From Bianqueaceae bacterium (lineage in GTDB: Bacteria; Bacillota; Clostridia; Lachnospirales; Bianqueaceae): a stretch of DNA of 64,000 nucleotides. The position numbers and the translations under genes were made by a program. The stretch is from NCBI GenBank assembly GCA_045641505.1, contig JAZUHB010000045.1:752-64751 (forward strand), written 5' to 3'. Numbering within the stretch: the first letter of the stretch is position 1; each line of letters starts with the position of its first letter. Below, in pieces: positions 1-64,000 of this stretch. Below the pieces are notes generated by a model that saw only the letters and a list, made by a program, of their open reading frames with translations, was not told the DNA's origin and did not search any database.

Positions 1-1
1 A

Positions 2-1543
2 GCCCTGCCGCTCGAGCGCTTCGAGCTGCCCCGCGCCGAGGCGATTGCGTTCATGAAGGAAAAGGATGAGCCGTACAAGGTCGAGCTGATCGAGGATCTG
101 CCCGAGGACGCCGCCATCTCCTTCTACCGCCAGGGCGAGTTCACCGACCTCTGCGCCGGCCCACACCTGATGAACACCAAGCAGCTCAAGGCCTTCAAGA
201 TCACCTCCGTCGCCGGCGCGTACTGGCGCGGCGATTCCAAGCGCAAGATGCTGCAGCGCCTCTACGCCACCGCCTTCTCCAAGAAGGAAGAGCTGGATCA
301 GTACCTGGCCCGCATCGAGGAGGCCAAGAAGCGCGACCACCGCAAGCTCGGCAAGGAGCTCGGCCTCTTCGCGTTCCGCGACGAAGCGCCCGGCTTCCCC
401 TTCTATCTGCCGAAGGGCATGGTGCTCAAGAACACCCTGATCGACTACTGGCGTCAGGTGCACAAGAAGTGGGACTACCTGGAGATCTCCACGCCCCAGA
501 TCATGAAGCGCACCCTGTGGGAGACCAGCGGCCACTGGGATCACTACAAGGATAACATGTACACCACCGTGATCGACGAAGAGGACTTCGCGATCAAGCC
601 GATGAACTGCCCCGGCAGCATCCTGGTCTACTCCCTCGAGCCGCACTCCTACCGCGACCTGCCCCTCCGCTACGGCGAGCTGGGTCTGGTGCACCGCCAC
701 GAGCTCTCCGGCGCGCTGCACGGCATGTTCCGCGTCCGCTGCTTCACTCAGGACGACGCGCACATCCTGCTGGCCAAGGACCAGATCCAGAACGAGGTCG
801 TACGCATCGCGAAGCTGCTGGATGAGGTCTACACGATGTTCGGCCTGCCCTACACCATCGAGCTGTCCACCATGCCCGAGGACCATATCGGCTCCGTCGC
901 GGACTGGGATCTGGCCACCGCCGCGCTGGCGGATGCCATCACCTCCATCGGCAAGACCTACGTGGTCAACCCCGGCGACGGCGCCTTCTACGGCCCGAAG
1001 CTGGACTACCACGTCGAGGACAGCCTGGGCCGCACCTGGGAGTGCGGTAGCATCCAGCTGGACTACCAGCTGCCCGGCCGCTTCAACCTGGAGTACACCG
1101 ACGCGAACGGCGAGAAGCAGTGCCCCGTCATGATCCACCGCGTGGTCTTCGGCTCCATCGAGCGCTTCATGGGCGTGATCACCGAGCACTTCGCCGGCGC
1201 CTTCCCCACCTGGCTGGCGCCCGTCCAGGTCCGCGTGCTGCCCATCTCCGACAAGTACATGGAGCAGGCGGCGGCGGTCAAGGACGGTCTCGACAAGGCC
1301 GGGCTCCGCGCCGAGCTGGATGACCGCAGCGAGAAGATCGGCTACAAGATCCGCGACGCCCGCATGCAGCGCATCCCCTACATGCTGATCATCGGCGAGA
1401 AGGAGACCGAGTCCGGCACCTACTCCGTCCGCGGCCGCGCGCAGGGCGACATGGGCAGCATGACGCCCGAGGCCTTCCTCAGCATGATCCGCGAGGAGAT
1501 CGACACCAAGGCGATCCTGAAGGCCGAGGCGGCCGAGGACTAA
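2..1543 (+). CDS. thrS: threonine--tRNA ligase, C-terminal ~510 aa (5' end lies outside the window)
   Basis: The frame is open from base 2. Class II aaRS core and anticodon-binding region are present (KRDHRKLGKELGLF, MNCPG, RVRCFTQDDAHI, GSIERF). Confidence 0.95.
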   Translation, partial: ALPLERFELPRAEAIAFMKEKDEPYKVELIEDLPEDAAISFYRQGEFTDLCAGPHLMNTKQLKAFKITSVAGAYWRGDSKRKMLQRLYATAFSKKEELDQYLARIEEAKKRDHRKLGKELGLFAFRDEAPGFPFYLPKGMVLKNTLIDYWRQVHKKWDYLEISTPQIMKRTLWETSGHWDHYKDNMYTTVIDEEDFAIKPMNCPGSILVYSLEPHSYRDLPLRYGELGLVHRHELSGALHGMFRVRCFTQDDAHILLAKDQIQNEVVRIAKLLDEVYTMFGLPYTIELSTMPEDHIGSVADWDLATAALADAITSIGKTYVVNPGDGAFYGPKLDYHVEDSLGRTWECGSIQLDYQLPGRFNLEYTDANGEKQCPVMIHRVVFGSIERFMGVITEHFAGAFPTWLAPVQVRVLPISDKYMEQAAAVKDGLDKAGLRAELDDRSEKIGYKIRDARMQRIPYMLIIGEKETESGTYSVRGRAQGDMGSMTPEAFLSMIREEIDTKAILKAEAAED

Positions 1544-1546
1544 GGC

Positions 1547-2041
1547 ATGGCGGAAACTGTCGCGAACTGGCTGCAGGAAACGCTGCACATCGGCCCCGGC
1601 TTCGTCACCTTTATCGTGTCGATGCTGCCCATCCTGGAGCTCCGGGGCGGTCTGATCGTCGGCGCGCTTTTCAAGCTTCCCTACTGGAAGGCGCTCGCGC
1701 TTTCCGTGGCCGGCAATATCGTTCCGATCCCGTTCATCCTCTTCCTGCTGACGCCCGTTTTCAACTGGCTGAAGGCGCACGTGAAATTCCTGCGCCCGCT
1801 CATCGAGAAGTACGAGGCGAAGGCGGAGAGCAAGAAGGACAAGATCGCCAAGGCCGAGTTCTGGGGGCTCCTGCTCTTCGTGGGCATCCCGCTGCCCGGC
1901 ACCGGCGCCTGGACCGGCGGCTTCATCGCCTCCATTCTGGGTGTGAACTGGAAGAAAGCGGTCTGCGCCATCCTGCTGGGTCTCGTCATGGCCGCCGCGA
2001 TCATGAGCGTGATCACTTACGTGCTTCCTGCCCTGTTTTGA
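1547..2041 (+). CDS. small integral membrane protein, 'putative small multidrug export' family (COG2426/PF06695-like)
   Basis: 164 aa with 4-5 hydrophobic helices. Family-like motifs LELRGGLIVG and GIPLPGTGAWTGG. Starts 3 nt after the thrS stop. Confidence 0.7.
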   Translation: MAETVANWLQETLHIGPGFVTFIVSMLPILELRGGLIVGALFKLPYWKALALSVAGNIVPIPFILFLLTPVFNWLKAHVKFLRPLIEKYEAKAESKKDKIAKAEFWGLLLFVGIPLPGTGAWTGGFIASILGVNWKKAVCAILLGLVMAAAIMSVITYVLPALF

Positions 2042-2046
2042 AACGA

Positions 2047-2090
2047 CAGGGGACGCGGCTCTTCGCAAAGCTGCGTCCCCTGATTTATTT
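2047..2090 (+). terminator. rho-independent terminator after the thrS/membrane-protein unit
   Basis: Stem CAGGGGACGC (2047-2056) pairs with GCGTCCCCTG (2073-2082), followed by ATTTATTT. Confidence 0.6.
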
Positions 2091-2105
2091 CCCGGGAAAT
2101 CTGAC

Positions 2106-3008
2106 ATGACTTATCTCGAATCGTTTACCCTCCCCATCGACCGGGAGGAGGAGCTCTGGGAGCTCCGGGCCGGCGAGAACGGCGGCGCCCACGGCTACGT
2201 CGACAACGAATGGCCGCTCGGCCTGTTCCGCAGCCGGGAGTTCGGCCGCGTGGACTTCCGTCCCGTGACAATCTTCTACGGCGGCAACGGCAGCGGCAAG
2301 AGCACGCTCCTGAACCTCATCGCCGAGAAGCTCGGCCTCAAGCGCAGCGCGCCCTGGAACCGGGGCGAGATGATCCCGCTCTACGTGGACGCCTGCGAGG
2401 CGGAACTGGCCTGGGGCGACGACGGCCCGCTCGAGGCCGTTCCTGCGGGCAGCGCGATCATCACGAGCGACGACATCTTCGACTACATGCTGGCCGCGCG
2501 GACGAACAACGAGGACATCACCGAGAACCGCGCCGAGGCCCGCGAGGACTGGGGCCGGCTCCGCTACGGCGAGACCGTCCGCCTGCAGGGCCTCGAGGAC
2601 TACGAGCTGCTCCGCGCCCAGGTGCTCGCCCGCTCGAAGAGCGTCAGTCGCCGGAGGTTCATCGAGCGCACCGCCGGCAGCGAGACGAAGCTCCGCTCGA
2701 ACGGCGAGACCGCCCTCCTCTACTTCGAGAAGCTCCTCGCGGACGACCGGCTGTATCTTCTGGACGAGCCGGAAAACAGCATGTCGCCGGCCTTCCAGCT
2801 GCGGCTCCGGGAGCTGCTCGAGACCTCGGTCCGCTACCTCGGCTGCCAGCTGGTGATCGCCACGCACTCGCCCTTCCTGCTCTCGATGGAGGGCGCCCGG
2901 ATCTACGATCTGGACGCGAGTCCCGTCGAGATCCGCAGCTGGTGGGAGCTGGAGAACGTCCGCACCTACTATGAGTTCTTCGAAGAGAACCGGAAGCTGT
3001 TCCGGTAA
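2106..3008 (+). CDS. stand-alone ABC-type/AAA ATPase (AAA_21-like), no fused effector domain
   Basis: Walker A GGNGSGKST, signature-like RSNGET, Walker B LYLLDEPENSM, H-loop IATHSPF. 300 aa. Confidence 0.85.
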   Translation: MTYLESFTLPIDREEELWELRAGENGGAHGYVDNEWPLGLFRSREFGRVDFRPVTIFYGGNGSGKSTLLNLIAEKLGLKRSAPWNRGEMIPLYVDACEAELAWGDDGPLEAVPAGSAIITSDDIFDYMLAARTNNEDITENRAEAREDWGRLRYGETVRLQGLEDYELLRAQVLARSKSVSRRRFIERTAGSETKLRSNGETALLYFEKLLADDRLYLLDEPENSMSPAFQLRLRELLETSVRYLGCQLVIATHSPFLLSMEGARIYDLDASPVEIRSWWELENVRTYYEFFEENRKLFR

Positions 3009-3067
3009 ACGCGAAAAAAGGGCCGGGCTCCCGATCAGGAGCGAGCGACCCAAGGTTTGAAAAAGTG

Positions 3068-3093
3068 CAGCGGCGCTGATGCACCGCTTTTTT
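3068..3093 (+). terminator. probable terminator of the ATPase gene
   Basis: GCGGCGC-TGAT-GCACCGC hairpin with one mismatch, followed by TTTTTT (3088-3093). Confidence 0.5.
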
Positions 3094-3170
3094 CGCGCGA
3101 TCGCGCGCACCCGCGCATTCCGGCGCATTTGCCTCGATGTTGTCTCGTTTTTTCGTTTCGATTTGGCAAA

Positions 3171-3460
3171 TTTACGACAATTCAGAAATTCTTGCCGGAT
3201 TTGTCGTAAACAAAACAGTGACGTTTTCAGAATTTACGACAAATATGCTTCAGGAGGCAGTTCTGTCGTAAAGCGGATGCATCATTTCAAGCAAATGTGC
3301 GGCGGGGACGGAACTCGGCTTGCCGAAGACACATCCCAAGCCATCGAGACAGATAAAATTTACGACAAATATATCATTATAGCCGTTTTTGACGTAAATC
3401 TCGCAAAAGTGTTTTTTTGCTTTACGACAAATTTCCGTTATCCGGCCGATTTGTCGTAAA
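3171..3460. repeat. array of four 40-bp inverted-repeat units with arms TTTACGACAA(AT)/(AT)TTGTCGTAAA
   Basis: Units at 3171-3210, 3233-3272, 3359-3398 and 3421-3460. Each is exactly 40 bp end to end. Unit 4 has perfect 12-bp arms; units 2 and 3 carry 1-2 arm mismatches. Unit starts are offset by 62, 126 and 62 bp. Confidence 0.85.
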
Positions 3461-3600
3461 TTTTGAAAAAGAGCTCCGAAAAATGAGACGAAGCCGCAGG
3501 CAGCGCAGCGGCAGGCCACGTTCCCGAAAACCCGCGCCCTTTCAGGGCTCGCAGGCTTTGGAATGCAGGAAACACAATCTGAAACGCGGCAAACACAAGA

Positions 3601-3640
3601 AAACCCGCCGGGGAGGAAAATTTTCCTCTCCGGCGGGTTT
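3601..3640. terminator. bidirectional hairpin terminator (40-bp near-perfect palindrome)
   Basis: AAACCCGCCGGGGAGGAAAA/TTTTCCTCTCCGGCGGGTTT with one mismatch. T-rich on both flanks. Lies downstream of the nahK-like stop on the minus strand. Confidence 0.7.
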
Positions 3641-3798
3641 TGCTTTCCGCTCAGCAAATCGGGATTAATCTGTCTCCGTAACATACATCAGCTTTTGCCG
3701 TACAAAATCTGCATGCCGGAAAACATCCTTCTCACACTATGGCGAAGGAATCTGGCTCGTTTTATGTGCATCCTGGGCGGCGCGCCTCATTCGGCCCG

Positions 3799-4899
3799 TC
3801 AGCGGCCGGCGGCGCACTTCTCGAGCTCGTCGCGGACGATGAAGCTCAGCTCGTCGTACTTCCGCATGATGTCCTGCGCGAGACGCAGCTGCGCGCGGGT
3901 GCGCACCAGATTGTGGCCCGGGTAATTGGTCTTGAAATACTGGTCGCCGGTCAGGTAATCGTCGAGGAACCGGGCCGCCAGCTCGACCGTGATCGAGAAG
4001 GTCGCGAGGACCAGGGCATCGAGCTCCGCCTCCGTGAGGACCTCCCGCACCTGCCGGATGTAGCCCTGGCAGAAGGCGCGGAATTTCGAGGTGTCGAAAT
4101 AGACGCGGGTGAGGTCCGGCTCATCCTCCCGGGCGGTGTTCGCGATGAAGCGGACCGCGTCGGCGAAGTCGTACATGCTCATGCCGGGCATGACCGTGTC
4201 CAGATCGATCACGGCCAGCGGACGCTTCGTGACCCGGTCGAACAGGACGTTGTTGCACTTGGTGTCGTTATGGGTGACGCGGGCCGGGAACTCGCCCCGC
4301 TCGAAGCGGAACGAAAGCTCGCTGGCCTTGAGGCGCACCTGCGAGATATACTCGATCTCCTCGCGGCACTCCTCCGCCCGGCCGCAGGGATCCTCCAGCA
4401 CGTGCAGGAACAGCGTGTCCAGACGCTTGCGGGTGTTGTGGAAATCCGGGATGGTCTCGTGCAGGAGATTGCCGTCGAGGTCCGACAGCTGCATCTGGAA
4501 GCGGCCGAAGGCCTCGCCCGTGGCCGCGATGGTGGCCGGGTCCTCGCAGACGTCGTAGGTGATCGAATCGACGAAGTTGCGGACACGCCAGAAGCTCTCG
4601 GCGTCCGCGTACCAATAGTTCAGCCCGTCCTCCGTGTGATGGAAGTGCAGCGACACGCCCTCGGGGTTCTTGACGCGGATATGCTCCGTCACGCGGTCGA
4701 TGTTCTCCATGATCTCGACCGGATTCTTGAAGACGAGTGTGTTGACCCGCTGGAACATGTAGGTCTTCGTCGTCTTGTCCTCGCTCCGGTAGGTCACACG
4801 GAAGGTCGTATTGATATTGCCCTGGGTGATTTTCTCGTAAGAATAAAGCTTGCCGGGCAGCCGGAATTTCTCGCCGACCGCCGCCAATGTTTCGAACAT
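3799..4899 (-). CDS. nahK: N-acetylhexosamine 1-kinase-like phosphotransferase (APH/NahK family)
   Basis: 366 aa. Motifs GNINTTF, VTHNDTKCNNVLFD, IDLDTVMPG and GHNLVRTRAQLRL match my recollection of Bifidobacterium NahK. Confidence 0.7.
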   Translation of the reverse strand: MFETLAAVGEKFRLPGKLYSYEKITQGNINTTFRVTYRSEDKTTKTYMFQRVNTLVFKNPVEIMENIDRVTEHIRVKNPEGVSLHFHHTEDGLNYWYADAESFWRVRNFVDSITYDVCEDPATIAATGEAFGRFQMQLSDLDGNLLHETIPDFHNTRKRLDTLFLHVLEDPCGRAEECREEIEYISQVRLKASELSFRFERGEFPARVTHNDTKCNNVLFDRVTKRPLAVIDLDTVMPGMSMYDFADAVRFIANTAREDEPDLTRVYFDTSKFRAFCQGYIRQVREVLTEAELDALVLATFSITVELAARFLDDYLTGDQYFKTNYPGHNLVRTRAQLRLAQDIMRKYDELSFIVRDELEKCAAGR

Positions 4900-5020
4900 A
4901 GTGCCTCCTTGGCTGATCTGCCACGGTTTAATCTGTACTCAGTGTAGCACATCCGGCGGAATATGACAACCTGACCCGGAGCTCCGCCCGGACGGCCGCC
5001 GCGCACGGCAACAACGCAGC

Positions 5021-5054
5021 AAAAAAGACGCCGCGAAAAAGCGGCGTCTTTTTG
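5021..5054. terminator. bidirectional rho-independent terminator
   Basis: AAAAAAGACGCCGC-GAAAAA-GCGGCGTCTTTTT, a perfect 9-bp GC-rich stem flanked by an A-run and a T-run. Confidence 0.75.
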
Positions 5055-5135
5055 TGTTTCTTGTTACTTGCGCGCACCCTGTGATGGCCGGAAACGGCCG
5101 CGGAAATACAGCGGAGCAGGAACAGGGACGCGGAC

Positions 5136-5282
5136 TTACAAAGCAAGCAATGCGCTCAGGTATGCCACGGATTCGCTCGAACCCGCCGTGCTGTCGAATG
5201 GCCAGAAGAAATACATCACGACACAGCAGATGATGAGCAAAAGCAGGCATAGGCCCATGAAGGACCAAAATGCTTTTTTCAT
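5136..5282 (-). CDS. 48-aa hydrophobic membrane peptide (not in the supplied ORF track)
   Basis: MKKAFWSFMGLCLLLLIICCVVMYFFWPFDSTAGSSESVAYLSALLAL. RBS GAGGTGG lies 4 nt upstream. Own promoter (5376-5404) and terminator (5021-5054). Confidence 0.4.
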   Translation of the reverse strand: MKKAFWSFMGLCLLLLIICCVVMYFFWPFDSTAGSSESVAYLSALLAL

Positions 5283-5375
5283 ACAGCCACCTCATGTTTT
5301 TTCGGTAGGTTTCCCAAGGGTGGGCTGCCTGTGACGCGGCCGTCCGGGAAAGGAAAAGTGACACTCAGTACAATG

Positions 5376-5404
5376 AGTATAGCATACGCCTTTTCGCATT
5401 GCAA
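5376..5404 (-). promoter_or_regulatory. sigma-A-type promoter for the small peptide gene
   Basis: Minus strand reads TTGCAA-17 nt-TATACT with a TGn extended -10. Confidence 0.4.
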
Positions 5405-5430
5405 GCAAATGCTCATGAAAAAATCCGGGC

Positions 5431-6876
5431 TTATACACCCAGGCAGGCATCGTAAAGCTTCACGAAGCGACGGTACTTCCGCTCGTACGCCTCATTCACG
5501 CGGGGAAGGTACTCCTCGCGGAAGCTGACGCAGGCGGCGCTCGCCGCGGCGAGATCCGGGAAACGGCCGGCGTCGGTCGCGGCGCAGAGGGCGGCGCCCA
5601 GGCAGGCAGCCTCCTTCTCGGCGGGGATGCGGACCGGCAGACCCGTGATGTCCGCCTGCATCTGGCACCAGAGACGGCTCTTCGCGCCGCCGCCGGTGGC
5701 AATGATGCTTTCGGGCGCGCAGCCCTTTCCGCGCAGGCATTCGCAATTCTTCCGGAGCACGAAGGCGACGCCCTCCATGACCGCGCGGGCCATGTCGACC
5801 GCGTCATGCTCCTGCCGGAGACCCCAGAAAACGCCGGTGGCGTTCGTGTCGAATTCCGGCGCGTTGGTGCCGACGATGTAGGGCAGGAAGATCAGCTGGC
5901 TCATGCCGCGCGCCTCCGCCGCCTCGTCGATCTCGCGGAGGGAGAGCTGGGGACAGCAGTTCCGGTGGAACCACTCGAGGCTCACGCCGCCGCTCTCGGC
6001 GACCGGCAGCTGCACATAGCTGTCCGGGAGGAAGCCGTAGTGCATCGCCAGGCCGCAGCTGCGGGGGGCGGGCTCCGGGCAGAGGGTGGCCATCGCCATC
6101 ACGGTGCCGGTGGAGAGGGTGATGCTGCCGGGACGGATGTTGCCCGTGCCGATCATGCCGGCGAAATGGTCCAGGGTGCCGACGTTCACGCGGGTGCCGG
6201 GGCGGATCTGGAGCCGCTGCGGAAACTCGGGCAGAAGCTCTCCCGCGAAGGTCCGGGGCTCCGTGAGGGGCGGAAGCTGGTCCTCGCGCACGCCGATGGC
6301 GCCGAGCATTTCCTTCCAGTAGCGCTTTTCGTAGATGTCGAAATAGAAGCTGAAGGTCGCGATGGACATGTCCGCCATCTTGCGGCTGGTGAGCCGGTAG
6401 ATGATGTAATCCTTCAGCAGCATGTAGGTCTTCGCGGCGGCGTAGATCCCGGGCCGCTCGTGGCGGAGCCACAGGATCTTCGTGGCGGGCCAGGTCGGGA
6501 GCACCGCCATCTGGCCGGTGACGGCCTCGCAGAGCGCCGGCGGGAAGAGGCGGCTAAGCTCCTCGCATTCCTTCACGGAGCGCTCGTCCATCCAGGAGAT
6601 CGCGTTCATGAGGGGCCGTCCGTCCGCGCCTAGGACCACCAGGGACTCCGCCTGACCGGTGAAGGAGAGCTCGGTGACCTCGGTCACGGAGTTCGCGGAG
6701 AGGAGCTCCCGCAGGAGCTCGATCAGTCCCTCGAAGTAGACCTCGGCGTCGAACTCCACGAAGCCCTGCGGCCGCAGGTACTCCACGGGGCAGCTGCTCC
6801 GGTCGATCAGGCGCATATCCCGGTCATACAGGGCAGCCTTGATGTTGGTGCTGCCCAGGTCGATTCCGATATACAT
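5431..6876 (-). CDS. FGGY-family carbohydrate kinase (xylulokinase-like)
   Basis: N-terminal YIGIDLGSTNIKA, C-terminal ATGGGAKS. 481 aa. Confidence 0.9.
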   Translation of the reverse strand: MYIGIDLGSTNIKAALYDRDMRLIDRSSCPVEYLRPQGFVEFDAEVYFEGLIELLRELLSANSVTEVTELSFTGQAESLVVLGADGRPLMNAISWMDERSVKECEELSRLFPPALCEAVTGQMAVLPTWPATKILWLRHERPGIYAAAKTYMLLKDYIIYRLTSRKMADMSIATFSFYFDIYEKRYWKEMLGAIGVREDQLPPLTEPRTFAGELLPEFPQRLQIRPGTRVNVGTLDHFAGMIGTGNIRPGSITLSTGTVMAMATLCPEPAPRSCGLAMHYGFLPDSYVQLPVAESGGVSLEWFHRNCCPQLSLREIDEAAEARGMSQLIFLPYIVGTNAPEFDTNATGVFWGLRQEHDAVDMARAVMEGVAFVLRKNCECLRGKGCAPESIIATGGGAKSRLWCQMQADITGLPVRIPAEKEAACLGAALCAATDAGRFPDLAAASAACVSFREEYLPRVNEAYERKYRRFVKLYDACLGV

Positions 6877-6877
6877 C

Positions 6878-8239
6878 TCAGTAGACGAACTCGATGTCCG
6901 CCATCGCGCAGAAGTCCCGCAGGGCCTCCACGTAGTTGCCGTAGGCCACGATCACGTGCTGGCCGGAGACGCGCTGCGCGAACTCCTCGACGGTGCAGGA
7001 GTCCGGGAAAACCTCCAGGCTGGGGAGCTGCGGCGCGGGATCGTCCCAGCCGAACTCGTTCCAGGGGGCCGGCGTCTTCGCCTCGGCGGTGTAGACGTGC
7101 ATCTTGTATCTGCCGTGCGTGTAGACCAGGCGCGCGCAGGTGACGTAGCCGGTCTTCACCTTCGAAACGTTGAGGAGCGACGCGGAGAGCAGGCCGAACG
7201 CGGCGGGCAGCACCGTGACGTCGCCCGCGGTGGCGGAGCGCGGCACGAAATCGGGCACGCCGATCAGCATGCTGTTCTCGAAGAACTCATAGTATTCCAG
7301 ATAGGGGACGGTCTGGCCGCTCACGTACTTCATGATCAGCTGAGTGACCGCGCCCATCACGTCGTTCTCGGGGATCGTAAGGATGTCGCAGTAGTGCTCC
7401 AGCAGCATGAAGACCATCGCGGGCGGGAAGCCCAGGAGCTTCTTCATGCCGTCCACGTCGATCAGGGTGATCGCCTCGAGACCGCGCTCGCGGATCTTCT
7501 TCACGATCGCCAGCGCGTATTTCACGCCCTTCTCCACGACGGAATCGTCGCAGGGCTTGCTGAAGACCCAGTTGCTCTTCACGAAGGCGACGCCCTCGGC
7601 CACCTCGGCCGCGTCGAGCGTCTCCATGTTCTGGACCATCTCGAGCATTTCGAAGGGCTCGACCTCGACGCCGATCTGGCCGCGCATGGAGTTTCCTTCA
7701 TACTGCGTGCCGTAGAGCAGCATGTCGCGGTAGCCCATGGAGCCGACGCGGGCGCCGCGCAGCTGCTTCTTCGCGTAGGAGGCCTCGACGAAGGCCTCGA
7801 TTTTGTCCAGCGGATGCGGACGGCCGATCACGCTGTAGACGTACTTGAAGCTGTAGTCCATCGCCTCCAGCGCGGGCCGGATCGCAGTGGTGCCGGCCTG
7901 ATCCGCGGTGGTGATCAGGCGGCCGTTTTCCTTCCAGCCGCAGAGACCCCACAGCAGGATGGGGAGGTGGCGGAAATGATCCAGCACGTAGATCACGGCA
8001 TGGGTGGGCACCCAGCCCGCCACACAGGCGATCACGCAGTCATAGTCGGCGGTGCCGAGCTTCGCCAGCGCGTCCTTCGCGTAGGCGTAGGCAGGGTCGT
8101 CGATGACGATGCCGGCGTCGGTCACGGGACCGATCTTTTCGCACAGGGCCGCGAGCGCCTCGTCATGCTTGAGCTGCAGGCGCTCGAAGGGGGTATTGAT
8201 CTCGCCGAAGCAGACGAATCCCACGTTTCTCATATTCAT
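6878..8239 (-). CDS. L-fucose/L-arabinose isomerase-family protein
   Basis: 453 aa with the family layout (N-terminal Rossmann-like part, C-terminal Fucose_iso_C-like part). Stop lies 1 nt from the kinase start. Confidence 0.65.
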   Translation of the reverse strand: MNMRNVGFVCFGEINTPFERLQLKHDEALAALCEKIGPVTDAGIVIDDPAYAYAKDALAKLGTADYDCVIACVAGWVPTHAVIYVLDHFRHLPILLWGLCGWKENGRLITTADQAGTTAIRPALEAMDYSFKYVYSVIGRPHPLDKIEAFVEASYAKKQLRGARVGSMGYRDMLLYGTQYEGNSMRGQIGVEVEPFEMLEMVQNMETLDAAEVAEGVAFVKSNWVFSKPCDDSVVEKGVKYALAIVKKIRERGLEAITLIDVDGMKKLLGFPPAMVFMLLEHYCDILTIPENDVMGAVTQLIMKYVSGQTVPYLEYYEFFENSMLIGVPDFVPRSATAGDVTVLPAAFGLLSASLLNVSKVKTGYVTCARLVYTHGRYKMHVYTAEAKTPAPWNEFGWDDPAPQLPSLEVFPDSCTVEEFAQRVSGQHVIVAYGNYVEALRDFCAMADIEFVY

Positions 8240-8253
8240 AGAGGATTCCTTTC

Positions 8254-9759
8254 TCAGGAGAAAAGTTTTTCGATTTCTTTCAGAGTCTCTTCCGCCAGCA
8301 TGTAGCCGCCCTCGTGGCCGACATAGCCGCTGGAGATATAGGCGGAATAGTGGCCGCCCTTCTCCGCCTTTTCGGTGGGAAGGTAGCCCAGCGCGTCACA
8401 GGAAAGCTGCACCAGGAAGGTCTGCGCGGCCTTGCTGCGGGCGCGGATCACGTTGGCGAAGTCGAGGAAGAGCTCGAAGGGGTTGGTGGCGAAGGCCAGA
8501 TCGCCGAAGCGGACCACGTGGACCTCGGAGGGCACGATGCTCTCCTTCTGCTGGACCTCGTAGCGGGCCAGCGTGCCGGCGTGGACGTGCATGCGCGCGG
8601 CCGTCTGATAGTCGACCTCCTTGCCCTTGTTCTCGACGAGGAAGCGGTCGATGACCTTCTTGGCCTCCTTGTATTCCTTCTCGGAAACGCGGCGGAGGGG
8701 CAGAGGCAGCTTGAGCGTCTCGTGCTTCAGGACCGCTTCGCCCTGAGGCTCCAGCTCCTCTTCCTCGAGGATAGCCAGAATCTCGCCGACGATGCGGCGG
8801 CCGATGCGCCAGGTGCCGGCGACGTCGAACATGGAGGGGTCGGCCCGGTGGACGGGCGGATTGGGACGCCAGATGTTCGGGTCCTCGATGGGGGTCTCGG
8901 GCTCGATCCAGCGGATCAGGTCGCGGGGGCACTGGTCGCCGGCGGGCGAGCAGAGGCCGAGCACCTTGAAGTCCTCGCCGAACTTCCGGCGGAGCAGGAT
9001 CTTCACCTTGCCCCAGTAGTCGGAGGAGATCTCGTAGCGCTGCTCCATGACCTGGGAGGGGCAGGAGAGATTGACGATCACGCCGTTCATCTTCTGCTTC
9101 TCGTCATAGGTGAAGAGAAGCTCCATGCCGTTGTCGTTGCCGCCCTCCAGGGAGAAGAAATCGTCCCGGTAGGCGTCGCCCCACATCGCGGCGTGACCGT
9201 CCTGATAGACGACGCGGCGGCACATTCCGACCGCGGCGCGGCCGAACGCGGGGGCGAAATAGCCCGGGCGGCGGCCCTGCCATGCGCGGACGATCGCGTC
9301 CGTCACCTTCTCCACCAGGAAGTCGGTGGCCTCGCGGGCGGTCATCAGACCGTCGCGCAGAATGCTGCCCTCGCCCTCCAGAGAGGCGGTCAGGCCGAGC
9401 TCGGTCGCGAGGATATCGAGGGTGGCGCCCATCGTATCGGGCGGCTCGGGGCTGAAGGAGTTATGGGTATGGGTGGCGTGGCAGATGATCTTCGAGACGT
9501 CCAGATCGGGGCAGGCCTCGGCGACCTTCTTCCGGACTTCATCCATCCAGAAGCGGTAGACCATCGTATTGTCAGTGGAGCAGATGACCAGCTGCTCGCC
9601 GTCGGATTCGACGGCCCAGGCGGTCGCGGTGATGGGGGTCTCGACGCTCTGGGAGATCCGTTCGTAGAACTGTCCCTCCAGCTTGATGCGGCGCCCGTAG
9701 GGCGTCATGTCGGTCTCGGCCCAGCCCATCTTGATCGTGCTAGCAAGAGTCTTTTTCAT
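8254..9759 (-). CDS. uncharacterised hydrolase, neutral/alkaline ceramidase N-terminal-domain-like
   Basis: GWAETDMTP...ICHATHTHNS motif pattern. Start chosen at the ATG preceded by GGAGGG; the ORF is open to 9780. Confidence 0.6.
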   Translation of the reverse strand: MKKTLASTIKMGWAETDMTPYGRRIKLEGQFYERISQSVETPITATAWAVESDGEQLVICSTDNTMVYRFWMDEVRKKVAEACPDLDVSKIICHATHTHNSFSPEPPDTMGATLDILATELGLTASLEGEGSILRDGLMTAREATDFLVEKVTDAIVRAWQGRRPGYFAPAFGRAAVGMCRRVVYQDGHAAMWGDAYRDDFFSLEGGNDNGMELLFTYDEKQKMNGVIVNLSCPSQVMEQRYEISSDYWGKVKILLRRKFGEDFKVLGLCSPAGDQCPRDLIRWIEPETPIEDPNIWRPNPPVHRADPSMFDVAGTWRIGRRIVGEILAILEEEELEPQGEAVLKHETLKLPLPLRRVSEKEYKEAKKVIDRFLVENKGKEVDYQTAARMHVHAGTLARYEVQQKESIVPSEVHVVRFGDLAFATNPFELFLDFANVIRARSKAAQTFLVQLSCDALGYLPTEKAEKGGHYSAYISSGYVGHEGGYMLAEETLKEIEKLFS

Positions 9760-9786
9760 TTTCCGACCCTCCGGTTTCATAGTATT

Positions 9787-11514
9787 TCAGTGCATGATGA
9801 TTTCGATTTCTTCCAGCTGGACGAAGAACGCGTCCTCGGTATGCTGCCAGCTCGTGCGGAGCTCCTTGAAGAAGACGCGCACGTATTTCGTGGCGACCGG
9901 CTCGAACGCGATTTCGAGCGGCGGATTCTCGTCGCGGCTGATCTCGGTCACATCGTCGGGATAGACCTGGGCCTCGACCCGAAGCTCGCCGACCTGCCGC
10001 CAGGTCTCGCCGTCATCGGAGACCTCGACCACGATGTGGCGGGGCAGTCCGTAGAGCTCGTGGAAGACCTCGTCGACCTCGTTGCGGGCGTAGAGCAGGA
10101 CCTTGTCGATCTCCCAGACGTAGGGAAGCTCGAAGACCACCCACTCGGGATAATCGGGCGAGGGCGCGCCGGTACCGGTGAGGATGGTCGCCCACTCCTC
10201 GGTGCCGAACTCGTAGTAGTTGCTCCAGCCGCCGTAGTTCAGCGTACCGTTGTTGATGCCGGCAAGGCTCCAGCCCCAGCCGGGATGCTCGCAGGAGCTC
10301 GAGGCGTAGGTGGGGACGTTCAGCGCCACGTTGTCGCCGGAGGAATACTGATCTTCCTTGATCACGTACTTCTCCAGGTCGGCCGCGGAGCCGGTGAGCT
10401 CGTAGAAGACGCGGCCGGTCGCGGTGGGCTTGAAGCCCGCGCGGGGCTCGCAGATCATGCCGTAGCGCTCCTCTCCGTCGGTGAAGAGGCGGTAGTACTG
10501 CACGGATTCGATGTAGTCGAGGGCCTTCGCCTGCGCGTAGACGTCGCGCATCCAGGCGGACGCGTCGGCATCCTGCTCCTCCGTGCCGGCGGTGAAGCCG
10601 ATCTCGGAGATGAACGCGTGGCGGCCTTCGTCGCCGTACTTCTCCGCGATGCCGTAGAGGCGCTCGCAGGCCTCGGTAAAGCCCGCGCCGGGGTTCTCGT
10701 CGAAGGCGAAATCCCAGGCCAGCGCGCCGAAGAAATCGTCCACATTCGCGGAGCCGCGCTCGCCGCCGGTGATTTCGGCGTAGAGGGCGTCGAGATACTC
10801 GGCCGCCTCCTCGGAGGCCGCGTCGGAGAAATCAGGCAGGATCACGAGGGCACGGCTGCCGGCCTCGCGGAGTCCCTTCGTCACGCGGAAGCAGATATCC
10901 GCGGTAATCTGGGCCTTTTCCTCGACGGAATAGCCGGGAACGGGGGATTTCTCCTCCTTCCAGCCCATCGGATGCAGATACAGGTCCTCGTTCAGATGAT
11001 GGCCGATCTGCCAGTACTCCACCTCGGAGTACTCGCTGCCCAGAAGCTTCGCCATCGCCTCGACCTCGTCGAGGAAGGAGAGATACTCGCCGTCCTCAAG
11101 GTCCGGTTCGGGGCTGTAATGGCCCAGAACGCCCTCCAGCGGCAGCATCGCCTGCTGGACCACCACCTGGTCGATGCCCGAGTAGAGCAGGGACTGGCAG
11201 AGGCCGTGGAGACGGGTGCGGGCGTCCTCGGAAAAGGTCGTCGCAGTCTCCAGGCAATAGGCGCAGATCCGGACGCTCTCCGCGCCCAGGGCCATGGCCA
11301 TGTAGGCCACCTGGGCGGTGGAGAGACGGTCGCTCATCTGGGCCTCCACGTAGTTCAGACCGTAGAGATAATGCTCGGTGCGGAGGATCTTCTCCTCGCC
11401 GGATTCCTCCTGCGGCAGGACCGAGCCGCTCTCTTCGCCGGTGCCGGGCTTACAGCCGGCCAGGCAGCCGAGGAGCAGGGAGAGCGCCAGCAGAAGCGCT
11501 AAGCTTTTCTTCAT
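9787..11514 (-). CDS. lipoprotein: clan GH-A-like (beta/alpha)8 domain fused to a C-terminal F5/8 type C (discoidin) domain
   Basis: Lipobox LLGCLAGC. Paralogous to the next two genes (FISEIGFTAG nucleophile-like motif). C-terminus has WVVFELPYVWEIDKVLLY...ATKYVRVFF. Confidence 0.8.
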   Translation of the reverse strand: MKKSLALLLALSLLLGCLAGCKPGTGEESGSVLPQEESGEEKILRTEHYLYGLNYVEAQMSDRLSTAQVAYMAMALGAESVRICAYCLETATTFSEDARTRLHGLCQSLLYSGIDQVVVQQAMLPLEGVLGHYSPEPDLEDGEYLSFLDEVEAMAKLLGSEYSEVEYWQIGHHLNEDLYLHPMGWKEEKSPVPGYSVEEKAQITADICFRVTKGLREAGSRALVILPDFSDAASEEAAEYLDALYAEITGGERGSANVDDFFGALAWDFAFDENPGAGFTEACERLYGIAEKYGDEGRHAFISEIGFTAGTEEQDADASAWMRDVYAQAKALDYIESVQYYRLFTDGEERYGMICEPRAGFKPTATGRVFYELTGSAADLEKYVIKEDQYSSGDNVALNVPTYASSSCEHPGWGWSLAGINNGTLNYGGWSNYYEFGTEEWATILTGTGAPSPDYPEWVVFELPYVWEIDKVLLYARNEVDEVFHELYGLPRHIVVEVSDDGETWRQVGELRVEAQVYPDDVTEISRDENPPLEIAFEPVATKYVRVFFKELRTSWQHTEDAFFVQLEEIEIIMH

Positions 11515-11517
11515 CGC

Positions 11518-12900
11518 TTATTCGTCCTCTTCGTCCAGAGGCATGTAGAACTTCCAGAGGTCGCCGGTACCGCCGGTCATCTTCTGGTAAGCCTCGCCCT
11601 TGTGCTTCGGACCGAAACCGTCCTCGGGCTGGTTGATCAGACCGTAGCGGTCCTCACCGCGGGAGGTATCGGTGAACATGCGGTAGTAGTGGAGGCTCTC
11701 CACGTAGGGCATGTACTTCTTGATCATGTCGTAGGCAGCGACCATCCACTCGGCCTGCTGCAGGTCGGCACGCTCGTTGCCGCCGTCGGAGTAGCCCATC
11801 TCGGTCAGGTAGACGGGGATGCCGGCGTCGCCGTGATTGACCGCCACCATGTAGACGCGGTTGTTGTTGGAGACCCAGTTCAGGTCGACCGCGGAGCTCC
11901 AGCAGTAGGGATGCCAGGCCAGGGCGTCGAAGAAGTCGCTGCGCTTGGTGCTGCCCCAGTCGCCGCTCTCGATGTTCTGGTAGATGAACTCGAGGTAGTC
12001 GGTCATGGAGATGCCGTCCATGCCGTCGGAGGGCGCCATGGCGGGCAGAAGCATCGTCGCCTTGCTGCCGGCGCGGCGCGCGCTCTTCATGGTGAGCTGG
12101 ATCAGGTCGGTGGAGATGTCGGCCTTCTCCTTCAGGGTGAAGGCGTCGCCGCCGGTGCCGTCCAGGTTATAGTCGGTGGGGTTCAGGGCGCCGGTGTGGT
12201 TCCACTCGTTGCCGAGCTCCCAGTAATCGACCTCGGGGAATTCCTTGATGACCATGTAGGTCATGTCTTCCCAGTTCTGAAGCGCTTTCATGTAGTTGGA
12301 GCCGGCCGTCAGGTTGCGGCGGGGGATGAAGGTCGTGAGGCCGCCCTTTTCGGGGCTCTCGAAGCTGTAGAAGGTGAAGATGACCTGGATGCCGGCGCTC
12401 TTCAGCTTGCCGACCAGATCATGCAGACGCTCGACGCGCCAGCTGTCCATCGCGTGGCTGGAGGTGATGCAGGACGCCCACACACGGACGCTGCGGCAGC
12501 CCAAGGATTTGATCAGGTACACGGCCTGCTCGACCGTGACACGGTTGTTCATCTGGTCCTCGACGTAGCCCACGCCGTAGAAGTACTGGTGGTCGACGTT
12601 GTAGACGATGCCGGAGGGCAGGCACACCTCAGGCATTTCCATCGCGGTTCCGCTCTCTTCACCGGAGCCGCTCTCCGTGTTTCCGCTCTGGGCGGATTCC
12701 TCGCCGGGGTCGGTCGCCTGGGAGGTCTCTTCCTCGCCGCCCTTGCTCTCGGTCCCGGAGTTGCTCTCCTGACCGGACGCGGTGCTCTCGTTCACAGAGC
12801 CGCTCTCCTCGCCGCCGGGCTTCTTGCAGCCGGCAAGCGCCGGGAGCATCATGGCCGAAACGAGCAGAAGCGCTAACAGTTTCGCTGCAGTCTTTTTCAT
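11518..12900 (-). CDS. lipoprotein, clan GH-A-like glycoside hydrolase (family not assignable by eye)
   Basis: Lipobox LPALAGC, Ser/Glu-rich stalk, YWELGNEWNH (acid/base-like), YLTEMGYSD (nucleophile-like). Confidence 0.75.
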   Translation of the reverse strand: MKKTAAKLLALLLVSAMMLPALAGCKKPGGEESGSVNESTASGQESNSGTESKGGEEETSQATDPGEESAQSGNTESGSGEESGTAMEMPEVCLPSGIVYNVDHQYFYGVGYVEDQMNNRVTVEQAVYLIKSLGCRSVRVWASCITSSHAMDSWRVERLHDLVGKLKSAGIQVIFTFYSFESPEKGGLTTFIPRRNLTAGSNYMKALQNWEDMTYMVIKEFPEVDYWELGNEWNHTGALNPTDYNLDGTGGDAFTLKEKADISTDLIQLTMKSARRAGSKATMLLPAMAPSDGMDGISMTDYLEFIYQNIESGDWGSTKRSDFFDALAWHPYCWSSAVDLNWVSNNNRVYMVAVNHGDAGIPVYLTEMGYSDGGNERADLQQAEWMVAAYDMIKKYMPYVESLHYYRMFTDTSRGEDRYGLINQPEDGFGPKHKGEAYQKMTGGTGDLWKFYMPLDEEDE

Positions 12901-12912
12901 GGTTGGTCTCCT

Positions 12913-14040
12913 TTACCGTGACAGGTCGCCCTGTCCGCCATATTGGTTCTGCAATTCGTAAGCACGCTTTTTTGCGTGCAGTTTCCCATTTTCGAGTCTG
13001 TAGAAGGAATACGTGTCCTTCGCGTCGGTGACGTAGCCTAAGCTGTCGCACAGCCGGTAGGCGTGGACCGTGGATACGAAGGGCATCTTCTCCCGGATCA
13101 GGGAGAAGCCCGCCCGGGTGATGGGCACGAGGGACTCGTCGTCCTCGGCGCCCCAGTCGTTGTAGCCGTACTCGGAGAGCACGCAGGGGATGCCCCCGTC
13201 GCCGTGCTTCTCCGCGATTTCATAAATCGAGCGGTTGAGCTCGACCCAGTCGTCGTCGGGCATCGCCCAGTACCACTCGCCCTTTTCGTTCTGCTTGGCG
13301 TAGTAGGGATGCCAGCAGAGGGCGTCGAAGAAGTCCCGGGGATCGGTCGTTCCCCACGCGCCGCTTTCGATGTTTTGGTAGACCCGCTCCATCGATTCGT
13401 TGATGCCGCTGTACTCCGCGGCGATCGAGTAGGCGATGACGCCCTCGGAATCGCCGGAAACCGGAGCCAGGCCCGGCATGACCACGCGCGCGGCGGGGTT
13501 CTCGGCCCGCACGGCCCGGCAGGCGCGCTGCATCAGGTCGGTCATGATGTCGATGCGCTCGGCCCAGAAAAAGTCCGTGCCGTCCATCCGTTTGAGGAAG
13601 GCCTTGTGGTTCAGCTCGTTGCCGACCTCCCAGTCGGTGACCTCCGGGAACTCGCGCACCATCGTGTGCCAGCTCCGCTCATAGAGGTCCAGGAACTCCC
13701 GGTAGAGGGAGCCCTCCGTGAGGTCCCGGTCATAGACGCAGGAGCACTCGCGGCCGCGCAGCGCCTCCTCGGGGAAGAGCCAGTAGTGGTTCATCGCCAC
13801 CGTCTGCTCGATCCCGTGAGCCAGGAGAACGCGGTACATCTCGTGGTAACGGTCCGCGACCTCGCGCTTCACCGTGTCGGCGTCCTCGAGGAGCCAGGTG
13901 ATGTGCTGCCAGATGCGGACGCTTTTCACGCCCAGCTTTTCCATCTCCTCCGCGGCATGGACCGGACAGAGCTCGTCCATCGTGTAGTAATACACGTAGC
14001 ACATGCCGTTCAGGAACGGACGTTCCTTCCGCTTAGTCAT
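12913..14040 (-). CDS. cytoplasmic clan GH-A-like glycoside hydrolase, paralogue without signal peptide
   Basis: DWEVGNELNH and LSEYGYND. Start moved to the ATG at 14040, which overlaps the stop of the upstream gene by 8 nt; the track ORF extends to 14109. Confidence 0.7.
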   Translation of the reverse strand: MTKRKERPFLNGMCYVYYYTMDELCPVHAAEEMEKLGVKSVRIWQHITWLLEDADTVKREVADRYHEMYRVLLAHGIEQTVAMNHYWLFPEEALRGRECSCVYDRDLTEGSLYREFLDLYERSWHTMVREFPEVTDWEVGNELNHKAFLKRMDGTDFFWAERIDIMTDLMQRACRAVRAENPAARVVMPGLAPVSGDSEGVIAYSIAAEYSGINESMERVYQNIESGAWGTTDPRDFFDALCWHPYYAKQNEKGEWYWAMPDDDWVELNRSIYEIAEKHGDGGIPCVLSEYGYNDWGAEDDESLVPITRAGFSLIREKMPFVSTVHAYRLCDSLGYVTDAKDTYSFYRLENGKLHAKKRAYELQNQYGGQGDLSR

Positions 14041-15601
14041 AGCGGTCCGCGATGATCTTCTGCAGTTTCGCATAGCCGTCGGATTCCGCCATCTCCCGCA
14101 TTTTGGCAAGGCCCGCTTCCACGGTGGCCGAACCGGAGATGATGCGGATGGAATAGGTCAGGATCCGGTCGTAGACGCGGGAATAGATCGTCGCATACTC
14201 GATGCCGAGGGACAGGGTGTCCGTCGGGAAGTTGCGCTTGAGGTTCTGCTGAGAGTAGCGGAGGCTCTTCTCAGCCAGCTCGGGCTCGCGGAAAATGCTC
14301 TTGGAGGTGTAGTCCACCAGGTGATTGTCCTCGAGCTTCACACGGCCGCCCCAGTGGGCGCCGATGTTGAAGAGGTCACGGGGCTTGCCGTCCTCGGAGA
14401 TGCCGAAGCCGCCGCTCGCGATGCGGGCCTCGAAGTTCGGAACGATCTCGCCGTTCTCATCGAGGTCGTAGTGCACGCCCTTGATGCCGTAGAGGCGCTC
14501 CGCGGAGCCCTCCTCGCTGTACATGTAGTCCAGGAACTTCACGAGACGGTAGGGCTCCTCGGCATCGTAGGCGATGCTCCAGCCGCCCCACCAGTCGCCG
14601 TTGGTAAGATAACCGCCGCGGGCCGCTCCGTCGGGCATGGGCAGCACGTCGACCACCGCGTTCGCATCGAGCTTGGCGATGGTGAAGGTGATGCCGCCGG
14701 TCGTCCGGCCGCCGTTGTAGAGCATGCAGCCGCACTTGCCGTTATAGAAATCGTTGACCGCGTCGGAGTCCTCGTAGAGGAAGAACTCGTTCTTCAGATA
14801 GCCCTTCTGATAGAGGGACGCCATCCAGGTCAGGTACTCCTTGTAGGGCTCGGTGAAGGCATCGAGCTGCCACTCGCCGTTCGCGTCCTTGGACCAGCCG
14901 GGCTCGCAGCCGAAGCCGATCTTGAAATAGGAGAGCCAGTCGAAGACCTTGGAGGCCGCCATGCCGTAGGTGTCGTTCTTGCCGTTGCCGTCCGGATCGT
15001 CCTGGGTGAAGGCGCGGAGCATCTCCTCGAATTCCTCGATGGTGGTGGGCTGCTTCATGCCGAGCTTGTCCAGCCAGTCCTGACGCACGTAGATCGTGTT
15101 GTCGAAGGCGGTGTTGGGCGCGGGGATGAAGTAGAACTTCCCGTCGATCTTCAGATCCTGGAAGTTATCGCAGGAAAGCAGCGCGTAGAGGTTCGGGGTC
15201 TCCTCCTCGGTCACGTACTCGGAGATCGGCGTGACCAGGCCCTTCTTGACCATGTTGACGTAGGCCTCCATGTAGTTCGTGTCGTTCTGCACGAAGAAGA
15301 AGAGCTCGGGCATGTCGTTGGCGTTGGCGAGGAGCGCCATCGTCTCCATCCAGTCCGTGCCGGAGCCGTCGAACTTGAATTGGACGTTGAACATCTCCTC
15401 CCACTTCTTCACGATCTCGTGGGAGTCGTCGTAGACGCCCATGCCGTTGGCGTAGAGGGTGTAGGTCAGGTTCTTATCCGTGATGGTCTTGTCCACCTCG
15501 ATTTCCAGACTGCCGGGCTTTTTGCAGCCGGAGAGGGCAGAAAGGACAAGCAGGGACGCGAGCAGCGCCGAAAGAACTCTGCGCAGTTTGATTGATTTCA
15601 T
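14033..15601 (-). CDS. ABC transporter extracellular solute-binding lipoprotein (LplA-type, sugar)
   Basis: Lipobox LSALSGC. 522 aa, typical size and composition for family-1 sugar-binding proteins. Adjacent permeases. Confidence 0.85.
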   Translation of the reverse strand: MKSIKLRRVLSALLASLLVLSALSGCKKPGSLEIEVDKTITDKNLTYTLYANGMGVYDDSHEIVKKWEEMFNVQFKFDGSGTDWMETMALLANANDMPELFFFVQNDTNYMEAYVNMVKKGLVTPISEYVTEEETPNLYALLSCDNFQDLKIDGKFYFIPAPNTAFDNTIYVRQDWLDKLGMKQPTTIEEFEEMLRAFTQDDPDGNGKNDTYGMAASKVFDWLSYFKIGFGCEPGWSKDANGEWQLDAFTEPYKEYLTWMASLYQKGYLKNEFFLYEDSDAVNDFYNGKCGCMLYNGGRTTGGITFTIAKLDANAVVDVLPMPDGAARGGYLTNGDWWGGWSIAYDAEEPYRLVKFLDYMYSEEGSAERLYGIKGVHYDLDENGEIVPNFEARIASGGFGISEDGKPRDLFNIGAHWGGRVKLEDNHLVDYTSKSIFREPELAEKSLRYSQQNLKRNFPTDTLSLGIEYATIYSRVYDRILTYSIRIISGSATVEAGLAKMREMAESDGYAKLQKIIADRYD

Positions 15602-15622
15602 GGTTCTCGGGACCTTTCGGTT

Positions 15623-16414
15623 TTATCTGCCCCAGACCTCGATCTCCGTGAGGCCCACGCAATAGGCCAGATTCGGATCGATGGACTTGGTGCCTTTGGT
15701 AAAGTGGAAACGGACGAAGCGGGCCTCGGCGGCCTCGAAGGGGAAGCTCTGGTCCTTGCTGGTGATGTCCTGGAGGTAGTTCTCCTCGTTCACCACGACG
15801 GTCCAGGTCTCGCCGTCCGCGGAAATCTCGATCGTGAAGGCCGCGGGCATGCCGTGATCGCTCTGGCTGTAGAGGGTGCTGAAGTTCACCTTGTCGATCG
15901 TGAAGATGCCCTGCAGGTCGATGACCAGGGTCTCGTTCAGGTCCTTCTTCTTCCAGGTGACGGTGTTCTCGTCGATCTCGCCGCTGAACTCGCCCCAGCC
16001 GGGCTTCACATTGCAGGAGAGATAGGCGCCGACGTCGTCGAACATGGTCTGGTCAGAGGATTTCTCGCCGTCGAAGAGGTAGGCCTTGCCGTAGCCGCCG
16101 CCCCAGGCGCACTCCAGGGAGTGGTCGCACTTCACGTAATTGCCCTCGAGATCCCAGTCGTACATGGTCCACATGTCTTCGGGGTTCAGGTTGGGGAACG
16201 CCGGCAGGAAGGAGGCGCAGATGTTGCGGTATTCGGGGACGGGCTCGGTGCTCTCAGGCTCGCTTTCCGCGGGCGCGGTGCTCTCGTTCTTCGATTCCTG
16301 CGCGGTCTGGGACTCAGCGGGCTGCGATTCCTCACCGCCGCCGCCACAGCCGGCCACCGTCAACAGCATGACGGCGGCCAGCAGAAGGGCAAAAAGCTTA
16401 GTAAATTTCTTCAT
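15623..16414 (-). CDS. lipoprotein with a single F5/8 type C (discoidin)-like domain
   Basis: Lipobox LTVAGC, acidic stalk, LVIDLQGIFTIDKVNF...FTIEISADGETWTVV...ARFVRFHF...LTEIEVWG. Confidence 0.8.
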   Translation of the reverse strand: MKKFTKLFALLLAAVMLLTVAGCGGGGEESQPAESQTAQESKNESTAPAESEPESTEPVPEYRNICASFLPAFPNLNPEDMWTMYDWDLEGNYVKCDHSLECAWGGGYGKAYLFDGEKSSDQTMFDDVGAYLSCNVKPGWGEFSGEIDENTVTWKKKDLNETLVIDLQGIFTIDKVNFSTLYSQSDHGMPAAFTIEISADGETWTVVVNEENYLQDITSKDQSFPFEAAEARFVRFHFTKGTKSIDPNLAYCVGLTEIEVWGR

Positions 16415-16418
16415 GATT

Positions 16419-19400
16419 TCAGTCCTCTTTCTTACGTTTTCCGATCAGGACGAAGAGCAGGACGAGCAGGCCCGCACCGACGGTGCCGACGCCCCAGATC
16501 CAGCCCTTGCCGCCCTTCTCGCCGGGCTCGGAGCCCTGAGACTCCTCGCCGCCGCCCTGAGATTCCTCGGGGGCCTCGGATTCCTCGGTGATCTTGGACT
16601 CCTCGACGGGCTCGGACTCGTTCTCGCTGTCCTCGGTGCTCTCCTCGGCGGGAATGTTGTCGTAGGGATTCAGGAACTCGCTTTCATCCGGAGGAGGCGG
16701 CAGCTGCACGTCGTCCGCCAGCTGATCCCGGGAGACCAGATAGCCGTAGAACTGCAGCTCGCGGAGCGCGGCGACGAAGCCGAGGTCGCAGGCCTCCAGC
16801 ACGGAGTAGAAGTGGACGCGCAGGTAGCGGCATTCCGCGGTCGTGAAGCGGAAGTTGTACCAGCCGCTGTCGGTGACCGCCGTATTGTTGTTGGTGTAGA
16901 GGGTCTTCCAGGTCTTGCCGTCGAGGGAGCCTTCCACGGTGAATCTCTTGGGAACGCCGAGGCCGGCGCCCTTCCACCAGGACTCGAACTTCATGCGGCC
17001 GACCTTGTAGATGCCGTCCAGACGGATCAGCAGGTAGGTATCGGTGGCGTTCTCGAAGGTCTTGCTTCCCTTGAAGCGGGCGTAGTAGTCGGCATCCTCC
17101 TCGGTGGTGGCGATGAAGAGGTATTCGCTGCGGTCCTCATCGTAGAGCGCGCCGGTGCCGTGGCCCCAGAGGCCGTAGGACTGATTCGCGCGGATGAGCG
17201 CCTTGGTAAGGTCGATCTTGTCGCCGTAGAGCGCGTCGAGCGCGGCAGGATCGGCGTTGCCGTAGAGCCGGAGCTCGGAGAGCACCGCGCATAGGCCGAG
17301 CTCGGCGCTCGCGGCCTCATCGACGCCGTTGACCGTGATCTTCACGTAGCGGACGCCTTCGGTGTAGCGGGACGGGAAGGCGTACCAACGGCCGTCGCCG
17401 TTCGCGAGGCTCACGTTGTTCTTCTGCACGGCGGTATGCCACTCGGTGCCGTCCAGGGAGACGCTCACGGTGAACTGGCTGGGCAGACCCTTCAGACTGT
17501 TCTCCTCCATGGAGGCGAAGCGCACGTACTGGATGTCGTAGGCGGTCTTCAGGTCGATGGTGATGGTGTTGTTCAGACGCGCGACGGGGCCGGTGATGCT
17601 GGAGTCCGCGGTCGCGAAGGTGCTGTAGTTGCCGATGCTGCCGTCGATCAGGGCCGCGGCGCCCCAGCCCCACATCTCGTAGGACTTGGAGGCGGTGACG
17701 ACATCCTGAGGATAACCGGTAGCCCAGGTGTAGTTGATGCCTTCGCCGGCCTTCCAGGTATCGATGTCGCGGACGTAGGAGCGGAGATCGATCTTGGAGG
17801 AGCCGTTGTAGACCTCGAATTCGCGCAGGTTGACGGTGTAGCCGATGTTGGGATCGCCGTCGCCGCCGACGTTGCGCACATAGATGCGGACGTAGCGGGC
17901 CGAGACGCTGCTGAAGCTGAAGCGGTAGTACTGCAGATCCTCGACGTCATAGACGTCCACGCTGCTCACGGTCTTCACGGTGGTCCAGCTGGAGCCGTTG
18001 TTGGAGACCTGGATGTCGAAGTCGACGGGGAAGCCGCCGAGATCGCCGCGGCGGAAGGACGCCAGGCGGATGGAGTTGAAGGTACGGGTGGTCTTCAGGT
18101 CGAGGCGGACCCAGGCGGGCGTCATGCCGGCACTGGGACGGCCGTCGTTCTTCTTGGCGATGAAGAGGGTGCCGAAATCGTTGTCGAAGAGGTTCTTCAG
18201 GCTGTTCGACACGAACTGCTCGGTGGCGGAGACGGAGGCCCTTCTCAGGTCGATCTCGTTGCCGTAGTTGACCTCCTCGTGGTTGACCTTCTCGCCGCAG
18301 ACCTGGAACTCACGCAGGCAGACGTACGGGCCGACGTCGCAGGGCGCGCCGACCGCCATGACGTTCATGCGGACGTAGCGGGCTTCGATCTCAGGGAAGG
18401 CAACCTCGTTCTTCAGCGTGCCGTCGGGATTGAAGTGGGCGTTGTGCTTCAGGGCGACTCTCGTCCAGTTGGTGCCGTCCTTGGAGACCTCCACGGAGAA
18501 CTGCAGGGGAAGACCCTGGTCGGCGCCGATGGCGTAGTTGTAGTAGATGAGCTTGTTGACCTTGTAGACTTCCTGCAGGTCGAGCTTGATCCACAGGTCG
18601 TTCACCGCGGTGCCAACCTCGGATTCCGCCACGCCGATGTAGCGGCCCTCACCGCCCCAGCTGCCGTCGATCAGGTTCGCGATGCCGAGGCCCCAGTTCT
18701 CGTAGGAATGGTTAGAGGTAATGACGTTCTGAGTGAAGTTGGAAGCGTTGCCGGAGTTGAGGCCAGCCACGAAATCGGTAAGGTCGATCACGGGCAGCTC
18801 GCGGTACTCGAAGGACTCCTGCGGCTCGTCGGGCTCTTCCTCGCTGCTCTCGGACTCGGGCTCGCTCTCGGGCTCGCCGGGATTCAGCGCTTCGCCGCAG
18901 ATCTGGAGCTCGTTCAGGCAGAGGTAGTCGCCCTGGTCGCCGGCGGCCTCGAGAGCCGTGACGTTCAGGCGGACGTAGCGGGCGTTCACTTCGTCGAAGA
19001 AGAAGCAGTTCGCACCGGTGGTGTTATCGGTGTTATGGGTGTAGCCGGTCTTGGTGAGAACCGTCGTCCAGTTCTCGCCATCCTCGGAGACCTCCACGGT
19101 GAAGTCAGTGGGGAAGCCGTTGCCGGCGCCGAACATGAAGCTGTGGAGGATGATCTCGTTGATCTTGTAGTCGTCCAGCAGATCCACGCGGATCCAGGTC
19201 GGCCAGTTGCTCACGCCGCCGGCGATGTCCGCGTCGGTCGCGCCGATGTAGCGGGAAGCCGCGCTGGCGTTGCCGTCGATCAGGTTCGCGATGCCGAGAC
19301 CCCAGTTCTCATAGGAATGGTTGGAGGTGATGACGCTCTGGGCGAAATTGGAGGCGCTGACCATGCCCTCGAGCGCGCCGGAAAGATCGATCACGTCATA

Positions 19401-22373
19401 CTGGGTAGGCGTGACGACGGTGCCGGGCAGCTCGCCGCAGACCTGGAACTCACGCAGGCAGACGTAGTTGCCGACGTCGCAGGGCGCGCCTACCGCCTGC
19501 ACGTTCATGCGGACGTAGCGGGCATCGGTCTCCGCGAAGGTGAATTCGCGCTTCAGCGTGCCGTCCTCGTTGTAGGTGACGTTCGTCTTGGTCAGCACGG
19601 TGGTCCAGGCGGTTCCGTCCTCGGAAACCTCGAAGGTGAAGTCGGCGGGGATGCCCTGATCGGAACCGATGGCATAGGTGTAGAAGATGAAGCGGTTCAG
19701 CGTGTAGACCTCCTGCAGATCCATATGGATCCACAGATTGGTCACTGCGGTGCCGACTTCGGACTCGGCCGCGCCGACATAGCGGCCGCTGCCGGACCAG
19801 TCACCGTCGATCAGGTTCGCGATACCAAGACCCCAGTTCTCGTAAGAATGGTTGGAGGTGATGATGCTCTGCGGGAAGTTGGAAGCGTTGCCGGCGTTGA
19901 GGCCGCCCACGAAGCTGCTGAGGTCGATCACGGGCAGATTGCGGGCCTCGGGCTCGCTCTCAGGCTCGGATTCGGACTCGGACTCGGGCTCGCTCTCGGA
20001 CTCGGGTTCGCTCTCGCTCTCGGGCTCGGATTCGGGTTCGCTCTCGGATTCGGGTTCGGAGCTGGGCTCGCTCTCGGGCTCGGATTCGCTCTCCTCCGTT
20101 CCGACTGCGTAGCCGTAGGGGAAGAAGCCGCGCATGCCGAAGTAGCAGCCGGAACCGCCGGGCGCGGAGCCGGTGATGTGCATGCGGATGAACTGCGCCT
20201 GCATCGGAACGAGCAGGTAGCTGCGGAGAGTCTCGGCGTTGGAGTCGCCGGTCACGGTGCAGACCGTGGTCCAGTTCACGCCGTCTTCGGAAACATCGAA
20301 GGTGTAGTCGGTGGGGTAATAGGTCGGATCCGCCTCGGAGGGCCAGGTCTCGACGCGCTCGACGACGTACTCGCCGTCGAACTGGAAGACCACGTCACCG
20401 GTGCCCTGGTTCGTATAGCAGCCGGAACCCCAGGTGTCGTTGGTGAGGTTTTCCTTCACGGTGGACCAGATCTCCGTGCCGGGCACGGCGATACAGGTAG
20501 AGGGAATCAGCGCGGTGGCGGGATGGGGCTCGCTCTCCGGCTCGGACTCGGGCTCGGATTCGGGTTCGGATTCGGACTCGGGCTCGGACTCAGGCTCGCT
20601 CTCAGACTCGGGCTCGCTCTCAGGCTCGCTCTCAGGCTCGCTCTCGGACTCGGGCTCGCTCTCAGGCTCGGAGGACTCTTCTTCATCCGCGGGCACGCCG
20701 CAGACGGTGAATTCGTTCAGGCACAGGCGGTTGCCCTGGTCGCCGTCGGCCTCGAGGGCCGTCACGTTCAGGCGGATGTAGCGGGCTTCCGTCTCAGGGA
20801 AGATCAGCTCGTTGGCATTGGTCGTGCCGTCAGAGGTATGGACATAGCCGGTCTCGGTGCGGACCGTGGTCCAGGTCACGCCGTCCTCGGAGACCTCGAT
20901 CGTGAAGTCAGCGGGGAAGCCGTTGCCGGCGCCGTTGATGTAGCTGCGGAGGATCAGGCGGTTGACCGCGTACACCTCCTGCATATCCATCAGGATCCAG
21001 GTGGGCAGGGTGTTCACGCCGCCGGCGATCTCCGCGTCGGAGCCCGCGATGTAGCGGGTGGAGGGATCGTTGTCGATCAGGTTCGCGATGCCCAGACCCC
21101 AGGCTTCATTGGAGTGGTTGGAGCTGATGATGCTCTGCGCGAAGCCGGAAGCGGAGGTCATGCCGGCCAGGTAGCCGGTGAAGTCGATGGCGGGCAGCTC
21201 GCGGTAGGGACGGGACTCCTCACCGGACTCGGGCTCGGACTCGGGCTCGGAGGATTCCTCCTCGGTCGGAATCTCACCGCAGACGGTGAATTCGTTCAGG
21301 CACAGGCGGTTGCCCTGGTCGCCGTCAGCCTCGAGGGCCGTCACTTCCAGGCGGATGTAACGGGCTTCCGTCTCAGGGAAGATCAGCTCGTTGGCGTTGG
21401 TCGTGCCGTCAGAGGTATGGACGTAGCCGGTCTCGGTGCGGACCGTGGTCCACTCCGTGCCGTCCTCGGAAACCTCGATCGTAAAGGCGGAGGGGAAGCC
21501 GGCGCCGGAGCCGTTCATGAAGCTGCGGAGGATCAGGCGGTTGACCGCGTAAATCTGCTGCAGATCCACCAGAATCCAGGTGGGCAGGGTGTTCACGCCG
21601 CCGGCGATCTCCGCGTCGGAACCCGCGATGTAGCGGGTGGAGGGATCGTTGTCGATCAGGTTCGCGACGCCCAGACCCCAGGCTTCGTTGGAGTGGTTGG
21701 TGCTGATGACGCTCTGCGCGAAACCGGAGGCGGAGGTCATGCCGGCCAGCGCGCCGGAAAGGTCGATGGCGGGCAGCTCGCGGTAGGGACGGGGCTCCTC
21801 GCCGGACTCGGGCTCGGACTCGGGCTCGGACTCAGACTCAGGCTCGGATTCGGGCTCGGAAGTCTCTTCCGCCACGGGAACTCCGTAGGCAAACATGCCG
21901 CGAAGGTCCAGAACCGCGCCGGCGTCACCGGCCAGCGGCGCCGTGATGTGCATGCGCAGATATCGGCCCTCCGTGGGCGTGAACGTATAGTTACGTTCAT
22001 AGGAATCATTCGCGTCGTCAGTCACGGAGAAGACCGTGACCCAGGTCGTACCGTCCTCGGACAGGTCGAAGCTGTAGTCCTTCGGATAGTAGAGACCGTA
22101 GTTTTCCGCGGGCCAGGTCATGACCCGGTCGACCGTGTACAGGCTTCCGAAATCCAGCACGATGTCGCCTGTCACGGTAGCGGAAACCGAAGCGCTCGAC
22201 CAGTCAGAGTCAGTCAGACTGCCAAGTGTTCCGCCCCAGATCATGTCTCCGGGGAAGGCGATGCAGGTCGCATCGATCTGCGCGGAATCCGCGGCGACGT
22301 CGGCCGCCCGGAGACCGGACAGGGTGCTGAGGATCAACGTGCTGCAAAGCAGCATGGCCAGCACTTTTTTCAT
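16419..22373 (-). CDS. 1,984-aa surface protein: signal peptide, ten F5/8 type C (discoidin/CBM32-like) domains, (SEPE)n linkers, C-terminal TM anchor
   Basis: Ten repeats of the pattern W(I/V)x(V/L)DL...F(T/S)(I/V)EVS.DG..W(T)TV...ARY(V/I)R(L/M)...L.E(F/L)x(V/I)(C/Y)G. C-terminus GWIWGVGTVGAGLLVLLFVLIGKRKKED with no LPXTG. Confidence 0.9.
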   Translation of the reverse strand: MKKVLAMLLCSTLILSTLSGLRAADVAADSAQIDATCIAFPGDMIWGGTLGSLTDSDWSSASVSATVTGDIVLDFGSLYTVDRVMTWPAENYGLYYPKDYSFDLSEDGTTWVTVFSVTDDANDSYERNYTFTPTEGRYLRMHITAPLAGDAGAVLDLRGMFAYGVPVAEETSEPESEPESESEPESEPESGEEPRPYRELPAIDLSGALAGMTSASGFAQSVISTNHSNEAWGLGVANLIDNDPSTRYIAGSDAEIAGGVNTLPTWILVDLQQIYAVNRLILRSFMNGSGAGFPSAFTIEVSEDGTEWTTVRTETGYVHTSDGTTNANELIFPETEARYIRLEVTALEADGDQGNRLCLNEFTVCGEIPTEEESSEPESEPESGEESRPYRELPAIDFTGYLAGMTSASGFAQSIISSNHSNEAWGLGIANLIDNDPSTRYIAGSDAEIAGGVNTLPTWILMDMQEVYAVNRLILRSYINGAGNGFPADFTIEVSEDGVTWTTVRTETGYVHTSDGTTNANELIFPETEARYIRLNVTALEADGDQGNRLCLNEFTVCGVPADEEESSEPESEPESESEPESEPESEPESESEPESEPESESEPESEPESEPESEPHPATALIPSTCIAVPGTEIWSTVKENLTNDTWGSGCYTNQGTGDVVFQFDGEYVVERVETWPSEADPTYYPTDYTFDVSEDGVNWTTVCTVTGDSNAETLRSYLLVPMQAQFIRMHITGSAPGGSGCYFGMRGFFPYGYAVGTEESESEPESEPSSEPESESEPESEPESESEPESESEPESESESEPESEPEARNLPVIDLSSFVGGLNAGNASNFPQSIITSNHSYENWGLGIANLIDGDWSGSGRYVGAAESEVGTAVTNLWIHMDLQEVYTLNRFIFYTYAIGSDQGIPADFTFEVSEDGTAWTTVLTKTNVTYNEDGTLKREFTFAETDARYVRMNVQAVGAPCDVGNYVCLREFQVCGELPGTVVTPTQYDVIDLSGALEGMVSASNFAQSVITSNHSYENWGLGIANLIDGNASAASRYIGATDADIAGGVSNWPTWIRVDLLDDYKINEIILHSFMFGAGNGFPTDFTVEVSEDGENWTTVLTKTGYTHNTDNTTGANCFFFDEVNARYVRLNVTALEAAGDQGDYLCLNELQICGEALNPGEPESEPESESSEEEPDEPQESFEYRELPVIDLTDFVAGLNSGNASNFTQNVITSNHSYENWGLGIANLIDGSWGGEGRYIGVAESEVGTAVNDLWIKLDLQEVYKVNKLIYYNYAIGADQGLPLQFSVEVSKDGTNWTRVALKHNAHFNPDGTLKNEVAFPEIEARYVRMNVMAVGAPCDVGPYVCLREFQVCGEKVNHEEVNYGNEIDLRRASVSATEQFVSNSLKNLFDNDFGTLFIAKKNDGRPSAGMTPAWVRLDLKTTRTFNSIRLASFRRGDLGGFPVDFDIQVSNNGSSWTTVKTVSSVDVYDVEDLQYYRFSFSSVSARYVRIYVRNVGGDGDPNIGYTVNLREFEVYNGSSKIDLRSYVRDIDTWKAGEGINYTWATGYPQDVVTASKSYEMWGWGAAALIDGSIGNYSTFATADSSITGPVARLNNTITIDLKTAYDIQYVRFASMEENSLKGLPSQFTVSVSLDGTEWHTAVQKNNVSLANGDGRWYAFPSRYTEGVRYVKITVNGVDEAASAELGLCAVLSELRLYGNADPAALDALYGDKIDLTKALIRANQSYGLWGHGTGALYDEDRSEYLFIATTEEDADYYARFKGSKTFENATDTYLLIRLDGIYKVGRMKFESWWKGAGLGVPKRFTVEGSLDGKTWKTLYTNNNTAVTDSGWYNFRFTTAECRYLRVHFYSVLEACDLGFVAALRELQFYGYLVSRDQLADDVQLPPPPDESEFLNPYDNIPAEESTEDSENESEPVEESKITEESEAPEESQGGGEESQGSEPGEKGGKGWIWGVGTVGAGLLVLLFVLIGKRKKED
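19945..20095. repeat. coding microsatellite-like array (GGCTCGGACTCG-type 6/12-nt units) encoding (SEPE)n
   Basis: Seen directly. Encodes SESEPESEPSSEPESESEPESEPESESEPESESEPESESESEPESEPE. Confidence 0.9.
20527..20680. repeat. second long (SEPE)n-coding array in the giant gene
   Basis: Seen directly. Shorter arrays also at ~18825-18880, 21230-21270 and 21795-21860. Confidence 0.9.
20696..21790. repeat. tandem ~580-bp duplication inside the giant gene (discoidin domains 2 and 3)
   Basis: 20701-21220 aligns base for base with 21281-21800, with scattered substitutions (roughly 90-95% identity by eye). Confidence 0.85.
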
Positions 22374-22392
22374 GTCGTTTTCCTCCTGAAAT

Positions 22393-23304
22393 TTATTCTT
22401 TCACTGAACCGATGGTAATACCTTTATTAAAATATCCTTGCACGAAGGGATATACCAAGAGGATCGGGATGATGGTGACGATCAGCGCCGCCATCTGGAT
22501 CGAGATCTTCGAGACCTTGGTCACGTCGTAGTCGCCGAAGGCCGAGAGGTCGTCCTGGATCAGCATCTCGCGGAGCACGTTCTGGATCAGGTATTTCTTC
22601 TTGTCCTTCACGAAGAGGACCGCGGAGAACCAGTTGTTCCAGACGCCGACGCCGTTGAAGAGCGCCATGGTCGCGATGATGGGCTTGGAGAGCGGGAACA
22701 CGATCCGGAAGAGGATCGTCAGGTACGGAGCGCCGTCGATGACGGCCGCCTCCTCCAGGCTGTGCGGCAGCGCGTTGATGAAGTTCTTCATCAGGATCAC
22801 GGTGTAGGGCGCGACGACGCCGGGCAGGATGTAGACCAGCACCTTATCGGTGAGCTTCAGGCTGTCAATCAGCAGGTAGAAGGGGATTGTACCGCCGGAG
22901 AAGAGCATCGCGAAGGTGAAGATGAAGAGCAGCGCCGTGCGGCCGGGCAGATCGTGATGCGAAAGCACGAAGGCCGCCGCCATGCACAGCAGGATGTGGA
23001 GCGTGGTGTTCGCCGCGACCACGAAGAGCGTGAGGCCCGTGGCGCGGAGCACCTCCTTGTTGAACAGGATCTTGTACGCGTCGAACTGGAGCCCGCGCGG
23101 GAAGATCATCATCGGCTCCGCGATCGTGGACGCGTAATCCGAAAGCGACAGGGAGATGATGTTCATGAAGGGGATCACGATGACCAAAAGCAGCAGGATC
23201 ATGAAGAAATAGATGATCGCGTCGCCCACGCCGAAGCGCTCGGTCTTCGCGGCGGGCGACTGCTGGACGCCCTCCTCTTCGCGGAAACGTCTTTTCTTTA
23301 CCAT
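22393..23304 (-). CDS. carbohydrate ABC transporter permease (LplC/BPD_transp_1 type)
   Basis: Six hydrophobic helices and an EAA-loop-like SLEEAAVIDGA. Overlaps the upstream permease stop. Confidence 0.9.
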   Translation of the reverse strand: MVKKRRFREEEGVQQSPAAKTERFGVGDAIIYFFMILLLLVIVIPFMNIISLSLSDYASTIAEPMMIFPRGLQFDAYKILFNKEVLRATGLTLFVVAANTTLHILLCMAAAFVLSHHDLPGRTALLFIFTFAMLFSGGTIPFYLLIDSLKLTDKVLVYILPGVVAPYTVILMKNFINALPHSLEEAAVIDGAPYLTILFRIVFPLSKPIIATMALFNGVGVWNNWFSAVLFVKDKKKYLIQNVLREMLIQDDLSAFGDYDVTKVSKISIQMAALIVTIIPILLVYPFVQGYFNKGITIGSVKE

Positions 23305-24239
23305 AAGCCCTCACCTCCCAGCTTGTCGGCGATCTTGTTCGTGATCACGATCAGGATCAGGCCGATGACGGATTTGACGAGGCCCAGGGCCGTGGCGACT
23401 TCGAAGTTGCCGGAGACGAGACCCATGCGGTACACGTAGGTATCGATGATGTCCGCGGTGTCGTAGACGACGGCCGAGTAAAGATTGAAGATCTGGTCGA
23501 AGCCGGCGCTCAGGATACCGGAGATCGAAAGGATCAGGTTGATGGAGATGGCCATCGACAGACAGGGCAGCGTCACGTAGCGCATCTTCTGCCAGCGGTT
23601 CGCGCCGTCCACCGTCGCCGCCTCGTAGAGGGTCGGGTCGATGCCTGCAATCGCGGCCATGTAGATGATGCTGCCGTAACCCATGTCCTTCCAGATGGCG
23701 CTGATGATCAGCGCGAAGATGAACCAGTTCGGGTCGGTCAGGAAGGGGATGCCCTTGCCGCCCAGCGACTTGATCAGCGAGTTGATCATGCCGTCGCCGC
23801 TCATCATCGTGCGGACGATGCCGGCCACGACGATCCAGGAGAGGAAGTAGGGCAGGTAGACCGCGGTCTGCACGGTCTTCTTGAAGCGGGGATGACGGAT
23901 CTCGTTGAGAAACAGGGCCAGAAGGATCGGGGCCGGGAAGCCGAACACGAGCCGCAGCACGCTGATGCGGATGGTGTTCAGGGTGACCTTCCAGAAATCG
24001 GTGCCGCCGAGGGCGGACCGGAAGTGCTTGAAGAGGGGTTGGACGAAGTCGCTGTACCACATGCCGAGGCGCGGCGAGTAGTCCTTGAAGGCGATGATGA
24101 TGCCGCCCATCGGCAGATACGAGAAGACGATCAGGGAGATGAGCGGGGGCAGGAGGATCAGGTAGAGCGGAAGATACTTGCGGAACTTCCGCCAGCCAGC
24201 GCCCTTTGCCCGGGCAGGTCTTTCGGCTTTTTGTTTCAT
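23298..24239 (-). CDS. carbohydrate ABC transporter permease (LplB type)
   Basis: EAA-loop-like LYEAATVDGANRWQK. 313 aa polytopic. Confidence 0.9.
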   Translation of the reverse strand: MKQKAERPARAKGAGWRKFRKYLPLYLILLPPLISLIVFSYLPMGGIIIAFKDYSPRLGMWYSDFVQPLFKHFRSALGGTDFWKVTLNTIRISVLRLVFGFPAPILLALFLNEIRHPRFKKTVQTAVYLPYFLSWIVVAGIVRTMMSGDGMINSLIKSLGGKGIPFLTDPNWFIFALIISAIWKDMGYGSIIYMAAIAGIDPTLYEAATVDGANRWQKMRYVTLPCLSMAISINLILSISGILSAGFDQIFNLYSAVVYDTADIIDTYVYRMGLVSGNFEVATALGLVKSVIGLILIVITNKIADKLGGEGLW

Positions 24240-24279
24240 TGCTTACCTCGCGGAAAGGGTTCTCGCGAACCCGTTTTCT

Positions 24280-25029
24280 TTATTCGAACCCCCGGGGCGT
24301 GAAAGGGCCCCAGATGTCGGAAAGGAAGTCGCAGGCGTCGGCGGTCCAGCCGGGAAGGCGGGAGCAGCCGGGCGCAATCTGAAGGTAGGGCTCACCGGTG
24401 GTGAAGCCGTGCTCGCCGCGGACGTACATGTGGAGCTCGCAGGGGATCTGCGCCTTCACCAGCGCAGCGGCCCAGTCGAGGCCGTTCTGCGGCGCGATCA
24501 TGCTGTCGTCCGCCGCCATGAAGACGAAGGAAGGCGGCGTGTCGGGGCCGACCGCCTCGAGCGGCCGGGGCAGCCCGGGCAGGCAGAAATCGCAGGCCTC
24601 GGGCAGGATCACGGGGTAGCCGAGGACCGTCGCCGCGGGCTTTTCTTCGAGCAGCACGCTCGCGCAGGCGGCGAGATGGGCGCCGGCGGAGAAGCCGCAG
24701 AGGGCGATCCGGTCGGGATCGGTGTGCCATTCGTCCCGCTTCGCGCGGATCAGGCGGAGCGCCGCGTCGGTCTCCTCAAGGGGCTGCGGCCAGATGGGCG
24801 AGCCGTCCTTCGAAACGGAATAGCGCAGGATGTAGGCCTGAAAGCCCGCCTTCGCGAAGCAGAGCGCTACGGGCTCGGCCTCGCGGTCGGAAAGCATCCG
24901 GTAGCCGCCGCCCGGCAGGACCAGCACGGCGGGACGCTCGCGGACGGCGCCGTAGAGGCCGCCCACGTCCTGAAGCAGGGCACTGAGCCTCGCGCCCCGT
25001 TCGTTCAGCTCGATATTTTCGTATCTCAT
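24280..25029 (-). CDS. alpha/beta-hydrolase esterase (acetyl-esterase-like)
   Basis: LVLPGGGY oxyanion region and nucleophile elbow GFSAGAH. 249 aa. Confidence 0.8.
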   Translation of the reverse strand: MRYENIELNERGARLSALLQDVGGLYGAVRERPAVLVLPGGGYRMLSDREAEPVALCFAKAGFQAYILRYSVSKDGSPIWPQPLEETDAALRLIRAKRDEWHTDPDRIALCGFSAGAHLAACASVLLEEKPAATVLGYPVILPEACDFCLPGLPRPLEAVGPDTPPSFVFMAADDSMIAPQNGLDWAAALVKAQIPCELHMYVRGEHGFTTGEPYLQIAPGCSRLPGWTADACDFLSDIWGPFTPRGFE

Positions 25030-25040
25030 AGGCTTAAGCT

Positions 25041-25589
25041 TCAGTTCAGCGGAATGATGACTTCGCGGAAGCCCTGGACGTCGTAGACGTAGTGGAAATC
25101 GACGGGGACGAAGTCCTCGGGCAGCGCGAAGACCGCGACGAGCTCGATCGTCTCGCCGGGCGCGATGGCCTGTCCCAGGAGGCTGTTGCCCTCGAGGTCA
25201 TAGATTTCGGTCAGATAGCTGGTGTGCTTGGTGGCGTCGCGCAGACGGAAGCGGTTCTTCGCCTCGAGGCCCTGGCCTTTTTTCTCGTCCTCGGTGCAGC
25301 GAAGGCTGAGCCGGAGCTCGGCGCGGCCGGGCTCATAGACGTAGGAATGGATCGTGACGCGGTAGCCCTCGGTGCCGAATTCCTGCTCCAGGAAGGCGTA
25401 GACGGACTCCTCGCTCTCCTCGGACTCGGGTTCGCTCTGGGCGGTGCTTTCGGCGACGGACTCCTCGGTGCTCTCAGACACGGGCGGCTCGCTCTCCTGC
25501 GGCCCCGGCGCGATGCAGGCGCAGAGTGACAGGGTAAAAAGGGACACTAAAAACAGGGCTGACAGCTTCACCTGGGTATTATGCTTCAC
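25041..25589 (-). CDS. hypothetical lipoprotein (acidic stalk plus ~110-aa beta-rich domain)
   Basis: Start set at the GTG preceded by GAGAGGAG; the track ORF extends to 25634. Signal KLSALFLVSLFTLSLCAC. Confidence 0.55.
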   Translation of the reverse strand: MKHNTQVKLSALFLVSLFTLSLCACIAPGPQESEPPVSESTEESVAESTAQSEPESEESEESVYAFLEQEFGTEGYRVTIHSYVYEPGRAELRLSLRCTEDEKKGQGLEAKNRFRLRDATKHTSYLTEIYDLEGNSLLGQAIAPGETIELVAVFALPEDFVPVDFHYVYDVQGFREVIIPLN

Positions 25590-25649
25590 GGAACGAGACT
25601 CCTCTCGGGGAAGATTTTCAGAACAAAAAAACACGATGGGATTGAGGAC

Positions 25650-25678
25650 AGTTTATCATCTTCCCACCGTGTTTGCAA
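25650..25678 (-). promoter_or_regulatory. candidate promoter of the ~20-kb glycan operon
   Basis: Minus strand reads TTGCAA-17 nt-TAAACT with a TGn extended -10. Confidence 0.35.
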
Positions 25679-25683
25679 GAACT

Positions 25684-25759
25684 TTTTCGAAAACCTAAAA
25701 TTTGTTCAAAAAGTTTCGAAACTTTTTTCAGCGTGTTTTTTCGAAAAAATTTTCGAAAG
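25684..25759. promoter_or_regulatory. cluster of four TTTCGAAA-centred palindromes (candidate operator sites)
   Basis: 25684-25693 TTTTCGAAAA; 25708-25727 AAAAAGTTTCGAAACTTTTT (20-bp perfect palindrome); 25736-25749 TTTTTTCGAAAAAA; 25751-25758 TTTCGAAA. Confidence 0.45.
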
Positions 25760-25829
25760 AAAATCAGGGCGCGAAGGCGCGGCTTCTTTCGGGCTTCAAC
25801 CGCCGTTTCAGCCGGGCGCCGCGGCGGCT

Positions 25830-26747
25830 TCAGCCGGGCGCCGGCCCGTCCGAGAGGCGCCGCGCGAGCTCGGTCAGGCCGCGCAGACGGGTCTCATATT
25901 CCGCCTCGCTTTTCGCGCCGAGGACGTCCGTTTCGAGCGAGAAAACACCCTGCCAGGCGGTCTCCCGGAGCGCCGCGGAAAACGCGGTCCAGTCGACCGT
26001 GCCCTCGCCGGGCAGCCGGTGCTCGTCCGCGCGCCCGCTGTTGTCGTGGACGTGGAGGATCTTCACCTCATCCGCCGCCTCGCGCAGGAATGCGCCGGGC
26101 GAGACGCCGAGGAAATTCGCGTGGCCGGTGTCGAGGCAGAGCCGAAGCGCGGGGCTTGCGAGCTCTCTCACGAAGCGGAGCTGCTCCTCCGGCGAGGACA
26201 GCGGCATCCGGCAGGGCATGTTCTCCAGGCAGACGACGGCGCCCTCCTCCTCCGCGGCCCGCGCGAGGCGCGCGAAGAACTCACGGTTCACGCGGAGCAT
26301 TTCGGAACGGATGGCTTCGGCGCGGATGGCTTCGGCCGGAAGACCGGGCTCCGCGAGACGCGCCGGAAGCATGGCTTCGGTGATCTGCGCCGGATCGTCG
26401 CCCAGCGGGTAGAGCGGATGGATGGCCATGTAGGGCGTGCCCAGAAGGCGCGCCGCCCGGAGCGCCCGACGCATTTTTTCGAAACGCTCGGCGCGGTCCT
26501 CCTCCGTCGCGTCCCGCTCGGGCCAGCGCCAGGGACCGTGGATCTGCGAGACGAAAAGCCCCGCTTCCCCGATCTGCGCGCGGACGCGGGCGAGGAAGAC
26601 CTCGGCTTCGGCCTCCGGCAGCGTGTAGGGGAGCGTCCCTGTGTCGCTCAGGTTCAGGTCGAGCGCGCCGATGCCGCAGCGCCGGAGCCGGCGGAGCCGC
26701 GCCGCGAAGGCCTCCTCCGGCAGGAGCTTCTGGCTGATGCCGATCAT
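25830..26747 (-). CDS. sugar phosphate isomerase/epimerase (xylose-isomerase-like TIM barrel)
   Basis: Start at the ATG that overlaps the LacI stop (ATGA). The upstream part of the 532-aa track ORF is an out-of-frame read across lacI. Motifs HPLYP, LENM, DTGHANF, HVHDN. Confidence 0.85.
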   Translation of the reverse strand: MIGISQKLLPEEAFAARLRRLRRCGIGALDLNLSDTGTLPYTLPEAEAEVFLARVRAQIGEAGLFVSQIHGPWRWPERDATEEDRAERFEKMRRALRAARLLGTPYMAIHPLYPLGDDPAQITEAMLPARLAEPGLPAEAIRAEAIRSEMLRVNREFFARLARAAEEEGAVVCLENMPCRMPLSSPEEQLRFVRELASPALRLCLDTGHANFLGVSPGAFLREAADEVKILHVHDNSGRADEHRLPGEGTVDWTAFSAALRETAWQGVFSLETDVLGAKSEAEYETRLRGLTELARRLSDGPAPG

Positions 26748-27739
26748 TGCAGTGTCGCGGTGGATTCGCGGACCACCAGCCGGGGATTCAGCGAGATGTT
26801 CTCGACGGGCTTGTTGGGCCGGGCCAGGCGCGCCATCATCAGGTCGCAGGCCAGCTCGCCCATGTCGCCGACGAAGTTCGTCACGGTCGTCAGCGGCGGG
26901 TCCATGTACTTGGCGGAATAGATATCGCTCGCGCTCACCACGGAGAAATCCTGCGGGACCGCGTAGCCGGCCCGCTTCGCCGCGTAGATCACGCCGCGGG
27001 CGATCTCGTCGTAGGCCGCATAGATCGCGGTCGGCAGCTCCTTGCAGGCGAGGATGCGGTTCATCCCCTCCTTGCCGCTCTTCTCGAAGCGACTGTCGGT
27101 GACCACGATGTATTCCTCGTTCACGGGCAGGCCGCGGTCGCGCAGATACTGCTCGAACGCCTGCCGCTTGTTCTCGGTCAGGGTCTCGCCCACGTAGCCG
27201 ATGCGGCGGTGCCCCAGCTTGATCAGGTGCTCGAGCGCCAGGTGGACGTACGAATCGGCGTCCATGCAGAGCGAGTCGCAGAGGTCGGTCTTCTCGACCA
27301 TGGACACCAGCAGGAAGGGCACGGTCTTGTTGTTCGTCACGAGGCGGCGGAAGGACTCCGTGACCTCCTCGTGCTCGGCGAAGCAGATCACGCCGCAGAC
27401 GCCGACCCGCAGCAGCTCCTTGATGCACTTCTCCTCCTGCTCCTCGGTGAAATCGGTGAGCATGAGCAGCATCTGCATCTTCTGCTCGCGCAGGGCCTTC
27501 CGCAGCGAATCCAGGATCATCACGTAGTACGAGCTGTTGAGCTCAGGCGCGACGACGCCGATCACGTTCGAGCGGCTCTTGGCCCGCTCGGTCTCGCGGA
27601 TTTCGTAGCCCATGCTCTCGGCGATCTGCTGGACGACCGCCACGGTTTGCTCGTTCAGCTCGCCGGTGTTGCGCAGGGCCTTGGAGACGGTGGGGACGCT
27701 GAGCCCGGCCGCCGCCGCGATGTCTTTCAGTTTGACCAT
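26744..27739 (-). CDS. LacI-family transcriptional regulator
   Basis: HTH MVKLKDIAAAAGLSVPTVSKALRN plus a periplasmic-binding-fold C-terminus. ATG at 27739 is preceded by GAAGGAAG; a GTG at 27757 is possible. Confidence 0.9.
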   Translation of the reverse strand: MVKLKDIAAAAGLSVPTVSKALRNTGELNEQTVAVVQQIAESMGYEIRETERAKSRSNVIGVVAPELNSSYYVMILDSLRKALREQKMQMLLMLTDFTEEQEEKCIKELLRVGVCGVICFAEHEEVTESFRRLVTNNKTVPFLLVSMVEKTDLCDSLCMDADSYVHLALEHLIKLGHRRIGYVGETLTENKRQAFEQYLRDRGLPVNEEYIVVTDSRFEKSGKEGMNRILACKELPTAIYAAYDEIARGVIYAAKRAGYAVPQDFSVVSASDIYSAKYMDPPLTTVTNFVGDMGELACDLMMARLARPNKPVENISLNPRLVVRESTATLQ

Positions 27740-27767
27740 TTCCGTTACTTCCTTCACGTTTTTTTAT

Positions 27768-27809
27768 ACTTTAGCAAGCGGAGTTTCGAAAGTCAAGATT
27801 GTTTCGAAA
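27768..27809 (-). promoter_or_regulatory. lacI promoter with two TTTCGAAA sites
   Basis: Minus strand reads TTGACT (27791-27796)-17 nt-TAAAGT (27768-27773). TTTCGAAA at 27784-27791 overlaps the -35/spacer; a second copy lies at 27802-27809. Confidence 0.45.
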
Positions 27810-28184
27810 ATGGGAGGCGGGGCGGATGGCCGCCGGATGGCGGCGGCCAGTCATTCATGGAAAAGCTCCGCGTTCCGCAGGCGACTTGAGTGATTTCGAC
27901 TTGTGTGTTTTCGACTTGAGTGTTTTTCCCGAAAAAAGTGTTTTTACACGCAATTTTGAGACCTGCGGTGAGTGGTTTTTCTAAAAAAAGTGACTTCCCA
28001 CCTATATTCTCCACGCGAGTTGTGTGGAATGACCGAAAAAAGCCGCCTTCGCACTCAACTAACCTCCAAAAGTTGTATGTTTTTTCCTGAAAAACCGGAT
28101 TTACACTCAACTGCGGCAATTGCGCCGCGGCCGCCCGCCCCAAAAAGGCTTGCCACGGTTGCCTTCCAAAGCTACCCCACAAAA

Positions 28185-28206
28185 AAAGGACCCCGCGGGG
28201 TCCTTT
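28185..28206. terminator. bidirectional terminator (22-bp perfect palindrome)
   Basis: AAAGGACCCCG/CGGGGTCCTTT flanked by an A-run and a T-run, immediately downstream of the minus-strand gene ending at 28210. Confidence 0.75.
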
Positions 28207-28209
28207 TCA

Positions 28210-29007
28210 TCATTTTCGGATCGGCACGTTCTCCTCGACCAGGTTCAGCAGGCGCACCATCATCTCGCAGTCGCGGAGCGTGTCGCGGGAGCAGGGGGCG
28301 AGCGGCGTCAGCAGGAGCTTCACGCCCGATTCCGCGCACTCCTCGAAGAACTGCGTCTTCAGGTCGGGCAGCGGATACCAGAGCCAGGCGCCATCGACAG
28401 CCGCCGCGCGAAGCTCATCGACATCCGCGGCGCGGCGCCCATCGACACCCGCGGCGCGGCGCCCGACGTCCTCCGCGAGAATCTCCTCCTTGCAGCCGAG
28501 CGGGCCCTGCAGGTACGTGAAGCGGACCGGGCGGCCGTGCAGCTCCTCCGCGAGGAAGCGGAGCGCCCGCGCGAGCTCGCGGACCGGGCCCTCGGTCACG
28601 CCGGCGCAGAAGCCGTTCATGATGCCCTTCGGAAGGAGCGCGCCGCGCAGGGTGTTGTCCGGCTGCGAGCGGGCGAGCTCGAGGGTGTTCAGCGCCTCGT
28701 CCGGCGCGCCGAGAAGCAGGCGGCCGTTCCAGGCGAGGGGAATCCAGCAGAGCAGCCGCCGGCCGGCCGCGTCCTCGAGCCAAAGCTCCGCGAAGGGCGG
28801 GAGGCGCTTCACGCGGGGACGCAGGAAGCCGCCGCGGTACGAGCCGCGGAAGAAGCGGCGGAGCCTCAGCAGGCGAAGGCCCGGCAGCGCCCCGGCGAGC
28901 TTCGCCGCGAGCTCCTCCGCCGCGCCGCGCTCCCAAAGCCGGGCGCAGAGGCCTTCCGTGTCCTCATAGGAAAGGGTATCGAAATAGACGTGGCAATCCT
29001 GTTCCAA
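28210..29007 (-). CDS. hypothetical protein (265 aa, no recognisable domain)
   Basis: Only long ORF with a coding-like composition here. Tightly spaced (15 nt) behind the EamA gene. Confidence 0.55.
   Translation of the reverse strand: MEQDCHVYFDTLSYEDTEGLCARLWERGAAEELAAKLAGALPGLRLLRLRRFFRGSYRGGFLRPRVKRLPPFAELWLEDAAGRRLLCWIPLAWNGRLLLGAPDEALNTLELARSQPDNTLRGALLPKGIMNGFCAGVTEGPVRELARALRFLAEELHGRPVRFTYLQGPLGCKEEILAEDVGRRAAGVDGRRAADVDELRAAAVDGAWLWYPLPDLKTQFFEECAESGVKLLLTPLAPCSRDTLRDCEMMVRLLNLVEENVPIRK
28393..28464. repeat. 3 x 24-bp in-frame tandem repeat
   Basis: ATCGACAGCCGCCGCGCGAAGCTC / ATCGACATCCGCGGCGCGGCGCCC / ATCGACACCCGCGGCGCGGCGCCC. Confidence 0.85.
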
Positions 29008-29022
29008 AATGCTCGTTTCCTT

Positions 29023-30033
29023 TCAGTTGATGTCCGAATCGGCGGAATCCGGCGCTTCCGCCGACTCCGTCGAGGGCGCGAGCGCAGCAGACTCAAGTGT
29101 CGTCGGCTCCGTCGCGGGCGCGAGCGCAGCAGACCCAAGTGTCGCCGGCTCCGTCCGCTTCTCCGGCAGCTCCGCGACGAGGGCCGCGCCCAGAATCAGC
29201 GCCGCGCCAATCCAGCCCCAGAGCGACAGCGGCTCCGCCAGCAGGAAGAACGACAGCAGCACCGCGGTCAGCGGGTCGATGTAGCTCATGAACGCGACGG
29301 TCGAGGCCGGGAGCCGGCCCATCGAGCTGAAATACAGCAGATACGCGACGCCCGTGTTCACGACGCCGAGCCAGAGCAGCACCCAGACCGACGCGCCGCC
29401 GCGCAGGGGCGCGAAGTCCTCCGTGAGAAGCAGGTAGGGCAGGATGATCGCCGCGGCCGCCGCGAGCTGGATCACCGTCCGCTCGAGGCCCGTGGGACCG
29501 TCCGGCGCGGTCTTGTTGAGCAGGATCACCGCCGCGTAGAAGAGCGCGGCGCCGAGCGCCAGGATCACGCCGAGCGCGTGCTCGCCGCCGAGGCCGCGGA
29601 GTCCCCCCGGGATCACGCCGGAGACCAGCGCCATGCCGGCGCAGGCGCAGAGCACGCAAAGGAGCTTGCGGAGCGTCAGGCGCTCCTTCAGCACGAGCGG
29701 CGCGAGCAGCAGCACGATCATCGGCGCCATGTAGTAGCAAAGCGTCGAGACCGCGACGGTGGTGTGCCGGTAAGCCTCGAACAGGAGAATCCAGTTCACG
29801 CCGATCGCCGCGCCCGAGAGCGCGAGACGCAGCCAGGTCCGCGCCGGGAGGCCCCGCGTGAAGCGGCGCCCCGTGACACCCATCGCGAGGAGGAGCACCA
29901 GGCTCCCCAGCAGGCCGCGCGCGAAGCAGATCGCCGCGGCGGAAAAATCGCAGAAGCGGCTGACGATGCCGCCGGTGCCGAAGATCAGCACCGCGAGGAG
30001 CATCTGCAGCCGGGCCGATAAGTCTTTTTTCAT
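29023..30033 (-). CDS. EamA/DMT-family transporter with a repetitive C-terminal tail
   Basis: Ten hydrophobic helices typical of a 2 x EamA arrangement. Tail reads EPATLGSAALAPATEPTTLESAALAPSTESAEAPDSADSDIN. Confidence 0.85.
   Translation of the reverse strand: MKKDLSARLQMLLAVLIFGTGGIVSRFCDFSAAAICFARGLLGSLVLLLAMGVTGRRFTRGLPARTWLRLALSGAAIGVNWILLFEAYRHTTVAVSTLCYYMAPMIVLLLAPLVLKERLTLRKLLCVLCACAGMALVSGVIPGGLRGLGGEHALGVILALGAALFYAAVILLNKTAPDGPTGLERTVIQLAAAAAIILPYLLLTEDFAPLRGGASVWVLLWLGVVNTGVAYLLYFSSMGRLPASTVAFMSYIDPLTAVLLSFFLLAEPLSLWGWIGAALILGAALVAELPEKRTEPATLGSAALAPATEPTTLESAALAPSTESAEAPDSADSDIN
29065..29160. repeat. ~2.3 x 42-bp in-frame tandem repeat in the transporter tail
   Basis: 29065-29106 and 29107-29148 differ at 4 positions. 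Confidence 0.85.
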
Positions 30034-30051
30034 GCCTGCCTCGACGCCCCG

Positions 30052-30864
30052 TCAGTCTTCCTTCTCAGGGATGAAGCCCTCGAAGATCGTGGTGACGCCC
30101 AGCGCCCGGTTCTCGAGCAGACGCTCCGGCTCCGTGACGGTCCACTCGACCGCCACCGCGCCGAAGAGCTTCTCGCAGAGCTGCACCGCGAGTTCCTTCC
30201 GGGAGGTATGGTAATCGTAGGCGATGAAATGGGGCCGGCCGGCGAAGTTCATCAGCAAAAGCCCCGCGACGACGTTCAGGAGCTTCGGCTCCTGCGCCGA
30301 GATGGAAAGCTGCCCGCGGCCGACCTTCGGCCGGTTCCAGCGCACCCACCAGAGGGCCCGGGGATCGAAGGATTCCACGTAATAGGGACCCTCGTAGAGG
30401 TCGAGCTCCTCGAAGACCCGCTTCGACAGCGCGGCGCCGTTGTTGCCGTCGCACTTGATTTCGATGCACAGCGGGACCTGACCGCGGATCAGCGACAGGA
30501 ACTCCCCGAAGGTCGGGATGCGCTCGTCCGTGCCGAGGAGCCGAAGCTCGCGAAGCTCCGCCAGGGTCATCTTGCTGACGCGGCCGCTCACGCCCGTCAT
30601 GCGCAGCGTCTCCGCGTCGTGGAAGACGACGAGCTGCCCGTCCGCCGTGAGCTGCACGTCCATCTCCATGCCGAAGCCGTGGTCGATGGCCCGCTGAAAG
30701 GCGGCGAGGCTGTTCTCCGGAATGCCCGCGGCGTTGTCGTGGAGGCCCCGGTGCGCGAGGTCCTGCCGGCCGATCGCGGTGATGGTTCCGTTATGCTTCC
30801 AGGACGGCGAGATCAGATAGAAATAGAGCGCGATGAGCGCGAGAACGACATACAGAATCCACAT
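30052..30864 (-). CDS. membrane-anchored glycerophosphodiester phosphodiesterase (GDPD family)
   Basis: N-terminal TM helix; HRGLHDN..IPENSL...EMDVQLTADGQLVVFHD. Confidence 0.85.
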   Translation of the reverse strand: MWILYVVLALIALYFYLISPSWKHNGTITAIGRQDLAHRGLHDNAAGIPENSLAAFQRAIDHGFGMEMDVQLTADGQLVVFHDAETLRMTGVSGRVSKMTLAELRELRLLGTDERIPTFGEFLSLIRGQVPLCIEIKCDGNNGAALSKRVFEELDLYEGPYYVESFDPRALWWVRWNRPKVGRGQLSISAQEPKLLNVVAGLLLMNFAGRPHFIAYDYHTSRKELAVQLCEKLFGAVAVEWTVTEPERLLENRALGVTTIFEGFIPEKED

Positions 30865-30876
30865 GGCAGTCTCCTT

Positions 30877-31698
30877 TCAATTCCGGGCGCTTTCGAGGCG
30901 CCAGAGCTCCGCAAGCTCCGCGAGATCCCGCACCGCCAGGGTCGGTTTCGTTTCGGAGCGGGCCAGGTCCTCCTCCGAGGTCTCGCCGCAGAGGACCAGG
31001 ACGGTATCGATGCCCGCGTTCACGCCGCAGGCGATGTCGGTGTAGATCCGGTCGCCGATCAGGAGCGTCTCCTCCGGCGCGCAGCCCGCAAGCGCCATCG
31101 CCGCGCGGGCCATCAGCGGTTCAGGCTTGCCGACGAAATCAGGCCGCCGCCCTGTCGCCCGCGTGATCATCTCGCAGACCGAGCCGCAGTCCGGCACGAA
31201 GCCGTACCAGGTCGGGCAGACCCAGTCGGGATTGGTGGCCACCCAGGGCAGCCCCCGTCCCAGCAGGATGCAGACGTCCTCGAGCTTCCGGAAGGTGAGC
31301 TCGCGGTCGAAGCCGGAGAGCACCAGCTCGATGCCGTCCTCGAGCTCCGTTGTGACGTTGAAGCCCGCTTCCTCCATCTGCGTGAGGAAGGAACGGGTGC
31401 CGGCCAGGTAGATGCGCATCGACCGCGCCCGCTCGCCGAAGCGCTCCCGGAGATAGAGGACCGTGGCGTCGACGGAGGTGAAAAAATCCTCCGGCTCCGC
31501 GGGCAGTCCCAGCCGCCGCAGCTTCTCCAGATAGCCGCCGATCCCGCGCGACGAGTTGTTCGTCACGTAAAGATACCGGCCGCCGGTCCCGCGGACGCGG
31601 CGCAGGAACTCCGCCGCGCCGGGCAGCAGTTCCTCGTCCAGGTAGAGCGTTCCGTCCATGTCGAGGAGGAACAGTTTTTTCTTGCAAAGGGAAAGCAT
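30877..31698 (-). CDS. HAD-IIA family sugar-phosphatase-like hydrolase (NagD-like)
   Basis: LLDMDGTLY motif I, VTNNS, GKP, GDRIYTDI. Start at the ATG preceded by GGGAGGA; the ORF is open to 31758. Confidence 0.85.
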   Translation of the reverse strand: MLSLCKKKLFLLDMDGTLYLDEELLPGAAEFLRRVRGTGGRYLYVTNNSSRGIGGYLEKLRRLGLPAEPEDFFTSVDATVLYLRERFGERARSMRIYLAGTRSFLTQMEEAGFNVTTELEDGIELVLSGFDRELTFRKLEDVCILLGRGLPWVATNPDWVCPTWYGFVPDCGSVCEMITRATGRRPDFVGKPEPLMARAAMALAGCAPEETLLIGDRIYTDIACGVNAGIDTVLVLCGETSEEDLARSETKPTLAVRDLAELAELWRLESARN

Positions 31699-31800
31699 GG
31701 GATCCTCCCGGAAAAACATTCTTTCCGCCATTATAGCCGCTCGGGGCGCTTTACGCAAGAGAAGAGCCGCCCCGGGCGGGACGGCTCCTCAGTCAAAAGC

Positions 31801-32610
31801 TTACTTCTTCTTTTTCTTGGAAAGCAGGATGATTACCAGCGCGATTACCAGCACGGCAGCGCCAATCCCGACGTACAGCCAGGGGAAATTGGCCGCGGGA
31901 ACGGGCTCGGGCTCGGACTCCTCAGCGGGTTTGGATTCCTCGGCAGGCTTGGACTCCTCGGCGGGCTGGGACTCTTCCTCAGACTCCTCCTTGGATTCCT
32001 CGACCGGCGCGATGCTTTCCTCCTCACCCTCTACGTAGAAGATGAGATCGACAGGCAGGTAGTCGATGCCGGGCGCTTCGGTGAAGATCCAGCTGCCGTC
32101 AGCCAGATTCAGATTCACGTAGCCGACGAACGAGAGCTCAGGCTCGGTCGTCACGGCGGAGCTGTCATAGAACTTGTCGAAGGGGCCGTAGAAGTCGGAG
32201 CAGAGGTAATAGGTCTTGCCCGCCTCCAGGGTCACGTACTCGTATTTCTCCAGATAGGCATACTCGAAGGTGCCGTCGACGGAGTCCTCATAGCCCTGCA
32301 CGGCCACGCCGGAAAGAACCAGGGAACCGTCGGCCTCCGTGATGAGGAACGCGTGGGAGATGTTGCCGGCGGAGAAGAACATGCGGCCGACAGCCGTCAC
32401 GGTGATGTCCTTGTCGCCGATCTGAATCGCGGCGCCGGCCCAACCGACCTCGATGGGATTCGCGTCGCCTTCGACGTTGCGCTCACCGGTCAGCGTAATT
32501 TCCTTGACCGCCTTCTTGCCCTTGCCGGCCGCAGAGGACGGAAGGATCAGCCCGGTCACGAGCAGAACGGAGACCAAAAGAGCTGCCAAAATTTTGACTT
32601 TGTTTTTCAT
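31801..32610 (-). CDS. surface protein: signal peptide, one copy of an unassigned ~150-aa 'GWAG' domain, (ESKPAE)n stalk, C-terminal TM anchor
   Basis: Domain is homologous to both halves of the next gene. C-terminus WLYVGIGAAVLVIALVIILLSKKKKK. Confidence 0.75.
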   Translation of the reverse strand: MKNKVKILAALLVSVLLVTGLILPSSAAGKGKKAVKEITLTGERNVEGDANPIEVGWAGAAIQIGDKDITVTAVGRMFFSAGNISHAFLITEADGSLVLSGVAVQGYEDSVDGTFEYAYLEKYEYVTLEAGKTYYLCSDFYGPFDKFYDSSAVTTEPELSFVGYVNLNLADGSWIFTEAPGIDYLPVDLIFYVEGEEESIAPVEESKEESEEESQPAEESKPAEESKPAEESEPEPVPAANFPWLYVGIGAAVLVIALVIILLSKKKKK

Positions 32611-32631
32611 GTAAATCACCTCAGAATAGAA

Positions 32632-33954
32632 TCAGGCGTTCCGGCGGCGCTTGCTCAGCAGGATAGCCAGAGCGCCGAAGGAAAGGATCAGGACGGCGGA
32701 AACGACCAGCAGGCTGTTGTCGCCGGTGTTCGGAAGGGCCAGGTAGCAGAAGTCCACAGGACCCCAGCCGGTGTTCTCGGCCTCGAAGAAATCGTAACCT
32801 CCGGTACCGTTCACGATTGCGATACCGTCGATGGTCGCGACACCGGTGTGCTGCTGCACGGCGCCGGCGTAGAACTTATCGGTCGGGCCCCAGAAGTCGC
32901 CGATGAGGTAATAGCGCTGACCGGCTCTCAGGGTAATGGGACCGCCCGCCAGATTGCCGTACACGAAACCTTCGGAGCTGCGGGTACCGACAACGGCGGT
33001 GCCGAGGATCGTACCGTCCTCAGCCGCGATCATCAGGTTGTGGCTCGCGTTGCTGTTGGGCGTATACCAACGGCCGAGACGGGTCACGGTCACATCGGCA
33101 GAGCCGACGGTAATGCGCATTCCGGCCCAGCCTGCAGGCATATTCACTTCCGCGCCCACATTGCCGGGGCCGCCCAGCTCCACGCCGGTCGTGAAGGCAC
33201 GCTCGACGTATTCGGGCTCCTCAGGCTCAGGCTCGCTGCTCTCGGGCTCAGGCTCGGACTCGGGTTCGGTGCTCTCAGGCTCGCTGCTTTCGGGCTCGGA
33301 TTCAGACTCGGGCTCAGACTCAGGCTCAGTGCTTTCGGGCTCGGACTCAGGCTCGGACTCGGATTCGGATTCCTCCTCTTCCAGCACGATGTAGGTCAGG
33401 TCGAGAGGACCCCAGCTGTTGTTGGCAGTGCCGGCAATCAGCGAATAGGTGCCGATGACGATGCCGTCGACCGAGATATCGTCGCAGGCAACGATGGGAT
33501 TGTGGGCGTAGAACTTATCGGTATCGCCCCAGTAATCCGACACGAAATAGTAACTGGTATTCGCCTGAAGGATCACGTCGCCGCCGGTAACCGACGCGTA
33601 CACGAAACCGTCTGCCTGTCCGGCAGTCGCGTTGGTGACTGCCTGGCCGTATTGCATGACCAGAGAGCCGTCCATGTTCGCAATCAGGAAATTATGGGTC
33701 AGGTTGCTGCCGGCCGTATACCAGCGCCCGACGGAAAGGACCTGAATGTCCTCGTCCCCGACCGTAATCTGCATACCGGCCCAACCGTTCGGCATGCTGA
33801 CTTCTCCGCCGACGTTGCCTTCCCCGTAGGGACCGTCCAGAGAGACGGTCAGATGCTGTTCGGCAGGATCAGCCGAAACGGTCCGAAGCTTCAGCCCAAA
33901 GCCGAAGATGACGGCGACGCTCAGCAGAATGCAAAGCCATTTGATCTTTTTCAT
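32632..33954 (-). CDS. LPXTG cell-wall-anchored protein with two copies of the same 'GWAG' domain
   Basis: Signal peptide, two homologous ~150-aa modules split by a (SEPE)n linker, sorting signal LPNTGD plus hydrophobic stretch plus KRRRNA. Confidence 0.8.
   Translation of the reverse strand: MKKIKWLCILLSVAVIFGFGLKLRTVSADPAEQHLTVSLDGPYGEGNVGGEVSMPNGWAGMQITVGDEDIQVLSVGRWYTAGSNLTHNFLIANMDGSLVMQYGQAVTNATAGQADGFVYASVTGGDVILQANTSYYFVSDYWGDTDKFYAHNPIVACDDISVDGIVIGTYSLIAGTANNSWGPLDLTYIVLEEEESESESEPESEPESTEPESEPESESEPESSEPESTEPESEPEPESSEPEPEEPEYVERAFTTGVELGGPGNVGAEVNMPAGWAGMRITVGSADVTVTRLGRWYTPNSNASHNLMIAAEDGTILGTAVVGTRSSEGFVYGNLAGGPITLRAGQRYYLIGDFWGPTDKFYAGAVQQHTGVATIDGIAIVNGTGGYDFFEAENTGWGPVDFCYLALPNTGDNSLLVVSAVLILSFGALAILLSKRRRNA
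33205..33385. repeat. (SEPE)n-coding array, same nucleotide unit type as in the giant gene
   Basis: GGCTCGGACTCGGG-type units seen directly. Confidence 0.85.
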
Positions 33955-33977
33955 CGTTGTTCCTCCTATACTTTTTA

Positions 33978-36143
33978 TTATTTCTTATCCTTCAGCCACG
34001 CCCAGTACACGCGCAGGGCCACCCCGTGATGCAGCTGATAGGGGTGCCCGGCCACATGGTCGGGATGGCGAAAAGCCTTTTCATAGCGGTTCTCGGCGAC
34101 GATGTTTCCGTCCCCGTCCAGGAGCCGCAGCCGAACGGTGTAGTTCTTCTCCGGGTCGACCGTAAAGTCGAGATCGGAAACCTTCACGCGGGAATTCGGG
34201 CCGAGCCCGACCGCGCATTCCTTCTCGAAGACGATCTCCTCCTCATCCGTCCAGGCCAGGATCTCCGCGCGCAGCCCGCCGAAATCCTTCAGCAGGTCGT
34301 TCACGGCCCAGACCGCCACGGGAGCGGTGCGGGAAGCGTCCATCATGATTGCGACAGGCTGGTTGCTCTCCAGAAACGCCCGCTGGCCGGCCTTGGGAAG
34401 ACCGGTCCGGTCATAGACGCCGAAGTGACTGGAGGGCGCCGTGTCGGTAAACAGGAACTGGAAGTGTCCGCCGCAGGGCGCGAACTTCTGCAGACGGTAG
34501 TGCTCGATGAAGTACTTCAGGTACCGGTACTGATACTCATGAATGACGTCGATCCCGTCGACCACCGGTCCGAGGATCTTTACCAGCTCCGGATCCTTCC
34601 GCAGGGTCGAGAACACGGGAGGCGCGTCCATGCCGAATTCGGAGTTCAGCTTCTCGAGCTGGCCGAAAATGTTGGTGTAATGAGTATGCGAGCCGTGAAG
34701 CGAGCCCTCGTAGTTGTGGCTGTCGCCGCTCTCCGGGTCGTTGATGGCCCAGGAGCTCATGATATAGGGCGCGCCGGGCACGAGGGTCTGCACCAACTCG
34801 CGGAACTGCGGGCCGGGCCGGACCGTCGTATAGGAGTCGAGACGCGGCTCGTTCAGCAGCACCCAGCAGAAGATGGAGGGATGATCGCGCAGCATGCGGA
34901 TCACGGAGCCGAACACGCCGACCGCGCGCTCGGTCCAGGCCTCGTCCGTCGGATGAGTCCAGTTGAAATCTGAATCCTGAATCAGAAGGATGCCGGCCTC
35001 GTCGACCAGGTCATAGAACTCCTCCCGCTCCGTGTGGACGTGGATGCGCCAGGCGTTCACGCCGCACTGCTTCGCGTTGGCGATGTCGCGGCGGAAACGG
35101 TCGCAGTCATTGGCCGACACGTACACATCGGGGAAATAGGTGCAGCCGCGGAGATAGATCTTCTCCCCGTTCAGCTTGAAATAGACCTCGATCTCGTCGC
35201 GCTTGATCTCGATGCGGCGAAGGCCGAAGCGGCGGGTCGCGCGGAGAAGCTCTCTGCCGTCCCGGACGAGCTCGAGCTCTGCCCGGTAGCGCCAGGCCCG
35301 GCCCCGCTCCCAGACGGTCCAGAGCTTCGGATCCGAGAGAACCAGCTGATCGGTAAGGAGGTTTTCGCCCTTCTTCAGCACGATGCTTCCGTTCACGGCC
35401 GCCGCGGGCTTCGGATCACCTTCGAGGTAGAGCTTCAGACGGTACTGTGCTTTGCCCTCGATCTGACTCTTCAGTCTGAACTCGGGACGGACCGTCGCCT
35501 TGGAATAGTCCTCCGCCAACTCATAGGGAACATAGGGCGGCTCCGCCAGAGTGACGCCCTCGTGGAGAGTCAGCTCCACCCGGTTCCAGATGCCGACCGG
35601 GTTCGCGTCACGGGGCAGGAAGGTATCGGAATGCTCATAGGTACCCTTCAGCTGGTCGCGGATCAGGAAGAGGAAGCGGTCATTCTCCTGGCCTTCGACA
35701 ATCTTCTGCTCCAGCGGAGCGCTGACCTTGACGATCAGGAGATTGTCCTTTTCCTTCAGGATACCGCCGACCTCGAAGGAGAACGGCGTATTGTAGCCCT
35801 CGTGGCTGCCCAGGTAGACCTCATTCAGCCAGACATCGCAGAAGTAATCCACACCCATAAAGGTGAGCGTCGCGAACTCAGTCGGTCCGTCCGCGTCGAA
35901 GACGTTCCGGTACCACCAGGGCGCGGCGTTGAACTGCCGCAGCTCGAAGCCGTAATAGGGATTCTGTGCCAGCGAAAGCTGCAGGTGCTCCAGACGGTCC
36001 AGCGGCTGCCAGGGCGGCATCGCCTTCATGTTCGGCAGCCCGAACATCGTCTGGTCGAAATCGTAATTCATGATCTGATAGCGTTCGCCCAGGCAATGGA
36101 TATCCTGGAGAACGCCCCAACCCTTCGAGAGATCGATAATCAT
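33978..36143 (-). CDS. glycoside hydrolase family 2 (beta-mannosidase/beta-galactosidase-like), cytoplasmic
   Basis: GH2 sugar-binding region (VDYFCDVWLNEVYLGSHEGYNTPF), TIM-barrel region NAWRIHVH and acid/base WVLLNEP. Confidence 0.85.
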   Translation of the reverse strand: MIIDLSKGWGVLQDIHCLGERYQIMNYDFDQTMFGLPNMKAMPPWQPLDRLEHLQLSLAQNPYYGFELRQFNAAPWWYRNVFDADGPTEFATLTFMGVDYFCDVWLNEVYLGSHEGYNTPFSFEVGGILKEKDNLLIVKVSAPLEQKIVEGQENDRFLFLIRDQLKGTYEHSDTFLPRDANPVGIWNRVELTLHEGVTLAEPPYVPYELAEDYSKATVRPEFRLKSQIEGKAQYRLKLYLEGDPKPAAAVNGSIVLKKGENLLTDQLVLSDPKLWTVWERGRAWRYRAELELVRDGRELLRATRRFGLRRIEIKRDEIEVYFKLNGEKIYLRGCTYFPDVYVSANDCDRFRRDIANAKQCGVNAWRIHVHTEREEFYDLVDEAGILLIQDSDFNWTHPTDEAWTERAVGVFGSVIRMLRDHPSIFCWVLLNEPRLDSYTTVRPGPQFRELVQTLVPGAPYIMSSWAINDPESGDSHNYEGSLHGSHTHYTNIFGQLEKLNSEFGMDAPPVFSTLRKDPELVKILGPVVDGIDVIHEYQYRYLKYFIEHYRLQKFAPCGGHFQFLFTDTAPSSHFGVYDRTGLPKAGQRAFLESNQPVAIMMDASRTAPVAVWAVNDLLKDFGGLRAEILAWTDEEEIVFEKECAVGLGPNSRVKVSDLDFTVDPEKNYTVRLRLLDGDGNIVAENRYEKAFRHPDHVAGHPYQLHHGVALRVYWAWLKDKK

Positions 36144-36159
36144 GTTTTCCTCCGGTTAT

Positions 36160-37044
36160 TTACTCCTTCACCGCGCCGACGACGATGCCGTCCTTGATGT
36201 TGCGCTGGAGAAGGGGGAATGCGATCAGGATGGGAATGATGGAAATGATGATGAGCGCGGCCGTGACCGCCTGCCGGGGAGCGCCCTCCTCGCCGGCCAT
36301 GGCGTCGGTATAGGTGCTGGTCGTCTGCATCAGATTGTAGATATAGGTCTGCAGCGGATAGCCCTCCGGGTCCCGCATGTAGATCAGACCGCCGAACCAG
36401 TCGTTCCAGTGCCCGACCAGGCAGAGCAGCGACAGTGAGGCGATCGAGGGCTTCGAAAGAGGCAGGTAGATCCGGGTGAGGATCTGCCAGTGCGAGGCGC
36501 CGTCCAGCGAGGCGGATTCCCGCATCTCCTGCGGCAGGGTCCGGAAGAAGTTCATCATGATGATCATGTTCCCGATCGGAACTCCGCCCAGCACCAACGC
36601 CCAGATCGAATCCAGGAGTTTGAGGTCCTTCATCAGGATGTAGTAGGGGATGATACCGCCGGAAAAAAGCATCGAGATGAAGAAGAACACCACGAAGAAG
36701 CGACGGCCGTAGAAATCCTCCTTCGAAAAGGACAGCGGATACGCGCCGGAGACCGTAATCAGCATGCTCCAGAGCGTGCCGAGCAGCATGCGCTCCACCG
36801 TGATGCCGAAGGAACGGTAGACGGCAGGATCGCGGAGCACCTTCCGGTACGCGTCCGGCTGCAGGCCTACGGGCCAGAGTCCGACGGTGCCGGCGGCAGT
36901 CGAGGCCGCGTCGCTCAACGACACCGCCAGGATATGCACGAAGGGGACGACGGCGGCCAGGGCCAGAAGCGCGAGAAATACTGCGTTCACGACCCGGAAG
37001 CCCCGGTAGACGGGCGAATCCTTGATATGATTTCTGTTTTTCAT
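36160..37044 (-). CDS. carbohydrate ABC transporter permease
   Basis: EAA-like EMRESASLDGASHWQ. Start at the ATG preceded by GAGGAGG; the track ORF extends to 37107. Confidence 0.9.
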   Translation of the reverse strand: MKNRNHIKDSPVYRGFRVVNAVFLALLALAAVVPFVHILAVSLSDAASTAAGTVGLWPVGLQPDAYRKVLRDPAVYRSFGITVERMLLGTLWSMLITVSGAYPLSFSKEDFYGRRFFVVFFFISMLFSGGIIPYYILMKDLKLLDSIWALVLGGVPIGNMIIMMNFFRTLPQEMRESASLDGASHWQILTRIYLPLSKPSIASLSLLCLVGHWNDWFGGLIYMRDPEGYPLQTYIYNLMQTTSTYTDAMAGEEGAPRQAVTAALIIISIIPILIAFPLLQRNIKDGIVVGAVKE

Positions 37045-37054
37045 CGCCGCCTCC

Positions 37055-37978
37055 TCAGAACACCCGGTAGCCGAGCCTGCGGTCGGCAATCCAGTAGGAG
37101 ATGCCAATCAGCACGCAGGAAACGGCGGACTTGAACAGCCCGACGGTCGTACCGAAGGAATACTGTCCGCCGAGCAGCCCGACCCGGTAGGCATAGGTAT
37201 CGATGATATCCGCCGTTTCGATCACGACGCCGTTCATCAGGTTGAAGACCTGATCGAAGCCGGCATTCAGAACATTGCCCAGGTTCAGGATCGCCAGCAG
37301 CACCACAAAGGGCATGATGCCCTTCAAGGTCACATGCCAGGTCTGCTGCAGACGGTTCGCGCCGTCGATTTTCGCAGCCTCATAGAGGCTCGGATCGATG
37401 CCGGTGATCGCCGCCGAATAGAGGATCGCGGAAAAGCCCGCTTCCTGCCAGAGGTTGCTGACGATCAGGATCACGCGGAACCAGGTCTTGTCCCCCATGA
37501 AGTAAACCGGCTCGGGCAGGCCCAGGGCAAGAAGCGCCTGATTGACGATGCCGTACTTGGCAAAGACCTCCTTCACCAGCCCGCCCAGGATGATCCAGGA
37601 CAGGAAGTGGGGGAAGATCAGCATGCCCTGCACCGCGCCCTTGACGGGGCGGGAACGGAGCTCGTTGAGGAGCAGCGCCAGAAGCAGTGAAAAGAGCAGC
37701 AGCGACACGATCTTCATCAGCGCGATCACCAGCGTGTTCGTCAGGATCTGGTAGAAATCCTTCATACCGAACAGCTTTTCGAAGTAGCGCATTCCCACGA
37801 ATTTCTGGTTGAACATGCTCTTCGTGGGATTGTACTTCTGAAAGGCCAGCACGATCCCGTACATCGGGACGTAGCTGAACAGCGCTGTCGCGAGGAAGGC
37901 AGGCAGCATGATGAGATAGAGCTGACCTGATTTCCGAATCCGCCTGCGCGTCTCGCGTTTACTTACAGAGGCTTTCAC
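37055..37978 (-). CDS. carbohydrate ABC transporter permease (LplB type)
   Basis: LYEAAKIDGANRLQQ. Polytopic. Confidence 0.9.
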   Translation of the reverse strand: MKASVSKRETRRRIRKSGQLYLIMLPAFLATALFSYVPMYGIVLAFQKYNPTKSMFNQKFVGMRYFEKLFGMKDFYQILTNTLVIALMKIVSLLLFSLLLALLLNELRSRPVKGAVQGMLIFPHFLSWIILGGLVKEVFAKYGIVNQALLALGLPEPVYFMGDKTWFRVILIVSNLWQEAGFSAILYSAAITGIDPSLYEAAKIDGANRLQQTWHVTLKGIMPFVVLLAILNLGNVLNAGFDQVFNLMNGVVIETADIIDTYAYRVGLLGGQYSFGTTVGLFKSAVSCVLIGISYWIADRRLGYRVF

Positions 37979-38012
37979 TCTCTGCCTCCTTTCTCAGAAA
38001 TTCCGGATGATT

Positions 38013-39665
38013 TCAGCGGTTGCCGTACCAGGCATTGACCTCCTCGAGGATCCGCTCGCCGCCCTCCTCCAGCCACTCCTCGCAGAATTTGTCGAAGGAA
38101 TCGAGGGATTCGCCCATCACGATGTTGGTGTAGCATTCCACCATCATCTTATCGAGGGTGACCTTGTCGAAGGCCGCGTCCTCGGAGAGCATGCCGCGGA
38201 ACTCGTTGAACTGCAGCTTGCCCAGATAGCCGTCCATGACAGGCGCCGCCGAGGTGTAGATCGTATAGAGTTTCCAGCCCTCGCCGGTAATATAATCAGG
38301 CGCGGCGGGATCCTTCAGGAACTCGTAGGTCATGCGGGAGAAGGGATATTTCAAGATCTCCGCGTCGGGATCGGGCGCTGCCAGGACCTTGCGGATCTGC
38401 TCACCGATCACGTTGAAGGTAAGCACACCGTCGAACTGATAGGGCAGCGCGTATTCGCCGATCAGTTTCACGCTCTTGTGATCGGTCGTCATCCGCTCGG
38501 TGAGCCATTCCTGGTAGATGCCGCCGTCCGTCCACATTTCAGCCCAAAGGTTCATGGACTTGAGGAGCGCCTCGGGATGCTCATAGCCCTTCCGGATCAC
38601 GACATAGCCGTTCACGAACTGGCTGCCGGCCGGATGCGCCTCATGCGCTGCGTCCAGCGCGGGAAGGGGGAAGGCCTCCCAGGTCGCCTCAGGATCGTTC
38701 AGGAGACTGCCGGACAGAAGGCCGGGATAGAAATACTGGCCGAACACGATGCCGTACTGACCGACGGAGATCATTTCCTCCTCGGTGGAGCCCTTGGCGG
38801 CCCAGTCGGAGTCGATCAGTTCCTCGGCGAACATCTTCTGCATCAGCCCCAGCGCCTGCTTCATCTCCGGAGAGATGCCGCTGTAGGTCAGCTTGCCGGT
38901 CTTTTCATCGAGCAGGAAATAATCGTAATAGGCGCCGTACATCTGACTGAGCGAGTCGAAGGAAACGGAGCCGCAGCCCAGGAAGCTGAAGCCGGAGCTC
39001 TTGTTCGCGCAGAGACCGCTATCCTTCAGCGCCCGGATGTACGCGCAGAGCTCATCCGCGGTCGTGGGAGCGGAAAGTCCGAGCTGCTTCATCCAGTCCG
39101 TGCGGATCCACATGAAGCCGGTGTCGCCCGCGTAGGAGGAGGTCAGCGGAATGCCGTACAGGCGTCCGTCAACGGTCGGGAAATCGAGCAGGATCTTGTT
39201 GTCGTACTCGATGTTCTTCTTCAGCGTGTCGCTGGCGTAGTAATTGTAATAATCGGTCAGGTCCTCGATCTGGCCGTTCTCGATCAGGGTCTGCAGCTCC
39301 GCGCCGTCCACCAGGAAGCAGTCCGCCAGCTCATTGGCGGCGATATCCAGGTTCAGCTTGGTGAAATAGCTGGAATAATCGGTGCTCCAGACGGATTCCC
39401 ACTCCACATTCAGCTTCTCGCGGTAGAAATCGCGGATGAAGTTGTCGGACTTGGTTTCGCCGCGAACGTAGGTAACGCTCGTGTTCTGATAGCGGGGCTG
39501 GGTGATCACAAGAGTCTCCGGATAGGGAACCAGGGGACCGTCGTTCGGATCGAACTGAATCTCCTGATGGCTCTCTTCGTTCTCCGGACCGTTGCAGCCG
39601 GCCGCGGACATAAGCACAAAGCAAACGGCCAAAAGCAGGATGAAAAGTTTTTTCGCGTTTTTCAT
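38013..39665 (-). CDS. ABC transporter solute-binding lipoprotein (LplA type)
   Basis: Lipobox MSAAGC. 550 aa. Confidence 0.85.
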   Translation of the reverse strand: MKNAKKLFILLLAVCFVLMSAAGCNGPENEESHQEIQFDPNDGPLVPYPETLVITQPRYQNTSVTYVRGETKSDNFIRDFYREKLNVEWESVWSTDYSSYFTKLNLDIAANELADCFLVDGAELQTLIENGQIEDLTDYYNYYASDTLKKNIEYDNKILLDFPTVDGRLYGIPLTSSYAGDTGFMWIRTDWMKQLGLSAPTTADELCAYIRALKDSGLCANKSSGFSFLGCGSVSFDSLSQMYGAYYDYFLLDEKTGKLTYSGISPEMKQALGLMQKMFAEELIDSDWAAKGSTEEEMISVGQYGIVFGQYFYPGLLSGSLLNDPEATWEAFPLPALDAAHEAHPAGSQFVNGYVVIRKGYEHPEALLKSMNLWAEMWTDGGIYQEWLTERMTTDHKSVKLIGEYALPYQFDGVLTFNVIGEQIRKVLAAPDPDAEILKYPFSRMTYEFLKDPAAPDYITGEGWKLYTIYTSAAPVMDGYLGKLQFNEFRGMLSEDAAFDKVTLDKMMVECYTNIVMGESLDSFDKFCEEWLEEGGERILEEVNAWYGNR

Positions 39666-39675
39666 TGGAATCTCC

Positions 39676-41079
39676 TTACCACCAGCGTTCAGTGAGTTCC
39701 TGAAGGCCGGGCTCCACCGGATCGGGAGTCAGGCCGGGAATATACTTGCAGGCCTCCGCGAGGATCTCGCCGTAATGGCCGAAGGCGCCCGCCACATGAT
39801 GGATGTAGGGGCCTTCCACCAGCCGGTGCTCCCAGCGGGCCCAGTTTTCGGTTTCGATCCAGACATAGCTGCCCTTGTTCATCGGACCGTCGGTCGTATG
39901 GACCTCGCCGATCAGGAGGCTGTATTCTCCGTGATCGCCGTCGAAGCGGAGGACTGTGAGGTCGCCGTCCCGGAGCTCGTTCTGGATGATGCCGAAATTG
40001 TGATCGGCGTTGTAGGGATTACCCGTAAAGCGGACCGTCCGCGGATCCTTGGCCAGGTTGGGCGGGAAGTTGCCGCAGTGCCACAGAAGCTCCGCGTTGT
40101 CCTTATCGGGATGACGCACGGTGATATCGGAGAAGAAGGGCACGGAGGCAGAGGCCGCCTGCAGCATCACCGCGGTGACGGCGCCGTGGATATCCGTCTC
40201 GCAGGCCACGGGGATGCCCTCCTCGGTCAGGAGCGCGTTCGCCAGACAGGGCATGATGCCCGTATCGGCCTGCAGCGCCGACCAGCACTGGATCGCGACG
40301 GCGCGGCAGCCGTAAACGGCCGCGTAGTTCTTCATGGCCACCTTGAGCGCGGCGGTCTTCTCCAGGTTCTCCCGGCCGCCCGTGGCATCGAGGGCCGCGA
40401 TACGCTCCACCGTCTGCCGGAAATCTTCGCCGTTTTCGGCGATGACCCGCTGCATCTCCCGGGCGATGTCGGAGACCGCCACCGGGAACAGATGGACATC
40501 GAAGCGCTCCATCAGCTCATTTTCATTGCAGATCACGCTCATGAAGGGCTCTGGACGCGCGTCGATCTGCAGGATGTTGAGATGGCGGAAGGCCTTGACC
40601 ACACGGGCGACCGCCAGGAAGCGGTCGAAGCCCTGATGGAATTCCGCGCTGTCCACGCGGGAATTGGTCAGATAGGTAAAAGGCACGCAGTGACGGCGCA
40701 GGACCTTTCCGGTCGCGAACAGACCGCACTGGGAGTCGCGGGAGCGGATACCCTCTGCGTCGGGCCGGTCGTCGCGGGGGCCCCAGATCAGCACGGGCAC
40801 GCGCAGCTCGCGGGCGACCTGCGCCACCAGACCCTCGGAGCCGAAATTGCAATGCGGAAAGAAGATCGCGTCGATCTTTGCCGCCCGGAAGCGGTCGATG
40901 ACGGGAGTAAGGTCCGCCGGCGCGCGCAGCAGCTCTTCCTCGTTGATGCCGGCCAGATCCACGAGCTCGACCTCGTGCCGGGCCAGGCTTTCCTGCACCA
41001 GCACACGGTAACGGCCGGCCTCCTCACGGCTGAAGCAGTCGCGGCGGGTCGGGCAGAAGCCAAGTCTGATTTTCTCCAT
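39676..41079 (-). CDS. L-fucose/L-arabinose isomerase-family protein (second copy in the window)
   Basis: IPVACETDIHGAVT and overall family layout. 467 aa. Confidence 0.65.
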   Translation of the reverse strand: MEKIRLGFCPTRRDCFSREEAGRYRVLVQESLARHEVELVDLAGINEEELLRAPADLTPVIDRFRAAKIDAIFFPHCNFGSEGLVAQVARELRVPVLIWGPRDDRPDAEGIRSRDSQCGLFATGKVLRRHCVPFTYLTNSRVDSAEFHQGFDRFLAVARVVKAFRHLNILQIDARPEPFMSVICNENELMERFDVHLFPVAVSDIAREMQRVIAENGEDFRQTVERIAALDATGGRENLEKTAALKVAMKNYAAVYGCRAVAIQCWSALQADTGIMPCLANALLTEEGIPVACETDIHGAVTAVMLQAASASVPFFSDITVRHPDKDNAELLWHCGNFPPNLAKDPRTVRFTGNPYNADHNFGIIQNELRDGDLTVLRFDGDHGEYSLLIGEVHTTDGPMNKGSYVWIETENWARWEHRLVEGPYIHHVAGAFGHYGEILAEACKYIPGLTPDPVEPGLQELTERWW

Positions 41080-41089
41080 AAGTGCCTCC

Positions 41090-42262
41090 TTATTTTTCGT
41101 AGAATGCCTTGATGGCCTCCAGCACGGGCTTGGGCGTACCGTCGTCCCGAAGCAGTCCCCAGGAGCTCTCCATCGGGCAGTTGGTATCGCCGCATTCCCA
41201 GCAAGGGCCGGATTTATCGATATTGGAGAACCAGCACCAGCCGATCACCTCGGGGTGCTTTTCGAAAATCTCGAGGCAGGCCGTGGCATACTTGGCCTGC
41301 GTCTTCTCGCTGCGGATGTTCTTGTCCCATTCGAAGCTGAAGCGTTTGTCGCGGCAGACGGCGCTGTTGTAGCTCAGGTCATGGCTGTCGTTCTTCCGGT
41401 CCTCCGCCCGGTACACGTAGGAGGAATAGGAGAACTCCGTGATCATGATCGGCACGCCGGTCATCTCATAGTAGGTATCGATATAGGCGTCCCAGGTCTC
41501 GGCGCCGCCCTGGACGAGGGTACCGAAATAACTGTCGAGGCCCAGATAGTCGAGGCAGCTCCCCTCGCCGTAGAAGCGGGGGATCAGCCGGCGCGCGGAC
41601 GCGGCATCGGCCGCCGCGAAGATATTCACGCCGCAGTAGGCCTTCGGGTCGCCCTCTTTGATGCCCGCCGCGCAGGTGTTGATGTAGCCCGCGATCTGAG
41701 TGTCGTTCATCGGGCCGGTGTAGACGTTCAGGTTCGGCTCGTTGGAAATGATCCAGCAGGAGCAATACTCCGCCATGTCCTTTCCGATATAGCGGCAGGC
41801 CTGACGGATCAGCTTATAGAAATAATCGTCGTCATAATCGTCGAAGACCGCCGGCAGGTAGGAGGTCCATTCGATTTGGCCGGTGGAGGCATTGAAGGCG
41901 TGACCGCCGGGCGTGAAGGACTGGCAGACCACCTCGAGTCCGCAGGACGCGATAAGCTTCGCGGCGCGCTTCGCCACGAGGTAATTGTTTGATGGCGTTC
42001 CGTCGGCCCCGAAGGGATACGGAACGTGGATCTTCACAAAGGTGATCCCCGCCTCCTTGAGGACCTTGAGATTCTCCTCCGTCAGTCTTCCCAGCTCCGT
42101 CACGGCGACGCCGTGTCCGTTCTGCATCATCCTGACCTCGACCGGTTCATTGCCGGACTCCTCCTCTCCGGGCTTCCGGCAGGCGGAAGCGGTGCCCGCG
42201 CTGAGACAGAGCAGACAGATGGCGAAAAGGCCGCAGAGAATGCGGCAGCTGTGTTTATTCAT
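41090..42262 (-). CDS. lipoprotein, clan GH-A-like glycoside hydrolase (fourth paralogue)
   Basis: Signal ending LSAGTASAC. WIISNEPN and MITEFSYS. Start at the ATG preceded by AGGAAAGGA. Confidence 0.75.
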   Translation of the reverse strand: MNKHSCRILCGLFAICLLCLSAGTASACRKPGEEESGNEPVEVRMMQNGHGVAVTELGRLTEENLKVLKEAGITFVKIHVPYPFGADGTPSNNYLVAKRAAKLIASCGLEVVCQSFTPGGHAFNASTGQIEWTSYLPAVFDDYDDDYFYKLIRQACRYIGKDMAEYCSCWIISNEPNLNVYTGPMNDTQIAGYINTCAAGIKEGDPKAYCGVNIFAAADAASARRLIPRFYGEGSCLDYLGLDSYFGTLVQGGAETWDAYIDTYYEMTGVPIMITEFSYSSYVYRAEDRKNDSHDLSYNSAVCRDKRFSFEWDKNIRSEKTQAKYATACLEIFEKHPEVIGWCWFSNIDKSGPCWECGDTNCPMESSWGLLRDDGTPKPVLEAIKAFYEK

Positions 42263-42397
42263 TTTCGTTTTTCCTTTCCTTAGGGGATCCCTGAGGTTAT
42301 CACATATCATCTGATTCCACTTTATAATAGGTTCAAATCGGTCACAAGGCGAAATAACACCAAAAAAAGCAAATATCTACTCCCTGCCGTTTTCGCT

Positions 42398-42426
42398 TTG
42401 CCTTTTCACTCCGGAACGGGTATAAT
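42398..42426 (+). promoter_or_regulatory. promoter of the AraC-family gene
   Basis: TTGCCT-17 nt-TATAAT. RBS AAAGGAG lies 6 nt before the ATG at 42451. Confidence 0.5.
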
Positions 42427-42450
42427 GAGAAAAAAAGAAAGGAGAAAGCG

Positions 42451-43668
42451 ATGACTGCCTGCTATTCCCCGGACGCCCGACAGGACGAAAACCAAGGCCT
42501 GATCCGCAATCAGCTGTTCAACAACCTGCTGGACGGCATCAATCTGCCCGCCGATCCGACGGAGCTGATGAACCTTCTGGGCCTCGTTTCCGAGACCGAT
42601 AAGTACTACCTCGCCGTCGTGTTCTCCTTCGAGCCGATGGACCTGGCGGACACGGAACCGGGGCTCAACTGGCAGCCCGCGCTCCGCATCCAGACGATCA
42701 TCCAGGAGGAGCTGGGGAAGATTGCCGTGCACCGCTCGAGTCTCCGGGACTCCAACCGCATCGCCGTGCTGCTCCTGATGTATATGCCCGGCGACGAGTT
42801 CCGCTATGACCTTCAGAAAACGCTGGAGACCATCGAGCAGCGGGTCGCCGCCGAGTGCCGGATGAGCCTCTTTGCCGGCGTCGGGCTGGCCGACAACCGC
42901 ACCGAGGGCATCGTAATCGGCTACCGCCAGGCCTGCGACGCGCTGGAGCAAGGCCGCTTCTTCGGCTCAAGCTTCGTCTGCTATTTCTGCGACCTCTATG
43001 ACCGGGATTCCCGCCAGCTCACCCTTTCGCCCGCGATCAAGGAGCAGATCACCAAAAGCCTGTACGCGCGGCGCTTCGACCTGATCTCCCAGCTGATCGA
43101 GCAGGAGTTTTCCCGCTTCAACAGCCTGGGTCTGGCCACCCGCGACAATATCCTGTCCCTGAAAATCGACCTGACGGTCTTCCTGATGGATCTCTCCGGC
43201 AAGCTGGCTGCCTTCGCCGAAATGCCGCAGGTCTTTTCGCGGCTCATCAGTGAGTTCCTGGCCGCCGACAGTCTGCCGGCACTGGAGGAACTCTTGGAAC
43301 AGAAGCTCCGCGAGATCGCCCGGATCTCCGAAAACGCCCAGGAGAAGCGCGCGACCCGCATCGTGATGGATACGAAGCGCCTGATCTCCGACCGGATCAG
43401 CGAGCCCGTGAACGTACAAACTCTGGCCCTGATGCTGAAAATCAGCCCCAATTATCTAAGCTCCCTCTTCCGCCAGGAAACCGGCCAGCGGCTCACGGAA
43501 TACATCGCCTCAGTCAAAATGAAGCACGCCGCCAAGCTGCTTCTGGAGACCGATCTGCGGATCGGCGAGATCACGGAGGCCATCGGCTACGAAAACGCGA
43601 ACTATTTCTCCCGTATCTTCCGCAAGCAGTTCGGGATGAATCCCTCCGAATACCGGCATAAAAAATAA
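42451..43668 (+). CDS. AraC-family transcriptional regulator (no receiver domain recognised)
   Basis: C-terminal double HTH (LKISPNYLSSLFRQETG...AIGYENANYFSRIFRKQFGMNPSEYR). Confidence 0.85.
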   Translation: MTACYSPDARQDENQGLIRNQLFNNLLDGINLPADPTELMNLLGLVSETDKYYLAVVFSFEPMDLADTEPGLNWQPALRIQTIIQEELGKIAVHRSSLRDSNRIAVLLLMYMPGDEFRYDLQKTLETIEQRVAAECRMSLFAGVGLADNRTEGIVIGYRQACDALEQGRFFGSSFVCYFCDLYDRDSRQLTLSPAIKEQITKSLYARRFDLISQLIEQEFSRFNSLGLATRDNILSLKIDLTVFLMDLSGKLAAFAEMPQVFSRLISEFLAADSLPALEELLEQKLREIARISENAQEKRATRIVMDTKRLISDRISEPVNVQTLALMLKISPNYLSSLFRQETGQRLTEYIASVKMKHAAKLLLETDLRIGEITEAIGYENANYFSRIFRKQFGMNPSEYRHKK

Positions 43669-43706
43669 GCCCTCCGCTTCATGAAAGCGAAGAGACGGCA
43701 CAGACA

Positions 43707-43743
43707 AAAACTCCCCGGGAAGTTCCCGGGGAGTTTTCATTTT
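43707..43743. terminator. hairpin terminator (31-bp palindrome)
   Basis: AAAACTCCCCGGGAA-G-TTCCCGGGGAGTTTT followed by a T-run. Lies 26 nt from the stop codon of the GH31 3' remnant. Confidence 0.75.
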
Positions 43744-43761
43744 GAAAAGTTATCGGCGGCT

Positions 43762-43850
43762 CGTCATCCCCACACGCTCTTCTGTCCGGGGAACTCGTCC
43801 TCGGTGAGAAGCAGGAGCTCGCGGAGCGCGCCCTCGAGGCCGCGGTTCTG
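43762..43850 (-). repeat. left 89-bp direct repeat, an orphan copy of the last 28 codons plus stop of the GH31 gene
   Basis: 88/89 identical to 52928-53016. Encodes QNRGLEGALRELLLLTEDEFPGQKSVWG*. Confidence 0.95.
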
Positions 43851-43854
43851 AGGC

Positions 43855-44409
43855 TCAAAAACGCTTGAACTTATCGACTTTACTTTTGAAGTCCCAGTAA
43901 TCACCTTGAAGCATTCTCTGCATCTTCGGCGGCAAATTGACCATCAGATAATCATACAGTTCTTTCGAGAAAGCAACTTTGATTTGGGATGCGGAAAGAC
44001 GCCATTTGTTTATTTCGGTTTTATATCTTCTCGGAAAAACATCCTTGGAAATATAAATGTAAAAAACATCTGAGCTCAGAATCGAATCGCGGCGATCCAT
44101 ATAAGCATGAGTATACATTGCAATCCCGCATGACACGATCTCCTCATAGGCAATCACGCTCTTCCTGCAAAAGGGAACCTTGATTACTACCTGAGATTCC
44201 TGAAAATCACCGAAGGTGAAAAGGCTATACCTTTCTCTGTACATGAAGATTCCGAGAATAACATCCGCCGAAAAGAGAAATACCGCAAGAAGCATCCCGG
44301 CAGCGTCGCTACTGACCGAGCTGATACCCAATGCCGCACCCAAAACAGCAATGATCAGAATCGCTATGGCGCAATACGCATTGATCCAGGCGCCCAGATA
44401 TTTCTTCAT
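43855..44409 (-). CDS. membrane protein (2 TM helices plus soluble domain), possible extra or orphan immunity protein
   Basis: 184 aa, AT-rich. Lies 9 nt downstream of the orphan immunity gene. Function inferred from position only. Confidence 0.5.
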   Translation of the reverse strand: MKKYLGAWINAYCAIAILIIAVLGAALGISSVSSDAAGMLLAVFLFSADVILGIFMYRERYSLFTFGDFQESQVVIKVPFCRKSVIAYEEIVSCGIAMYTHAYMDRRDSILSSDVFYIYISKDVFPRRYKTEINKWRLSASQIKVAFSKELYDYLMVNLPPKMQRMLQGDYWDFKSKVDKFKRF

Positions 44410-44418
44410 AAGTTTATT

Positions 44419-44799
44419 TCACCTCTGCCGCAGCATTACTTTGATGTTGCGCTCATGCTCTTCACGGATAGAGGCGCAGACCTCCTCGGAGGCCTCGCGA
44501 ACCTCGAAAGATTGCATGTCGATCTCGTACCGGGAATCACATATTATGCACTTTCTTTTGTGATCGACATGCCAACAGCTGGGTATAGAAAAGGTCCTTC
44601 CTCTCTCTTCAATAAAATCGTAACGGAAGGCTGTCTCCTCTTCATCGCGAAAAATAGAAATAATATTCAAACCTCTATCATGAATTGAAGAAGAAAAAAA
44701 CCTCAGTTCCCCATCAATTTCCGCAAAAACCCCATCGAACTTTGCATTGAGAAATCCGTGATCCGATGTGGCGATAGTTTTTTTCCACTCAACCCTCAT
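44419..44799 (-). CDS. putative immunity protein of the orphan toxin (126 aa, cytoplasmic)
   Basis: The ATG at 44799 overlaps the toxin stop codon (ATGA). Small acidic protein. Confidence 0.55.
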   Translation of the reverse strand: MRVEWKKTIATSDHGFLNAKFDGVFAEIDGELRFFSSSIHDRGLNIISIFRDEEETAFRYDFIEERGRTFSIPSCWHVDHKRKCIICDSRYEIDMQSFEVREASEEVCASIREEHERNIKVMLRQR

Positions 44800-45869
44800 T
44801 GCAATCCCCGTCCGTATTCTCCCCAATATACAGCATGCCGCTGAACTCCGGGGTTGTTAGCTTCCATTCTGTTCATTTTCATCTCTAACCTATACAATCC
44901 TCTCCCAGATGCTTGCGAAGGGCTAGCAAATTCCCAATACTCTACCGCTCCATCATTACGAATTGCAATAATATCCGGTCGCTCATTGCCTACCGTTCCA
45001 GCCGTGCTCCATGATTTGTTTCCATAAAGGAATGCATAATCCCCGCTTTGTTCCAAAACATTCATTTGATTATTGATCGCATTTGTATGGATTGCGCCAC
45101 CATGATTCCCGTTTATCCGTTGTGCACAGCAGTTGTGAACCAATACCGACTCAGAACTGACATAATACGAGTGATCATCTGCGACCTGGAAATTATAAAC
45201 AATGACAGAGCTCTCCAGCAGCTCATGCTGGACCTTTTCGAGTACAACGTATTCTCCGTTGAGCGTTACAAGGATATCCCCTGCCCGAAGCTTGCATGCA
45301 GCTGTCCAGCCCTTTACGGGTGAATAAAACGGATGCTCTGGCGTGCAGATTATTTCCTCGTCCTTGACAAAGACGTGAAGCAACTCATTTGTTTGATTGA
45401 CATATGTCTTTGTGACTCTCTTAAGTTCTGCCTCTCCTGTATGTTCGTTCCAAGCCCAAACAAAATCATTTACGCATACATCCTCAATCGGCTTCAATCC
45501 TCCCGCTTCATTCACCAGAGTCCCCGCGATGAAACATGCAGCAGACGAACTCGGTGCAGATGCAGAGCCATTAATCAAACCCGACCCAAACGAACTCGAA
45601 TTTGCACCAGCTGAGGAGCCGCCTCCGCCCACATCATCGGTTCCCGGAAGATGGATGTCATCAGATCCGTCGCTGTCCCAGCACTCCTCTGTTTCATAAC
45701 CGCCATCATCTCTGTAACAGATTGGATTATTGCGGCAGTATACGCATATATTGCAACATACAGGCTTGAAGTAATCCTCAATCAGGACATCGGCGCTTAT
45801 CCATCTTCCCGTCTCCGGATCGTAATATCTCGAGTTCAGATAGTACAGCCCACTTTCGGCTGAACTTCG
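44796..45869 (-). CDS. orphan RHS C-terminal cassette: core remnant, HINT (intein-like) domain, ~110-aa unclassified toxin domain; no ATG at its 5' end
   Basis: The frame is open from the stop at 45870-45872. It reads SGLYYLNSRYYDPETGRWISADV...VYCRNNPICYRDDGG, then CFIAGTLV...ESVLVHNC (HINT), then AQRINGNHGGAIH...ERPDIIAIRNDGAVEYWEF. Confidence 0.7.
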   Translation of the reverse strand, partial: RSSAESGLYYLNSRYYDPETGRWISADVLIEDYFKPVCCNICVYCRNNPICYRDDGGYETEECWDSDGSDDIHLPGTDDVGGGGSSAGANSSSFGSGLINGSASAPSSSAACFIAGTLVNEAGGLKPIEDVCVNDFVWAWNEHTGEAELKRVTKTYVNQTNELLHVFVKDEEIICTPEHPFYSPVKGWTAACKLRAGDILVTLNGEYVVLEKVQHELLESSVIVYNFQVADDHSYYVSSESVLVHNCCAQRINGNHGGAIHTNAINNQMNVLEQSGDYAFLYGNKSWSTAGTVGNERPDIIAIRNDGAVEYWEFASPSQASGRGLYRLEMKMNRMEANNPGVQRHAVYWGEYGRGLQ

Positions 45870-46158
45870 TTATGTACCCAGCAGCTGAAAAGTGTGAAAA
45901 GAGGTTCTTTTTCTCGTTCGTCAAAGCAGTTTCGACGGGGTGTCAGGGGCCGAAGCCCCTGACAAGCAGAATCGTGCCGTCATGATTCGTTGCTTGCGGC
46001 ATCAGTTATGCAAGCAACGGGTTTTGTACCCAAACCACCTGGTGCCTGCCGACTGAACGGAATCAATTCGGCAAGCATCGCCTTTGCTTGTACACAAAGG
46101 CACTTGTTGGGATAGTCCCAAGCCCTTATCATTTTATCTGCTGTTTAAACAGCAAAAA
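45870..46158 (-). other. 289-nt non-coding, hairpin-dense spacer (possible structured RNA or recombination scar)
   Basis: Minus strand has GUCAGGGGC-UUCG-GCCCCUGAC (45942-45963), GUUGCUUGC-12 nt-GCAAGCAAC (45990-46019), UGCCGA-15 nt-UCGGCA (46048-46074) and GCUGUUUAAACAGC. Confidence 0.25.
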
Positions 46159-46710
46159 TCATTGATAATATTCGGGTGATACTCCATCAATTGACACGAC
46201 TGATATTTGCTCACCAATGGAGTATTTTGTTAGCTCTTCCATAAATGATTCGAGATTATCATATTCCCGGTTTCCAATGTAATATAATTTATCGAAGAAA
46301 ACCGAGTCTCCCGGCTTGTTGTCAGAACTTGCTCCAATATTGAGGCACGTACCTTTTGATACTATTTCAAAATCAATAATATCATTTTGACTAATGAGTG
46401 AAACAACTTTATCAGCAGAAAAGTCTACGCACTCTTTGGTGTTTCCATTCATCTGTTTACAAATTTCTGATCTATTATCACGAACTACCAATAATTGAGC
46501 AAAAGCTATTTCTATACAAAGTATACACGCAATGCCCAGCACCACACAAACAACTCCAATTATGATTTCCAAAATCAGTTGGTCTACATGTATAAAATGA
46601 TTCCGAAAAATCATTAATAGAATGATTACTATGCAAAATACAATCTTTACTAATGGATAAGTGTATGACTCTCCTGGCTCACCAAGAGAAAATAAATGAA
46701 ACTTTTTCAC
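46159..46710 (-). CDS. putative cognate immunity protein of the RHS toxin (membrane-anchored, 183 aa)
   Basis: Starts 4 nt after the RHS stop. Two or three TM helices plus a ~110-aa soluble domain. AT-rich. Confidence 0.55.
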   Translation of the reverse strand: MKKFHLFSLGEPGESYTYPLVKIVFCIVIILLMIFRNHFIHVDQLILEIIIGVVCVVLGIACILCIEIAFAQLLVVRDNRSEICKQMNGNTKECVDFSADKVVSLISQNDIIDFEIVSKGTCLNIGASSDNKPGDSVFFDKLYYIGNREYDNLESFMEELTKYSIGEQISVVSIDGVSPEYYQ

Positions 46711-46714
46711 TGCA

Positions 46715-49700
46715 TTACCTCGTCATGAATGATTTCACGCGATCATATCCATGTTGTTTTAAGCCATAATATCCATCCATTGCCAAACCATCTATAAAAC
46801 TTGATGTTACACCTTTTCCGATTACTTTTAGCGACATACTTTTTGCCGTTTCATTTCGCAATTTTGTCAACCCCGACTTATATACAGCAGACATACTGTT
46901 CCTCCCTTTAGTTATTTTGATAATACCACCAGGCAGCTTTCCCAATCCATAGCTGATTGCACCATCTATAACTGAATTCACGGCAATCTCTCCCCATGAT
47001 TTATCAGATTCACCGGTCACTTTTTCCAAAACTAATCCAACCCCTGATGTAACAAAGCCAGAAGCAGCGTTAGCTAATGCTGCATTTCCTGTTCCTCCAA
47101 GGATTGCTCCTCCGACAGCTCCACCAACAAACGCCCCTGTGTATGTTTGCCAGTTGCTAAATGTTAGTTCACCATTGGCAACGCTTGTTACAACGTCACT
47201 AACCACCTGACTTACTACGCCAACTACAGCTCCAACAGCAGCCCCGATTACCCAGTTCCAAAAATCACCTCCATTATCCACACGCATAACGGGGTTATTA
47301 TCGCAATACGCATACAGATTTTTATCCGTAAGCGCCATTGGCGTTGCTGTCAGTACGTCAGTTGTATCTGGCGATATAAACCTCCCAACCTCCGGATCAT
47401 AGTACCTGCTGGATACATAATAAAGTCCCGTCTCGCTGTCATAGAAATACCCTCGGTAGCGGAAGGGGTTCCATGGGCCGATGATGCTTCCCATCGACCC
47501 GGTCATCGAGGTGACGTTGCCCCAGTCGTCGTAGGTGTAGTTGACGATGGCCTGCCCGTTCTGATTCAGAATATGAACGATGTCGCCCTGCAGGTTCTTC
47601 AGATAATATAAGTGTTCTGTCCCAGCGTAAAGCCGTACAAATCGCCCTTGTCGTCGTAAAGGAAGCAGTACAGCACCGTCCCCTGCCGCATGCCGATGAT
47701 CCGGCTTCCCTCCAGATAGAAGGTCGTGGCGCCGCCGTTTTTCGCCGTACGGATACCTTCGGAATTATACGAGTAGGTCGTGGTCACGCCGTTCCTGGTG
47801 CAGGAGCTCAGCTGCCGGCCGTTCCAGGTGAAGCTTCGGCCGCCGTAATAGCTGAGGGGATTGCCGATGGCGTCGTAGGTAATCGTCTCGCCCCGGAACG
47901 AAGTCAGAAGGTCTCTCCAGCCGTTCCCGGCATATCCATATTGGTCGGACTGCGCCTCGACCCACTGTCCGCTCTGCTTGGAAAACCGCACCTTCGAGCT
48001 CAGGTTGCCGCCGGCGTCATAGCTGTACTCCCAACGCTCCGACGGCGTTTCCGAGGCAATGAGCCTGTTCAGTTCATCGTAGGTGTAAACGGTCGTGACA
48101 CCCTGAAGATCCGTCACCGAATGGATGTTTCCGTTTGCGTCATAGGTATAGCTGAAGGCGGAAATGGGGTTCCCGGCCGCGTCCCTGTTGGTGAGAGTGC
48201 TCACGAGCAAGGTGGTGCGCTCGCTTCCGGCGAAATCCTGAAAACCGTATTCCGTCGAGGCAACCGGAGCATCGGAGGCGCTAAGCACCTCCCTTTTTTC
48301 CGTGCGGCCCAACTCGTCATAAGTATATGTCAGATCCGATCTGTCCGCAAGGGTATAGCGCTCGGTGCATCCGTCCGGACCGAATACGGTCGTATAGGTT
48401 TGGATGTCGGAGCCGATCGCGTAGCGGGCCGAGGTGCCGCGGTTCCGGGAATCGTAGCCGTACTGTACCAGAAGCTCGCCGCTTCTGTATTCCAGAAGAC
48501 GGTCGCCGGTGTCGTAGCGATAACTGACTTCTTCCGCGCCGTTCTTCTCGACGCGGACGAGGTTTCCGCGGGCATCGTAGATGAAGGCGTAGCGGTCCGC
48601 GCCCATCGTGACCTCGGACGCCCGTCCCTTTTCGTCATAGGTGTAACCCGTCACATAGCCGTTCCCGAGGGTGGTTTGCGCGAGGCTTCCATTCCCGGGA
48701 AGATAGCTGTTCGTGCTGAGCGTCCGGCCGCCGCAGCTCACACTCAGCACGTTTCCGAATTCATCGTAGCTGAAAACGTAATTGAAGCCGTTGTGTGTGA
48801 CGGTCGCGAGGCGGAGCGTATCGTTCTCGTAGCTGTAGGAGACACTGACGCCGCCGGAGCTCACCTGCGTCAGAAGACCGTTCACACTGTCATAGCTGTA
48901 AGTCGTCGTGTTCCCCTCAGGATCGGTCGCGGAAAGAAGCTTACCGCTCTGCGGATCAGTAATCTTCGAAGCGGTGTTCCCTGCCGTATCCGTCATAGAG
49001 TCGACATAGTTTCCGTCCGCGGTGTAGTTTTGTTCGCTTTTCAGATACGGGCTCGATGTATCGACCGAACCGTCGCTGCCTACTGTACCCATGAACTCCT
49101 CTGTGACCTGACCTTGTGCATTATAGACGAAGCCGAGTCCCAGCCCGGTCTGGTTCGACTTCGCGGAGCAGAGTCGATGCGGGTGGTCTGAGGCATAAGT
49201 GTAGACGTAGTTTTCGGAAAGCTCGTCCCCCTCGGTGGCGGCGTTGAGAAGCTCACCGGCACTCGACCAGGTATAGCTCTCGTTGGCTCTCGCATTCTGA
49301 GCAGAACTTATGAGGTTTCCATCCGAGTCGTAGACATAGGCGGTTCCTGTTTCGTCGAAGAAAAGTTGGGGTGCGGAGAATTCCACACAGCCGATGGTTT
49401 TGGAAAAGCTTAGACGGAACCGAACCTTCTGTACCGTCTTCGACTGGTTTTCGGACTTCGGCTTGGCCGCCATGCTCAGGTATTGAAGCCCCGCTGTATC
49501 ATGGTTGAACTCGGACGTGACCGTTTCGGTCGTCCCGTCCGTATAGTAGAAGATGAGAGAAAGGCTCAGTTCGCGGCTTCCACGCTTAGGGACGGTGTAG
49601 CCCTGCGCCTTGGCGGAAAGCACGAACGCGGCCCGCTCTGCCGGGCAGCCGACCTCCACGTCCTGATAGAAATACTTGACCGAGGAGGTTCCCGCCGTGA

Positions 49701-52700
49701 TCTTCACCGTGTCGTTCGCGGTCAGTCCGTCTGTCCCGGTAAAGCCGCTCGCGGTCCAGCAGGTAAGCGTCGCGGCACGGCCGAAATCCGTGTTTTCGAG
49801 CAGCTGCGGAAGATTCACGGCGCAGCCCTTCTCGAGCTGGACAGTGTCGACCGCGCAGCCACCTGCGCTGCTGATCTCGATTTTTGCCGATGTCGAGGCA
49901 TCGAATTCGAGAAAATACTGTCTCCATTCGCTCCCGTGCGAGACGGAAATGCTTTTGCTGCTCCCCGTAACGATATCCGTAACCGTTACCGTCGCAATGC
50001 CGATCAACCAAAGAGAAAGAGTATAAGTTTCTCCGGCCTCGAGACCCGAAACGACCTGAGATACACAACCGCTGGAACAAAGCAGACTCCGGACTCCGGT
50101 CTGATGATATTGCGTCGTAAAGGAGCAGCCACTGCCGAGAGTCCACGACCCGTCCCCTCTCTCGAAGCCCGGATCGAGCAGGAGGTTATGGACCTCCGAG
50201 CCCTTCGCGGTCCAGGACGTAAGCTTGTTGGAACTTCCGTTTGTTACAGTGGGAGAAGTATACGAATAGTCGGCCGAGGAAAAATCGTCGAGATCGACAC
50301 AAGAGGTCACACGGCCGGCCGAATCGAAGCAAAAGAGCTCCCGCACGGTATCCCCGTTCAGAGAATAATCGCACTCGGTCGTTCCGTCAGAGTTGTAGAT
50401 GAAGGCGATGTGGTTTCCTTCCCCGCCGTTCGCCCCGTACTCGGTGACACGGTCGACGCGGTTCCGGATGCAGGCATGGGCGGAGCTCTTGTAGCCGAAT
50501 ACGAGCTTTGAATGGTCCTTGTTCTCGGCTGCGGTCAGCCGCCCGTTCGCATCATAGGCGAAGGAGGCGCTGAGTCCGTCCGGATAGGAAATACCGCTGA
50601 GCCGCCCGTTCGCGTCATAGCTGAGCGAGGTCGTCCGGCCGTCCGGCGTCGTGACCGAGGTGAGTCTTCCCAAGGAATCGCGTCCCACGGTGGTCACGCG
50701 TCCCGCTCCGTCCGTCACCGCGGCAAGGTATTTCCTCGTTCCGCTCGTGACATAGGAATACTGCGCGTAGTGGTCCTCCGAGTCATACTGCCGATAAAGA
50801 TAGCCCGCGCTGTCGAAGGTTCTTTTGCTTCCGTCCTTGTACTTCAGCACGTAGCGTTCGTTCGTCGAAGAGCTCGCGACCTGTAGTTCGAGGCCGAGCC
50901 CTTCCTCGTCCTTGAATACGCCGTCCTCCGGATACAGATAATGATTCGTCGCGTCAGCATCCCGGAACACATAACGGTATCCCGCGCTGTAGAGCTCCTG
51001 AAAGAGCGCCGTTTCCGCCGCGTCGACACCCGCGCCCGAGAGCGGGTCGATCCGCTGCGCGAAGGTGGCCGTCCAGCCATAGCCGCAGGTGAGTCCCTTC
51101 TTCGCGTTCAAGGAAAGACGCTCATACAGATAGCCGTTATAGCAAAGGCCGGTGCTTACGGGCATGAGCAATCCGTCGGTCGCGGAAAGCGCGGAGGTAA
51201 AGCTCAGGATTCCGCTGTGGTCATTGACGTAAGCGATTCCCGCAGTTCCGGCTGAGGCGCTGTGGAAGCTCCGGTAGTCTTCGAGTCCGACGTCGTTCAG
51301 GAAATTTATGGTGAGATAGGGAAAGTAGGAATTGAGGCCGGTGTAGTTGCAGGTGAAAAAGACGGTGCGGCGGTAGACCGAGCCCGTATCCTCTTTCCAC
51401 TTGAGCATCACGCCATAGTTCGGATAGGTTCCGTCATACCAGCTGCTCACCAGATCCGTGATGTAATAGCTCTGACGCTGGATGCTCCCCGAGGATGTCG
51501 CGATACAGAAATCGTAGACGCGGTCCTGGCTGAAACGCGAGGCCATGTTGTTCCAGGTCGCGGTCCCCGCGTCCCAGGCGCTCGTCACGCGGTACGTATC
51601 GATCTCGAGAGTAGTTCCGGAGGGACTCACGCCGGAGGCAAGCTGAGTAAGGGTGACCGCGGCCGAGACGATCTTATCACCCGCGGAAAGGGTCGGTAAA
51701 TCGAAGCGCACCAGAACACGGCACTTCTCATAGTTGCCCTCCTTACCGAGATACATGTGCCCCATGGCACCGCGGACTGAATTCGGGTGCGCCGATTCCA
51801 CGAATGCATCGTAGATTACGATCTCATCGTCTACGGTGCGGATATACGGATCGAGCGTGACCGGATAGACCCGGCTCTCATCATGAAGCCATTCCTCCGA
51901 TGCGGACAGCTCGAGCGTAAGGAGACCGTCCTCGAACGACGCGATCTGAAGCGAAAGCTCCTCCGAGGCCGCGCCCGCGGCATCCCTCAGCTCCGGTGCA
52001 GCAAGCCAAATGACCTCTTCTTCGTTCCGCAGGAGAACAACAGTTCGCTCATCCTTCTGTTTGGGGACGAGGCCTTCGGTCCGGAGGACGAGCCGGTAAG
52101 AGGCCGCTGCTTCGGCGTTTTCAAGAGCACATCCTCTTTGACGCCGGCGGTGGTGACGGTAACCAGCAGATCCGCGTTTTCGAACGCGTTTTCGTAGAGA
52201 AGCGAGGAGCAAAGCTTCGCAAGGAGCAGGGGGTTCTCCTCCGCTTCCTCTTCGACCGGTGTTCCTTTCACGGAAAGGATCCCTTCCCAATGCCAGGAAA
52301 CTCCGTTTCCGTTCTCCGAAATCCGGGCATCAGCGGAACCCAAAACCTCCGGAAGCGCGAGTTCGAATGCGCCGTTCGCGACTGTCCAGACACCTTCTTT
52401 GAAGACAAGGGTATTGTCGATGTCAACCCACGCGCCGTCCGCGCTCTTCTTATGGACACGCTCCGGGTAGGAGGCTGCGACGAAGGTCGTCGGTGAGGTC
52501 ATGAATACCTTGACATATTCCTCACGGCGGCTTTGGTCCTCGCCGATGACGGTGTTCGGGCTCTCTTCTTTCTCTTCCCCGGAGGATAAAGAAACAGCGC
52601 CGTTGCCGGTCTGTTCAGGCCGGACGGCGCTGTCGGAATTCACTTGCGCAAAGCAGGGAAGAGCGATATCGAGCAGAAGACTGAGGCAAAGAATCAGAGA

Positions 52701-52724
52701 AACACAGTGACGAAGATGCTTCAT
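46715..52724 (-). pseudogene. WapA/RHS-family polymorphic toxin (~2,003 aa if repaired), split into three ORFs by two apparent 1-bp deletions
   Basis: Sec signal peptide, DNRLRE-like N-domain (CRVLVRFDLPTL), CBM-like module, many YD/RHS repeats, core end YAYCDNNPVMRVDNGGD, then a Gly-zipper-rich C-terminal domain. Track ORFs: 51987..52724, 47599..52290, 46715..47506. Confidence 0.8.
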
Positions 52725-52789
52725 TTCCGGCTTCTTTCGCGGGTTCAGCGGATATACCTTATGAAGTTACAGATGCAGGGCTCGAAAGA

Positions 52790-52818
52790 ATTGTATCATG
52801 TATACAGAATGCCGTCAA
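52790..52818 (-). promoter_or_regulatory. candidate promoter of the RHS operon
   Basis: Minus strand reads TTGACG-17 nt-TACAAT with a TGn extended -10, ~60 nt upstream of the ATG at 52724. Confidence 0.45.
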
Positions 52819-52927
52819 GCTGACGATCAACGGCAACGAAAACTGCCGGCACCTGCCACTCAAAACATACTTTGCGAAACAAAGGCATAGTTCTAGTGGC
52901 CTCGCCGGGCGTCAAATCTTCTCTCAC

Positions 52928-53016
52928 CGTCATCCCCACACGCTCTTCTGCCCGGGGAACTCGTCCTCGGTGAGAAGCAGGAGCTCGCGGAGCGCGCCCT
53001 CGAGGCCGCGGTTCTG
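52928..53016 (-). repeat. right 89-bp direct repeat (functional 3' end of the GH31 gene)
   Basis: See 43762-43850. The single difference is at 52951 (C) versus 43785 (T). Confidence 0.95.
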
Positions 53017-55428
53017 GGGGGCGCGGCCGCAGAGGCGGGTAAGCTTGCGGTGGGCCGTCAGCTTCGCGTCGGAGTAGGTCTTCCAGAACAGATCCTTGTC
53101 GTTGTAGGGAAGCCGGGCTTCGCGGATCAGGACGAAGGCGCGGTCCTGCGCGTCGGAGTTGTCGTGGAGCAGCTCGTCGCCGGTGATCTTCACCTCGACG
53201 CGGCTGCTGATGAGGGCGCTCACGGTGATCTCCCAACTGTTCGAGGCGGCGTCGCGCACGGCCTTGGCCTCGGCGGGCTTTCCGTCGACGAAGGCGGTCA
53301 CGCGGGCGGCCTTGTGGAAGCCGCGGAACACGATCTTCCAGCTGCGCAGGCCGGGCAGAAGCGAGGTGTCGCCCCGCGCGGGCGCGACGGTGAAGCAGGC
53401 CTCGCGGCCCCAGTCGAGGCGAAGCTGTGTCTCGGCGAAGGCGCCCTTCTCGCAGTCGTGTCCCTCGCCCTCGTCCTCGTAGAGCGTGAAGACGTTCGGG
53501 GCGCCGGGGAAGACCAGCACCTCCATCTGCCGCGCGTTCCCGAGGGAATTGTCTCCCTCCGTGTGCGCGGCCAGCGGGACGATCGCGCCGGCCTTCGCGA
53601 AGACCGCGGCCCGGTCGAGCGGGCGTCTGACCTCCAGCGTACGGCCGCCGAAGCCGGAGTAGCGGAGACCCGTCTCCAGGTCGAACCACTCGCCCTCCGG
53701 GAACCAGACGCGGGTGCCGGCGGTGGCGCTCACCGGATCGTTCGGCTCGGTGATCGGCGCCGCCATGAGCTCGGTGCCGAAGAAGTACTGATTCGGCTGC
53801 GCGTAGGCCGCGTCGCGCTTCGGATAGCGGTAATAGAGCGGCTGCACCAGCGGCTGAAGCTCGTCGTGGCAGAGCCGGTTCATCGTGTACAGATAGGGGA
53901 AGAGCTGATGGCGGAAGCGCAGCCATTTCTTCATGATCTCTTCCGTCGCCTTGTCATAGCACCAGGGCTCCTTCTGGACCCAGTGGGAGTTCGTGCTGTG
54001 CAGGCGGTTGATCGGGGAGAACACGCCCAGCTGCAGCCAGCGGGCCTGCAGCTCGCCGTCGCAGTAGCCGCTCATGTGGCCGCCGATGTCGTGGCTCCAC
54101 CAGCAGTAGCCGATGTTCGAGGCCGTCGCGGTGAAGTAGGGCTGGAAGCGGAGCGTATCCCAGGTGATGTGCGTGTCGCCGGAGAAGCCGACGGGATAGC
54201 GCTGGCTGCCGGGGCCGGAGTAGCGGGAGAAGAACATCGGCCGCTTGCCGTCCCGGGCGATGTCGAGGATATGCAGATGGTTCAGCATCCACAGGGGATC
54301 GAGCCGTTCGCGGGGGTCCTGATACTCGCCGGGCTGGTTGGGCTCGTGGATCCACCAGTAGTTGGTGCCCTGCTGCCAGTCCATCCACCAGAAATCGACG
54401 CCCTCGTCCTCCAGCGGATGCAGGAGCTCGTCGAAATAGGCGCTCATGTACCCGGGCGAGAGGACGTCGAAAAGCAGCGTCTTCCCCTCCTCCGGGTCCC
54501 GGCCGAGAGCCTTCGCCATCGCGGCGTAGCGGTCCTCGTGGGGGCGGACGCCGTCGGCGGGATGCAGGTTCAGCGCGGTATGCAGGCCGTCCTCATGGAG
54601 CTCCCGGAGGAAGGCCGCGGGGTCCGGGAAGAGCTCCCGGTTCCAGGAGAAGCCGGTCCAGCCGTTCGGCAGACTCTTCTCGCGGGAGGGCGTCTGCACG
54701 CTGTCCACCGGATGCCAGTCCATGTCGACGACGCCCACGGAGAAGGGAACGTCCTCCTCGCGGAAGCGCTTCATCAGGCCGAGATACTCCTCCTGCGTGT
54801 AGATATGATAGCGGCTCCACCAGTTGCCCAGCGCGTAGGCGGGCAGCAGGGAGGGCGCGCCGGTCAGGCGGTAGAAATCACGCACACAGGCGGGATAATC
54901 GAAGCCGTAGCCGAAGAAATAGGCGTCGACGGTGTTCTCACGGCGGAGCTCGACCCAGCCGTCCTTACCGAGCAGCATCGAGGCGGAATCGTCGATCGCC
55001 GCGAAGCCGTTCCGGGAGACGAGGCCGCGCTCGAGCGTGATCTCGCCGTCGATCCCGTCCAGGGTGCGGACGGTGCCGCCGAGGTCCTCGTAGGTCTCGC
55101 CGAAGCGCCAGGCGGAGGCGGGCTCCTCCTTCAGGCGGACGGTGAGCGTATCGGCCGCGAAGGGCGCGTTTTCAGTGTAGACGAGGCAGAGCTTCTCCGT
55201 CTCGAGGCGGAGCGTGCCACCCTCCTTCACCGTTTCGAACGGAACCGCCGGAAAGTCCCGGTAGAAGACCTTCTGGCTGGCCCGGTCCTCGAAGACGCCG
55301 TCCGCCGCGTACTCCAGCCGGAGCAGCCGGTCGGTGAGGACCGTGAAGCGGTAGCGCTCTCCCTTTACGGTGTTTTCCGGGCAGGCCAGCGGCCGCACGG
55401 GCCAGATGAAGCGTTCCTTGTCCATCAT
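52930..55428 (-). CDS. glycoside hydrolase family 31 (alpha-xylosidase/alpha-glucosidase-like)
   Basis: VVDMDWH, GWTGFSWN and VDFWWMDWQQG are GH31 catalytic-region signatures. 832 aa, no signal peptide. Confidence 0.9.
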   Translation of the reverse strand: MMDKERFIWPVRPLACPENTVKGERYRFTVLTDRLLRLEYAADGVFEDRASQKVFYRDFPAVPFETVKEGGTLRLETEKLCLVYTENAPFAADTLTVRLKEEPASAWRFGETYEDLGGTVRTLDGIDGEITLERGLVSRNGFAAIDDSASMLLGKDGWVELRRENTVDAYFFGYGFDYPACVRDFYRLTGAPSLLPAYALGNWWSRYHIYTQEEYLGLMKRFREEDVPFSVGVVDMDWHPVDSVQTPSREKSLPNGWTGFSWNRELFPDPAAFLRELHEDGLHTALNLHPADGVRPHEDRYAAMAKALGRDPEEGKTLLFDVLSPGYMSAYFDELLHPLEDEGVDFWWMDWQQGTNYWWIHEPNQPGEYQDPRERLDPLWMLNHLHILDIARDGKRPMFFSRYSGPGSQRYPVGFSGDTHITWDTLRFQPYFTATASNIGYCWWSHDIGGHMSGYCDGELQARWLQLGVFSPINRLHSTNSHWVQKEPWCYDKATEEIMKKWLRFRHQLFPYLYTMNRLCHDELQPLVQPLYYRYPKRDAAYAQPNQYFFGTELMAAPITEPNDPVSATAGTRVWFPEGEWFDLETGLRYSGFGGRTLEVRRPLDRAAVFAKAGAIVPLAAHTEGDNSLGNARQMEVLVFPGAPNVFTLYEDEGEGHDCEKGAFAETQLRLDWGREACFTVAPARGDTSLLPGLRSWKIVFRGFHKAARVTAFVDGKPAEAKAVRDAASNSWEITVSALISSRVEVKITGDELLHDNSDAQDRAFVLIREARLPYNDKDLFWKTYSDAKLTAHRKLTRLCGRAPQNRGLEGALRELLLLTEDEFPGQKSVWG

Positions 55429-55461
55429 GTTTCTCCTTGTCGCGTGAATAAGCTTTCCTTC

Positions 55462-55490
55462 ATAATAGCCCGCGCGCGGGGCCGCGTCAA
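55462..55490 (-). promoter_or_regulatory. candidate promoter of the GH31 gene
   Basis: Minus strand reads TTGACG-17 nt-TATTAT. Confidence 0.45.
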
Positions 55491-55492
55491 CC

Positions 55493-55524
55493 GAAAAAGC
55501 CGGGGAGGATGGCCCTCTCCGGCT
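55493..55524 (-). terminator. terminator after the PfkB kinase gene
   Basis: AGCCGGAGAGG-GCCAT-CCTCCCCGGCT (one mismatch) followed by TTTTT on the minus strand. Confidence 0.6.
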
Positions 55525-55531
55525 TCGTGTT

Positions 55532-56551
55532 TTACTTTGCGGCCTCCTCCAGCTCCTTGTAGAGCGAAAGGACCGTCGGCAGATCGGCCATGCCCTCGGT
55601 CGCGCCGGGCTCCCGCATGGAGATCACCGCGGCAGCGCTGCCCAGGTGGATGCTTTCGGCGAGCGTGAGCTTCCTCGCGGCGCCCAGGAGCACGCCCGCG
55701 CAGAAGGCGTCGCCCGCGCCGACCTTGCCCTTGATGTAGCCGGCCGGCAGGGGGATGCTGGGCTCGAAGACGAGCGCGCCGCCCTTCGCCTTGCCCCAGG
55801 CGCCCTCGGGGCAGTGGATCACCGCCCAGGTGGAAACGCCCAGAGAAAACAGCGCGTCGAGCGCCTCCTCCATCTGCTCCGGGAGCAGCGCGCCGTCCTC
55901 CCCGCGGAGCGTGACGCCGGTGGAGCCTTCGGCCTCCAGCTCGTTGATGATGCAGTAATCGGTGTAGCGGAGCGCCGGCGGCACCAGACGGCGGAAACGG
56001 TCGCCGGACTCGGAGACCACGTCCACCGAGGTCTTGATCCCGCGCTCCTTCGCGTGGGCGAGGAGCCTGGCCATCTTCGTGCCGTACTCCGCGTCCTCCC
56101 GGTCCAGCGCCGGAAGCAGCAGGATGTAGGCGACGTGCAGGATCTCCGCGCCGATTCCGTCGAGGTCGATATCCTCCTCGCAGAAATCCGCGCCCGCACC
56201 GCTGTAGGTGAAGAAGGTGCGCTGGCGGCTTTCGGTCTCGTTCATCACGAGGGTGAAGGAGGTCGCGCTGCCGTCGCGGATCTGGCTTCGGTCGATGTTG
56301 GGATAGCGGCCCAGGTACTCCCGCACCAGCTCGCCCTCCGCGTCCCGGCCAAGCCGGCCGCAGGCCCAGACGGGCAGCTCCGGGCAGAGCGCCGCGAGAT
56401 CGACGCCCACGTTCGGGACGGAGCCGCCGACGGTGCGGACGGCCTCTCCCAGGATCGGGACGAGCTCGCCGCTCTTCGGGATCCGGTCCACCGGATAGCT
56501 GATGTCCACGATCATATTGCCTGCTACGGCAATGCCTTTTCTCTCATTCAT
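55532..56551 (-). CDS. PfkB-family carbohydrate kinase
   Basis: GNMIVD start region and C-terminal GAGDAFCAG. Start at the ATG preceded by GGAGG; the track ORF extends to 56650. Confidence 0.85.
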   Translation of the reverse strand: MNERKGIAVAGNMIVDISYPVDRIPKSGELVPILGEAVRTVGGSVPNVGVDLAALCPELPVWACGRLGRDAEGELVREYLGRYPNIDRSQIRDGSATSFTLVMNETESRQRTFFTYSGAGADFCEEDIDLDGIGAEILHVAYILLLPALDREDAEYGTKMARLLAHAKERGIKTSVDVVSESGDRFRRLVPPALRYTDYCIINELEAEGSTGVTLRGEDGALLPEQMEEALDALFSLGVSTWAVIHCPEGAWGKAKGGALVFEPSIPLPAGYIKGKVGAGDAFCAGVLLGAARKLTLAESIHLGSAAAVISMREPGATEGMADLPTVLSLYKELEEAAK

Positions 56552-56644
56552 TTTTTCACGCCTCCGTTTCCGGCTTTTCTTATTCACAGTATAGAGGAAA
56601 AGCCGGCGCCGCCTCAAGAGAATAAATTGCGAAAAATCAGCACA

Positions 56645-56692
56645 AAACACGAAAAACCGCCCGCGTTCCGGCTCGGGGAACAGGCGGGCGGT
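56645..56692 (-). terminator. terminator after the dehydrogenase gene
   Basis: ACCGCCCGC...GCGGGCGGT stem followed by TTTTTCGTGTTTT on the minus strand. Confidence 0.6.
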
Positions 56693-56704
56693 CCGTTTCG
56701 GTGC

Positions 56705-57964
56705 TTATTTCATCTTCGCGGCCAGCAGGTACTTCTCCGCCTCGGCAGACCACAGGCCGTTGCTGCGCTCGCAGATCTCCGCCAGTCCGGCGAAGAAGGG
56801 ATTGCTCTTCCCCAGCTCGGCGAAGTCGGCGATGGCGGTGAGAGGCATCTCGATCTGGGTGTAGATCAGCTTCTTGCCGCCGCGGATGTTGGGCAGATTG
56901 AGGGTGGTGTCGACCACGGCGTTCAGGCCGCCCACATGGGTGACCATCGCCGCGGGATTGATGCGGCCGGAGGTCATCATCTCGATGGCTTCCTTCATGT
57001 CGTTGGTGTTGCCGCCGCTGGTGCCGACCACGTGGGTGTACAGATAGTGGACGTTGTACCAGTTGAACTCGGCCTTGAACTGGTTGTTGGTGGGACCCGC
57101 GAAGAAGTTCAGGCAGCCGTCGAAGCCCAGGATGTCGCCGGCCTGCTCCACGACGGGACGCACGGGGGCGAAGCAGATGACGTCGTCGTAGCCGGTGCCG
57201 CCGGTGAGCTCGCGCAGGTACGCGGTGTCGCAGCCGGGCTTCGCGGTGTTCACGTAGTGGAGCTCGATGCCCAGCTCCGCCGCGTGCGCGACGGTGTAGA
57301 TGCTCTCGGCGCGGGCCAGACGCTCGTCGTCGATGTCGGTGACGACCAGCAGGGAGGGCCGGCGGTCGCAATGCAGCGCGTAGTCGATCGCGCCGAGTCC
57401 CATCGGGCCGACGGAGGCCAGGAGCGCCATCTTGCCGCCCTCCACGATGCCCATGTTATGCTCGTAGGAGCCGGCCTTGGTGTGGTACATGGCGTGGAAG
57501 GTGCCGACGATGCAGCTCATGGGCTCGGACAGGGAGCCGTAGAAATAGGTGTCGGAATCGTAGGGCAGCAGGCAGTCCATCAGCAGGGTCTCGATGGGCA
57601 CGTTGCCGTACTGCGCGTCGCCGCCGCAGAAATTGTAGGAATAGCCGGGCGCCATCTGGGAGCCCTTGTAGTAATGGGCGGGCTGGATGGCGAAGCCCTG
57701 GCCCTTGTGATACTTCTCTTTCCAGTTCTCGCCGACCTCGTCGATCACGCCGCAGAACTCGTGGCCCACGATCGTGGGATTCTCCTCGACGTTGTCGGGC
57801 ACGCGCTTGTGCTCGCCGCCCTCGAGAGCCGCCTTGTAGGTGCTCATGCAGAGGGAATCGGACATGATCTTGATGCGGACGTCGTCGGGCCCGACTTCGG
57901 GCAGCTCGATCTCCTCGAGACGCAGATCCATCTTGCCGTGGATGCGGACAGCCTTCGTTTTCAT
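56705..57964 (-). CDS. zinc-dependent medium-chain dehydrogenase/reductase (polyol/sugar dehydrogenase-like)
   Basis: GHEFCGVI zinc-ligand motif and VGPMGLG dinucleotide fold. Start at the ATG preceded by AGGAGG. Confidence 0.8.
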   Translation of the reverse strand: MKTKAVRIHGKMDLRLEEIELPEVGPDDVRIKIMSDSLCMSTYKAALEGGEHKRVPDNVEENPTIVGHEFCGVIDEVGENWKEKYHKGQGFAIQPAHYYKGSQMAPGYSYNFCGGDAQYGNVPIETLLMDCLLPYDSDTYFYGSLSEPMSCIVGTFHAMYHTKAGSYEHNMGIVEGGKMALLASVGPMGLGAIDYALHCDRRPSLLVVTDIDDERLARAESIYTVAHAAELGIELHYVNTAKPGCDTAYLRELTGGTGYDDVICFAPVRPVVEQAGDILGFDGCLNFFAGPTNNQFKAEFNWYNVHYLYTHVVGTSGGNTNDMKEAIEMMTSGRINPAAMVTHVGGLNAVVDTTLNLPNIRGGKKLIYTQIEMPLTAIADFAELGKSNPFFAGLAEICERSNGLWSAEAEKYLLAAKMK

Positions 57965-58058
57965 GAAAAAACCTCCTGACAGGTGATATCGCAATTAGGT
58001 GTTCCGAATGAATTTCCTGCACATTTTAGCCGCTTCCGCGGGCGGATGTCAATAGCCC

Positions 58059-59045
58059 TTACAGCAGCCGGATGCCCGCGGCCTCGCATTTTTCGAGCTC
58101 GCTCTCGGGCCAGACGGAGGCCTGCACCTCGCCGATGTGGGCCTTCTGCAGCATGAACATGCAGAGGCGCGACTGACCGATGCCGCCGCCCACGGTCTGG
58201 GGCAGCTCGCCGGCCATCAGGCTCCGGTGGAAGGGAAGCGCGAGGCGGTCGGCGGCCCCGGCGCGCCCGAGCTGGGCGCGGAGGCTCTCCGGGTCCACGC
58301 GGATGCCCATCGAGGAGATCTCGAAGGCCCGGTCCAGCAGCGGATAGTAGAGAATGATGTCGCCGTTCAGCTCCCAGTCGTCGTAGTCGGGGGCGCGGCC
58401 GTCGTGGGGCTCGCCGTTCGAAAGCGGTCCGCCGATCTTCATCAGGAAATAGGCGCCGGCCTCGCGCGCGTAGGCGTTCTCCCGTTCCTTCGGCGTAAGG
58501 CCGGGGTAGCGGTCTAAAAGCTCCTGGGAGGTGATGAAGGCGATGCTCTCGGGAAGCTGGGGCGAAAGCTGCGGGAAGCGGTTGCAGACGGCCCGCTCGG
58601 TCATCCGCATCGCGTCGTAGATCGCGCGGACGGTCTTCTTCAGATACTCCTCCGTGCGCTCCTCCGGCCGCATGACCTTCTCCCAGTCCCACTGATCGAC
58701 GTAGAGGGAATGGAGCTCGTCGCAGACCTCGTCGCGGCGGATGGCGTTCATGTCGGTGTAGATGCCCGCGCCCGCGCCGATGCCGTACTGACGGAGCGCC
58801 ATGCGCTTCCATTTGGCCAGGCTCTGCACGACCTCGAGCTCGCGGCCGGTCTCCTTCACGTCGAAGGAAACGGGGCGCTCGACGCCGCTCAGGTTATCGT
58901 TCAGACCGCTTTCGCGGGTGACGAACAGCGGGGCGGAGGCCCGGGCCAGGTTCAGCGCGTCGCAGAGCAGGTCCTCGAAGCGGTGCTTGAGGAAACGGAT
59001 CGCGGCCTGGGTGTCGCGGATATCCAGCTTGGAACGGTAACTCAT
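58059..59045 (-). CDS. asnA: aspartate--ammonia ligase
   Basis: HSLAKWKR-like SLAKWKRMAL, VDQWDWEKV, GGGIGQSRL. Confidence 0.9.
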   Translation of the reverse strand: MSYRSKLDIRDTQAAIRFLKHRFEDLLCDALNLARASAPLFVTRESGLNDNLSGVERPVSFDVKETGRELEVVQSLAKWKRMALRQYGIGAGAGIYTDMNAIRRDEVCDELHSLYVDQWDWEKVMRPEERTEEYLKKTVRAIYDAMRMTERAVCNRFPQLSPQLPESIAFITSQELLDRYPGLTPKERENAYAREAGAYFLMKIGGPLSNGEPHDGRAPDYDDWELNGDIILYYPLLDRAFEISSMGIRVDPESLRAQLGRAGAADRLALPFHRSLMAGELPQTVGGGIGQSRLCMFMLQKAHIGEVQASVWPESELEKCEAAGIRLL

Positions 59046-60223
59046 ACGGTCTTCTTTCCCCGCACGAAGACGGCTTCGATCCCGATGTTCTCATCGAAGA
59101 GCACGAGATCCGCGTCGAAGCCGGGCTCGACCTTGCCCTTGCGGGCGTCCTCGCCGATGGCCTTCGCGGGGTTCTCGGTGATCATGCCGATGACCTCGGG
59201 CAGGGGGATGCCGACCTGCTTCGTCATCACGCGGACCAGGCGGTCGGTCGTGGCGACGCTGCCGGCGAAGGAGATGCCGTCGGGCATCCGGGCGATGTCC
59301 GGGCCGACGATCACGTCCTGCCCGTTCGCGAGGCTGCCCAGCTTATAGATGCCCGCGGGCATGCCGGCGCCGCGCATCGCGTCGGTGATCAGGCAGATCC
59401 GGTCCTTGCCCTTGGTCTTGTAGATGAGTTTCAGCAGCTCCGGCGGCAGGTGCATGCCGTCCGCGATGACCTCGCAGCAGACCTCGTCCAGAAGGAGCGA
59501 GGTCTCGATCACGCCGAGGATGCGGCTTCCGTTCTTCCGGGTGATGGTGGACATGCTGGAATACAGATGGGTCGCCATCGTATAGCCCGCTTCCACGGCG
59601 GCCTTCGCCTGCTCGTAGGTGGCGGCGGTGTGGCCCAGGGAGAAGACGATGCCCTCGTCCTTCAGGTCCTCGCAGATCCGCTCCGCGCCGGGAAGCTCGG
59701 GCGCGACGGTCCAGATGCGGATCGCGCCGGCCGCGTGCTCCGCCAGCAGCTTGTAGGAGCCGTCCTCGGGATTGCGGATGTAGGCGGGATCCTGCGCGCC
59801 GCACTGGGAGGGCGCGACGTAGGGGCCTTCCATGTGGATGCCGAGAAGCTCGGGCAGCTCCTCCGCCTCGGGCGAGGCCTTGACCTCGCGCAGCACGTCG
59901 AAGACGCCGCAGAGCTCCTCCTGCGTGCCGGTCAGGGTGGTGGGCACCATCGAGGTGGTGCCGTGCCGCATGTGGGCGCGCGCCGCGGTCATGAAGGCCT
60001 CGGGAGTGCCGTCCATGAAATCGGCTCCGCCGCCGCCGTGCAGATGCAGATCGATGAAACCGGCGGAAAGGAAGAGTCCCCTGCCGTCCACGCGGGGCAG
60101 CGCGCCGTTCGGATCGAAGTCCCGCACCGCGGCGATCCTGCCGTCACGCACCTCCACTTCCGTATTTTCACGAATGCCGGACGCCGTCACGAGACGGACC
60201 GGACCGATCACGAAATGCTTCAT
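59042..60223 (-). CDS. nagA: N-acetylglucosamine-6-phosphate deacetylase
   Basis: GFIDLHLHGGGGADFMDG, HLYSSM/HTAATYEQ pattern, ITDAMRGAG. Start at the ATG preceded by GAGGTG; alternative ATG at 60235. Confidence 0.88.
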   Translation of the reverse strand: MKHFVIGPVRLVTASGIRENTEVEVRDGRIAAVRDFDPNGALPRVDGRGLFLSAGFIDLHLHGGGGADFMDGTPEAFMTAARAHMRHGTTSMVPTTLTGTQEELCGVFDVLREVKASPEAEELPELLGIHMEGPYVAPSQCGAQDPAYIRNPEDGSYKLLAEHAAGAIRIWTVAPELPGAERICEDLKDEGIVFSLGHTAATYEQAKAAVEAGYTMATHLYSSMSTITRKNGSRILGVIETSLLLDEVCCEVIADGMHLPPELLKLIYKTKGKDRICLITDAMRGAGMPAGIYKLGSLANGQDVIVGPDIARMPDGISFAGSVATTDRLVRVMTKQVGIPLPEVIGMITENPAKAIGEDARKGKVEPGFDADLVLFDENIGIEAVFVRGKKTV

Positions 60224-60234
60224 GTGACACCTCA

Positions 60235-62739
60235 TCAATAGGGATATTCGAGCTGACCTCTCAGACAGTTGAGCGGCCGGATGACCAACACGTTTCCGCC
60301 GTCGGCCGGCGACACCAGAAGCCGCGCGACCTTTCTGCTTTCGTTCGTGAAGGAACGGTAGATCACGGTGCCCTCCGCGGTGAACTCCGGAACGACCTCG
60401 CCGATGGCCTCGCCGCCCAGGTTGTAGAGCACCAGAGCGTCCGGGCCGAAGTCCATGGGCATGACGGAGACCTCGTTCCAGTCGCCGTCGAGGAAGCTGA
60501 CCTTCGAGCTGCTGCCCTGCTCCTTAAGGAGGGCCAGATAGTCGCGGCCGTCGAAGGTCACGATGCGGAGCGCCTGCATGACGCGGTCCGCGTAGTAGCG
60601 GTCCGGCTGGTCGAAGCGCGTCTCGGTCAGCACGGTCTCGCCGACCTTCACGAGATCGCGGAAGAACTCGACCGCGAGATACATGCCGGTCCGGCTCTCC
60701 GTCTTCGCGAAGCGGACGTCCAGCCGGTGGCTCTCGCCGTTCATCAGGTATTCCTGCACGTAGATCAGGTTCGACCAGACCGGCTCGCCTCCTTCGGGCA
60801 GGGGCGCGGTGGCGTGGAGGAGCTCCTCCGGCTGACCGGCCATTTCGCCCTCCATCTCGAGCTCGGCGTACGCGTAGTATTTCATGGGGAAGATGCTGCC
60901 GTCGGCCGAGGCGCAGAAGCGGATCAGCGCGCCGCGTTCACGTTCCAGCAGATAGAAGAAGATTCCCTCGTCGGAGAGATAATCGCGCAGCTCCAGGCCG
61001 CTCTCCCTCAGGCAGAAGCGGAGACCGAGGCCGCAGTCGCTGCGGAGAGTATGCACGAGATTGCCCTCGAGATCGATCAGGAACAGCCGGTTGCCGGTAT
61101 AGACATCCCGCAGCATCAGGCCGACGGCGTCGGTTCCGACCATGCCGAAATCGAGGATCGGGTCGCGGCCGTCCGTGATCAGGCTGCCGAGCGACAGTCC
61201 GCCGAGGTACGCCGCGCCGTCCGGATAGACGGTGCATTCCCAGGGCTCTTCGTCCACCTCGAACTGCGCGGACGCGGACTCACGGACGTAGACCAGTTGG
61301 AACGTGTCGAAGGCCTCGCCGGTCGGGACGCCCTCATGCGGCTCGTAGCCCTCCGGAGGGATGAGCTCCGTGGCGGCCAGAATCGGCACGCCCTTTGCCG
61401 ACACGTCGACGGAAAGGCGGATCAGCGCTCCGTCCTCCGCGTTCACGAGGAGCAGCGAGGCCTCCTGCGCGGTCACGCAGTCGGTGAGCGTTCCGAGCGT
61501 CCCGTCGGTGCGGATGAAGCTGCCGAGACTCCGTATGTCGGAGCGGAACACGTATTGCCAGTTCCCCTCGAAATCGAACAGGCAAAGGAGATTGCCCGCG
61601 TCGCTCAGGAAATAGAGGGCCATGTATTCGGTGCCCTCGACGGGGTCGCGGCGCACGGTGAAGGTATAGAGCTGATCCAGCCGGCCGTTCTCGTTCGCGC
61701 CGAACTGTCCCTCGAGGGTGAACTCCGAGCGGACGGTCCCGTTCGTCAGGACCTGCAGGCGGACGCCGTTTTCGACCGGGGCCTTGCGGAACGTGATGCG
61801 GTAGCCCTCCTCGTTCTCCAGGACGTAGGACAGCGTTTCGAACTGAAGAGGCGTGGCGTCGGACGTGCCGCCTCCGCTCACGAGGCGCGGACTCTCCGGC
61901 CCGGACTCGGTTTCAGGTTCGAAGGCGCGGAAATCGTCCTGCGGGAACGTGAGCCCCTCACCCGTGACCGCCACCTCCGCCGCCGGATGGAAGAGGACGG
62001 GCAGCAGCACGGTCCGGCCGTTCCCGTTGAAGGGATAGGCACGGAGCACCGCGAGACCCGCGGGACCGTAGGAGAGGACGCGCGCGCCCTCGTCGGTCAG
62101 TTCGTTTCCGATCGCGTGGCCCGCGGCGGTAAAGCTGCGAAGCGGCGAGACGGGCGTCCGGACCTCGCCGGTCAGCGCGCCCTGCTTATCCAGGAAGAGC
62201 ACGCGCTCGCCCTCTTGCCCTGAAAGCAGGATCATCAGGTACGCGCCGCCGTTCTCCACGGCCTGCTTCGCGTCCGCGATCAGCACGCCGGGCATTCCGG
62301 CCTCAGAGCCGGGATAGCGCACGGTGAGAACGTCCTTCCAGACGGTCTTTCCGTTCGCGAGAACGCTGACCGAGGTCTCCATCGGGTCGGGATAACCCTC
62401 CGTGCGGATGGCCGTACCGGACCAGGTGAGACCCAGCGTCAGCTCGCGGCCGTTCATCCGGAACGTGCCCACCTCGGCGCTGCCCTCCACGGCGAAGGGC
62501 TCGCCGTCCCAGACGGGCTCGGGCTCCGAGGAGCTTTCGCTCTCCTGAGACTCCGTTTCCTGCCCGGAAATGACGCTTTCTTCCTCGGAATACTCGCTCT
62601 CCCCCGGGAGATTGCTTTCCTCGGGAAGCTCGCTCTCCGTTTTGCTTTCCTCCGCCGGCTTCTTCCGGCAGGCGGCCGAAGACGCGAGGCACCCGAGGGC
62701 AAGGAGAATAACGAGGAACCAAATACTGCGACGCTTCAT
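60235..62739 (-). CDS. 834-aa lipoprotein of unknown function with four internal ~190-aa repeats
   Basis: Lipobox LASSAAC, acidic stalk. Repeated cores: YLMILLSGQEGERVLFLDKQG, YMALYFLSDAGNLLCLFDFEGN, VGLMLRDVYTGNRLFLIDLEGN, YLALLKEQGSSSKVSFLDGDWN. Confidence 0.7.
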   Translation of the reverse strand: MKRRSIWFLVILLALGCLASSAACRKKPAEESKTESELPEESNLPGESEYSEEESVISGQETESQESESSSEPEPVWDGEPFAVEGSAEVGTFRMNGRELTLGLTWSGTAIRTEGYPDPMETSVSVLANGKTVWKDVLTVRYPGSEAGMPGVLIADAKQAVENGGAYLMILLSGQEGERVLFLDKQGALTGEVRTPVSPLRSFTAAGHAIGNELTDEGARVLSYGPAGLAVLRAYPFNGNGRTVLLPVLFHPAAEVAVTGEGLTFPQDDFRAFEPETESGPESPRLVSGGGTSDATPLQFETLSYVLENEEGYRITFRKAPVENGVRLQVLTNGTVRSEFTLEGQFGANENGRLDQLYTFTVRRDPVEGTEYMALYFLSDAGNLLCLFDFEGNWQYVFRSDIRSLGSFIRTDGTLGTLTDCVTAQEASLLLVNAEDGALIRLSVDVSAKGVPILAATELIPPEGYEPHEGVPTGEAFDTFQLVYVRESASAQFEVDEEPWECTVYPDGAAYLGGLSLGSLITDGRDPILDFGMVGTDAVGLMLRDVYTGNRLFLIDLEGNLVHTLRSDCGLGLRFCLRESGLELRDYLSDEGIFFYLLERERGALIRFCASADGSIFPMKYYAYAELEMEGEMAGQPEELLHATAPLPEGGEPVWSNLIYVQEYLMNGESHRLDVRFAKTESRTGMYLAVEFFRDLVKVGETVLTETRFDQPDRYYADRVMQALRIVTFDGRDYLALLKEQGSSSKVSFLDGDWNEVSVMPMDFGPDALVLYNLGGEAIGEVVPEFTAEGTVIYRSFTNESRKVARLLVSPADGGNVLVIRPLNCLRGQLEYPY

Positions 62740-62865
62740 CCAACATGATCCTTTCGGCAAATTTTCATAGGATATATTATAAATCATTCCGAAAAAAATA
62801 GCAAGAAAGCCGCCGCGGAGGTCGCGCGCCGGACGGAAAATCTGCCGAACGGCGCTCCGGCGCGA

Positions 62866-62894
62866 TTGACGAAAACGTTTTCGGGCGGTATAAT
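62866..62894 (+). promoter_or_regulatory. near-consensus sigma-A promoter with an embedded cre-like palindrome
   Basis: TTGACG-17 nt-TATAAT. CGAAAACGTTTTCG (62870-62883) fills the spacer. Confidence 0.6.
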
Positions 62895-62931
62895 TTCAGC
62901 GGTAAAAAACTCACCAAAGGAGATTTGATAC

Positions 62932-64000
62932 ATGGATTACGCGAAAGAGTCCCTGCGCCTTCACGGCGAATGGAAAGGCAAGATCGAAGTCGTGGCCACC
63001 GTGCCCGTCGAGACAAAGGAAGACCTGAGCCTCGCTTACACCCCCGGTGTGGCGCAGCCCTGCCTGGAAATCCAGAAGGACGTCAACAAGAGCTATGACC
63101 TGACCCGCCGTCACAACCTCTGCGCGGTCATCACCGACGGCACCGCCGTCCTCGGCCTGGGCGACATCGGCCCCGAAGCCGGCATGCCCGTCATGGAGGG
63201 CAAATGCGTGCTCTTCAAGTCCTTCGGCAACGTGGACGCCTTCCCTCTCTGCATCAAATCCAAGGACGTGGACGAGATCGTCAACACCGTCTACCTGCTC
63301 TCCGGCTCCTTCGGCGGCGTCAACCTGGAGGACATCTCCGCGCCCCGCTGCTTCGAGATCGAGCGCAAGCTGAAGGAAAAGTGCGACATCCCGATCTTCC
63401 ACGATGACCAGCACGGCACCGCCGTCATCACCCTGGCCGGCCTGACCAACGCGCTGAAGGTCGTCGGCAAGAAGAAGGAGGACGTCAAGGTCGTCACCTC
63501 CGGTGCCGGCGCCGCCGCCATCTCCATCACCAAGCTGCTCCTCTCCGCGGGCTTCAAGAACATCGTCATGTGCGACCGCAAGGGCGCGATCTACGAGGGC
63601 CGCGAGGGTCTCAACTGGATCAAGGAAGAAATGGCCGCCGTCACCAACCGCGGCATGGAAAAGGGCACTCTGGCCGACGCGCTGGTCGGCGCTGACGTCT
63701 TCATCGGCGTTTCCGCTCCCGGCCTCGTGACCACCGAGATGGTCAAGACCATGGCCAAGGACGCCATCATCTTCGCCTGCGCGAACCCCACCCCCGAGAT
63801 CTATCCCGAGGATGCCAAAGCCGGCGGCGCCCGCGTCATCTCCACCGGCCGCTCCGACTATCCCAACCAGATCAACAACGTGCTGGCCTTCCCCGGCATC
63901 TTCCGCGGCACCTTCGACGTCCGCGCCAGCGACATCAACGAAGAGATGAAGATGGCCGCCGCCGAGGCCCTGGCCAGCCTGATCTCCGACGACGAGCTCT
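62932..64000 (+). CDS. maeB: NAD(P)-dependent malic enzyme (3' end outside the window; absent from the ORF track)
   Basis: I translated it as [21 protein letters not shown]...YTPGVA...[17 protein letters not shown]...FHDDQHGTA...GAGAAA...ANPTPE. RBS AAAGGAG. Confidence 0.9.

Follow-up and report, generated by a model that had tools for sequence, protein, structure and literature searches.

The locus studied here, part of a window of 64,000 nucleotides (the whole stretch of DNA that was analyzed), raises the question of what a dense gene cluster joining discoidin-rich surface proteins, an ABC importer and glycosidase-like enzymes is for, and whether it is a new kind of system. The ORF listing, translations and gap arithmetic define an unbroken series of 13 genes on the minus strand, from 25634 down to 5431 (Table 1), with intergenic gaps of 1, 14, 27, 3, 12, -8, 21, 4, 19, -7, 40 and 11 nt and coding sequence making up ~99% of the span. 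An earlier note on this DNA had the same gene order and the same minus-strand run, its gaps likewise lying between -8 and 40 nt, but its count of 15 genes is attained only by adding the LacI and AP_endonuc_2 genes, which lie upstream of the operon, past a 195-nt AT-rich gap. Two gene starts were corrected, that of the ceramidase-like gene to M8 (exact match P0049) and that of the cytoplasmic GH-A-like gene to 14040 (exact match in the sequence collection), and the true start of the first gene probably lies further in than the GTG. No minus-strand terminator above chance was found inside the operon, and a weak hairpin with a T-run occurs at its end (5442-5425); we infer that the 13 genes are co-transcribed. 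The AT-rich gap looks like a promoter/operator region. The palindromes found there occur eight times against 0.93 expected, six of the eight standing before the operon or the LacI gene, and the two at 27784-27809 overlap a promoter-like site of the latter. Their arrangement is presumably not the usual one of LacI operator half-sites; from its position and these sites, the LacI regulator probably acts on the operon through them.

Table 1. Coordinates of the operon, its modules and its upstream neighbors, from the regulator to the last gene
Feature	Position	Strand	Basis or remark
LacI-family regulator	26744..27757	-	
AP_endonuc_2 xylose-isomerase-like TIM-barrel protein	25830..26747	-	upstream neighbor
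Four TTTCGAAA palindromes, candidate operator	25685..25758	.	beside candidate -35 TTGCAA / -10 TAAACT promoter
Small lipoprotein, first gene	25041..25634	-	197 aa from GTG; no known domain
Alpha/beta-hydrolase esterase (BD-FAE / Abhydrolase_3)	24280..25029	-	Pfam; no signal peptide
ABC permease 1 (BPD_transp_1)	23298..24239	-	Pfam
ABC permease 2 (BPD_transp_1)	22393..23304	-	Pfam
Non-catalytic surface protein, 1,984 aa	16419..22373	-	signal peptide, ten F5/8 type C modules, C-terminal transmembrane helix
Ten discoidin modules D1-D10	16740..22301	-	multiple alignment
C-terminal membrane anchor of the ten-discoidin protein (WIWGVGTVGAGLLVLLFVLIGKRKKED)	16422..16505	-	
Lipoprotein with one F5/8 type C module, 263 aa	15623..16414	-	lipobox, Pfam
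Solute-binding lipoprotein (SBP_bac_1), 522 aa	14033..15601	-	Pfam, lipobox
Cytoplasmic GH-A-like enzyme, 375 aa	12913..14040	-	GNELNH acid/base motif, SEYGY nucleophile motif
Lipoprotein GH-A-like enzyme, 460 aa	11518..12900	-	lipobox, ~80-aa disordered acidic linker, (β/α)8 domain
GH-A-like barrel + C-terminal F5/8 type C lipoprotein, 575 aa	9787..11514	-	nucleophile Glu in SEIGF
Ceramidase-fold protein, 501 aa, cytoplasmic	8254..9759	-	neutral-ceramidase catalytic-domain fold, conserved HxH
FucI/AraA-type aldose-ketose isomerase, distant relative, 453 aa	6878..8239	-	all matches far below family cutoffs
FGGY carbohydrate kinase, last gene	5431..6876	-	closest xylulokinase, 323 bits vs cutoff 380

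The predicted binding capacity of the locus resides in twelve F5/8 type C modules (10+1+1), the number that had been claimed from the sequence, all homologous in a multiple alignment. Pfam scores the ten stretches of the 1,984-aa protein at 490 bits and the single modules of the 263-aa and 575-aa lipoproteins at 52.6 and 29.0 bits, the last barely over the 28.2 cutoff; its NedA-like galactose-binding model also matches every module. In the large protein the modules, whose boundaries were drawn by eye, occupy residues 25-166, 196-367, 391-560, 617-757 and 810-981 (D1-D5) and 988-1161, 1188-1361, 1368-1523, 1526-1706 and 1716-1878 (D6-D10). They comprise a subtype A of D1 and D4 (44% identical), a subtype B of D2/D3 (89%), D6 and D5/D7 (73%), and the divergent D8-D10. 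Acidic (SEPE)n linkers separate them, and the transmembrane helix is followed by a KRKKED tail; the protein contains neither an LPXTG motif nor a catalytic domain, and phmmer against the PDB gives no sequence match at E < 1e-5. The 263-aa lipoprotein is predicted to be a binder adjoining the importer, and the 522-aa solute-binding protein to be of a large, oligosaccharide type. The whole window holds no ABC ATPase gene. The esterase has a below-cutoff resemblance to the models for arylesterase, pectin acetylesterase and acetylxylan esterase, and is predicted to de-O-acylate imported oligosaccharides in the cytoplasm. Lipoboxes of the forms LAGC, LSGC and VAGC, present in some translations and absent from others, agree with the division into surface, importer and cytoplasmic components proposed earlier.

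The three GH-A-like paralogues share with clan GH-A (PslG of GH39, the GH1 β-glycosidases and GH5) a (β/α)8 barrel with Asn-Glu after β4 and a Glu nucleophile on β7, whereas the nearest structures (PslG, GH1) are only 12-18% identical and one paralogue lineage lacks the acid/base. The AF2 model of the 460-aa protein (pLDDT 86) has eight β/α units and, together with the alignment, places the Asn-Glu (GNEWNH) after β4 and an invariant Glu367 (TEMGY) on β7. Foldseek matches this model to PslG at E 1e-13 (17-18% identity for this match alone) and to many GH1 structures, within a range of 1e-13 to 1e-11; in profile searches the TE(x)G motif of the family aligns with the GH1 nucleophile motif TENG. 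The fold and catalytic motifs thus bear out the earlier GH-A-like call, and its remark that no GH family is evident also holds: no family threshold is reached in Pfam, NCBIfam or profile searches, the NCBIfam models have zero matches to the window paralogues, and neither Pfam, NCBIfam nor the PDB has a family to which they belong. The wider family is small, at ~240 of 1.84 billion clusters (50% identity). On it the Pfam models DUF5722, Cellulase and Glyco_hydro_cc score mostly weakly (best E 1e-9), each covering at most 14 of 36 members, and some members have weak GH5 matches. Its members are recurrently fused to discoidin modules (five or two in other proteins), which backs the idea of a locus built around such modules; one distant member (P0188) carries a dockerin.

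The 501-aa protein was rightly called ceramidase-like: it matches the neutral-ceramidase structure at E 1e-20 (TMq 0.62-0.65). With the enzymes of P. aeruginosa (2ZWS) and human (4WGK) it shares the catalytic-domain fold and the A-T-H-T-H metal/catalytic motif, with which its HxH aligns in a comparison covering the first metal-binding motif only; it differs from them in its 13-15% identity, the missing C-terminal immunoglobulin-like domain, a cytoplasmic location and a context of soluble-sugar catabolism. Invariant Cys residues hint at a different active site. Its family comprises >3,700 clusters of "hypothetical" Clostridia proteins, and PF04734 matches 17 of 31 relatives (best E = 1.4e-4). 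These relatives mostly adjoin soluble-sugar enzymes (isomerase, FGGY kinase, TIM-like, SIS, aldolase/dehydratase); of the 37 metagenomic loci with such a relative and a length of 8 kb or more, 15 contain the isomerase and 16 an FGGY kinase. Since the ceramidase-fold/isomerase/kinase trio recurs in many gut Clostridia without a glycosidase or transporter, it is an independent catabolic module, and the operon tail is an appended monomer pathway. The ending on a monomer route that had been read from the isomerase and kinase therefore stands, but the ceramidase-like gene belongs to it too.

The rest of the operon contains a cassette whose synteny extends to three further lineages of gut Clostridia. 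Bacillota SUG1232, Oscillospiraceae RGIG3008 and an Eubacteriales MAG keep the order small lipoprotein, two permeases, multi-discoidin protein, one-discoidin lipoprotein, solute-binding protein and three paralogues. The small lipoprotein has no Pfam or NCBIfam match; related loci conserve its last ~80 aa in the gene that heads the cassette (tblastn, 33-50% identity, L002-L007 and L009). More distant GH-A-like members occur in tandem, adjoining similar ABC importers. The syntenic cassettes lack the isomerase and kinase, which are hence accessory.

We propose, with a probability of about 0.7, that this locus is a Gram-positive polysaccharide utilization locus (gpPUL) from an uncultured, Oscillospiraceae/Eubacteriales-like member of the gut Clostridia, and that it captures, cuts, imports and catabolizes a single complex glycan that most likely bears O-acetyl groups and may come from plants. 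The ten-discoidin protein would span the wall on its acidic linkers and bind the polymer multivalently, and the 460-aa lipoprotein would cut it at the cell surface, while the 575-aa paralogue could either hold the chain as an enzyme-derived binder or cleave a linkage for which no general acid is required. Oligosaccharides would pass from the one-discoidin lipoprotein and the solute-binding protein to the two-permease importer, whose ATPase would be encoded elsewhere. Once in the cytoplasm, they would lose acyl groups to the esterase and be cut by the 375-aa enzyme; the ceramidase-fold metallohydrolase might then unmask a sugar by hydrolysis, yielding a free aldose that the isomerase and kinase would convert to a ketose phosphate.

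The "three hydrolases" of the earlier note are all GH-A-like, but the discoidin-fused one has His-His in place of the acid/base Asn-Glu. Over the four syntenic orthologues, the window included, this pair reads HH, NL, NQ and NL and an upstream WE has become WQ, while the other two paralogues retain both the Asn-Glu and the WE at every locus. Because its general acid/base is missing, the 575-aa paralogue may not be an ordinary hydrolase. It could be a catalytically dead, enzyme-derived glycan binder of SusE/F type, leaving two hydrolases in the locus, a reading that its own discoidin module also favors and that we consider somewhat less likely than not; against it, the nucleophile Glu persists, with the majority of the other invariant residues, in the window protein and its orthologues from three other lineages, which suggests selection on catalysis, and an Asn-Glu pair lies three residues downstream in the window protein (GHHLNE). 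Retaining enzymes without an acid/base exist, GH1 myrosinase being one. The tail invites a different doubt, that the glycan-capture cassette has an unrelated module of sugar catabolism next to it by chance, the two possibly being expressed separately. The trio stands alone elsewhere, and the syntenic cassettes end without it, SUG1232 having another ceramidase-like gene (32% identity, weak PF04734) at the cassette front. However, the gaps here are 1-27 nt and nothing resembling a promoter or terminator separates the trio from the 575-aa gene, which argues against two separately expressed units; the junction is identical in a second assembly of the same organism (L001), and the pairing of a ceramidase-fold gene with the GH-A-like family recurs in at least three lineages (window, SUG1232, L009). 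Chance adjacency thus seems improbable.

The same recurrent pairing, with the weak GH5 matches, could instead point to the degradation of glycosphingolipids or N-acylated glycoconjugates by GH5 endoglycoceramidase-like enzymes and an acyl-amide-splitting ceramidase-fold enzyme. This we consider highly improbable, as that protein has no signal peptide, no ceramidase C-terminal domain, mostly soluble-sugar enzymes beside its relatives and only the patchy PF04734 matches given above; to our knowledge, lipids are not cargo of such ABC importers. A target among host or microbial glycoconjugates (mucin O-glycans, bacterial or fungal exopolysaccharide), with the ten-discoidin protein doubling as an adhesin to mucus or other cells, is unlikely but has more in its favor. 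CBM32-type F5/8 type C modules commonly bind Gal, GalNAc or LacNAc, and the NedA-like model matches all modules; the carriers are all animal-gut MAGs, a GH95 fucosidase adjoins the GH-A-like enzymes in a human-gut relative, and PslG, the top structural match, cuts bacterial exopolysaccharide. Yet at its level of identity PslG is uninformative on specificity, and neither Pfam nor NCBIfam finds a sialidase, GH20, GH29, GH33, GH84 or GH101-type gene in the operon. The substrate is not readable from the genes, because no enzyme of a known CAZy family is encoded in the operon. An O-acetylated complex glycan, probably from plants, is our best guess, the plant origin being weakly supported by the esterase type and by the neighbors of distant family members (GH43, GH127, GH78, GH36 and GH95), of which GH43, GH127 and GH78 are plant-type.

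As a putative gpPUL, the locus can be set beside other capture systems. It had been likened to a cellulosome, but among the 13 products Pfam detects neither cohesins nor dockerins: with cellulosomes and amylosomes it shares a long non-catalytic protein, anchored to the cell, whose many modules are joined by acidic linkers, whereas here the repeats are putative carbohydrate binders rather than docking modules and lipid anchors tether the enzymes. The CBM32-rich enzymes of Clostridium perfringens and bifidobacteria likewise are surface proteins of Gram-positive gut glycan foragers with several F5/8 type C modules, but theirs are attached to GH domains from known families, in contrast to the ten modules here, which stand without a catalytic domain. 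The analogy with PULs drawn earlier was sound in its logic, as surface binding, a coarse outer cut, oligosaccharide import, finishing inside and one regulator are common to the Sus-like PULs of Bacteroidota; the locus differs from these in having an ABC importer and no SusC/TonB-dependent transporter, SusD or outer membrane. The design is nonetheless already known, since the locus falls under the published definition of gpPULs from Roseburia and Eubacterium rectale (Sheridan et al. 2016, PMC5320581). With them it shares the linkage, in one locus, of one or more surface glycanases, an ABC importer and its lipoprotein solute-binding protein, a cytoplasmic glycosidase and esterase, a monomer pathway and a LacI/AraC-type regulator, with CBMs binding in the stead of SusD. 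What sets this one apart is that its glycosidases lie outside any described GH family, that a separate non-catalytic ten-module protein and a one-module lipoprotein would bind in addition to enzyme-borne CBMs, and that a ceramidase-fold enzyme is included in the cassette.

The long ORFs between 25634 and 5431 form one continuous minus-strand chain of 13 genes, set in a window of about 63% G+C, with a coding fraction of about 99% and, once two starts are corrected, intergenic gaps of 1, 14, 27, 3, 12, -8, 21, 4, 19, -7, 40 and 11 nt. The ceramidase-like gene starts at M8, which gives a 501-aa protein identical to the protein P0049, and the cytoplasmic GH-A-like paralogue starts at 14040, which gives 375 aa with an exact match in the protein collection. 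ORFs and translations bear out the gene order proposed in the earlier note; its count of 15 genes is reached only if the LacI regulator and the AP_endonuc_2 gene, parted from the operon by a 195-nt AT-rich gap, are included. No terminator-like or promoter-like site rises above chance inside the 13-gene run, and a short hairpin with a T-run overlaps the kinase stop codon at its end. Hence, we infer that co-transcription of the 13 genes is plausible. The 141-aa ORF downstream of the kinase has no family match and is probably not a gene; within it lies a strong bidirectional hairpin of 13 bp with A- and T-runs on either side. The next real gene past the kinase codes for an APH-type phosphotransferase.

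The palindrome TTTCGAAA occurs eight times in the window against 0.93 copies expected, and no shuffle reached eight. The four copies upstream of the operon adjoin a candidate promoter, TTGCAA-17-TAAACT, while the pair in front of the LacI gene overlaps the promoter-like site of that gene. This suggests that the LacI protein might regulate both itself and the operon through TTTCGAAA as a candidate operator. The palindrome differs from the usual half-site arrangement of the LacI family.

Features of the operon and its surroundings in the window
Feature	Position	Strand	Remarks
TTTCGAAA, four copies	25685-25758		before operon
TTTCGAAA, two copies	27784-27809		before LacI gene
TTTCGAAA, other copies	26477, 41260
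LacI-family regulator	26744-27757	minus	two genes upstream of operon; Pfam
AP_endonuc_2 TIM-barrel gene	25830-26747	minus	Pfam
Ten-discoidin protein	16419-22373	minus	1,984 aa
Cytoplasmic GH-A-like paralogue	12913-14040	minus	375 aa
GH-A-like lipoprotein	11518-12900	minus	460 aa
GH-A-like/discoidin lipoprotein	9787-11514	minus	575 aa
Ceramidase-like protein	8254-9759	minus	501 aa
FucI-like isomerase	6878-8239	minus	453 aa
FGGY kinase	5431-6876	minus
Hairpin and T-run	5442-5425		overlaps kinase stop codon
ORF downstream of kinase	4939-5364		141 aa
Bidirectional hairpin	5022-5053		within the 141-aa ORF
APH-type phosphotransferase	3799-4899
Second capture-type locus	29023-43668	minus	divergent AraC regulator
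Lipoprotein, Glyco_hydro_cc-like barrel	41090-42310		second locus; ISNEPN / ITEFSY motifs
Second FucI-like isomerase	39676-41079		second locus; SftI-like, E 1e-35, far below cutoff
GH2	33978-36143		second locus
Binding protein and two permeases			second locus
Two surface proteins	32632-33954, 31801-32619		second locus; SEPE linkers, C-terminal TM anchors, unrecognised repeated domain
HAD, GDPD and EamA genes			second locus, after surface proteins
Low-GC island	44000-48000
RHS-repeat protein	47599-52290		1,563 aa
GH31 enzyme	52930-55428		832 aa
Zinc-type alcohol dehydrogenase	56705-57994

The capture part of the operon is built from F5/8 type C (discoidin) modules. Pfam recognises ten stretches (D1-D10) along the 1,984-aa protein (490 bits); the 263-aa lipoprotein carries a single module at 52.6 bits, and so does the 575-aa lipoprotein, at 29.0 bits against a cutoff of 28.2. 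All 12 modules pass the PF00754 sequence criterion, and their carbohydrate binding is putative. In a multiple alignment they are homologous and fall into subtypes: D1 with D4, D2 and D3 (89% identical) with D6, D5 with D7 (73%), the divergent D8-D10, and the two single modules. The 1,984-aa protein combines a signal peptide with a C-terminal transmembrane helix followed by a basic tail, and 12-nt repeats encode its (SEPE)n linkers; it contains neither an LPXTG motif nor a catalytic domain, and phmmer returned nothing for it among PDB sequences at E below 1e-5. Lipoboxes are found in the binding protein and the 263-, 460- and 575-aa proteins, and probably in the first small protein as well. Signal peptides are lacking in the 375-aa paralogue, the esterase, the isomerase, the kinase and the ceramidase-like protein. 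The importer comprises an SBP_bac_1 lipoprotein and two BPD_transp_1 permeases (Pfam). Gram-positive sugar importers habitually share an ATPase, and the lack of any ABC ATPase motif across the 64-kb window agrees with that habit.

None of the three GH-A-like paralogues has a Pfam match above the gathering score (those of GH39, GH1 and GH5 included) or any NCBIfam match, the latter being lacking also for the ceramidase-like protein, the binding protein and the small lipoprotein; sequence searches of the PDB chains with the 460-aa and 508-aa products gave nothing significant. The alignment-based AF2 model of the 460-aa protein (mean pLDDT 86) has a confident catalytic domain of eight β/α units, preceded by a disordered linker at residues 24-80. 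In a Foldseek search of the PDB this model finds PslG (GH39) with E 1e-13, and GH1 enzymes follow by the dozen at E of about 1e-12 to 1e-11, with a probability of 1.00 to GH39/GH1 and 12-18% identity throughout. A profile search aligned the TE(x)G motif of the family to the GH1 nucleophile motif TENG, the match to GH1 in the PDB (E 4e-5) covering a partial stretch only. A GNEWNH motif follows β4 and an invariant Glu367 lies on β7; as modelled, this combination of Asn-Glu after β4 and Glu on β7 is the clan GH-A arrangement. Across a 36-member family alignment, weak Pfam matches occur to DUF5722 (14 members), GH5 Cellulase (8, best E 1e-9) and Glyco_hydro_cc (8). Given these weak family-wide matches and the clan GH-A arrangement, the label first attached to these proteins, GH-A-like without an assigned family, was correct. 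A literature search returned nothing relevant on DUF5722, nor on CBM32 in connection with a new GH family.

The family is small. A search of 5.8 billion proteins brought up no more than 48 relatives, a few bearing the label 'cellulase family', and re-searching this collection with a profile of alignment A1 gave almost nothing new among the 35 matches listed. We took the family size from scanning all 1.84 billion cluster representatives with HMMER and the catalytic-domain alignment: 394 pass E ≤ 1e-10, and 241 pass E ≤ 1e-30. The 185,579 species genomes contain 41 loci of the family, a few genomes giving more than one. Almost all carriers are Clostridia MAGs from the guts of goat, roe deer, sheep, chicken and human, the others being a few Planctomycetes and a Sphingobacterium.

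The GH-A catalytic pair is present in the 460-aa (GNEWNH / TEMGY) and 375-aa proteins, and their orthologues retain both residues in every locus. In the 575-aa protein His-His stands where the other two have Asn-Glu, and Trp-Gln takes the place of the Trp-Glu before it, with the nucleophile Glu kept, a loss of the acid/base that the earlier note overlooked. Since its orthologues in three other syntenic lineages have the same pattern (NL, NQ and NL), the loss is conserved and not a sequencing accident. From its sequence, the 575-aa protein may be an enzyme-derived binding protein or lectin. It may also be a retaining glycosidase that has no need of a general acid, by analogy with the GH1 myrosinase, a retaining glycosidase of this kind; it would then act on a linkage with a self-activating leaving group. 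The triplet could represent a new GH family with a fixed division of labour between a surface enzyme, a surface paralogue devoid of the acid/base and a cytoplasmic enzyme.

The cassette has a conserved order: small lipoprotein, two permeases, multi-discoidin protein, one-discoidin lipoprotein and binding protein, ending with the cytoplasmic, the lipoprotein and the discoidin-fused paralogues. It recurs in a second assembly of the same organism (locus L001), in the Bacillota MAG SUG1232 (L002-L004, L006), in an Eubacteriales MAG (L005) and in Oscillospiraceae RGIG3008 from goat rectum (L008). Among these syntenic loci the length of the multi-discoidin protein differs (791 aa in SUG1232), which, together with the near-identity of D2 and D3, points to module duplication that is probably still ongoing. 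Elsewhere, members of the enzyme family are fused to five discoidin modules (protein P0184) or to two along with PKD domains (P0237). This evolutionary constancy of the enzyme-discoidin pairing supports the modules as likely binding partners for the substrate of the family. One member, P0188, is fused to a dockerin. Tandem arrays of more distant members, with up to seven copies in locus L029, lie beside similar importers; this locus, from the Clostridia MAG SGB_1572, holds at least seven copies on one 12-kb contig, an extreme local expansion. DUF5696 proteins of 867-868 aa recur beside distant members in two loci, accompanied by GH95/GH65 in L007 and by GH36/GH78/GH127 in L049.

More than 3,700 clusters make up the family of the 501-aa protein; none has a name, most come from Clostridia and Oscillospiraceae, and there is no Pfam domain. 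PF04734 is reached weakly by 17 of 31 relatives (best E 1.4e-4), the window protein itself staying below it. Conservation is high: an HxH is invariant, as are many acidic, His, Tyr and Cys positions, and in a profile alignment the family ATHTH falls on the ATHTH of ceramidases. The sole PDB matches of its AF2 model (pLDDT 81, pTM 0.87) are the neutral ceramidases 2ZWS, 2ZXC and 4WGK (E 1e-20 to 1e-21, TMq 0.62-0.65, 13-15% identity), the next hit lying at E 3e-3. Ceramidases of the neutral/alkaline type bind Zn through His, His, Glu and Tyr. Their C-terminal domain is absent here (501 aa against 630-670), and the neutral-ceramidase fold predicted for the catalytic domain stands. A literature search found nothing relevant joining ceramidases with PULs, GHs or FGGY kinases.

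Of its two downstream neighbours, the kinase has clear FGGY_N (151.7 bits) and FGGY_C (109.7 bits) domains in Pfam and scores 323 bits with the xylulokinase equivalog, below the cutoff of 380. The isomerase-like protein lies under its family cutoffs (Fucose_iso_C 25.0 against 29.3 bits, SftI 42.9 against 700), with AraA at E 0.006 and FucI of the PDB at E 0.19, and appears to be at most a distant relative of L-fucose/L-arabinose isomerases. Relatives of the 501-aa protein at 52-60% identity are found in DeoR-regulated operons with a FucI-like isomerase (48-49% identical to that of the window), an FGGY kinase, a TIM-like protein, a KpsF-type SIS protein and YjbQ, sometimes along with a fructose-6-phosphate-aldolase-type enzyme. 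Counted over 37 metagenomic loci that span at least 8 kb, the kinase and the TIM-like protein each occur 16 times, the isomerase 15, SIS 13, YjbQ 12 and DeoR 10, while a dehydratase of the MR_MLE type, accompanied in most cases by a KDPG-type aldolase, occurs in four, a related permease in one and the GH-A-like family in none. As a conserved unit of many gut Clostridia, the DeoR operon is seen in L051, L053, L055 and 15-16 of the 37 loci among L057-L136; its TIM-like protein is of the archaeal type, and the FSA-type aldolase may be present or not. We know of no described pathway with such a composition of ceramidase-fold, FGGY, FucI-like, SIS, TIM-like and YjbQ proteins.

Other contexts of the ceramidase fold are a LacI regulator with a binding protein and a metallo-β-lactamase-fold protein, GH106 with GH39, and 2-keto-3-deoxy-sugar-acid genes. 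In L056, L104, L114, L117, L118 and L120 it stands beside an MR_MLE-type sugar-acid dehydratase, mostly with a KDPG-type aldolase, and a DGOK-type kinase is detected in L056 and L120. As both neighbour contexts occur, the fold accompanies isomerase-type as well as oxidative sugar routes. In SUG1232 the cassette is headed by another ceramidase-fold gene (32% identity) and comes with neither isomerase nor kinase. Because ceramidase/isomerase/kinase sets recur without the GH-A-like family, these three genes are a soluble-sugar module of wide occurrence that has been grafted here onto the cassette for capture. Most economically, the ceramidase-fold protein would perform a cytoplasmic hydrolytic step, releasing or unmasking an aldose ahead of isomerisation. 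It could thus be the entry enzyme of an undescribed catabolic pathway for soluble sugars or sugar conjugates, and this would be the first non-lipid role for the ceramidase fold. Taken together, this reading and that of the triplet as a new GH family would amount to new biochemistry and not to further members of known families; we put the chance at roughly one in three.

Gram-positive PULs (gpPULs) are defined by at least one enzyme that degrades polysaccharides, a system for carbohydrate transport and a regulator of transcription in the locus (PMC5320581). The operon has the transporter, with its ATPase encoded elsewhere; a LacI regulator two genes upstream on the same strand, TTTCGAAA being shared by the regions in front of this gene and of the operon; and two surface lipoproteins and one cytoplasmic protein with GH-A-type fold and motifs, whose activity is predicted and whose endo-action on a polymer is putative. 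As far as that activity holds, the operon would be a gpPUL; it differs from those described in its unclassified triplet with a fixed split into surface, surface-without-acid-base and cytoplasm, in its separate, ten-module, non-catalytic capture protein, in its ceramidase-fold enzyme and in having no CAZy family recognisable by Pfam or NCBIfam. Pfam detects neither a SusC-like TonB-dependent transporter nor a SusD-like lipoprotein among the 13 products and their neighbours; hence the operon is not a Bacteroidota PUL. The likeness to a cellulosome drawn in the earlier note fails, and a cellulosome-type assembly is rejected, as Pfam finds no cohesin or dockerin in any of the 13 products; the enzymes carry lipoboxes. 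The overall design is that expected for gut Firmicutes. With these corrections, the original observation is confirmed and its interpretation supported.

As to the substrate, the operon holds no member of any family of known specificity. Its BD-FAE/Abhydrolase_3 esterase (Pfam), of acetyl/feruloyl type, suggests a substrate that would be O-acylated. The neighbours of distant family members (GH43, GH127, GH78, GH36, a GDSL esterase, GH95 and GH65) suggest plant-wall side-chain sugars or fucosylated glycans as candidates. The kinase is closest to xylulokinase, a model that at this sub-cutoff score assigns no sugar. We favour, with low confidence, an acetylated complex plant glycan, although a host or microbial glycan may be the substrate instead. 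Degradation of glycosphingolipids, which the ceramidase fold might bring to mind, is unlikely, the family being cytoplasmic and set in a soluble-sugar context. Sulfoquinovose, raised by the weak SftI-like isomerase matches, was dropped at the operon's 42.9 bits against the cutoff of 700.

In animals and humans, the breakdown of dietary fibre falls in large part to gut Firmicutes, and most of their glycan loci are unreadable because the enzymes are unclassified. The operon offers a candidate new clan GH-A family with putative matching carbohydrate-binding modules, a conserved acid/base-less paralogue, a non-catalytic ten-module capture protein and a ceramidase-fold family, very large and unannotated, with ties to sugar catabolism. 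Once the substrate of the operon is assigned, annotations would follow for several hundred enzyme clusters and for several thousand proteins now called 'hypothetical' from rumen, livestock and human gut metagenomes. While no long-standing question hinges on it, the operon, with a possible new GH family and a large unannotated enzyme family, is a good lead for a carbohydrate-enzyme specialist.

Elsewhere in the window, a second capture-type locus combines a barrel lipoprotein, an isomerase, GH2, an importer and two anchored surface proteins. Beyond it, the low-GC island (0.45-0.46 against about 0.63 elsewhere) adjoins the RHS-repeat protein, and the two probably make up a horizontally acquired toxin/immunity region. 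Farther on, the GH31 enzyme and the zinc-type alcohol dehydrogenase, taken with the SftI-like isomerase of the second locus, faintly recall sulfoquinovose pathways.

Follow-up and report, generated by a model that had tools for sequence, protein, structure and literature searches.

An Rhs toxin island between two copies of a GH31 gene end in a gut Clostridia genome, and its possible entry by a single crossover

Background

The DNA analysed here, a stretch of 64,000 nucleotides that we call the window, comes from a metagenome-assembled genome (MAG) of a poorly studied, uncultured lineage of gut Clostridia. Within it, a block of toxin-type genes lies between two direct repeats, one of which is the 3' end of an intact gene for a glycoside hydrolase of family GH31. 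How can such a block come to stand between two copies of a host gene end, and what carried it there? A sequence-only reading of the window had offered two answers, att-like integration into the gene end and homology-mediated gain, and these are still the two leading readings. We describe the repeats, the genes between them and their relatives, and then weigh the possible routes of entry.

Results and discussion

The duplicated gene end

The features on either side of the island are as follows.

42451-43668, plus strand: AraC-family regulator, converging on the island (Pfam HTH_18/HTH_AraC)
43670-43735, no single strand assigned: two terminator hairpins (terminator scan; RNA fold -45.5 kcal/mol, z = -4.15)
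43762-43853, minus strand: left copy of the GH31 3' end, an orphan made up of 28 codons, a stop codon and 2 nt (non-coding at this site; not in frame with the gene before it)
52928-53019, minus strand: right copy, the functional GH31 3' end (repeat alignment, continuity of the reading frame)
52930-55428, minus strand: intact GH31 glycoside hydrolase of 832 aa (Pfam PF01055/PF21365/DUF5110; homologues align end to end)

Alignment of the two 89-nt repeats (43762-43850 and 52928-53016), which are separated by 9,077 bp (43851-52927), gave the agreement at 88 of 89 positions that had been claimed for them, and the match runs on to 43853 and 53019 past a second mismatch at 43851 (90 of 92). The two mismatches fall at repeat position 24 and at the repeat edge, leaving 65 nt as the longest unbroken identity; at both, the left copy carries A/T where the right copy has G/C, and the first is synonymous, as had been noted (GGA versus GGG, both Gly). 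Both copies encode QNRGLEGALRELLLLTEDEFPGQKSVWG followed by a stop codon, and their GC3 values, 0.86 and 0.90, are host-like over the full length. Chance was rejected as the source of the repeat, the 57-nt core occurring exactly twice in the window with up to three mismatches allowed, against an expectation of zero in shuffled sequences; the GH31-end pair is also the sole long-range, high-identity, non-intragenic direct repeat in the 64 kb. Homology stops at 92 nt, with none on either flank outside the repeat, and a paralogous second GH31 pseudogene is thereby excluded. The left junction reads TTATCGGCGGCT, the 89-mer, AGGCTCAAAAACG, and the right junction AATCTTCTCTCAC, the 89-mer, GGGGGCGCGGCC; an empty site would read TTATCGGCGGCT, the 89-mer, GGGGGCGCGGCC, and an excised circle AATCTTCTCTCAC, the 89-mer, AGGCTCAAAAACG.

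The right copy is the true gene end, being continuous with the 832-aa reading frame that carries the GH31 domains, and since GH31 homologues align up to residue ~820-831 the tail truly belongs to the protein. The repeat ends 2 nt past the GH31 stop codon, and island DNA starts there. The left copy, an orphan, stands 26 nt away from a hairpin terminator, as the sequence-only reading had it, and this terminator is a bidirectional one for AraC and GH31: its stem, at 43711-43735, measures 15 bp and has a U-tract on each strand. The second hairpin, at 43670-43694, is a minus-strand terminator. The two hairpins are the former GH31 3' UTR and terminator, and they now stand 3' of the last island gene, whose stop codon (43855-43857) is indeed 4 nt from the left repeat. 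The coordinates thus support the proposal that the last island gene reuses the remnant and the old terminator, and GH31 itself remains intact.

The AraC-family gene is the last of a left-hand sugar-utilisation locus that includes GH2, ABC permeases, an SBP, a fucose-isomerase-like gene and GH_cc. The nearest relatives do not conserve the AraC/GH31 arrangement: genes downstream of AraC homologues differ (an AI-2E transporter, or rpsR-ssb-rpsF), and GH31 homologues are found without a convergent AraC gene, with the possible exception of one locus (L068). Since these neighbours vary, synteny says nothing on the ancestral state.

A metagenome assembly may manufacture repeats of this kind by threading an empty-site chromosome and a separate island molecule or strain, possibly an excised circle, through the 65-nt identical stretch. 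The source is a single contig of 65,176 bp in one record, 65 nt of perfect identity exceeds the largest k-mer of some assemblers, and contig artefacts of the repeat type are found in data of this sort, the 141-nt terminal repeat of contig L028 being one example. However, with mismatches at position 24 and at the edge, the copies do not form a single collapsed k-mer path; the repeat lies inside the contig, and its length fits no standard k. Moreover, the left junction must physically exist in some molecule, and the only artefact scenario that gives it is an empty site plus a circle, which would itself prove mobility. We therefore consider an assembly artefact very unlikely.

Gene content of the island

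The block between the repeats is a classical Rhs (YD-repeat) polymorphic-toxin locus of the WapA-like secreted kind, and every credible gene in it is on the minus strand, in keeping with the one-strand layout described earlier. In order of transcription, its features are these.

52790-52818, minus strand: predicted sigma-70-like rhs promoter (TTGACG, 17 nt, TG-n-TACAAT; promoter scan)
52110-52724, minus strand: first frame segment of rhs, with signal peptide and N-terminal domain (reading frame, comparison with intact Rhs)
47599-52140, minus strand: middle frame segment of rhs, the YD-repeat shell (PF05593 RHS_repeat, 2.8e-44; colinear with the Rhs homologues P0029 and P0030)
46715-47623, minus strand: third frame segment of rhs, with the shell end (…YYLKNLQGDIV…) and a helical, glycine-zipper-rich C-terminal toxin (tblastn of intact Rhs homologues)
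46159-46710, minus strand: 183-aa membrane protein, putative cognate immunity, directly after the main rhs tip (GC3 0.28)
44796-45869, minus strand: orphan rhs tip, without a start codon of its own at the 5' end (in-frame open region)
44419-44826, minus strand: 135-aa protein, putative immunity to the orphan toxin by reading frame and position (GC3 0.49)
43855-44409, minus strand: 184-aa protein with N-terminal transmembrane helices, putative orphan immunity by reading frame and position (GC3 0.51)

The promoter, predicted from its match to the consensus, scores 10/12 in the promoter scan with an extended -10. The YD repeats are found in five stretches, and the rhs core is 43-48% identical over ~1,500 aa to intact Rhs proteins of 1,900-2,100 aa. 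These homologues are single open reading frames, with which the island gene is colinear across three frames, and two 1-nt deletions account for the breaks. One (ccggaa to ccgaa, near 52115-52120) cuts the N-terminal segment from the core; the other, in 'tattattat' at ~47605-47615, ends the middle segment early. It turns out that the main toxin gene is broken, a point that the sequence-only reading had missed. The gene is thus an Rhs member by descent, probably non-functional unless the deletions are assembly errors, and on this account the island appears to be decaying and not an active weapon.

Both tips exceed the cutoff of the Rhs-associated core model TIGR03696 (32.5 bits), the main tip with 72.5 bits and the orphan tip with 49 bits. 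The main toxin tip is present on many other Rhs proteins and backbones at 60-78% identity; its AF2 model is all-helical, with pLDDT 70-83 over residues 80-180, and has no significant fold match in the PDB. The orphan tip joins an Rhs core-end fragment (GLYYLNSRYYDPETGRWISAD) to a PT-HINT domain (PF07591, 2e-24; PDB 2lwy, bacterial intein-like domain, 3e-26) and a C-terminal toxin domain of ~110 aa matching no known family. The three small genes occupy the positions of immunity genes downstream of the tips, and their putative immunity role follows from that position. They have no Pfam or NCBIfam family, and a concatenated query gave no homologues of the three proteins or of the orphan toxin, the main tip alone yielding matches. 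The statement that the island encodes only toxin and immunity functions was therefore too strong, as it rests on position for all three.

Base composition

The profile of base composition supports the view that the block between the repeats was acquired. The host genes of the window have GC3 values of 0.81-0.95; the rhs core, at 0.71, and the cassettes, at 0.28-0.51, lie under every one of them, and immediately past the Rhs-associated core-end motif (…DPxGR…) GC3 falls from 0.84 to 0.2-0.46. Bulk GC forms two tiers, 37-49% at 43.9-47.5 kb and ~58% at 47.5-52.9 kb, and host GC is 57-70% across 36-60 kb. The description of the island as AT-richer than its flanks therefore holds, markedly, for the left 3.7 kb, but the 47.5-52.9 kb tier overlaps the host in bulk GC and differs from it in GC3 alone. 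We take 43851-52927, which is compositionally foreign, to be a horizontally acquired Rhs toxin locus that is now decaying.

Recombinases and other element hallmarks

The claim that the island lacks an integrase, a transposase and a tRNA survived scans of the whole window. Integrase, transposase and other recombinase domains were found neither in the island reading frames nor in the other scanned reading frames of the 64 kb, and tRNA, tmRNA and Rfam RNA matches were absent from both the island and the window. A tRNA-targeting island and a hidden RNA element were rejected on these grounds. Transposons carry a transposase and terminal inverted repeats and leave target-site duplications of 2-15 bp; a transposon or insertion sequence was rejected here, as the island has no transposase domain, no inverted repeats at its termini and a duplication of 89-92 nt. 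By inspection, the 89-mer contains no dif-like 28-bp site of the Xer/IMEX kind: it is GC-rich coding sequence, without an AT-rich centre flanked by half-sites resembling Xer arms.

Relatives and empty sites

No conspecific sequence was found in the GTDB representatives, the JGI metagenomes, IMG/VR or a set of 5.8 billion proteins. Exact look-ups of GH31 and AraC gave no match; the closest GH31 orthologue among 185,579 GTDB species representatives is 61% identical, and the AraC search of the 5.8 billion proteins returned the source contig alone at 100%, followed by a match at 56%. The repeat, searched as a peptide-degenerate 47-nt pattern, had no matches in the JGI metagenomes and IMG/VR. None of 79 loci homologous to GH31 has a second copy of its own 3' end within 10 kb. 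On the island side, the closest Rhs proteins (48% and 43% identity) are in different contexts and have no bracketing repeats around them. The plasmid collection gave no match to the island, and the only match in the phage collection, at 67% nucleotide identity over the toxin tip, is an unannotated faecal contig; none of the phage, plasmid and viral collections yielded a related element. As the organism is a singleton in these collections, neither a circle, nor an empty site, nor a second occupied site has been seen.

Origin of the island

The repeats are direct and sharp-edged, homology is absent from their flanks, and one copy lies in the intact gene and the other at the old terminator: this is the topology of a single crossover with a circle. 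We suggest, with a probability of roughly 45%, that the island entered by one reciprocal, Campbell-type crossover between a circular DNA and the last ~90 nt of GH31, carried out by host recombination. The incoming DNA would have been circular, or have passed through a circle, and would have carried the last ~90 nt of GH31 from the same or a very close lineage. Reciprocal crossover between that copy and the resident gene end would insert the circle, and a single crossover with a circle necessarily duplicates the shared segment; the right copy would then complete GH31, and the left would be stranded beside the old terminator. Later, rhs would have gained its two inactivating 1-nt deletions and the orphan repeat its two A/T-ward differences. 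The same repeats permit precise deletion, so that recombination between them may remove the island exactly, a route of excision proposed earlier and supported here as a possibility.

The enzyme would not be island-encoded, and we favour host general recombination, either RecA-dependent or by a RecA-independent short-repeat pathway, over a trans-acting or dedicated site-specific recombinase. Minimal homology for RecA-type recombination is ~25-50 bp in Escherichia coli and ~70 bp in Bacillus subtilis, and 89 nt is above both, but in Firmicutes homologous recombination loses its efficiency at lengths not far below this. Further features speak for the crossover. GH31 is poorly conserved (best match 61%), hence a poor universal att target, and the orphan tip with its retained core-end fragment itself shows single-crossover topology. 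On the other side, the origin of the GH31 fragment in the first circle is unexplained, and illegitimate excision from a donor with the island beside GH31 must be assumed.

Integrase-borne elements, too, when they restore the 3' end of the gene that they enter, typically have ends as tidy as those found here, 2 nt past the GH31 stop and 4 nt past the last island stop. The repeats might accordingly be the attL and attR of a tyrosine-recombinase system that reconstitutes the GH31 3' end, in a non-autonomous site-specific element whose integrase acted in trans from another element or the host, or has been lost; CIMEs, pseudo-SCC/ACME elements and the shortened Aux3 island would be examples of this kind. 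The direct repeats stand at a gene 3' end, the gene is rebuilt exactly to 2 nt past its stop, and the island edges are tight; the H47 genomic island shows that repeat-flanked toxin islands without a recombinase can be mobile (PMC3191183, PMC5426353), and CIMEs are documented in the literature. Thus the boundary repeats and the reconstituted gene end of a site-specific element are present, but an adjacent integrase gene is not, and neither an integrase or excisionase nor a relic of either is found in the island or the 64 kb. The non-coding DNA of the island (203 + 289 + 92 nt) holds no ORF remnants. The weak conservation of the target, the absence of the duplication from homologous GH31 loci and the lack of a related element in the phage, plasmid and viral collections also count against such a system. 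Furthermore, both repeat copies are host-style throughout and the rest of the island is not, which indicates that the island-side copy derives from a conspecific GH31 and not from a foreign attP. A site-specific element is therefore rather unlikely.

Illegitimate or replicative insertion (template switching, microhomology-mediated break-induced replication, or a staggered break with fill-in) would need one step and no circle: a break just past the GH31 stop, followed by re-entry of synthesis 89-92 nt upstream. The sharp repeat edges without extended homology, two nucleotides ('GG', 43852-43853) that may be a microhomology at the left junction, and the lack of a recombinase agree with it. Nevertheless, events of this sort usually show microhomology at each junction and seldom involve inserts of 9 kb, and no sequence feature points specifically to one; we regard this route as improbable. 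Homology-facilitated illegitimate recombination, which de Vries and Wackernagel (2002) are reported to have found normally to delete and not to duplicate recipient DNA, was rejected as the main route for that reason.

Comparison with known islands

The island belongs to known kinds, and such events, with close precedents, are already known. Like WapA and other Gram-positive secreted Rhs toxins, it combines a Sec signal peptide, a YD-repeat shell, the Rhs-associated core motif, a variable C-terminal toxin and an adjacent small putative immunity gene; in contrast to them, its rhs is split by two frameshifts, and its toxin and immunity roles are predicted.

CIMEs of streptococci (at the fda 3' end), the pseudo-SCC/ACME elements of staphylococci (at the rlmH 3' end) and the shortened T6SS Aux3 island of pandemic Vibrio cholerae are comparable. 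CIME and pseudo-SCC lack a recombinase of their own, and Aux3, which carries toxin/immunity cargo, does not need its own. Their repeats are short att cores (about 15-30 bp), and the integrase family is known and carried by a sister element. The present island shares with them cargo at the 3' end of a protein gene that stays intact, bracketed by direct repeats, whereas it has no integrase or sister element visible in the 64 kb, and its repeat is 89-92 nt of host-style coding sequence.

The H47 genomic island of E. coli, 13 kb of toxin/immunity genes between direct repeats, has no recombinase and excises and integrates via host functions; its mobility was shown experimentally and is RecA-independent, and its repeats are extensive, imperfect, non-coding and att-like and occur in many E. 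coli strains (PMC3191183, PMC5426353). Toxin genes with putative immunity genes as cargo, flanking direct repeats and the lack of a recombinase in cis are features that the present island shares with the small antibacterial island H47. However, the repeat here is a duplicated gene end, and mobility is predicted.

Jackson et al. 2009 (BMC Genomics 10:584; PMC2935791) proposed that Rhs loci grow by single crossovers with episomal circles, in a 'C-terminal displacement'. As in their model, a main rhs stands here with a displaced orphan tip in which part of the core is retained, and crossover with a circle duplicates a shared segment without an integrase. In their scheme the rhs core serves as the shared segment and the gain is limited to tips, whereas here the shared segment is the unrelated GH31 3' end, with a whole locus between the copies, and the host is a Gram-positive gut Clostridia MAG instead of an enterobacterium.

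Other repeat-bracketed Rhs islands

Duplicated host DNA also flanks other Rhs islands in which no integrase was seen. It is most clearly so in a human-gut species, where repeats of 720-880 nt and ~95% identity comprise nfeD and the first ~220 nt of an SPFH gene; their length and divergence are too great for att cores. One edge of these repeats is fixed, in an organism different from the present host, and this could hint at site-specificity or at common descent. In the same species, nfeD/SPFH brackets surround Rhs, OLD-nuclease and type I R-M islands. Long-range repeats of any kind were found at 17 of 80 Rhs loci versus 2 of 79 control loci, a difference that overstates the enrichment of bracketing repeats, because the majority of the 17 stem from orphan tips, as internal fragments of the rhs core.

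A wider possibility, which we consider unlikely, is that competition and defence islands of gut Clostridia generally move without recombinases, in that a short host-gene fragment which they have captured gives them 'portable homology'. An island of this kind would circularise via its two copies, transfer and re-enter a naive conspecific by one host-mediated crossover that leaves the host gene intact, and the nfeD/SPFH-bracketed islands would reflect the same process with a longer piece of homology.

Conclusions

This is one locus in one MAG, and its main toxin gene is dead. If the junctions are real, it represents a clean natural case of a toxin/immunity island whose gain took place, and whose precise loss can take place, without an element-encoded recombinase, and it would extend the idea of circle and single crossover from Rhs tips to a whole locus, with the end of a neighbouring gene as the homology. 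Standard island finders miss integrase-free islands because they seek integrases and tRNAs; together with the nfeD-bracketed islands, the present one suggests that duplicated fragments of host genes may serve as a search signature for them.

Flanking repeats and chromosomal setting

Two direct repeats, 43762-43850 and 52928-53016, bracket a 9,077-bp block (43851-52927) between the gene of an AraC regulator (42451-43668, plus strand) and a minus-strand glycoside hydrolase gene (GH31). As the sequence-only reading had described, they are 89 bp long and equal at 88 of 89 positions, and the single internal difference is synonymous (GGA versus GGG); an extension of the match to 92 nt brings in one more mismatch, at 43851. 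A 57-nt core of the repeat occurs exactly twice in the window when up to three mismatches are allowed, and not once in 100 shuffles. With repeats inside single genes set aside, this pair is the sole long-range, high-identity direct repeat in 64 kb. The 79 related Clostridia loci (1.32 Mb) contain only two repeats of at least 60 nt at 95% identity or more, one of them a 141-nt contig-end artefact. Comparison locus L028, a MEGAHIT contig of 2,682 nt, has a perfect 141-nt terminal repeat (1-141 and 2542-2682), which is a k-mer artefact or a small circle.

Both copies encode QNRGLEGALRELLLLTEDEFPGQKSVWG followed by a stop codon. The right copy is, as proposed, the true end of GH31: it runs on from an 832-aa open reading frame with three GH31 Pfam domains, and GH31 homologues align nearly up to the last residue of this protein. 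The repeat starts 2 nt past the stop codon, and the two loci share no sequence beyond that point. In the minus-strand reading the left copy indeed lies 26 nt from a hairpin terminator (15 bp, with U-tracts on both strands), which is followed by a second minus-strand terminator and then by the AraC stop codon. Taking out 43851-52927 together with one repeat copy yields, as expected, a conventional convergent AraC/GH31 pair with a common terminator. An assembly artefact is improbable. Among artefact scenarios, the left junction arises solely from an empty site together with a free circle, which would in turn be proof of excision.

The surroundings are those of an ordinary chromosome, with a sugar-utilisation locus ending in the AraC regulator on the left, and GH31, a PfkB kinase, a dehydrogenase, AsnA and an amidohydrolase on the right. 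Recombinase and transposase domains are absent from all island ORFs and from the other scanned ORFs of the window; no Rfam match and no tRNA or tmRNA gene was found, and the island thus lacks integrase, transposase and tRNA, as had been claimed. No inverted repeats were found at the island ends.

Three further features of the window were recorded. The AraC regulator has 405 aa versus about 520 aa in most homologues, whose N-terminal sensor region is longer; there is also a class with 401 aa (P0002). Inside a sugar-uptake locus, adjoining ABC permeases and a solute-binding protein, 16419-22373 (minus strand) encodes a protein of 1,984 aa in which acidic Ser/Glu/Pro-rich low-complexity linkers, visible as GGCTCGGA-type DNA repeats, separate about ten F5/8 type C (discoidin-like) domains. 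At 29059-29142, the 3' end of an EamA-family transporter gene carries a 42-nt tandem duplication (90% identical).

Gene content of the island

Every credible gene between the repeats is on the minus strand, in agreement with the sequence-only reading.

Components of the island, in order from the GH31 side
Non-coding DNA, 203 nt; in minus-strand reading, a good match to a sigma-70-type promoter, TTGACG-17-TGnTACAAT
rhs gene, minus strand; begins with a Sec-type signal peptide; strong RHS-repeat matches
183-aa membrane protein after rhs, minus strand; putative immunity protein
Non-coding DNA, 289 nt; holds a hairpin
Orphan rhs tip, minus strand; core-end fragment GLYYLNSRYYDPETGRWISAD, PT-HINT domain and a C-terminal domain of about 110 aa of unknown family
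135-aa protein after the orphan tip, minus strand
184-aa membrane protein, last island gene, minus strand; stop codon 4 nt from the left repeat

The island is a classical example of the Gram-positive secreted (WapA-like) type of Rhs polymorphic-toxin locus, with its main gene broken. The orphan tip, a displaced C-terminal toxin part, lacks its own start codon at the 5' end, and the first in-frame start given by the ORF tool is an internal GTG at 45632. The three small proteins have no family and no detectable homologue, so that the immunity labels come from position; the claim that the island encodes only toxin and immunity functions is therefore, as regards these small genes, a prediction from position.

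The rhs gene is split over three frames, with all of which intact homologues of 1,900-2,100 aa (P0029 at 48% identity, P0030 at 43%) are colinear. Comparison of the DNA with the family consensus places 1-nt deletions near 52115-52120 (ccggaa>ccgaa; frame overlap 52110-52140) and in a tat-tat-tat run near 47605-47615 (frame overlap 47599-47623). They indicate a pseudogene or consensus errors; since neither lies in a long homopolymer, we favour reading them as real inactivating mutations.

In the last frame segment, the Rhs-associated core motif (TIGR03696) scores 72.5 bits; it is followed by the main tip, 180 aa long and glycine-zipper-rich. This tip (46754-47470) is widespread: many other Rhs proteins, orphan tips included, have it with 60-78% identity. 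Its AlphaFold model is an all-helical bundle of moderate confidence for which no significant PDB neighbour was found, and a membrane-active toxin is a plausible prediction. Over 717 nt, the tip also shares 67.5% nucleotide identity with an unannotated contig from faeces labelled 'Bacteriophage sp.' (MT837118), and its residues 14-147 match by sequence the post-shell region of the mosquito salivary protein SGS1 (PDB 8fjp, E = 1.7e-8).

Base composition

GC3 is 0.81-0.95 in every host gene of the window, 0.71 in the rhs core and 0.28-0.51 in the tips and small genes. Because these island values lie below every host gene, the inter-repeat block is foreign throughout, in two tiers. Past the core motif, GC3 drops within 150 nt from 0.84 to values under 0.5, as is usual where a tip has been swapped. 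An AT-richer island, as first perceived, is strongly evident in the left 3.7 kb; for the remainder the claim does not hold as strongly. Both repeat copies are host-like (GC3 0.86 and 0.90).

Relatives and other Rhs loci

The host organism, an Oscillospiraceae-like Clostridia MAG, is a singleton in the collections searched. Apart from the source contig, the closest relative of the AraC protein has 56% identity, and GH31 finds no better match than 61% identity among 185,579 species representatives. Exact protein look-ups gave no match, a degenerate pattern for the repeat peptide had none in JGI metagenomes and IMG/VR, and synteny around AraC and GH31 is not kept in relatives at such distance. 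A second copy of the GH31 3' end within 10 kb was found at 0 of 79 homologous GH31 loci, and this gene end is therefore not a widely used attachment site. That count, like the failure to find an integrase or its relic, argues against the main rival explanation, a non-autonomous att-flanked element mobilised by an integrase in trans, as in CIMEs or pseudo-SCC elements; the very tidy rebuilding of GH31 as far as its stop codon favours it, and we consider it unlikely while ranking it first among the alternatives.

In a survey of 80 distant Rhs loci from metagenomes and 79 control loci, direct repeats (at least 40 nt, at least 90% identity, copies at least 3 kb apart) were present in 17 and 2 loci, respectively. 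Most of the 17 are rhs core fragments of orphan tips; several bracket the locus, and after dereplication these are a handful of cases, not statistics. Direct repeats of 45-63 nt in L098 (463-505 and 7350-7393) and L112 (8194-8256 and 14461-14523) bracket Rhs-plus-immunity modules and contain the terminator hairpin of the upstream gene; they may be scars left by insertion or dispersed repeat elements of intergenic DNA.

One human-gut species has direct repeats of 720-880 nt (about 95% identity) bracketing variable islands (L134, L136, L143, L144, L145 and L154; for example, L143 3563-4282 and 18633-19352). These repeats comprise the whole nfeD gene and the first 220 nt or so of the adjacent SPFH/Band-7 gene, and the cargo includes rhs with orphan tips, a DUF4143/AAA_14 ATPase and an OLD-like nuclease; rhs has a type I R-M system upstream of it in other strains. 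The set of loci also takes in L137/L140 (1-9300). No integrase was seen at these islands, and the site looks like an integrase-free island hotspot. The topology is that of our window: a piece of host gene is duplicated, so that the gene adjoining the island stays whole. Non-native nfeD copies have a fixed right edge, at +706 from the nfeD start, and a variable left edge, which fits one founding event followed by exchange through flanking homology; the fixed edge could conceivably be a specific site. L145 also has a 3.7-kb repeat of 99.9% identity (3166-6892 and 11435-15161) that covers nfeD and the 5' part of rhs and reaches a contig end; it reflects either tandem duplication in recent times or overlap in the assembly.

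Mechanism of gain

When a circle that carries a host segment recombines with the chromosome by one reciprocal crossover, the segment is expected to end up directly duplicated on either side of the insert. Two enzymologies can bring this about, general recombination by the host and site-specific integration. Here a circle carrying the GH31 end would have entered by such a crossover, leaving the island framed by the duplicated end. As there is no integrase, the island is not an autonomous integrative element. We favour host general recombination as the enzymology, with a probability of roughly 0.45, because the island-side repeat copy is host-style, unlike the rest of the island, because GH31 is a poorly conserved target, because an integrase or relic is absent, and because 89 nt exceeds the minimal homology for RecA-type recombination. 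In addition, the longer, diverged nfeD repeats cannot be att cores, and Rhs loci have an established circle/single-crossover model of exactly this type (PMC2935791), which the island's own orphan tip illustrates. A replicative or illegitimate insertion in one step is improbable.

Age, fate and significance

At both positions where the copies differ, the change is from G/C to A/T in the left, non-coding copy, a pattern that fits an originally identical 92-nt duplication with later neutral decay; alternatively, donor and recipient alleles already differed at these positions beforehand. The two frameshifts in rhs indicate that the island is not brand new and has probably lost its main weapon. Its immunity genes may still confer a benefit. 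If the two repeats recombined, the island would be lost precisely, and we speculate, by analogy, that such loss could be opposed by the immunity-based 'surveillance' by toxin-producing kin demonstrated as a concept for CDI systems (PMC4927057).

The insertion behaves like the H47 genomic island, a recombinase-free, repeat-flanked toxin island (PMC3191183, PMC5426353), and resembles the Rhs circle model. The more novel reading, in which competition and defence islands of gut Clostridia would generally move by homology hitchhiking, is unlikely. The Rhs family, recombinase-free repeat-flanked toxin islands and the circle model were known already; what is particular here is that a whole Rhs locus, in an uncultured lineage of gut Clostridia, lies between two copies of the 89-nt end of a neighbouring protein-coding gene.
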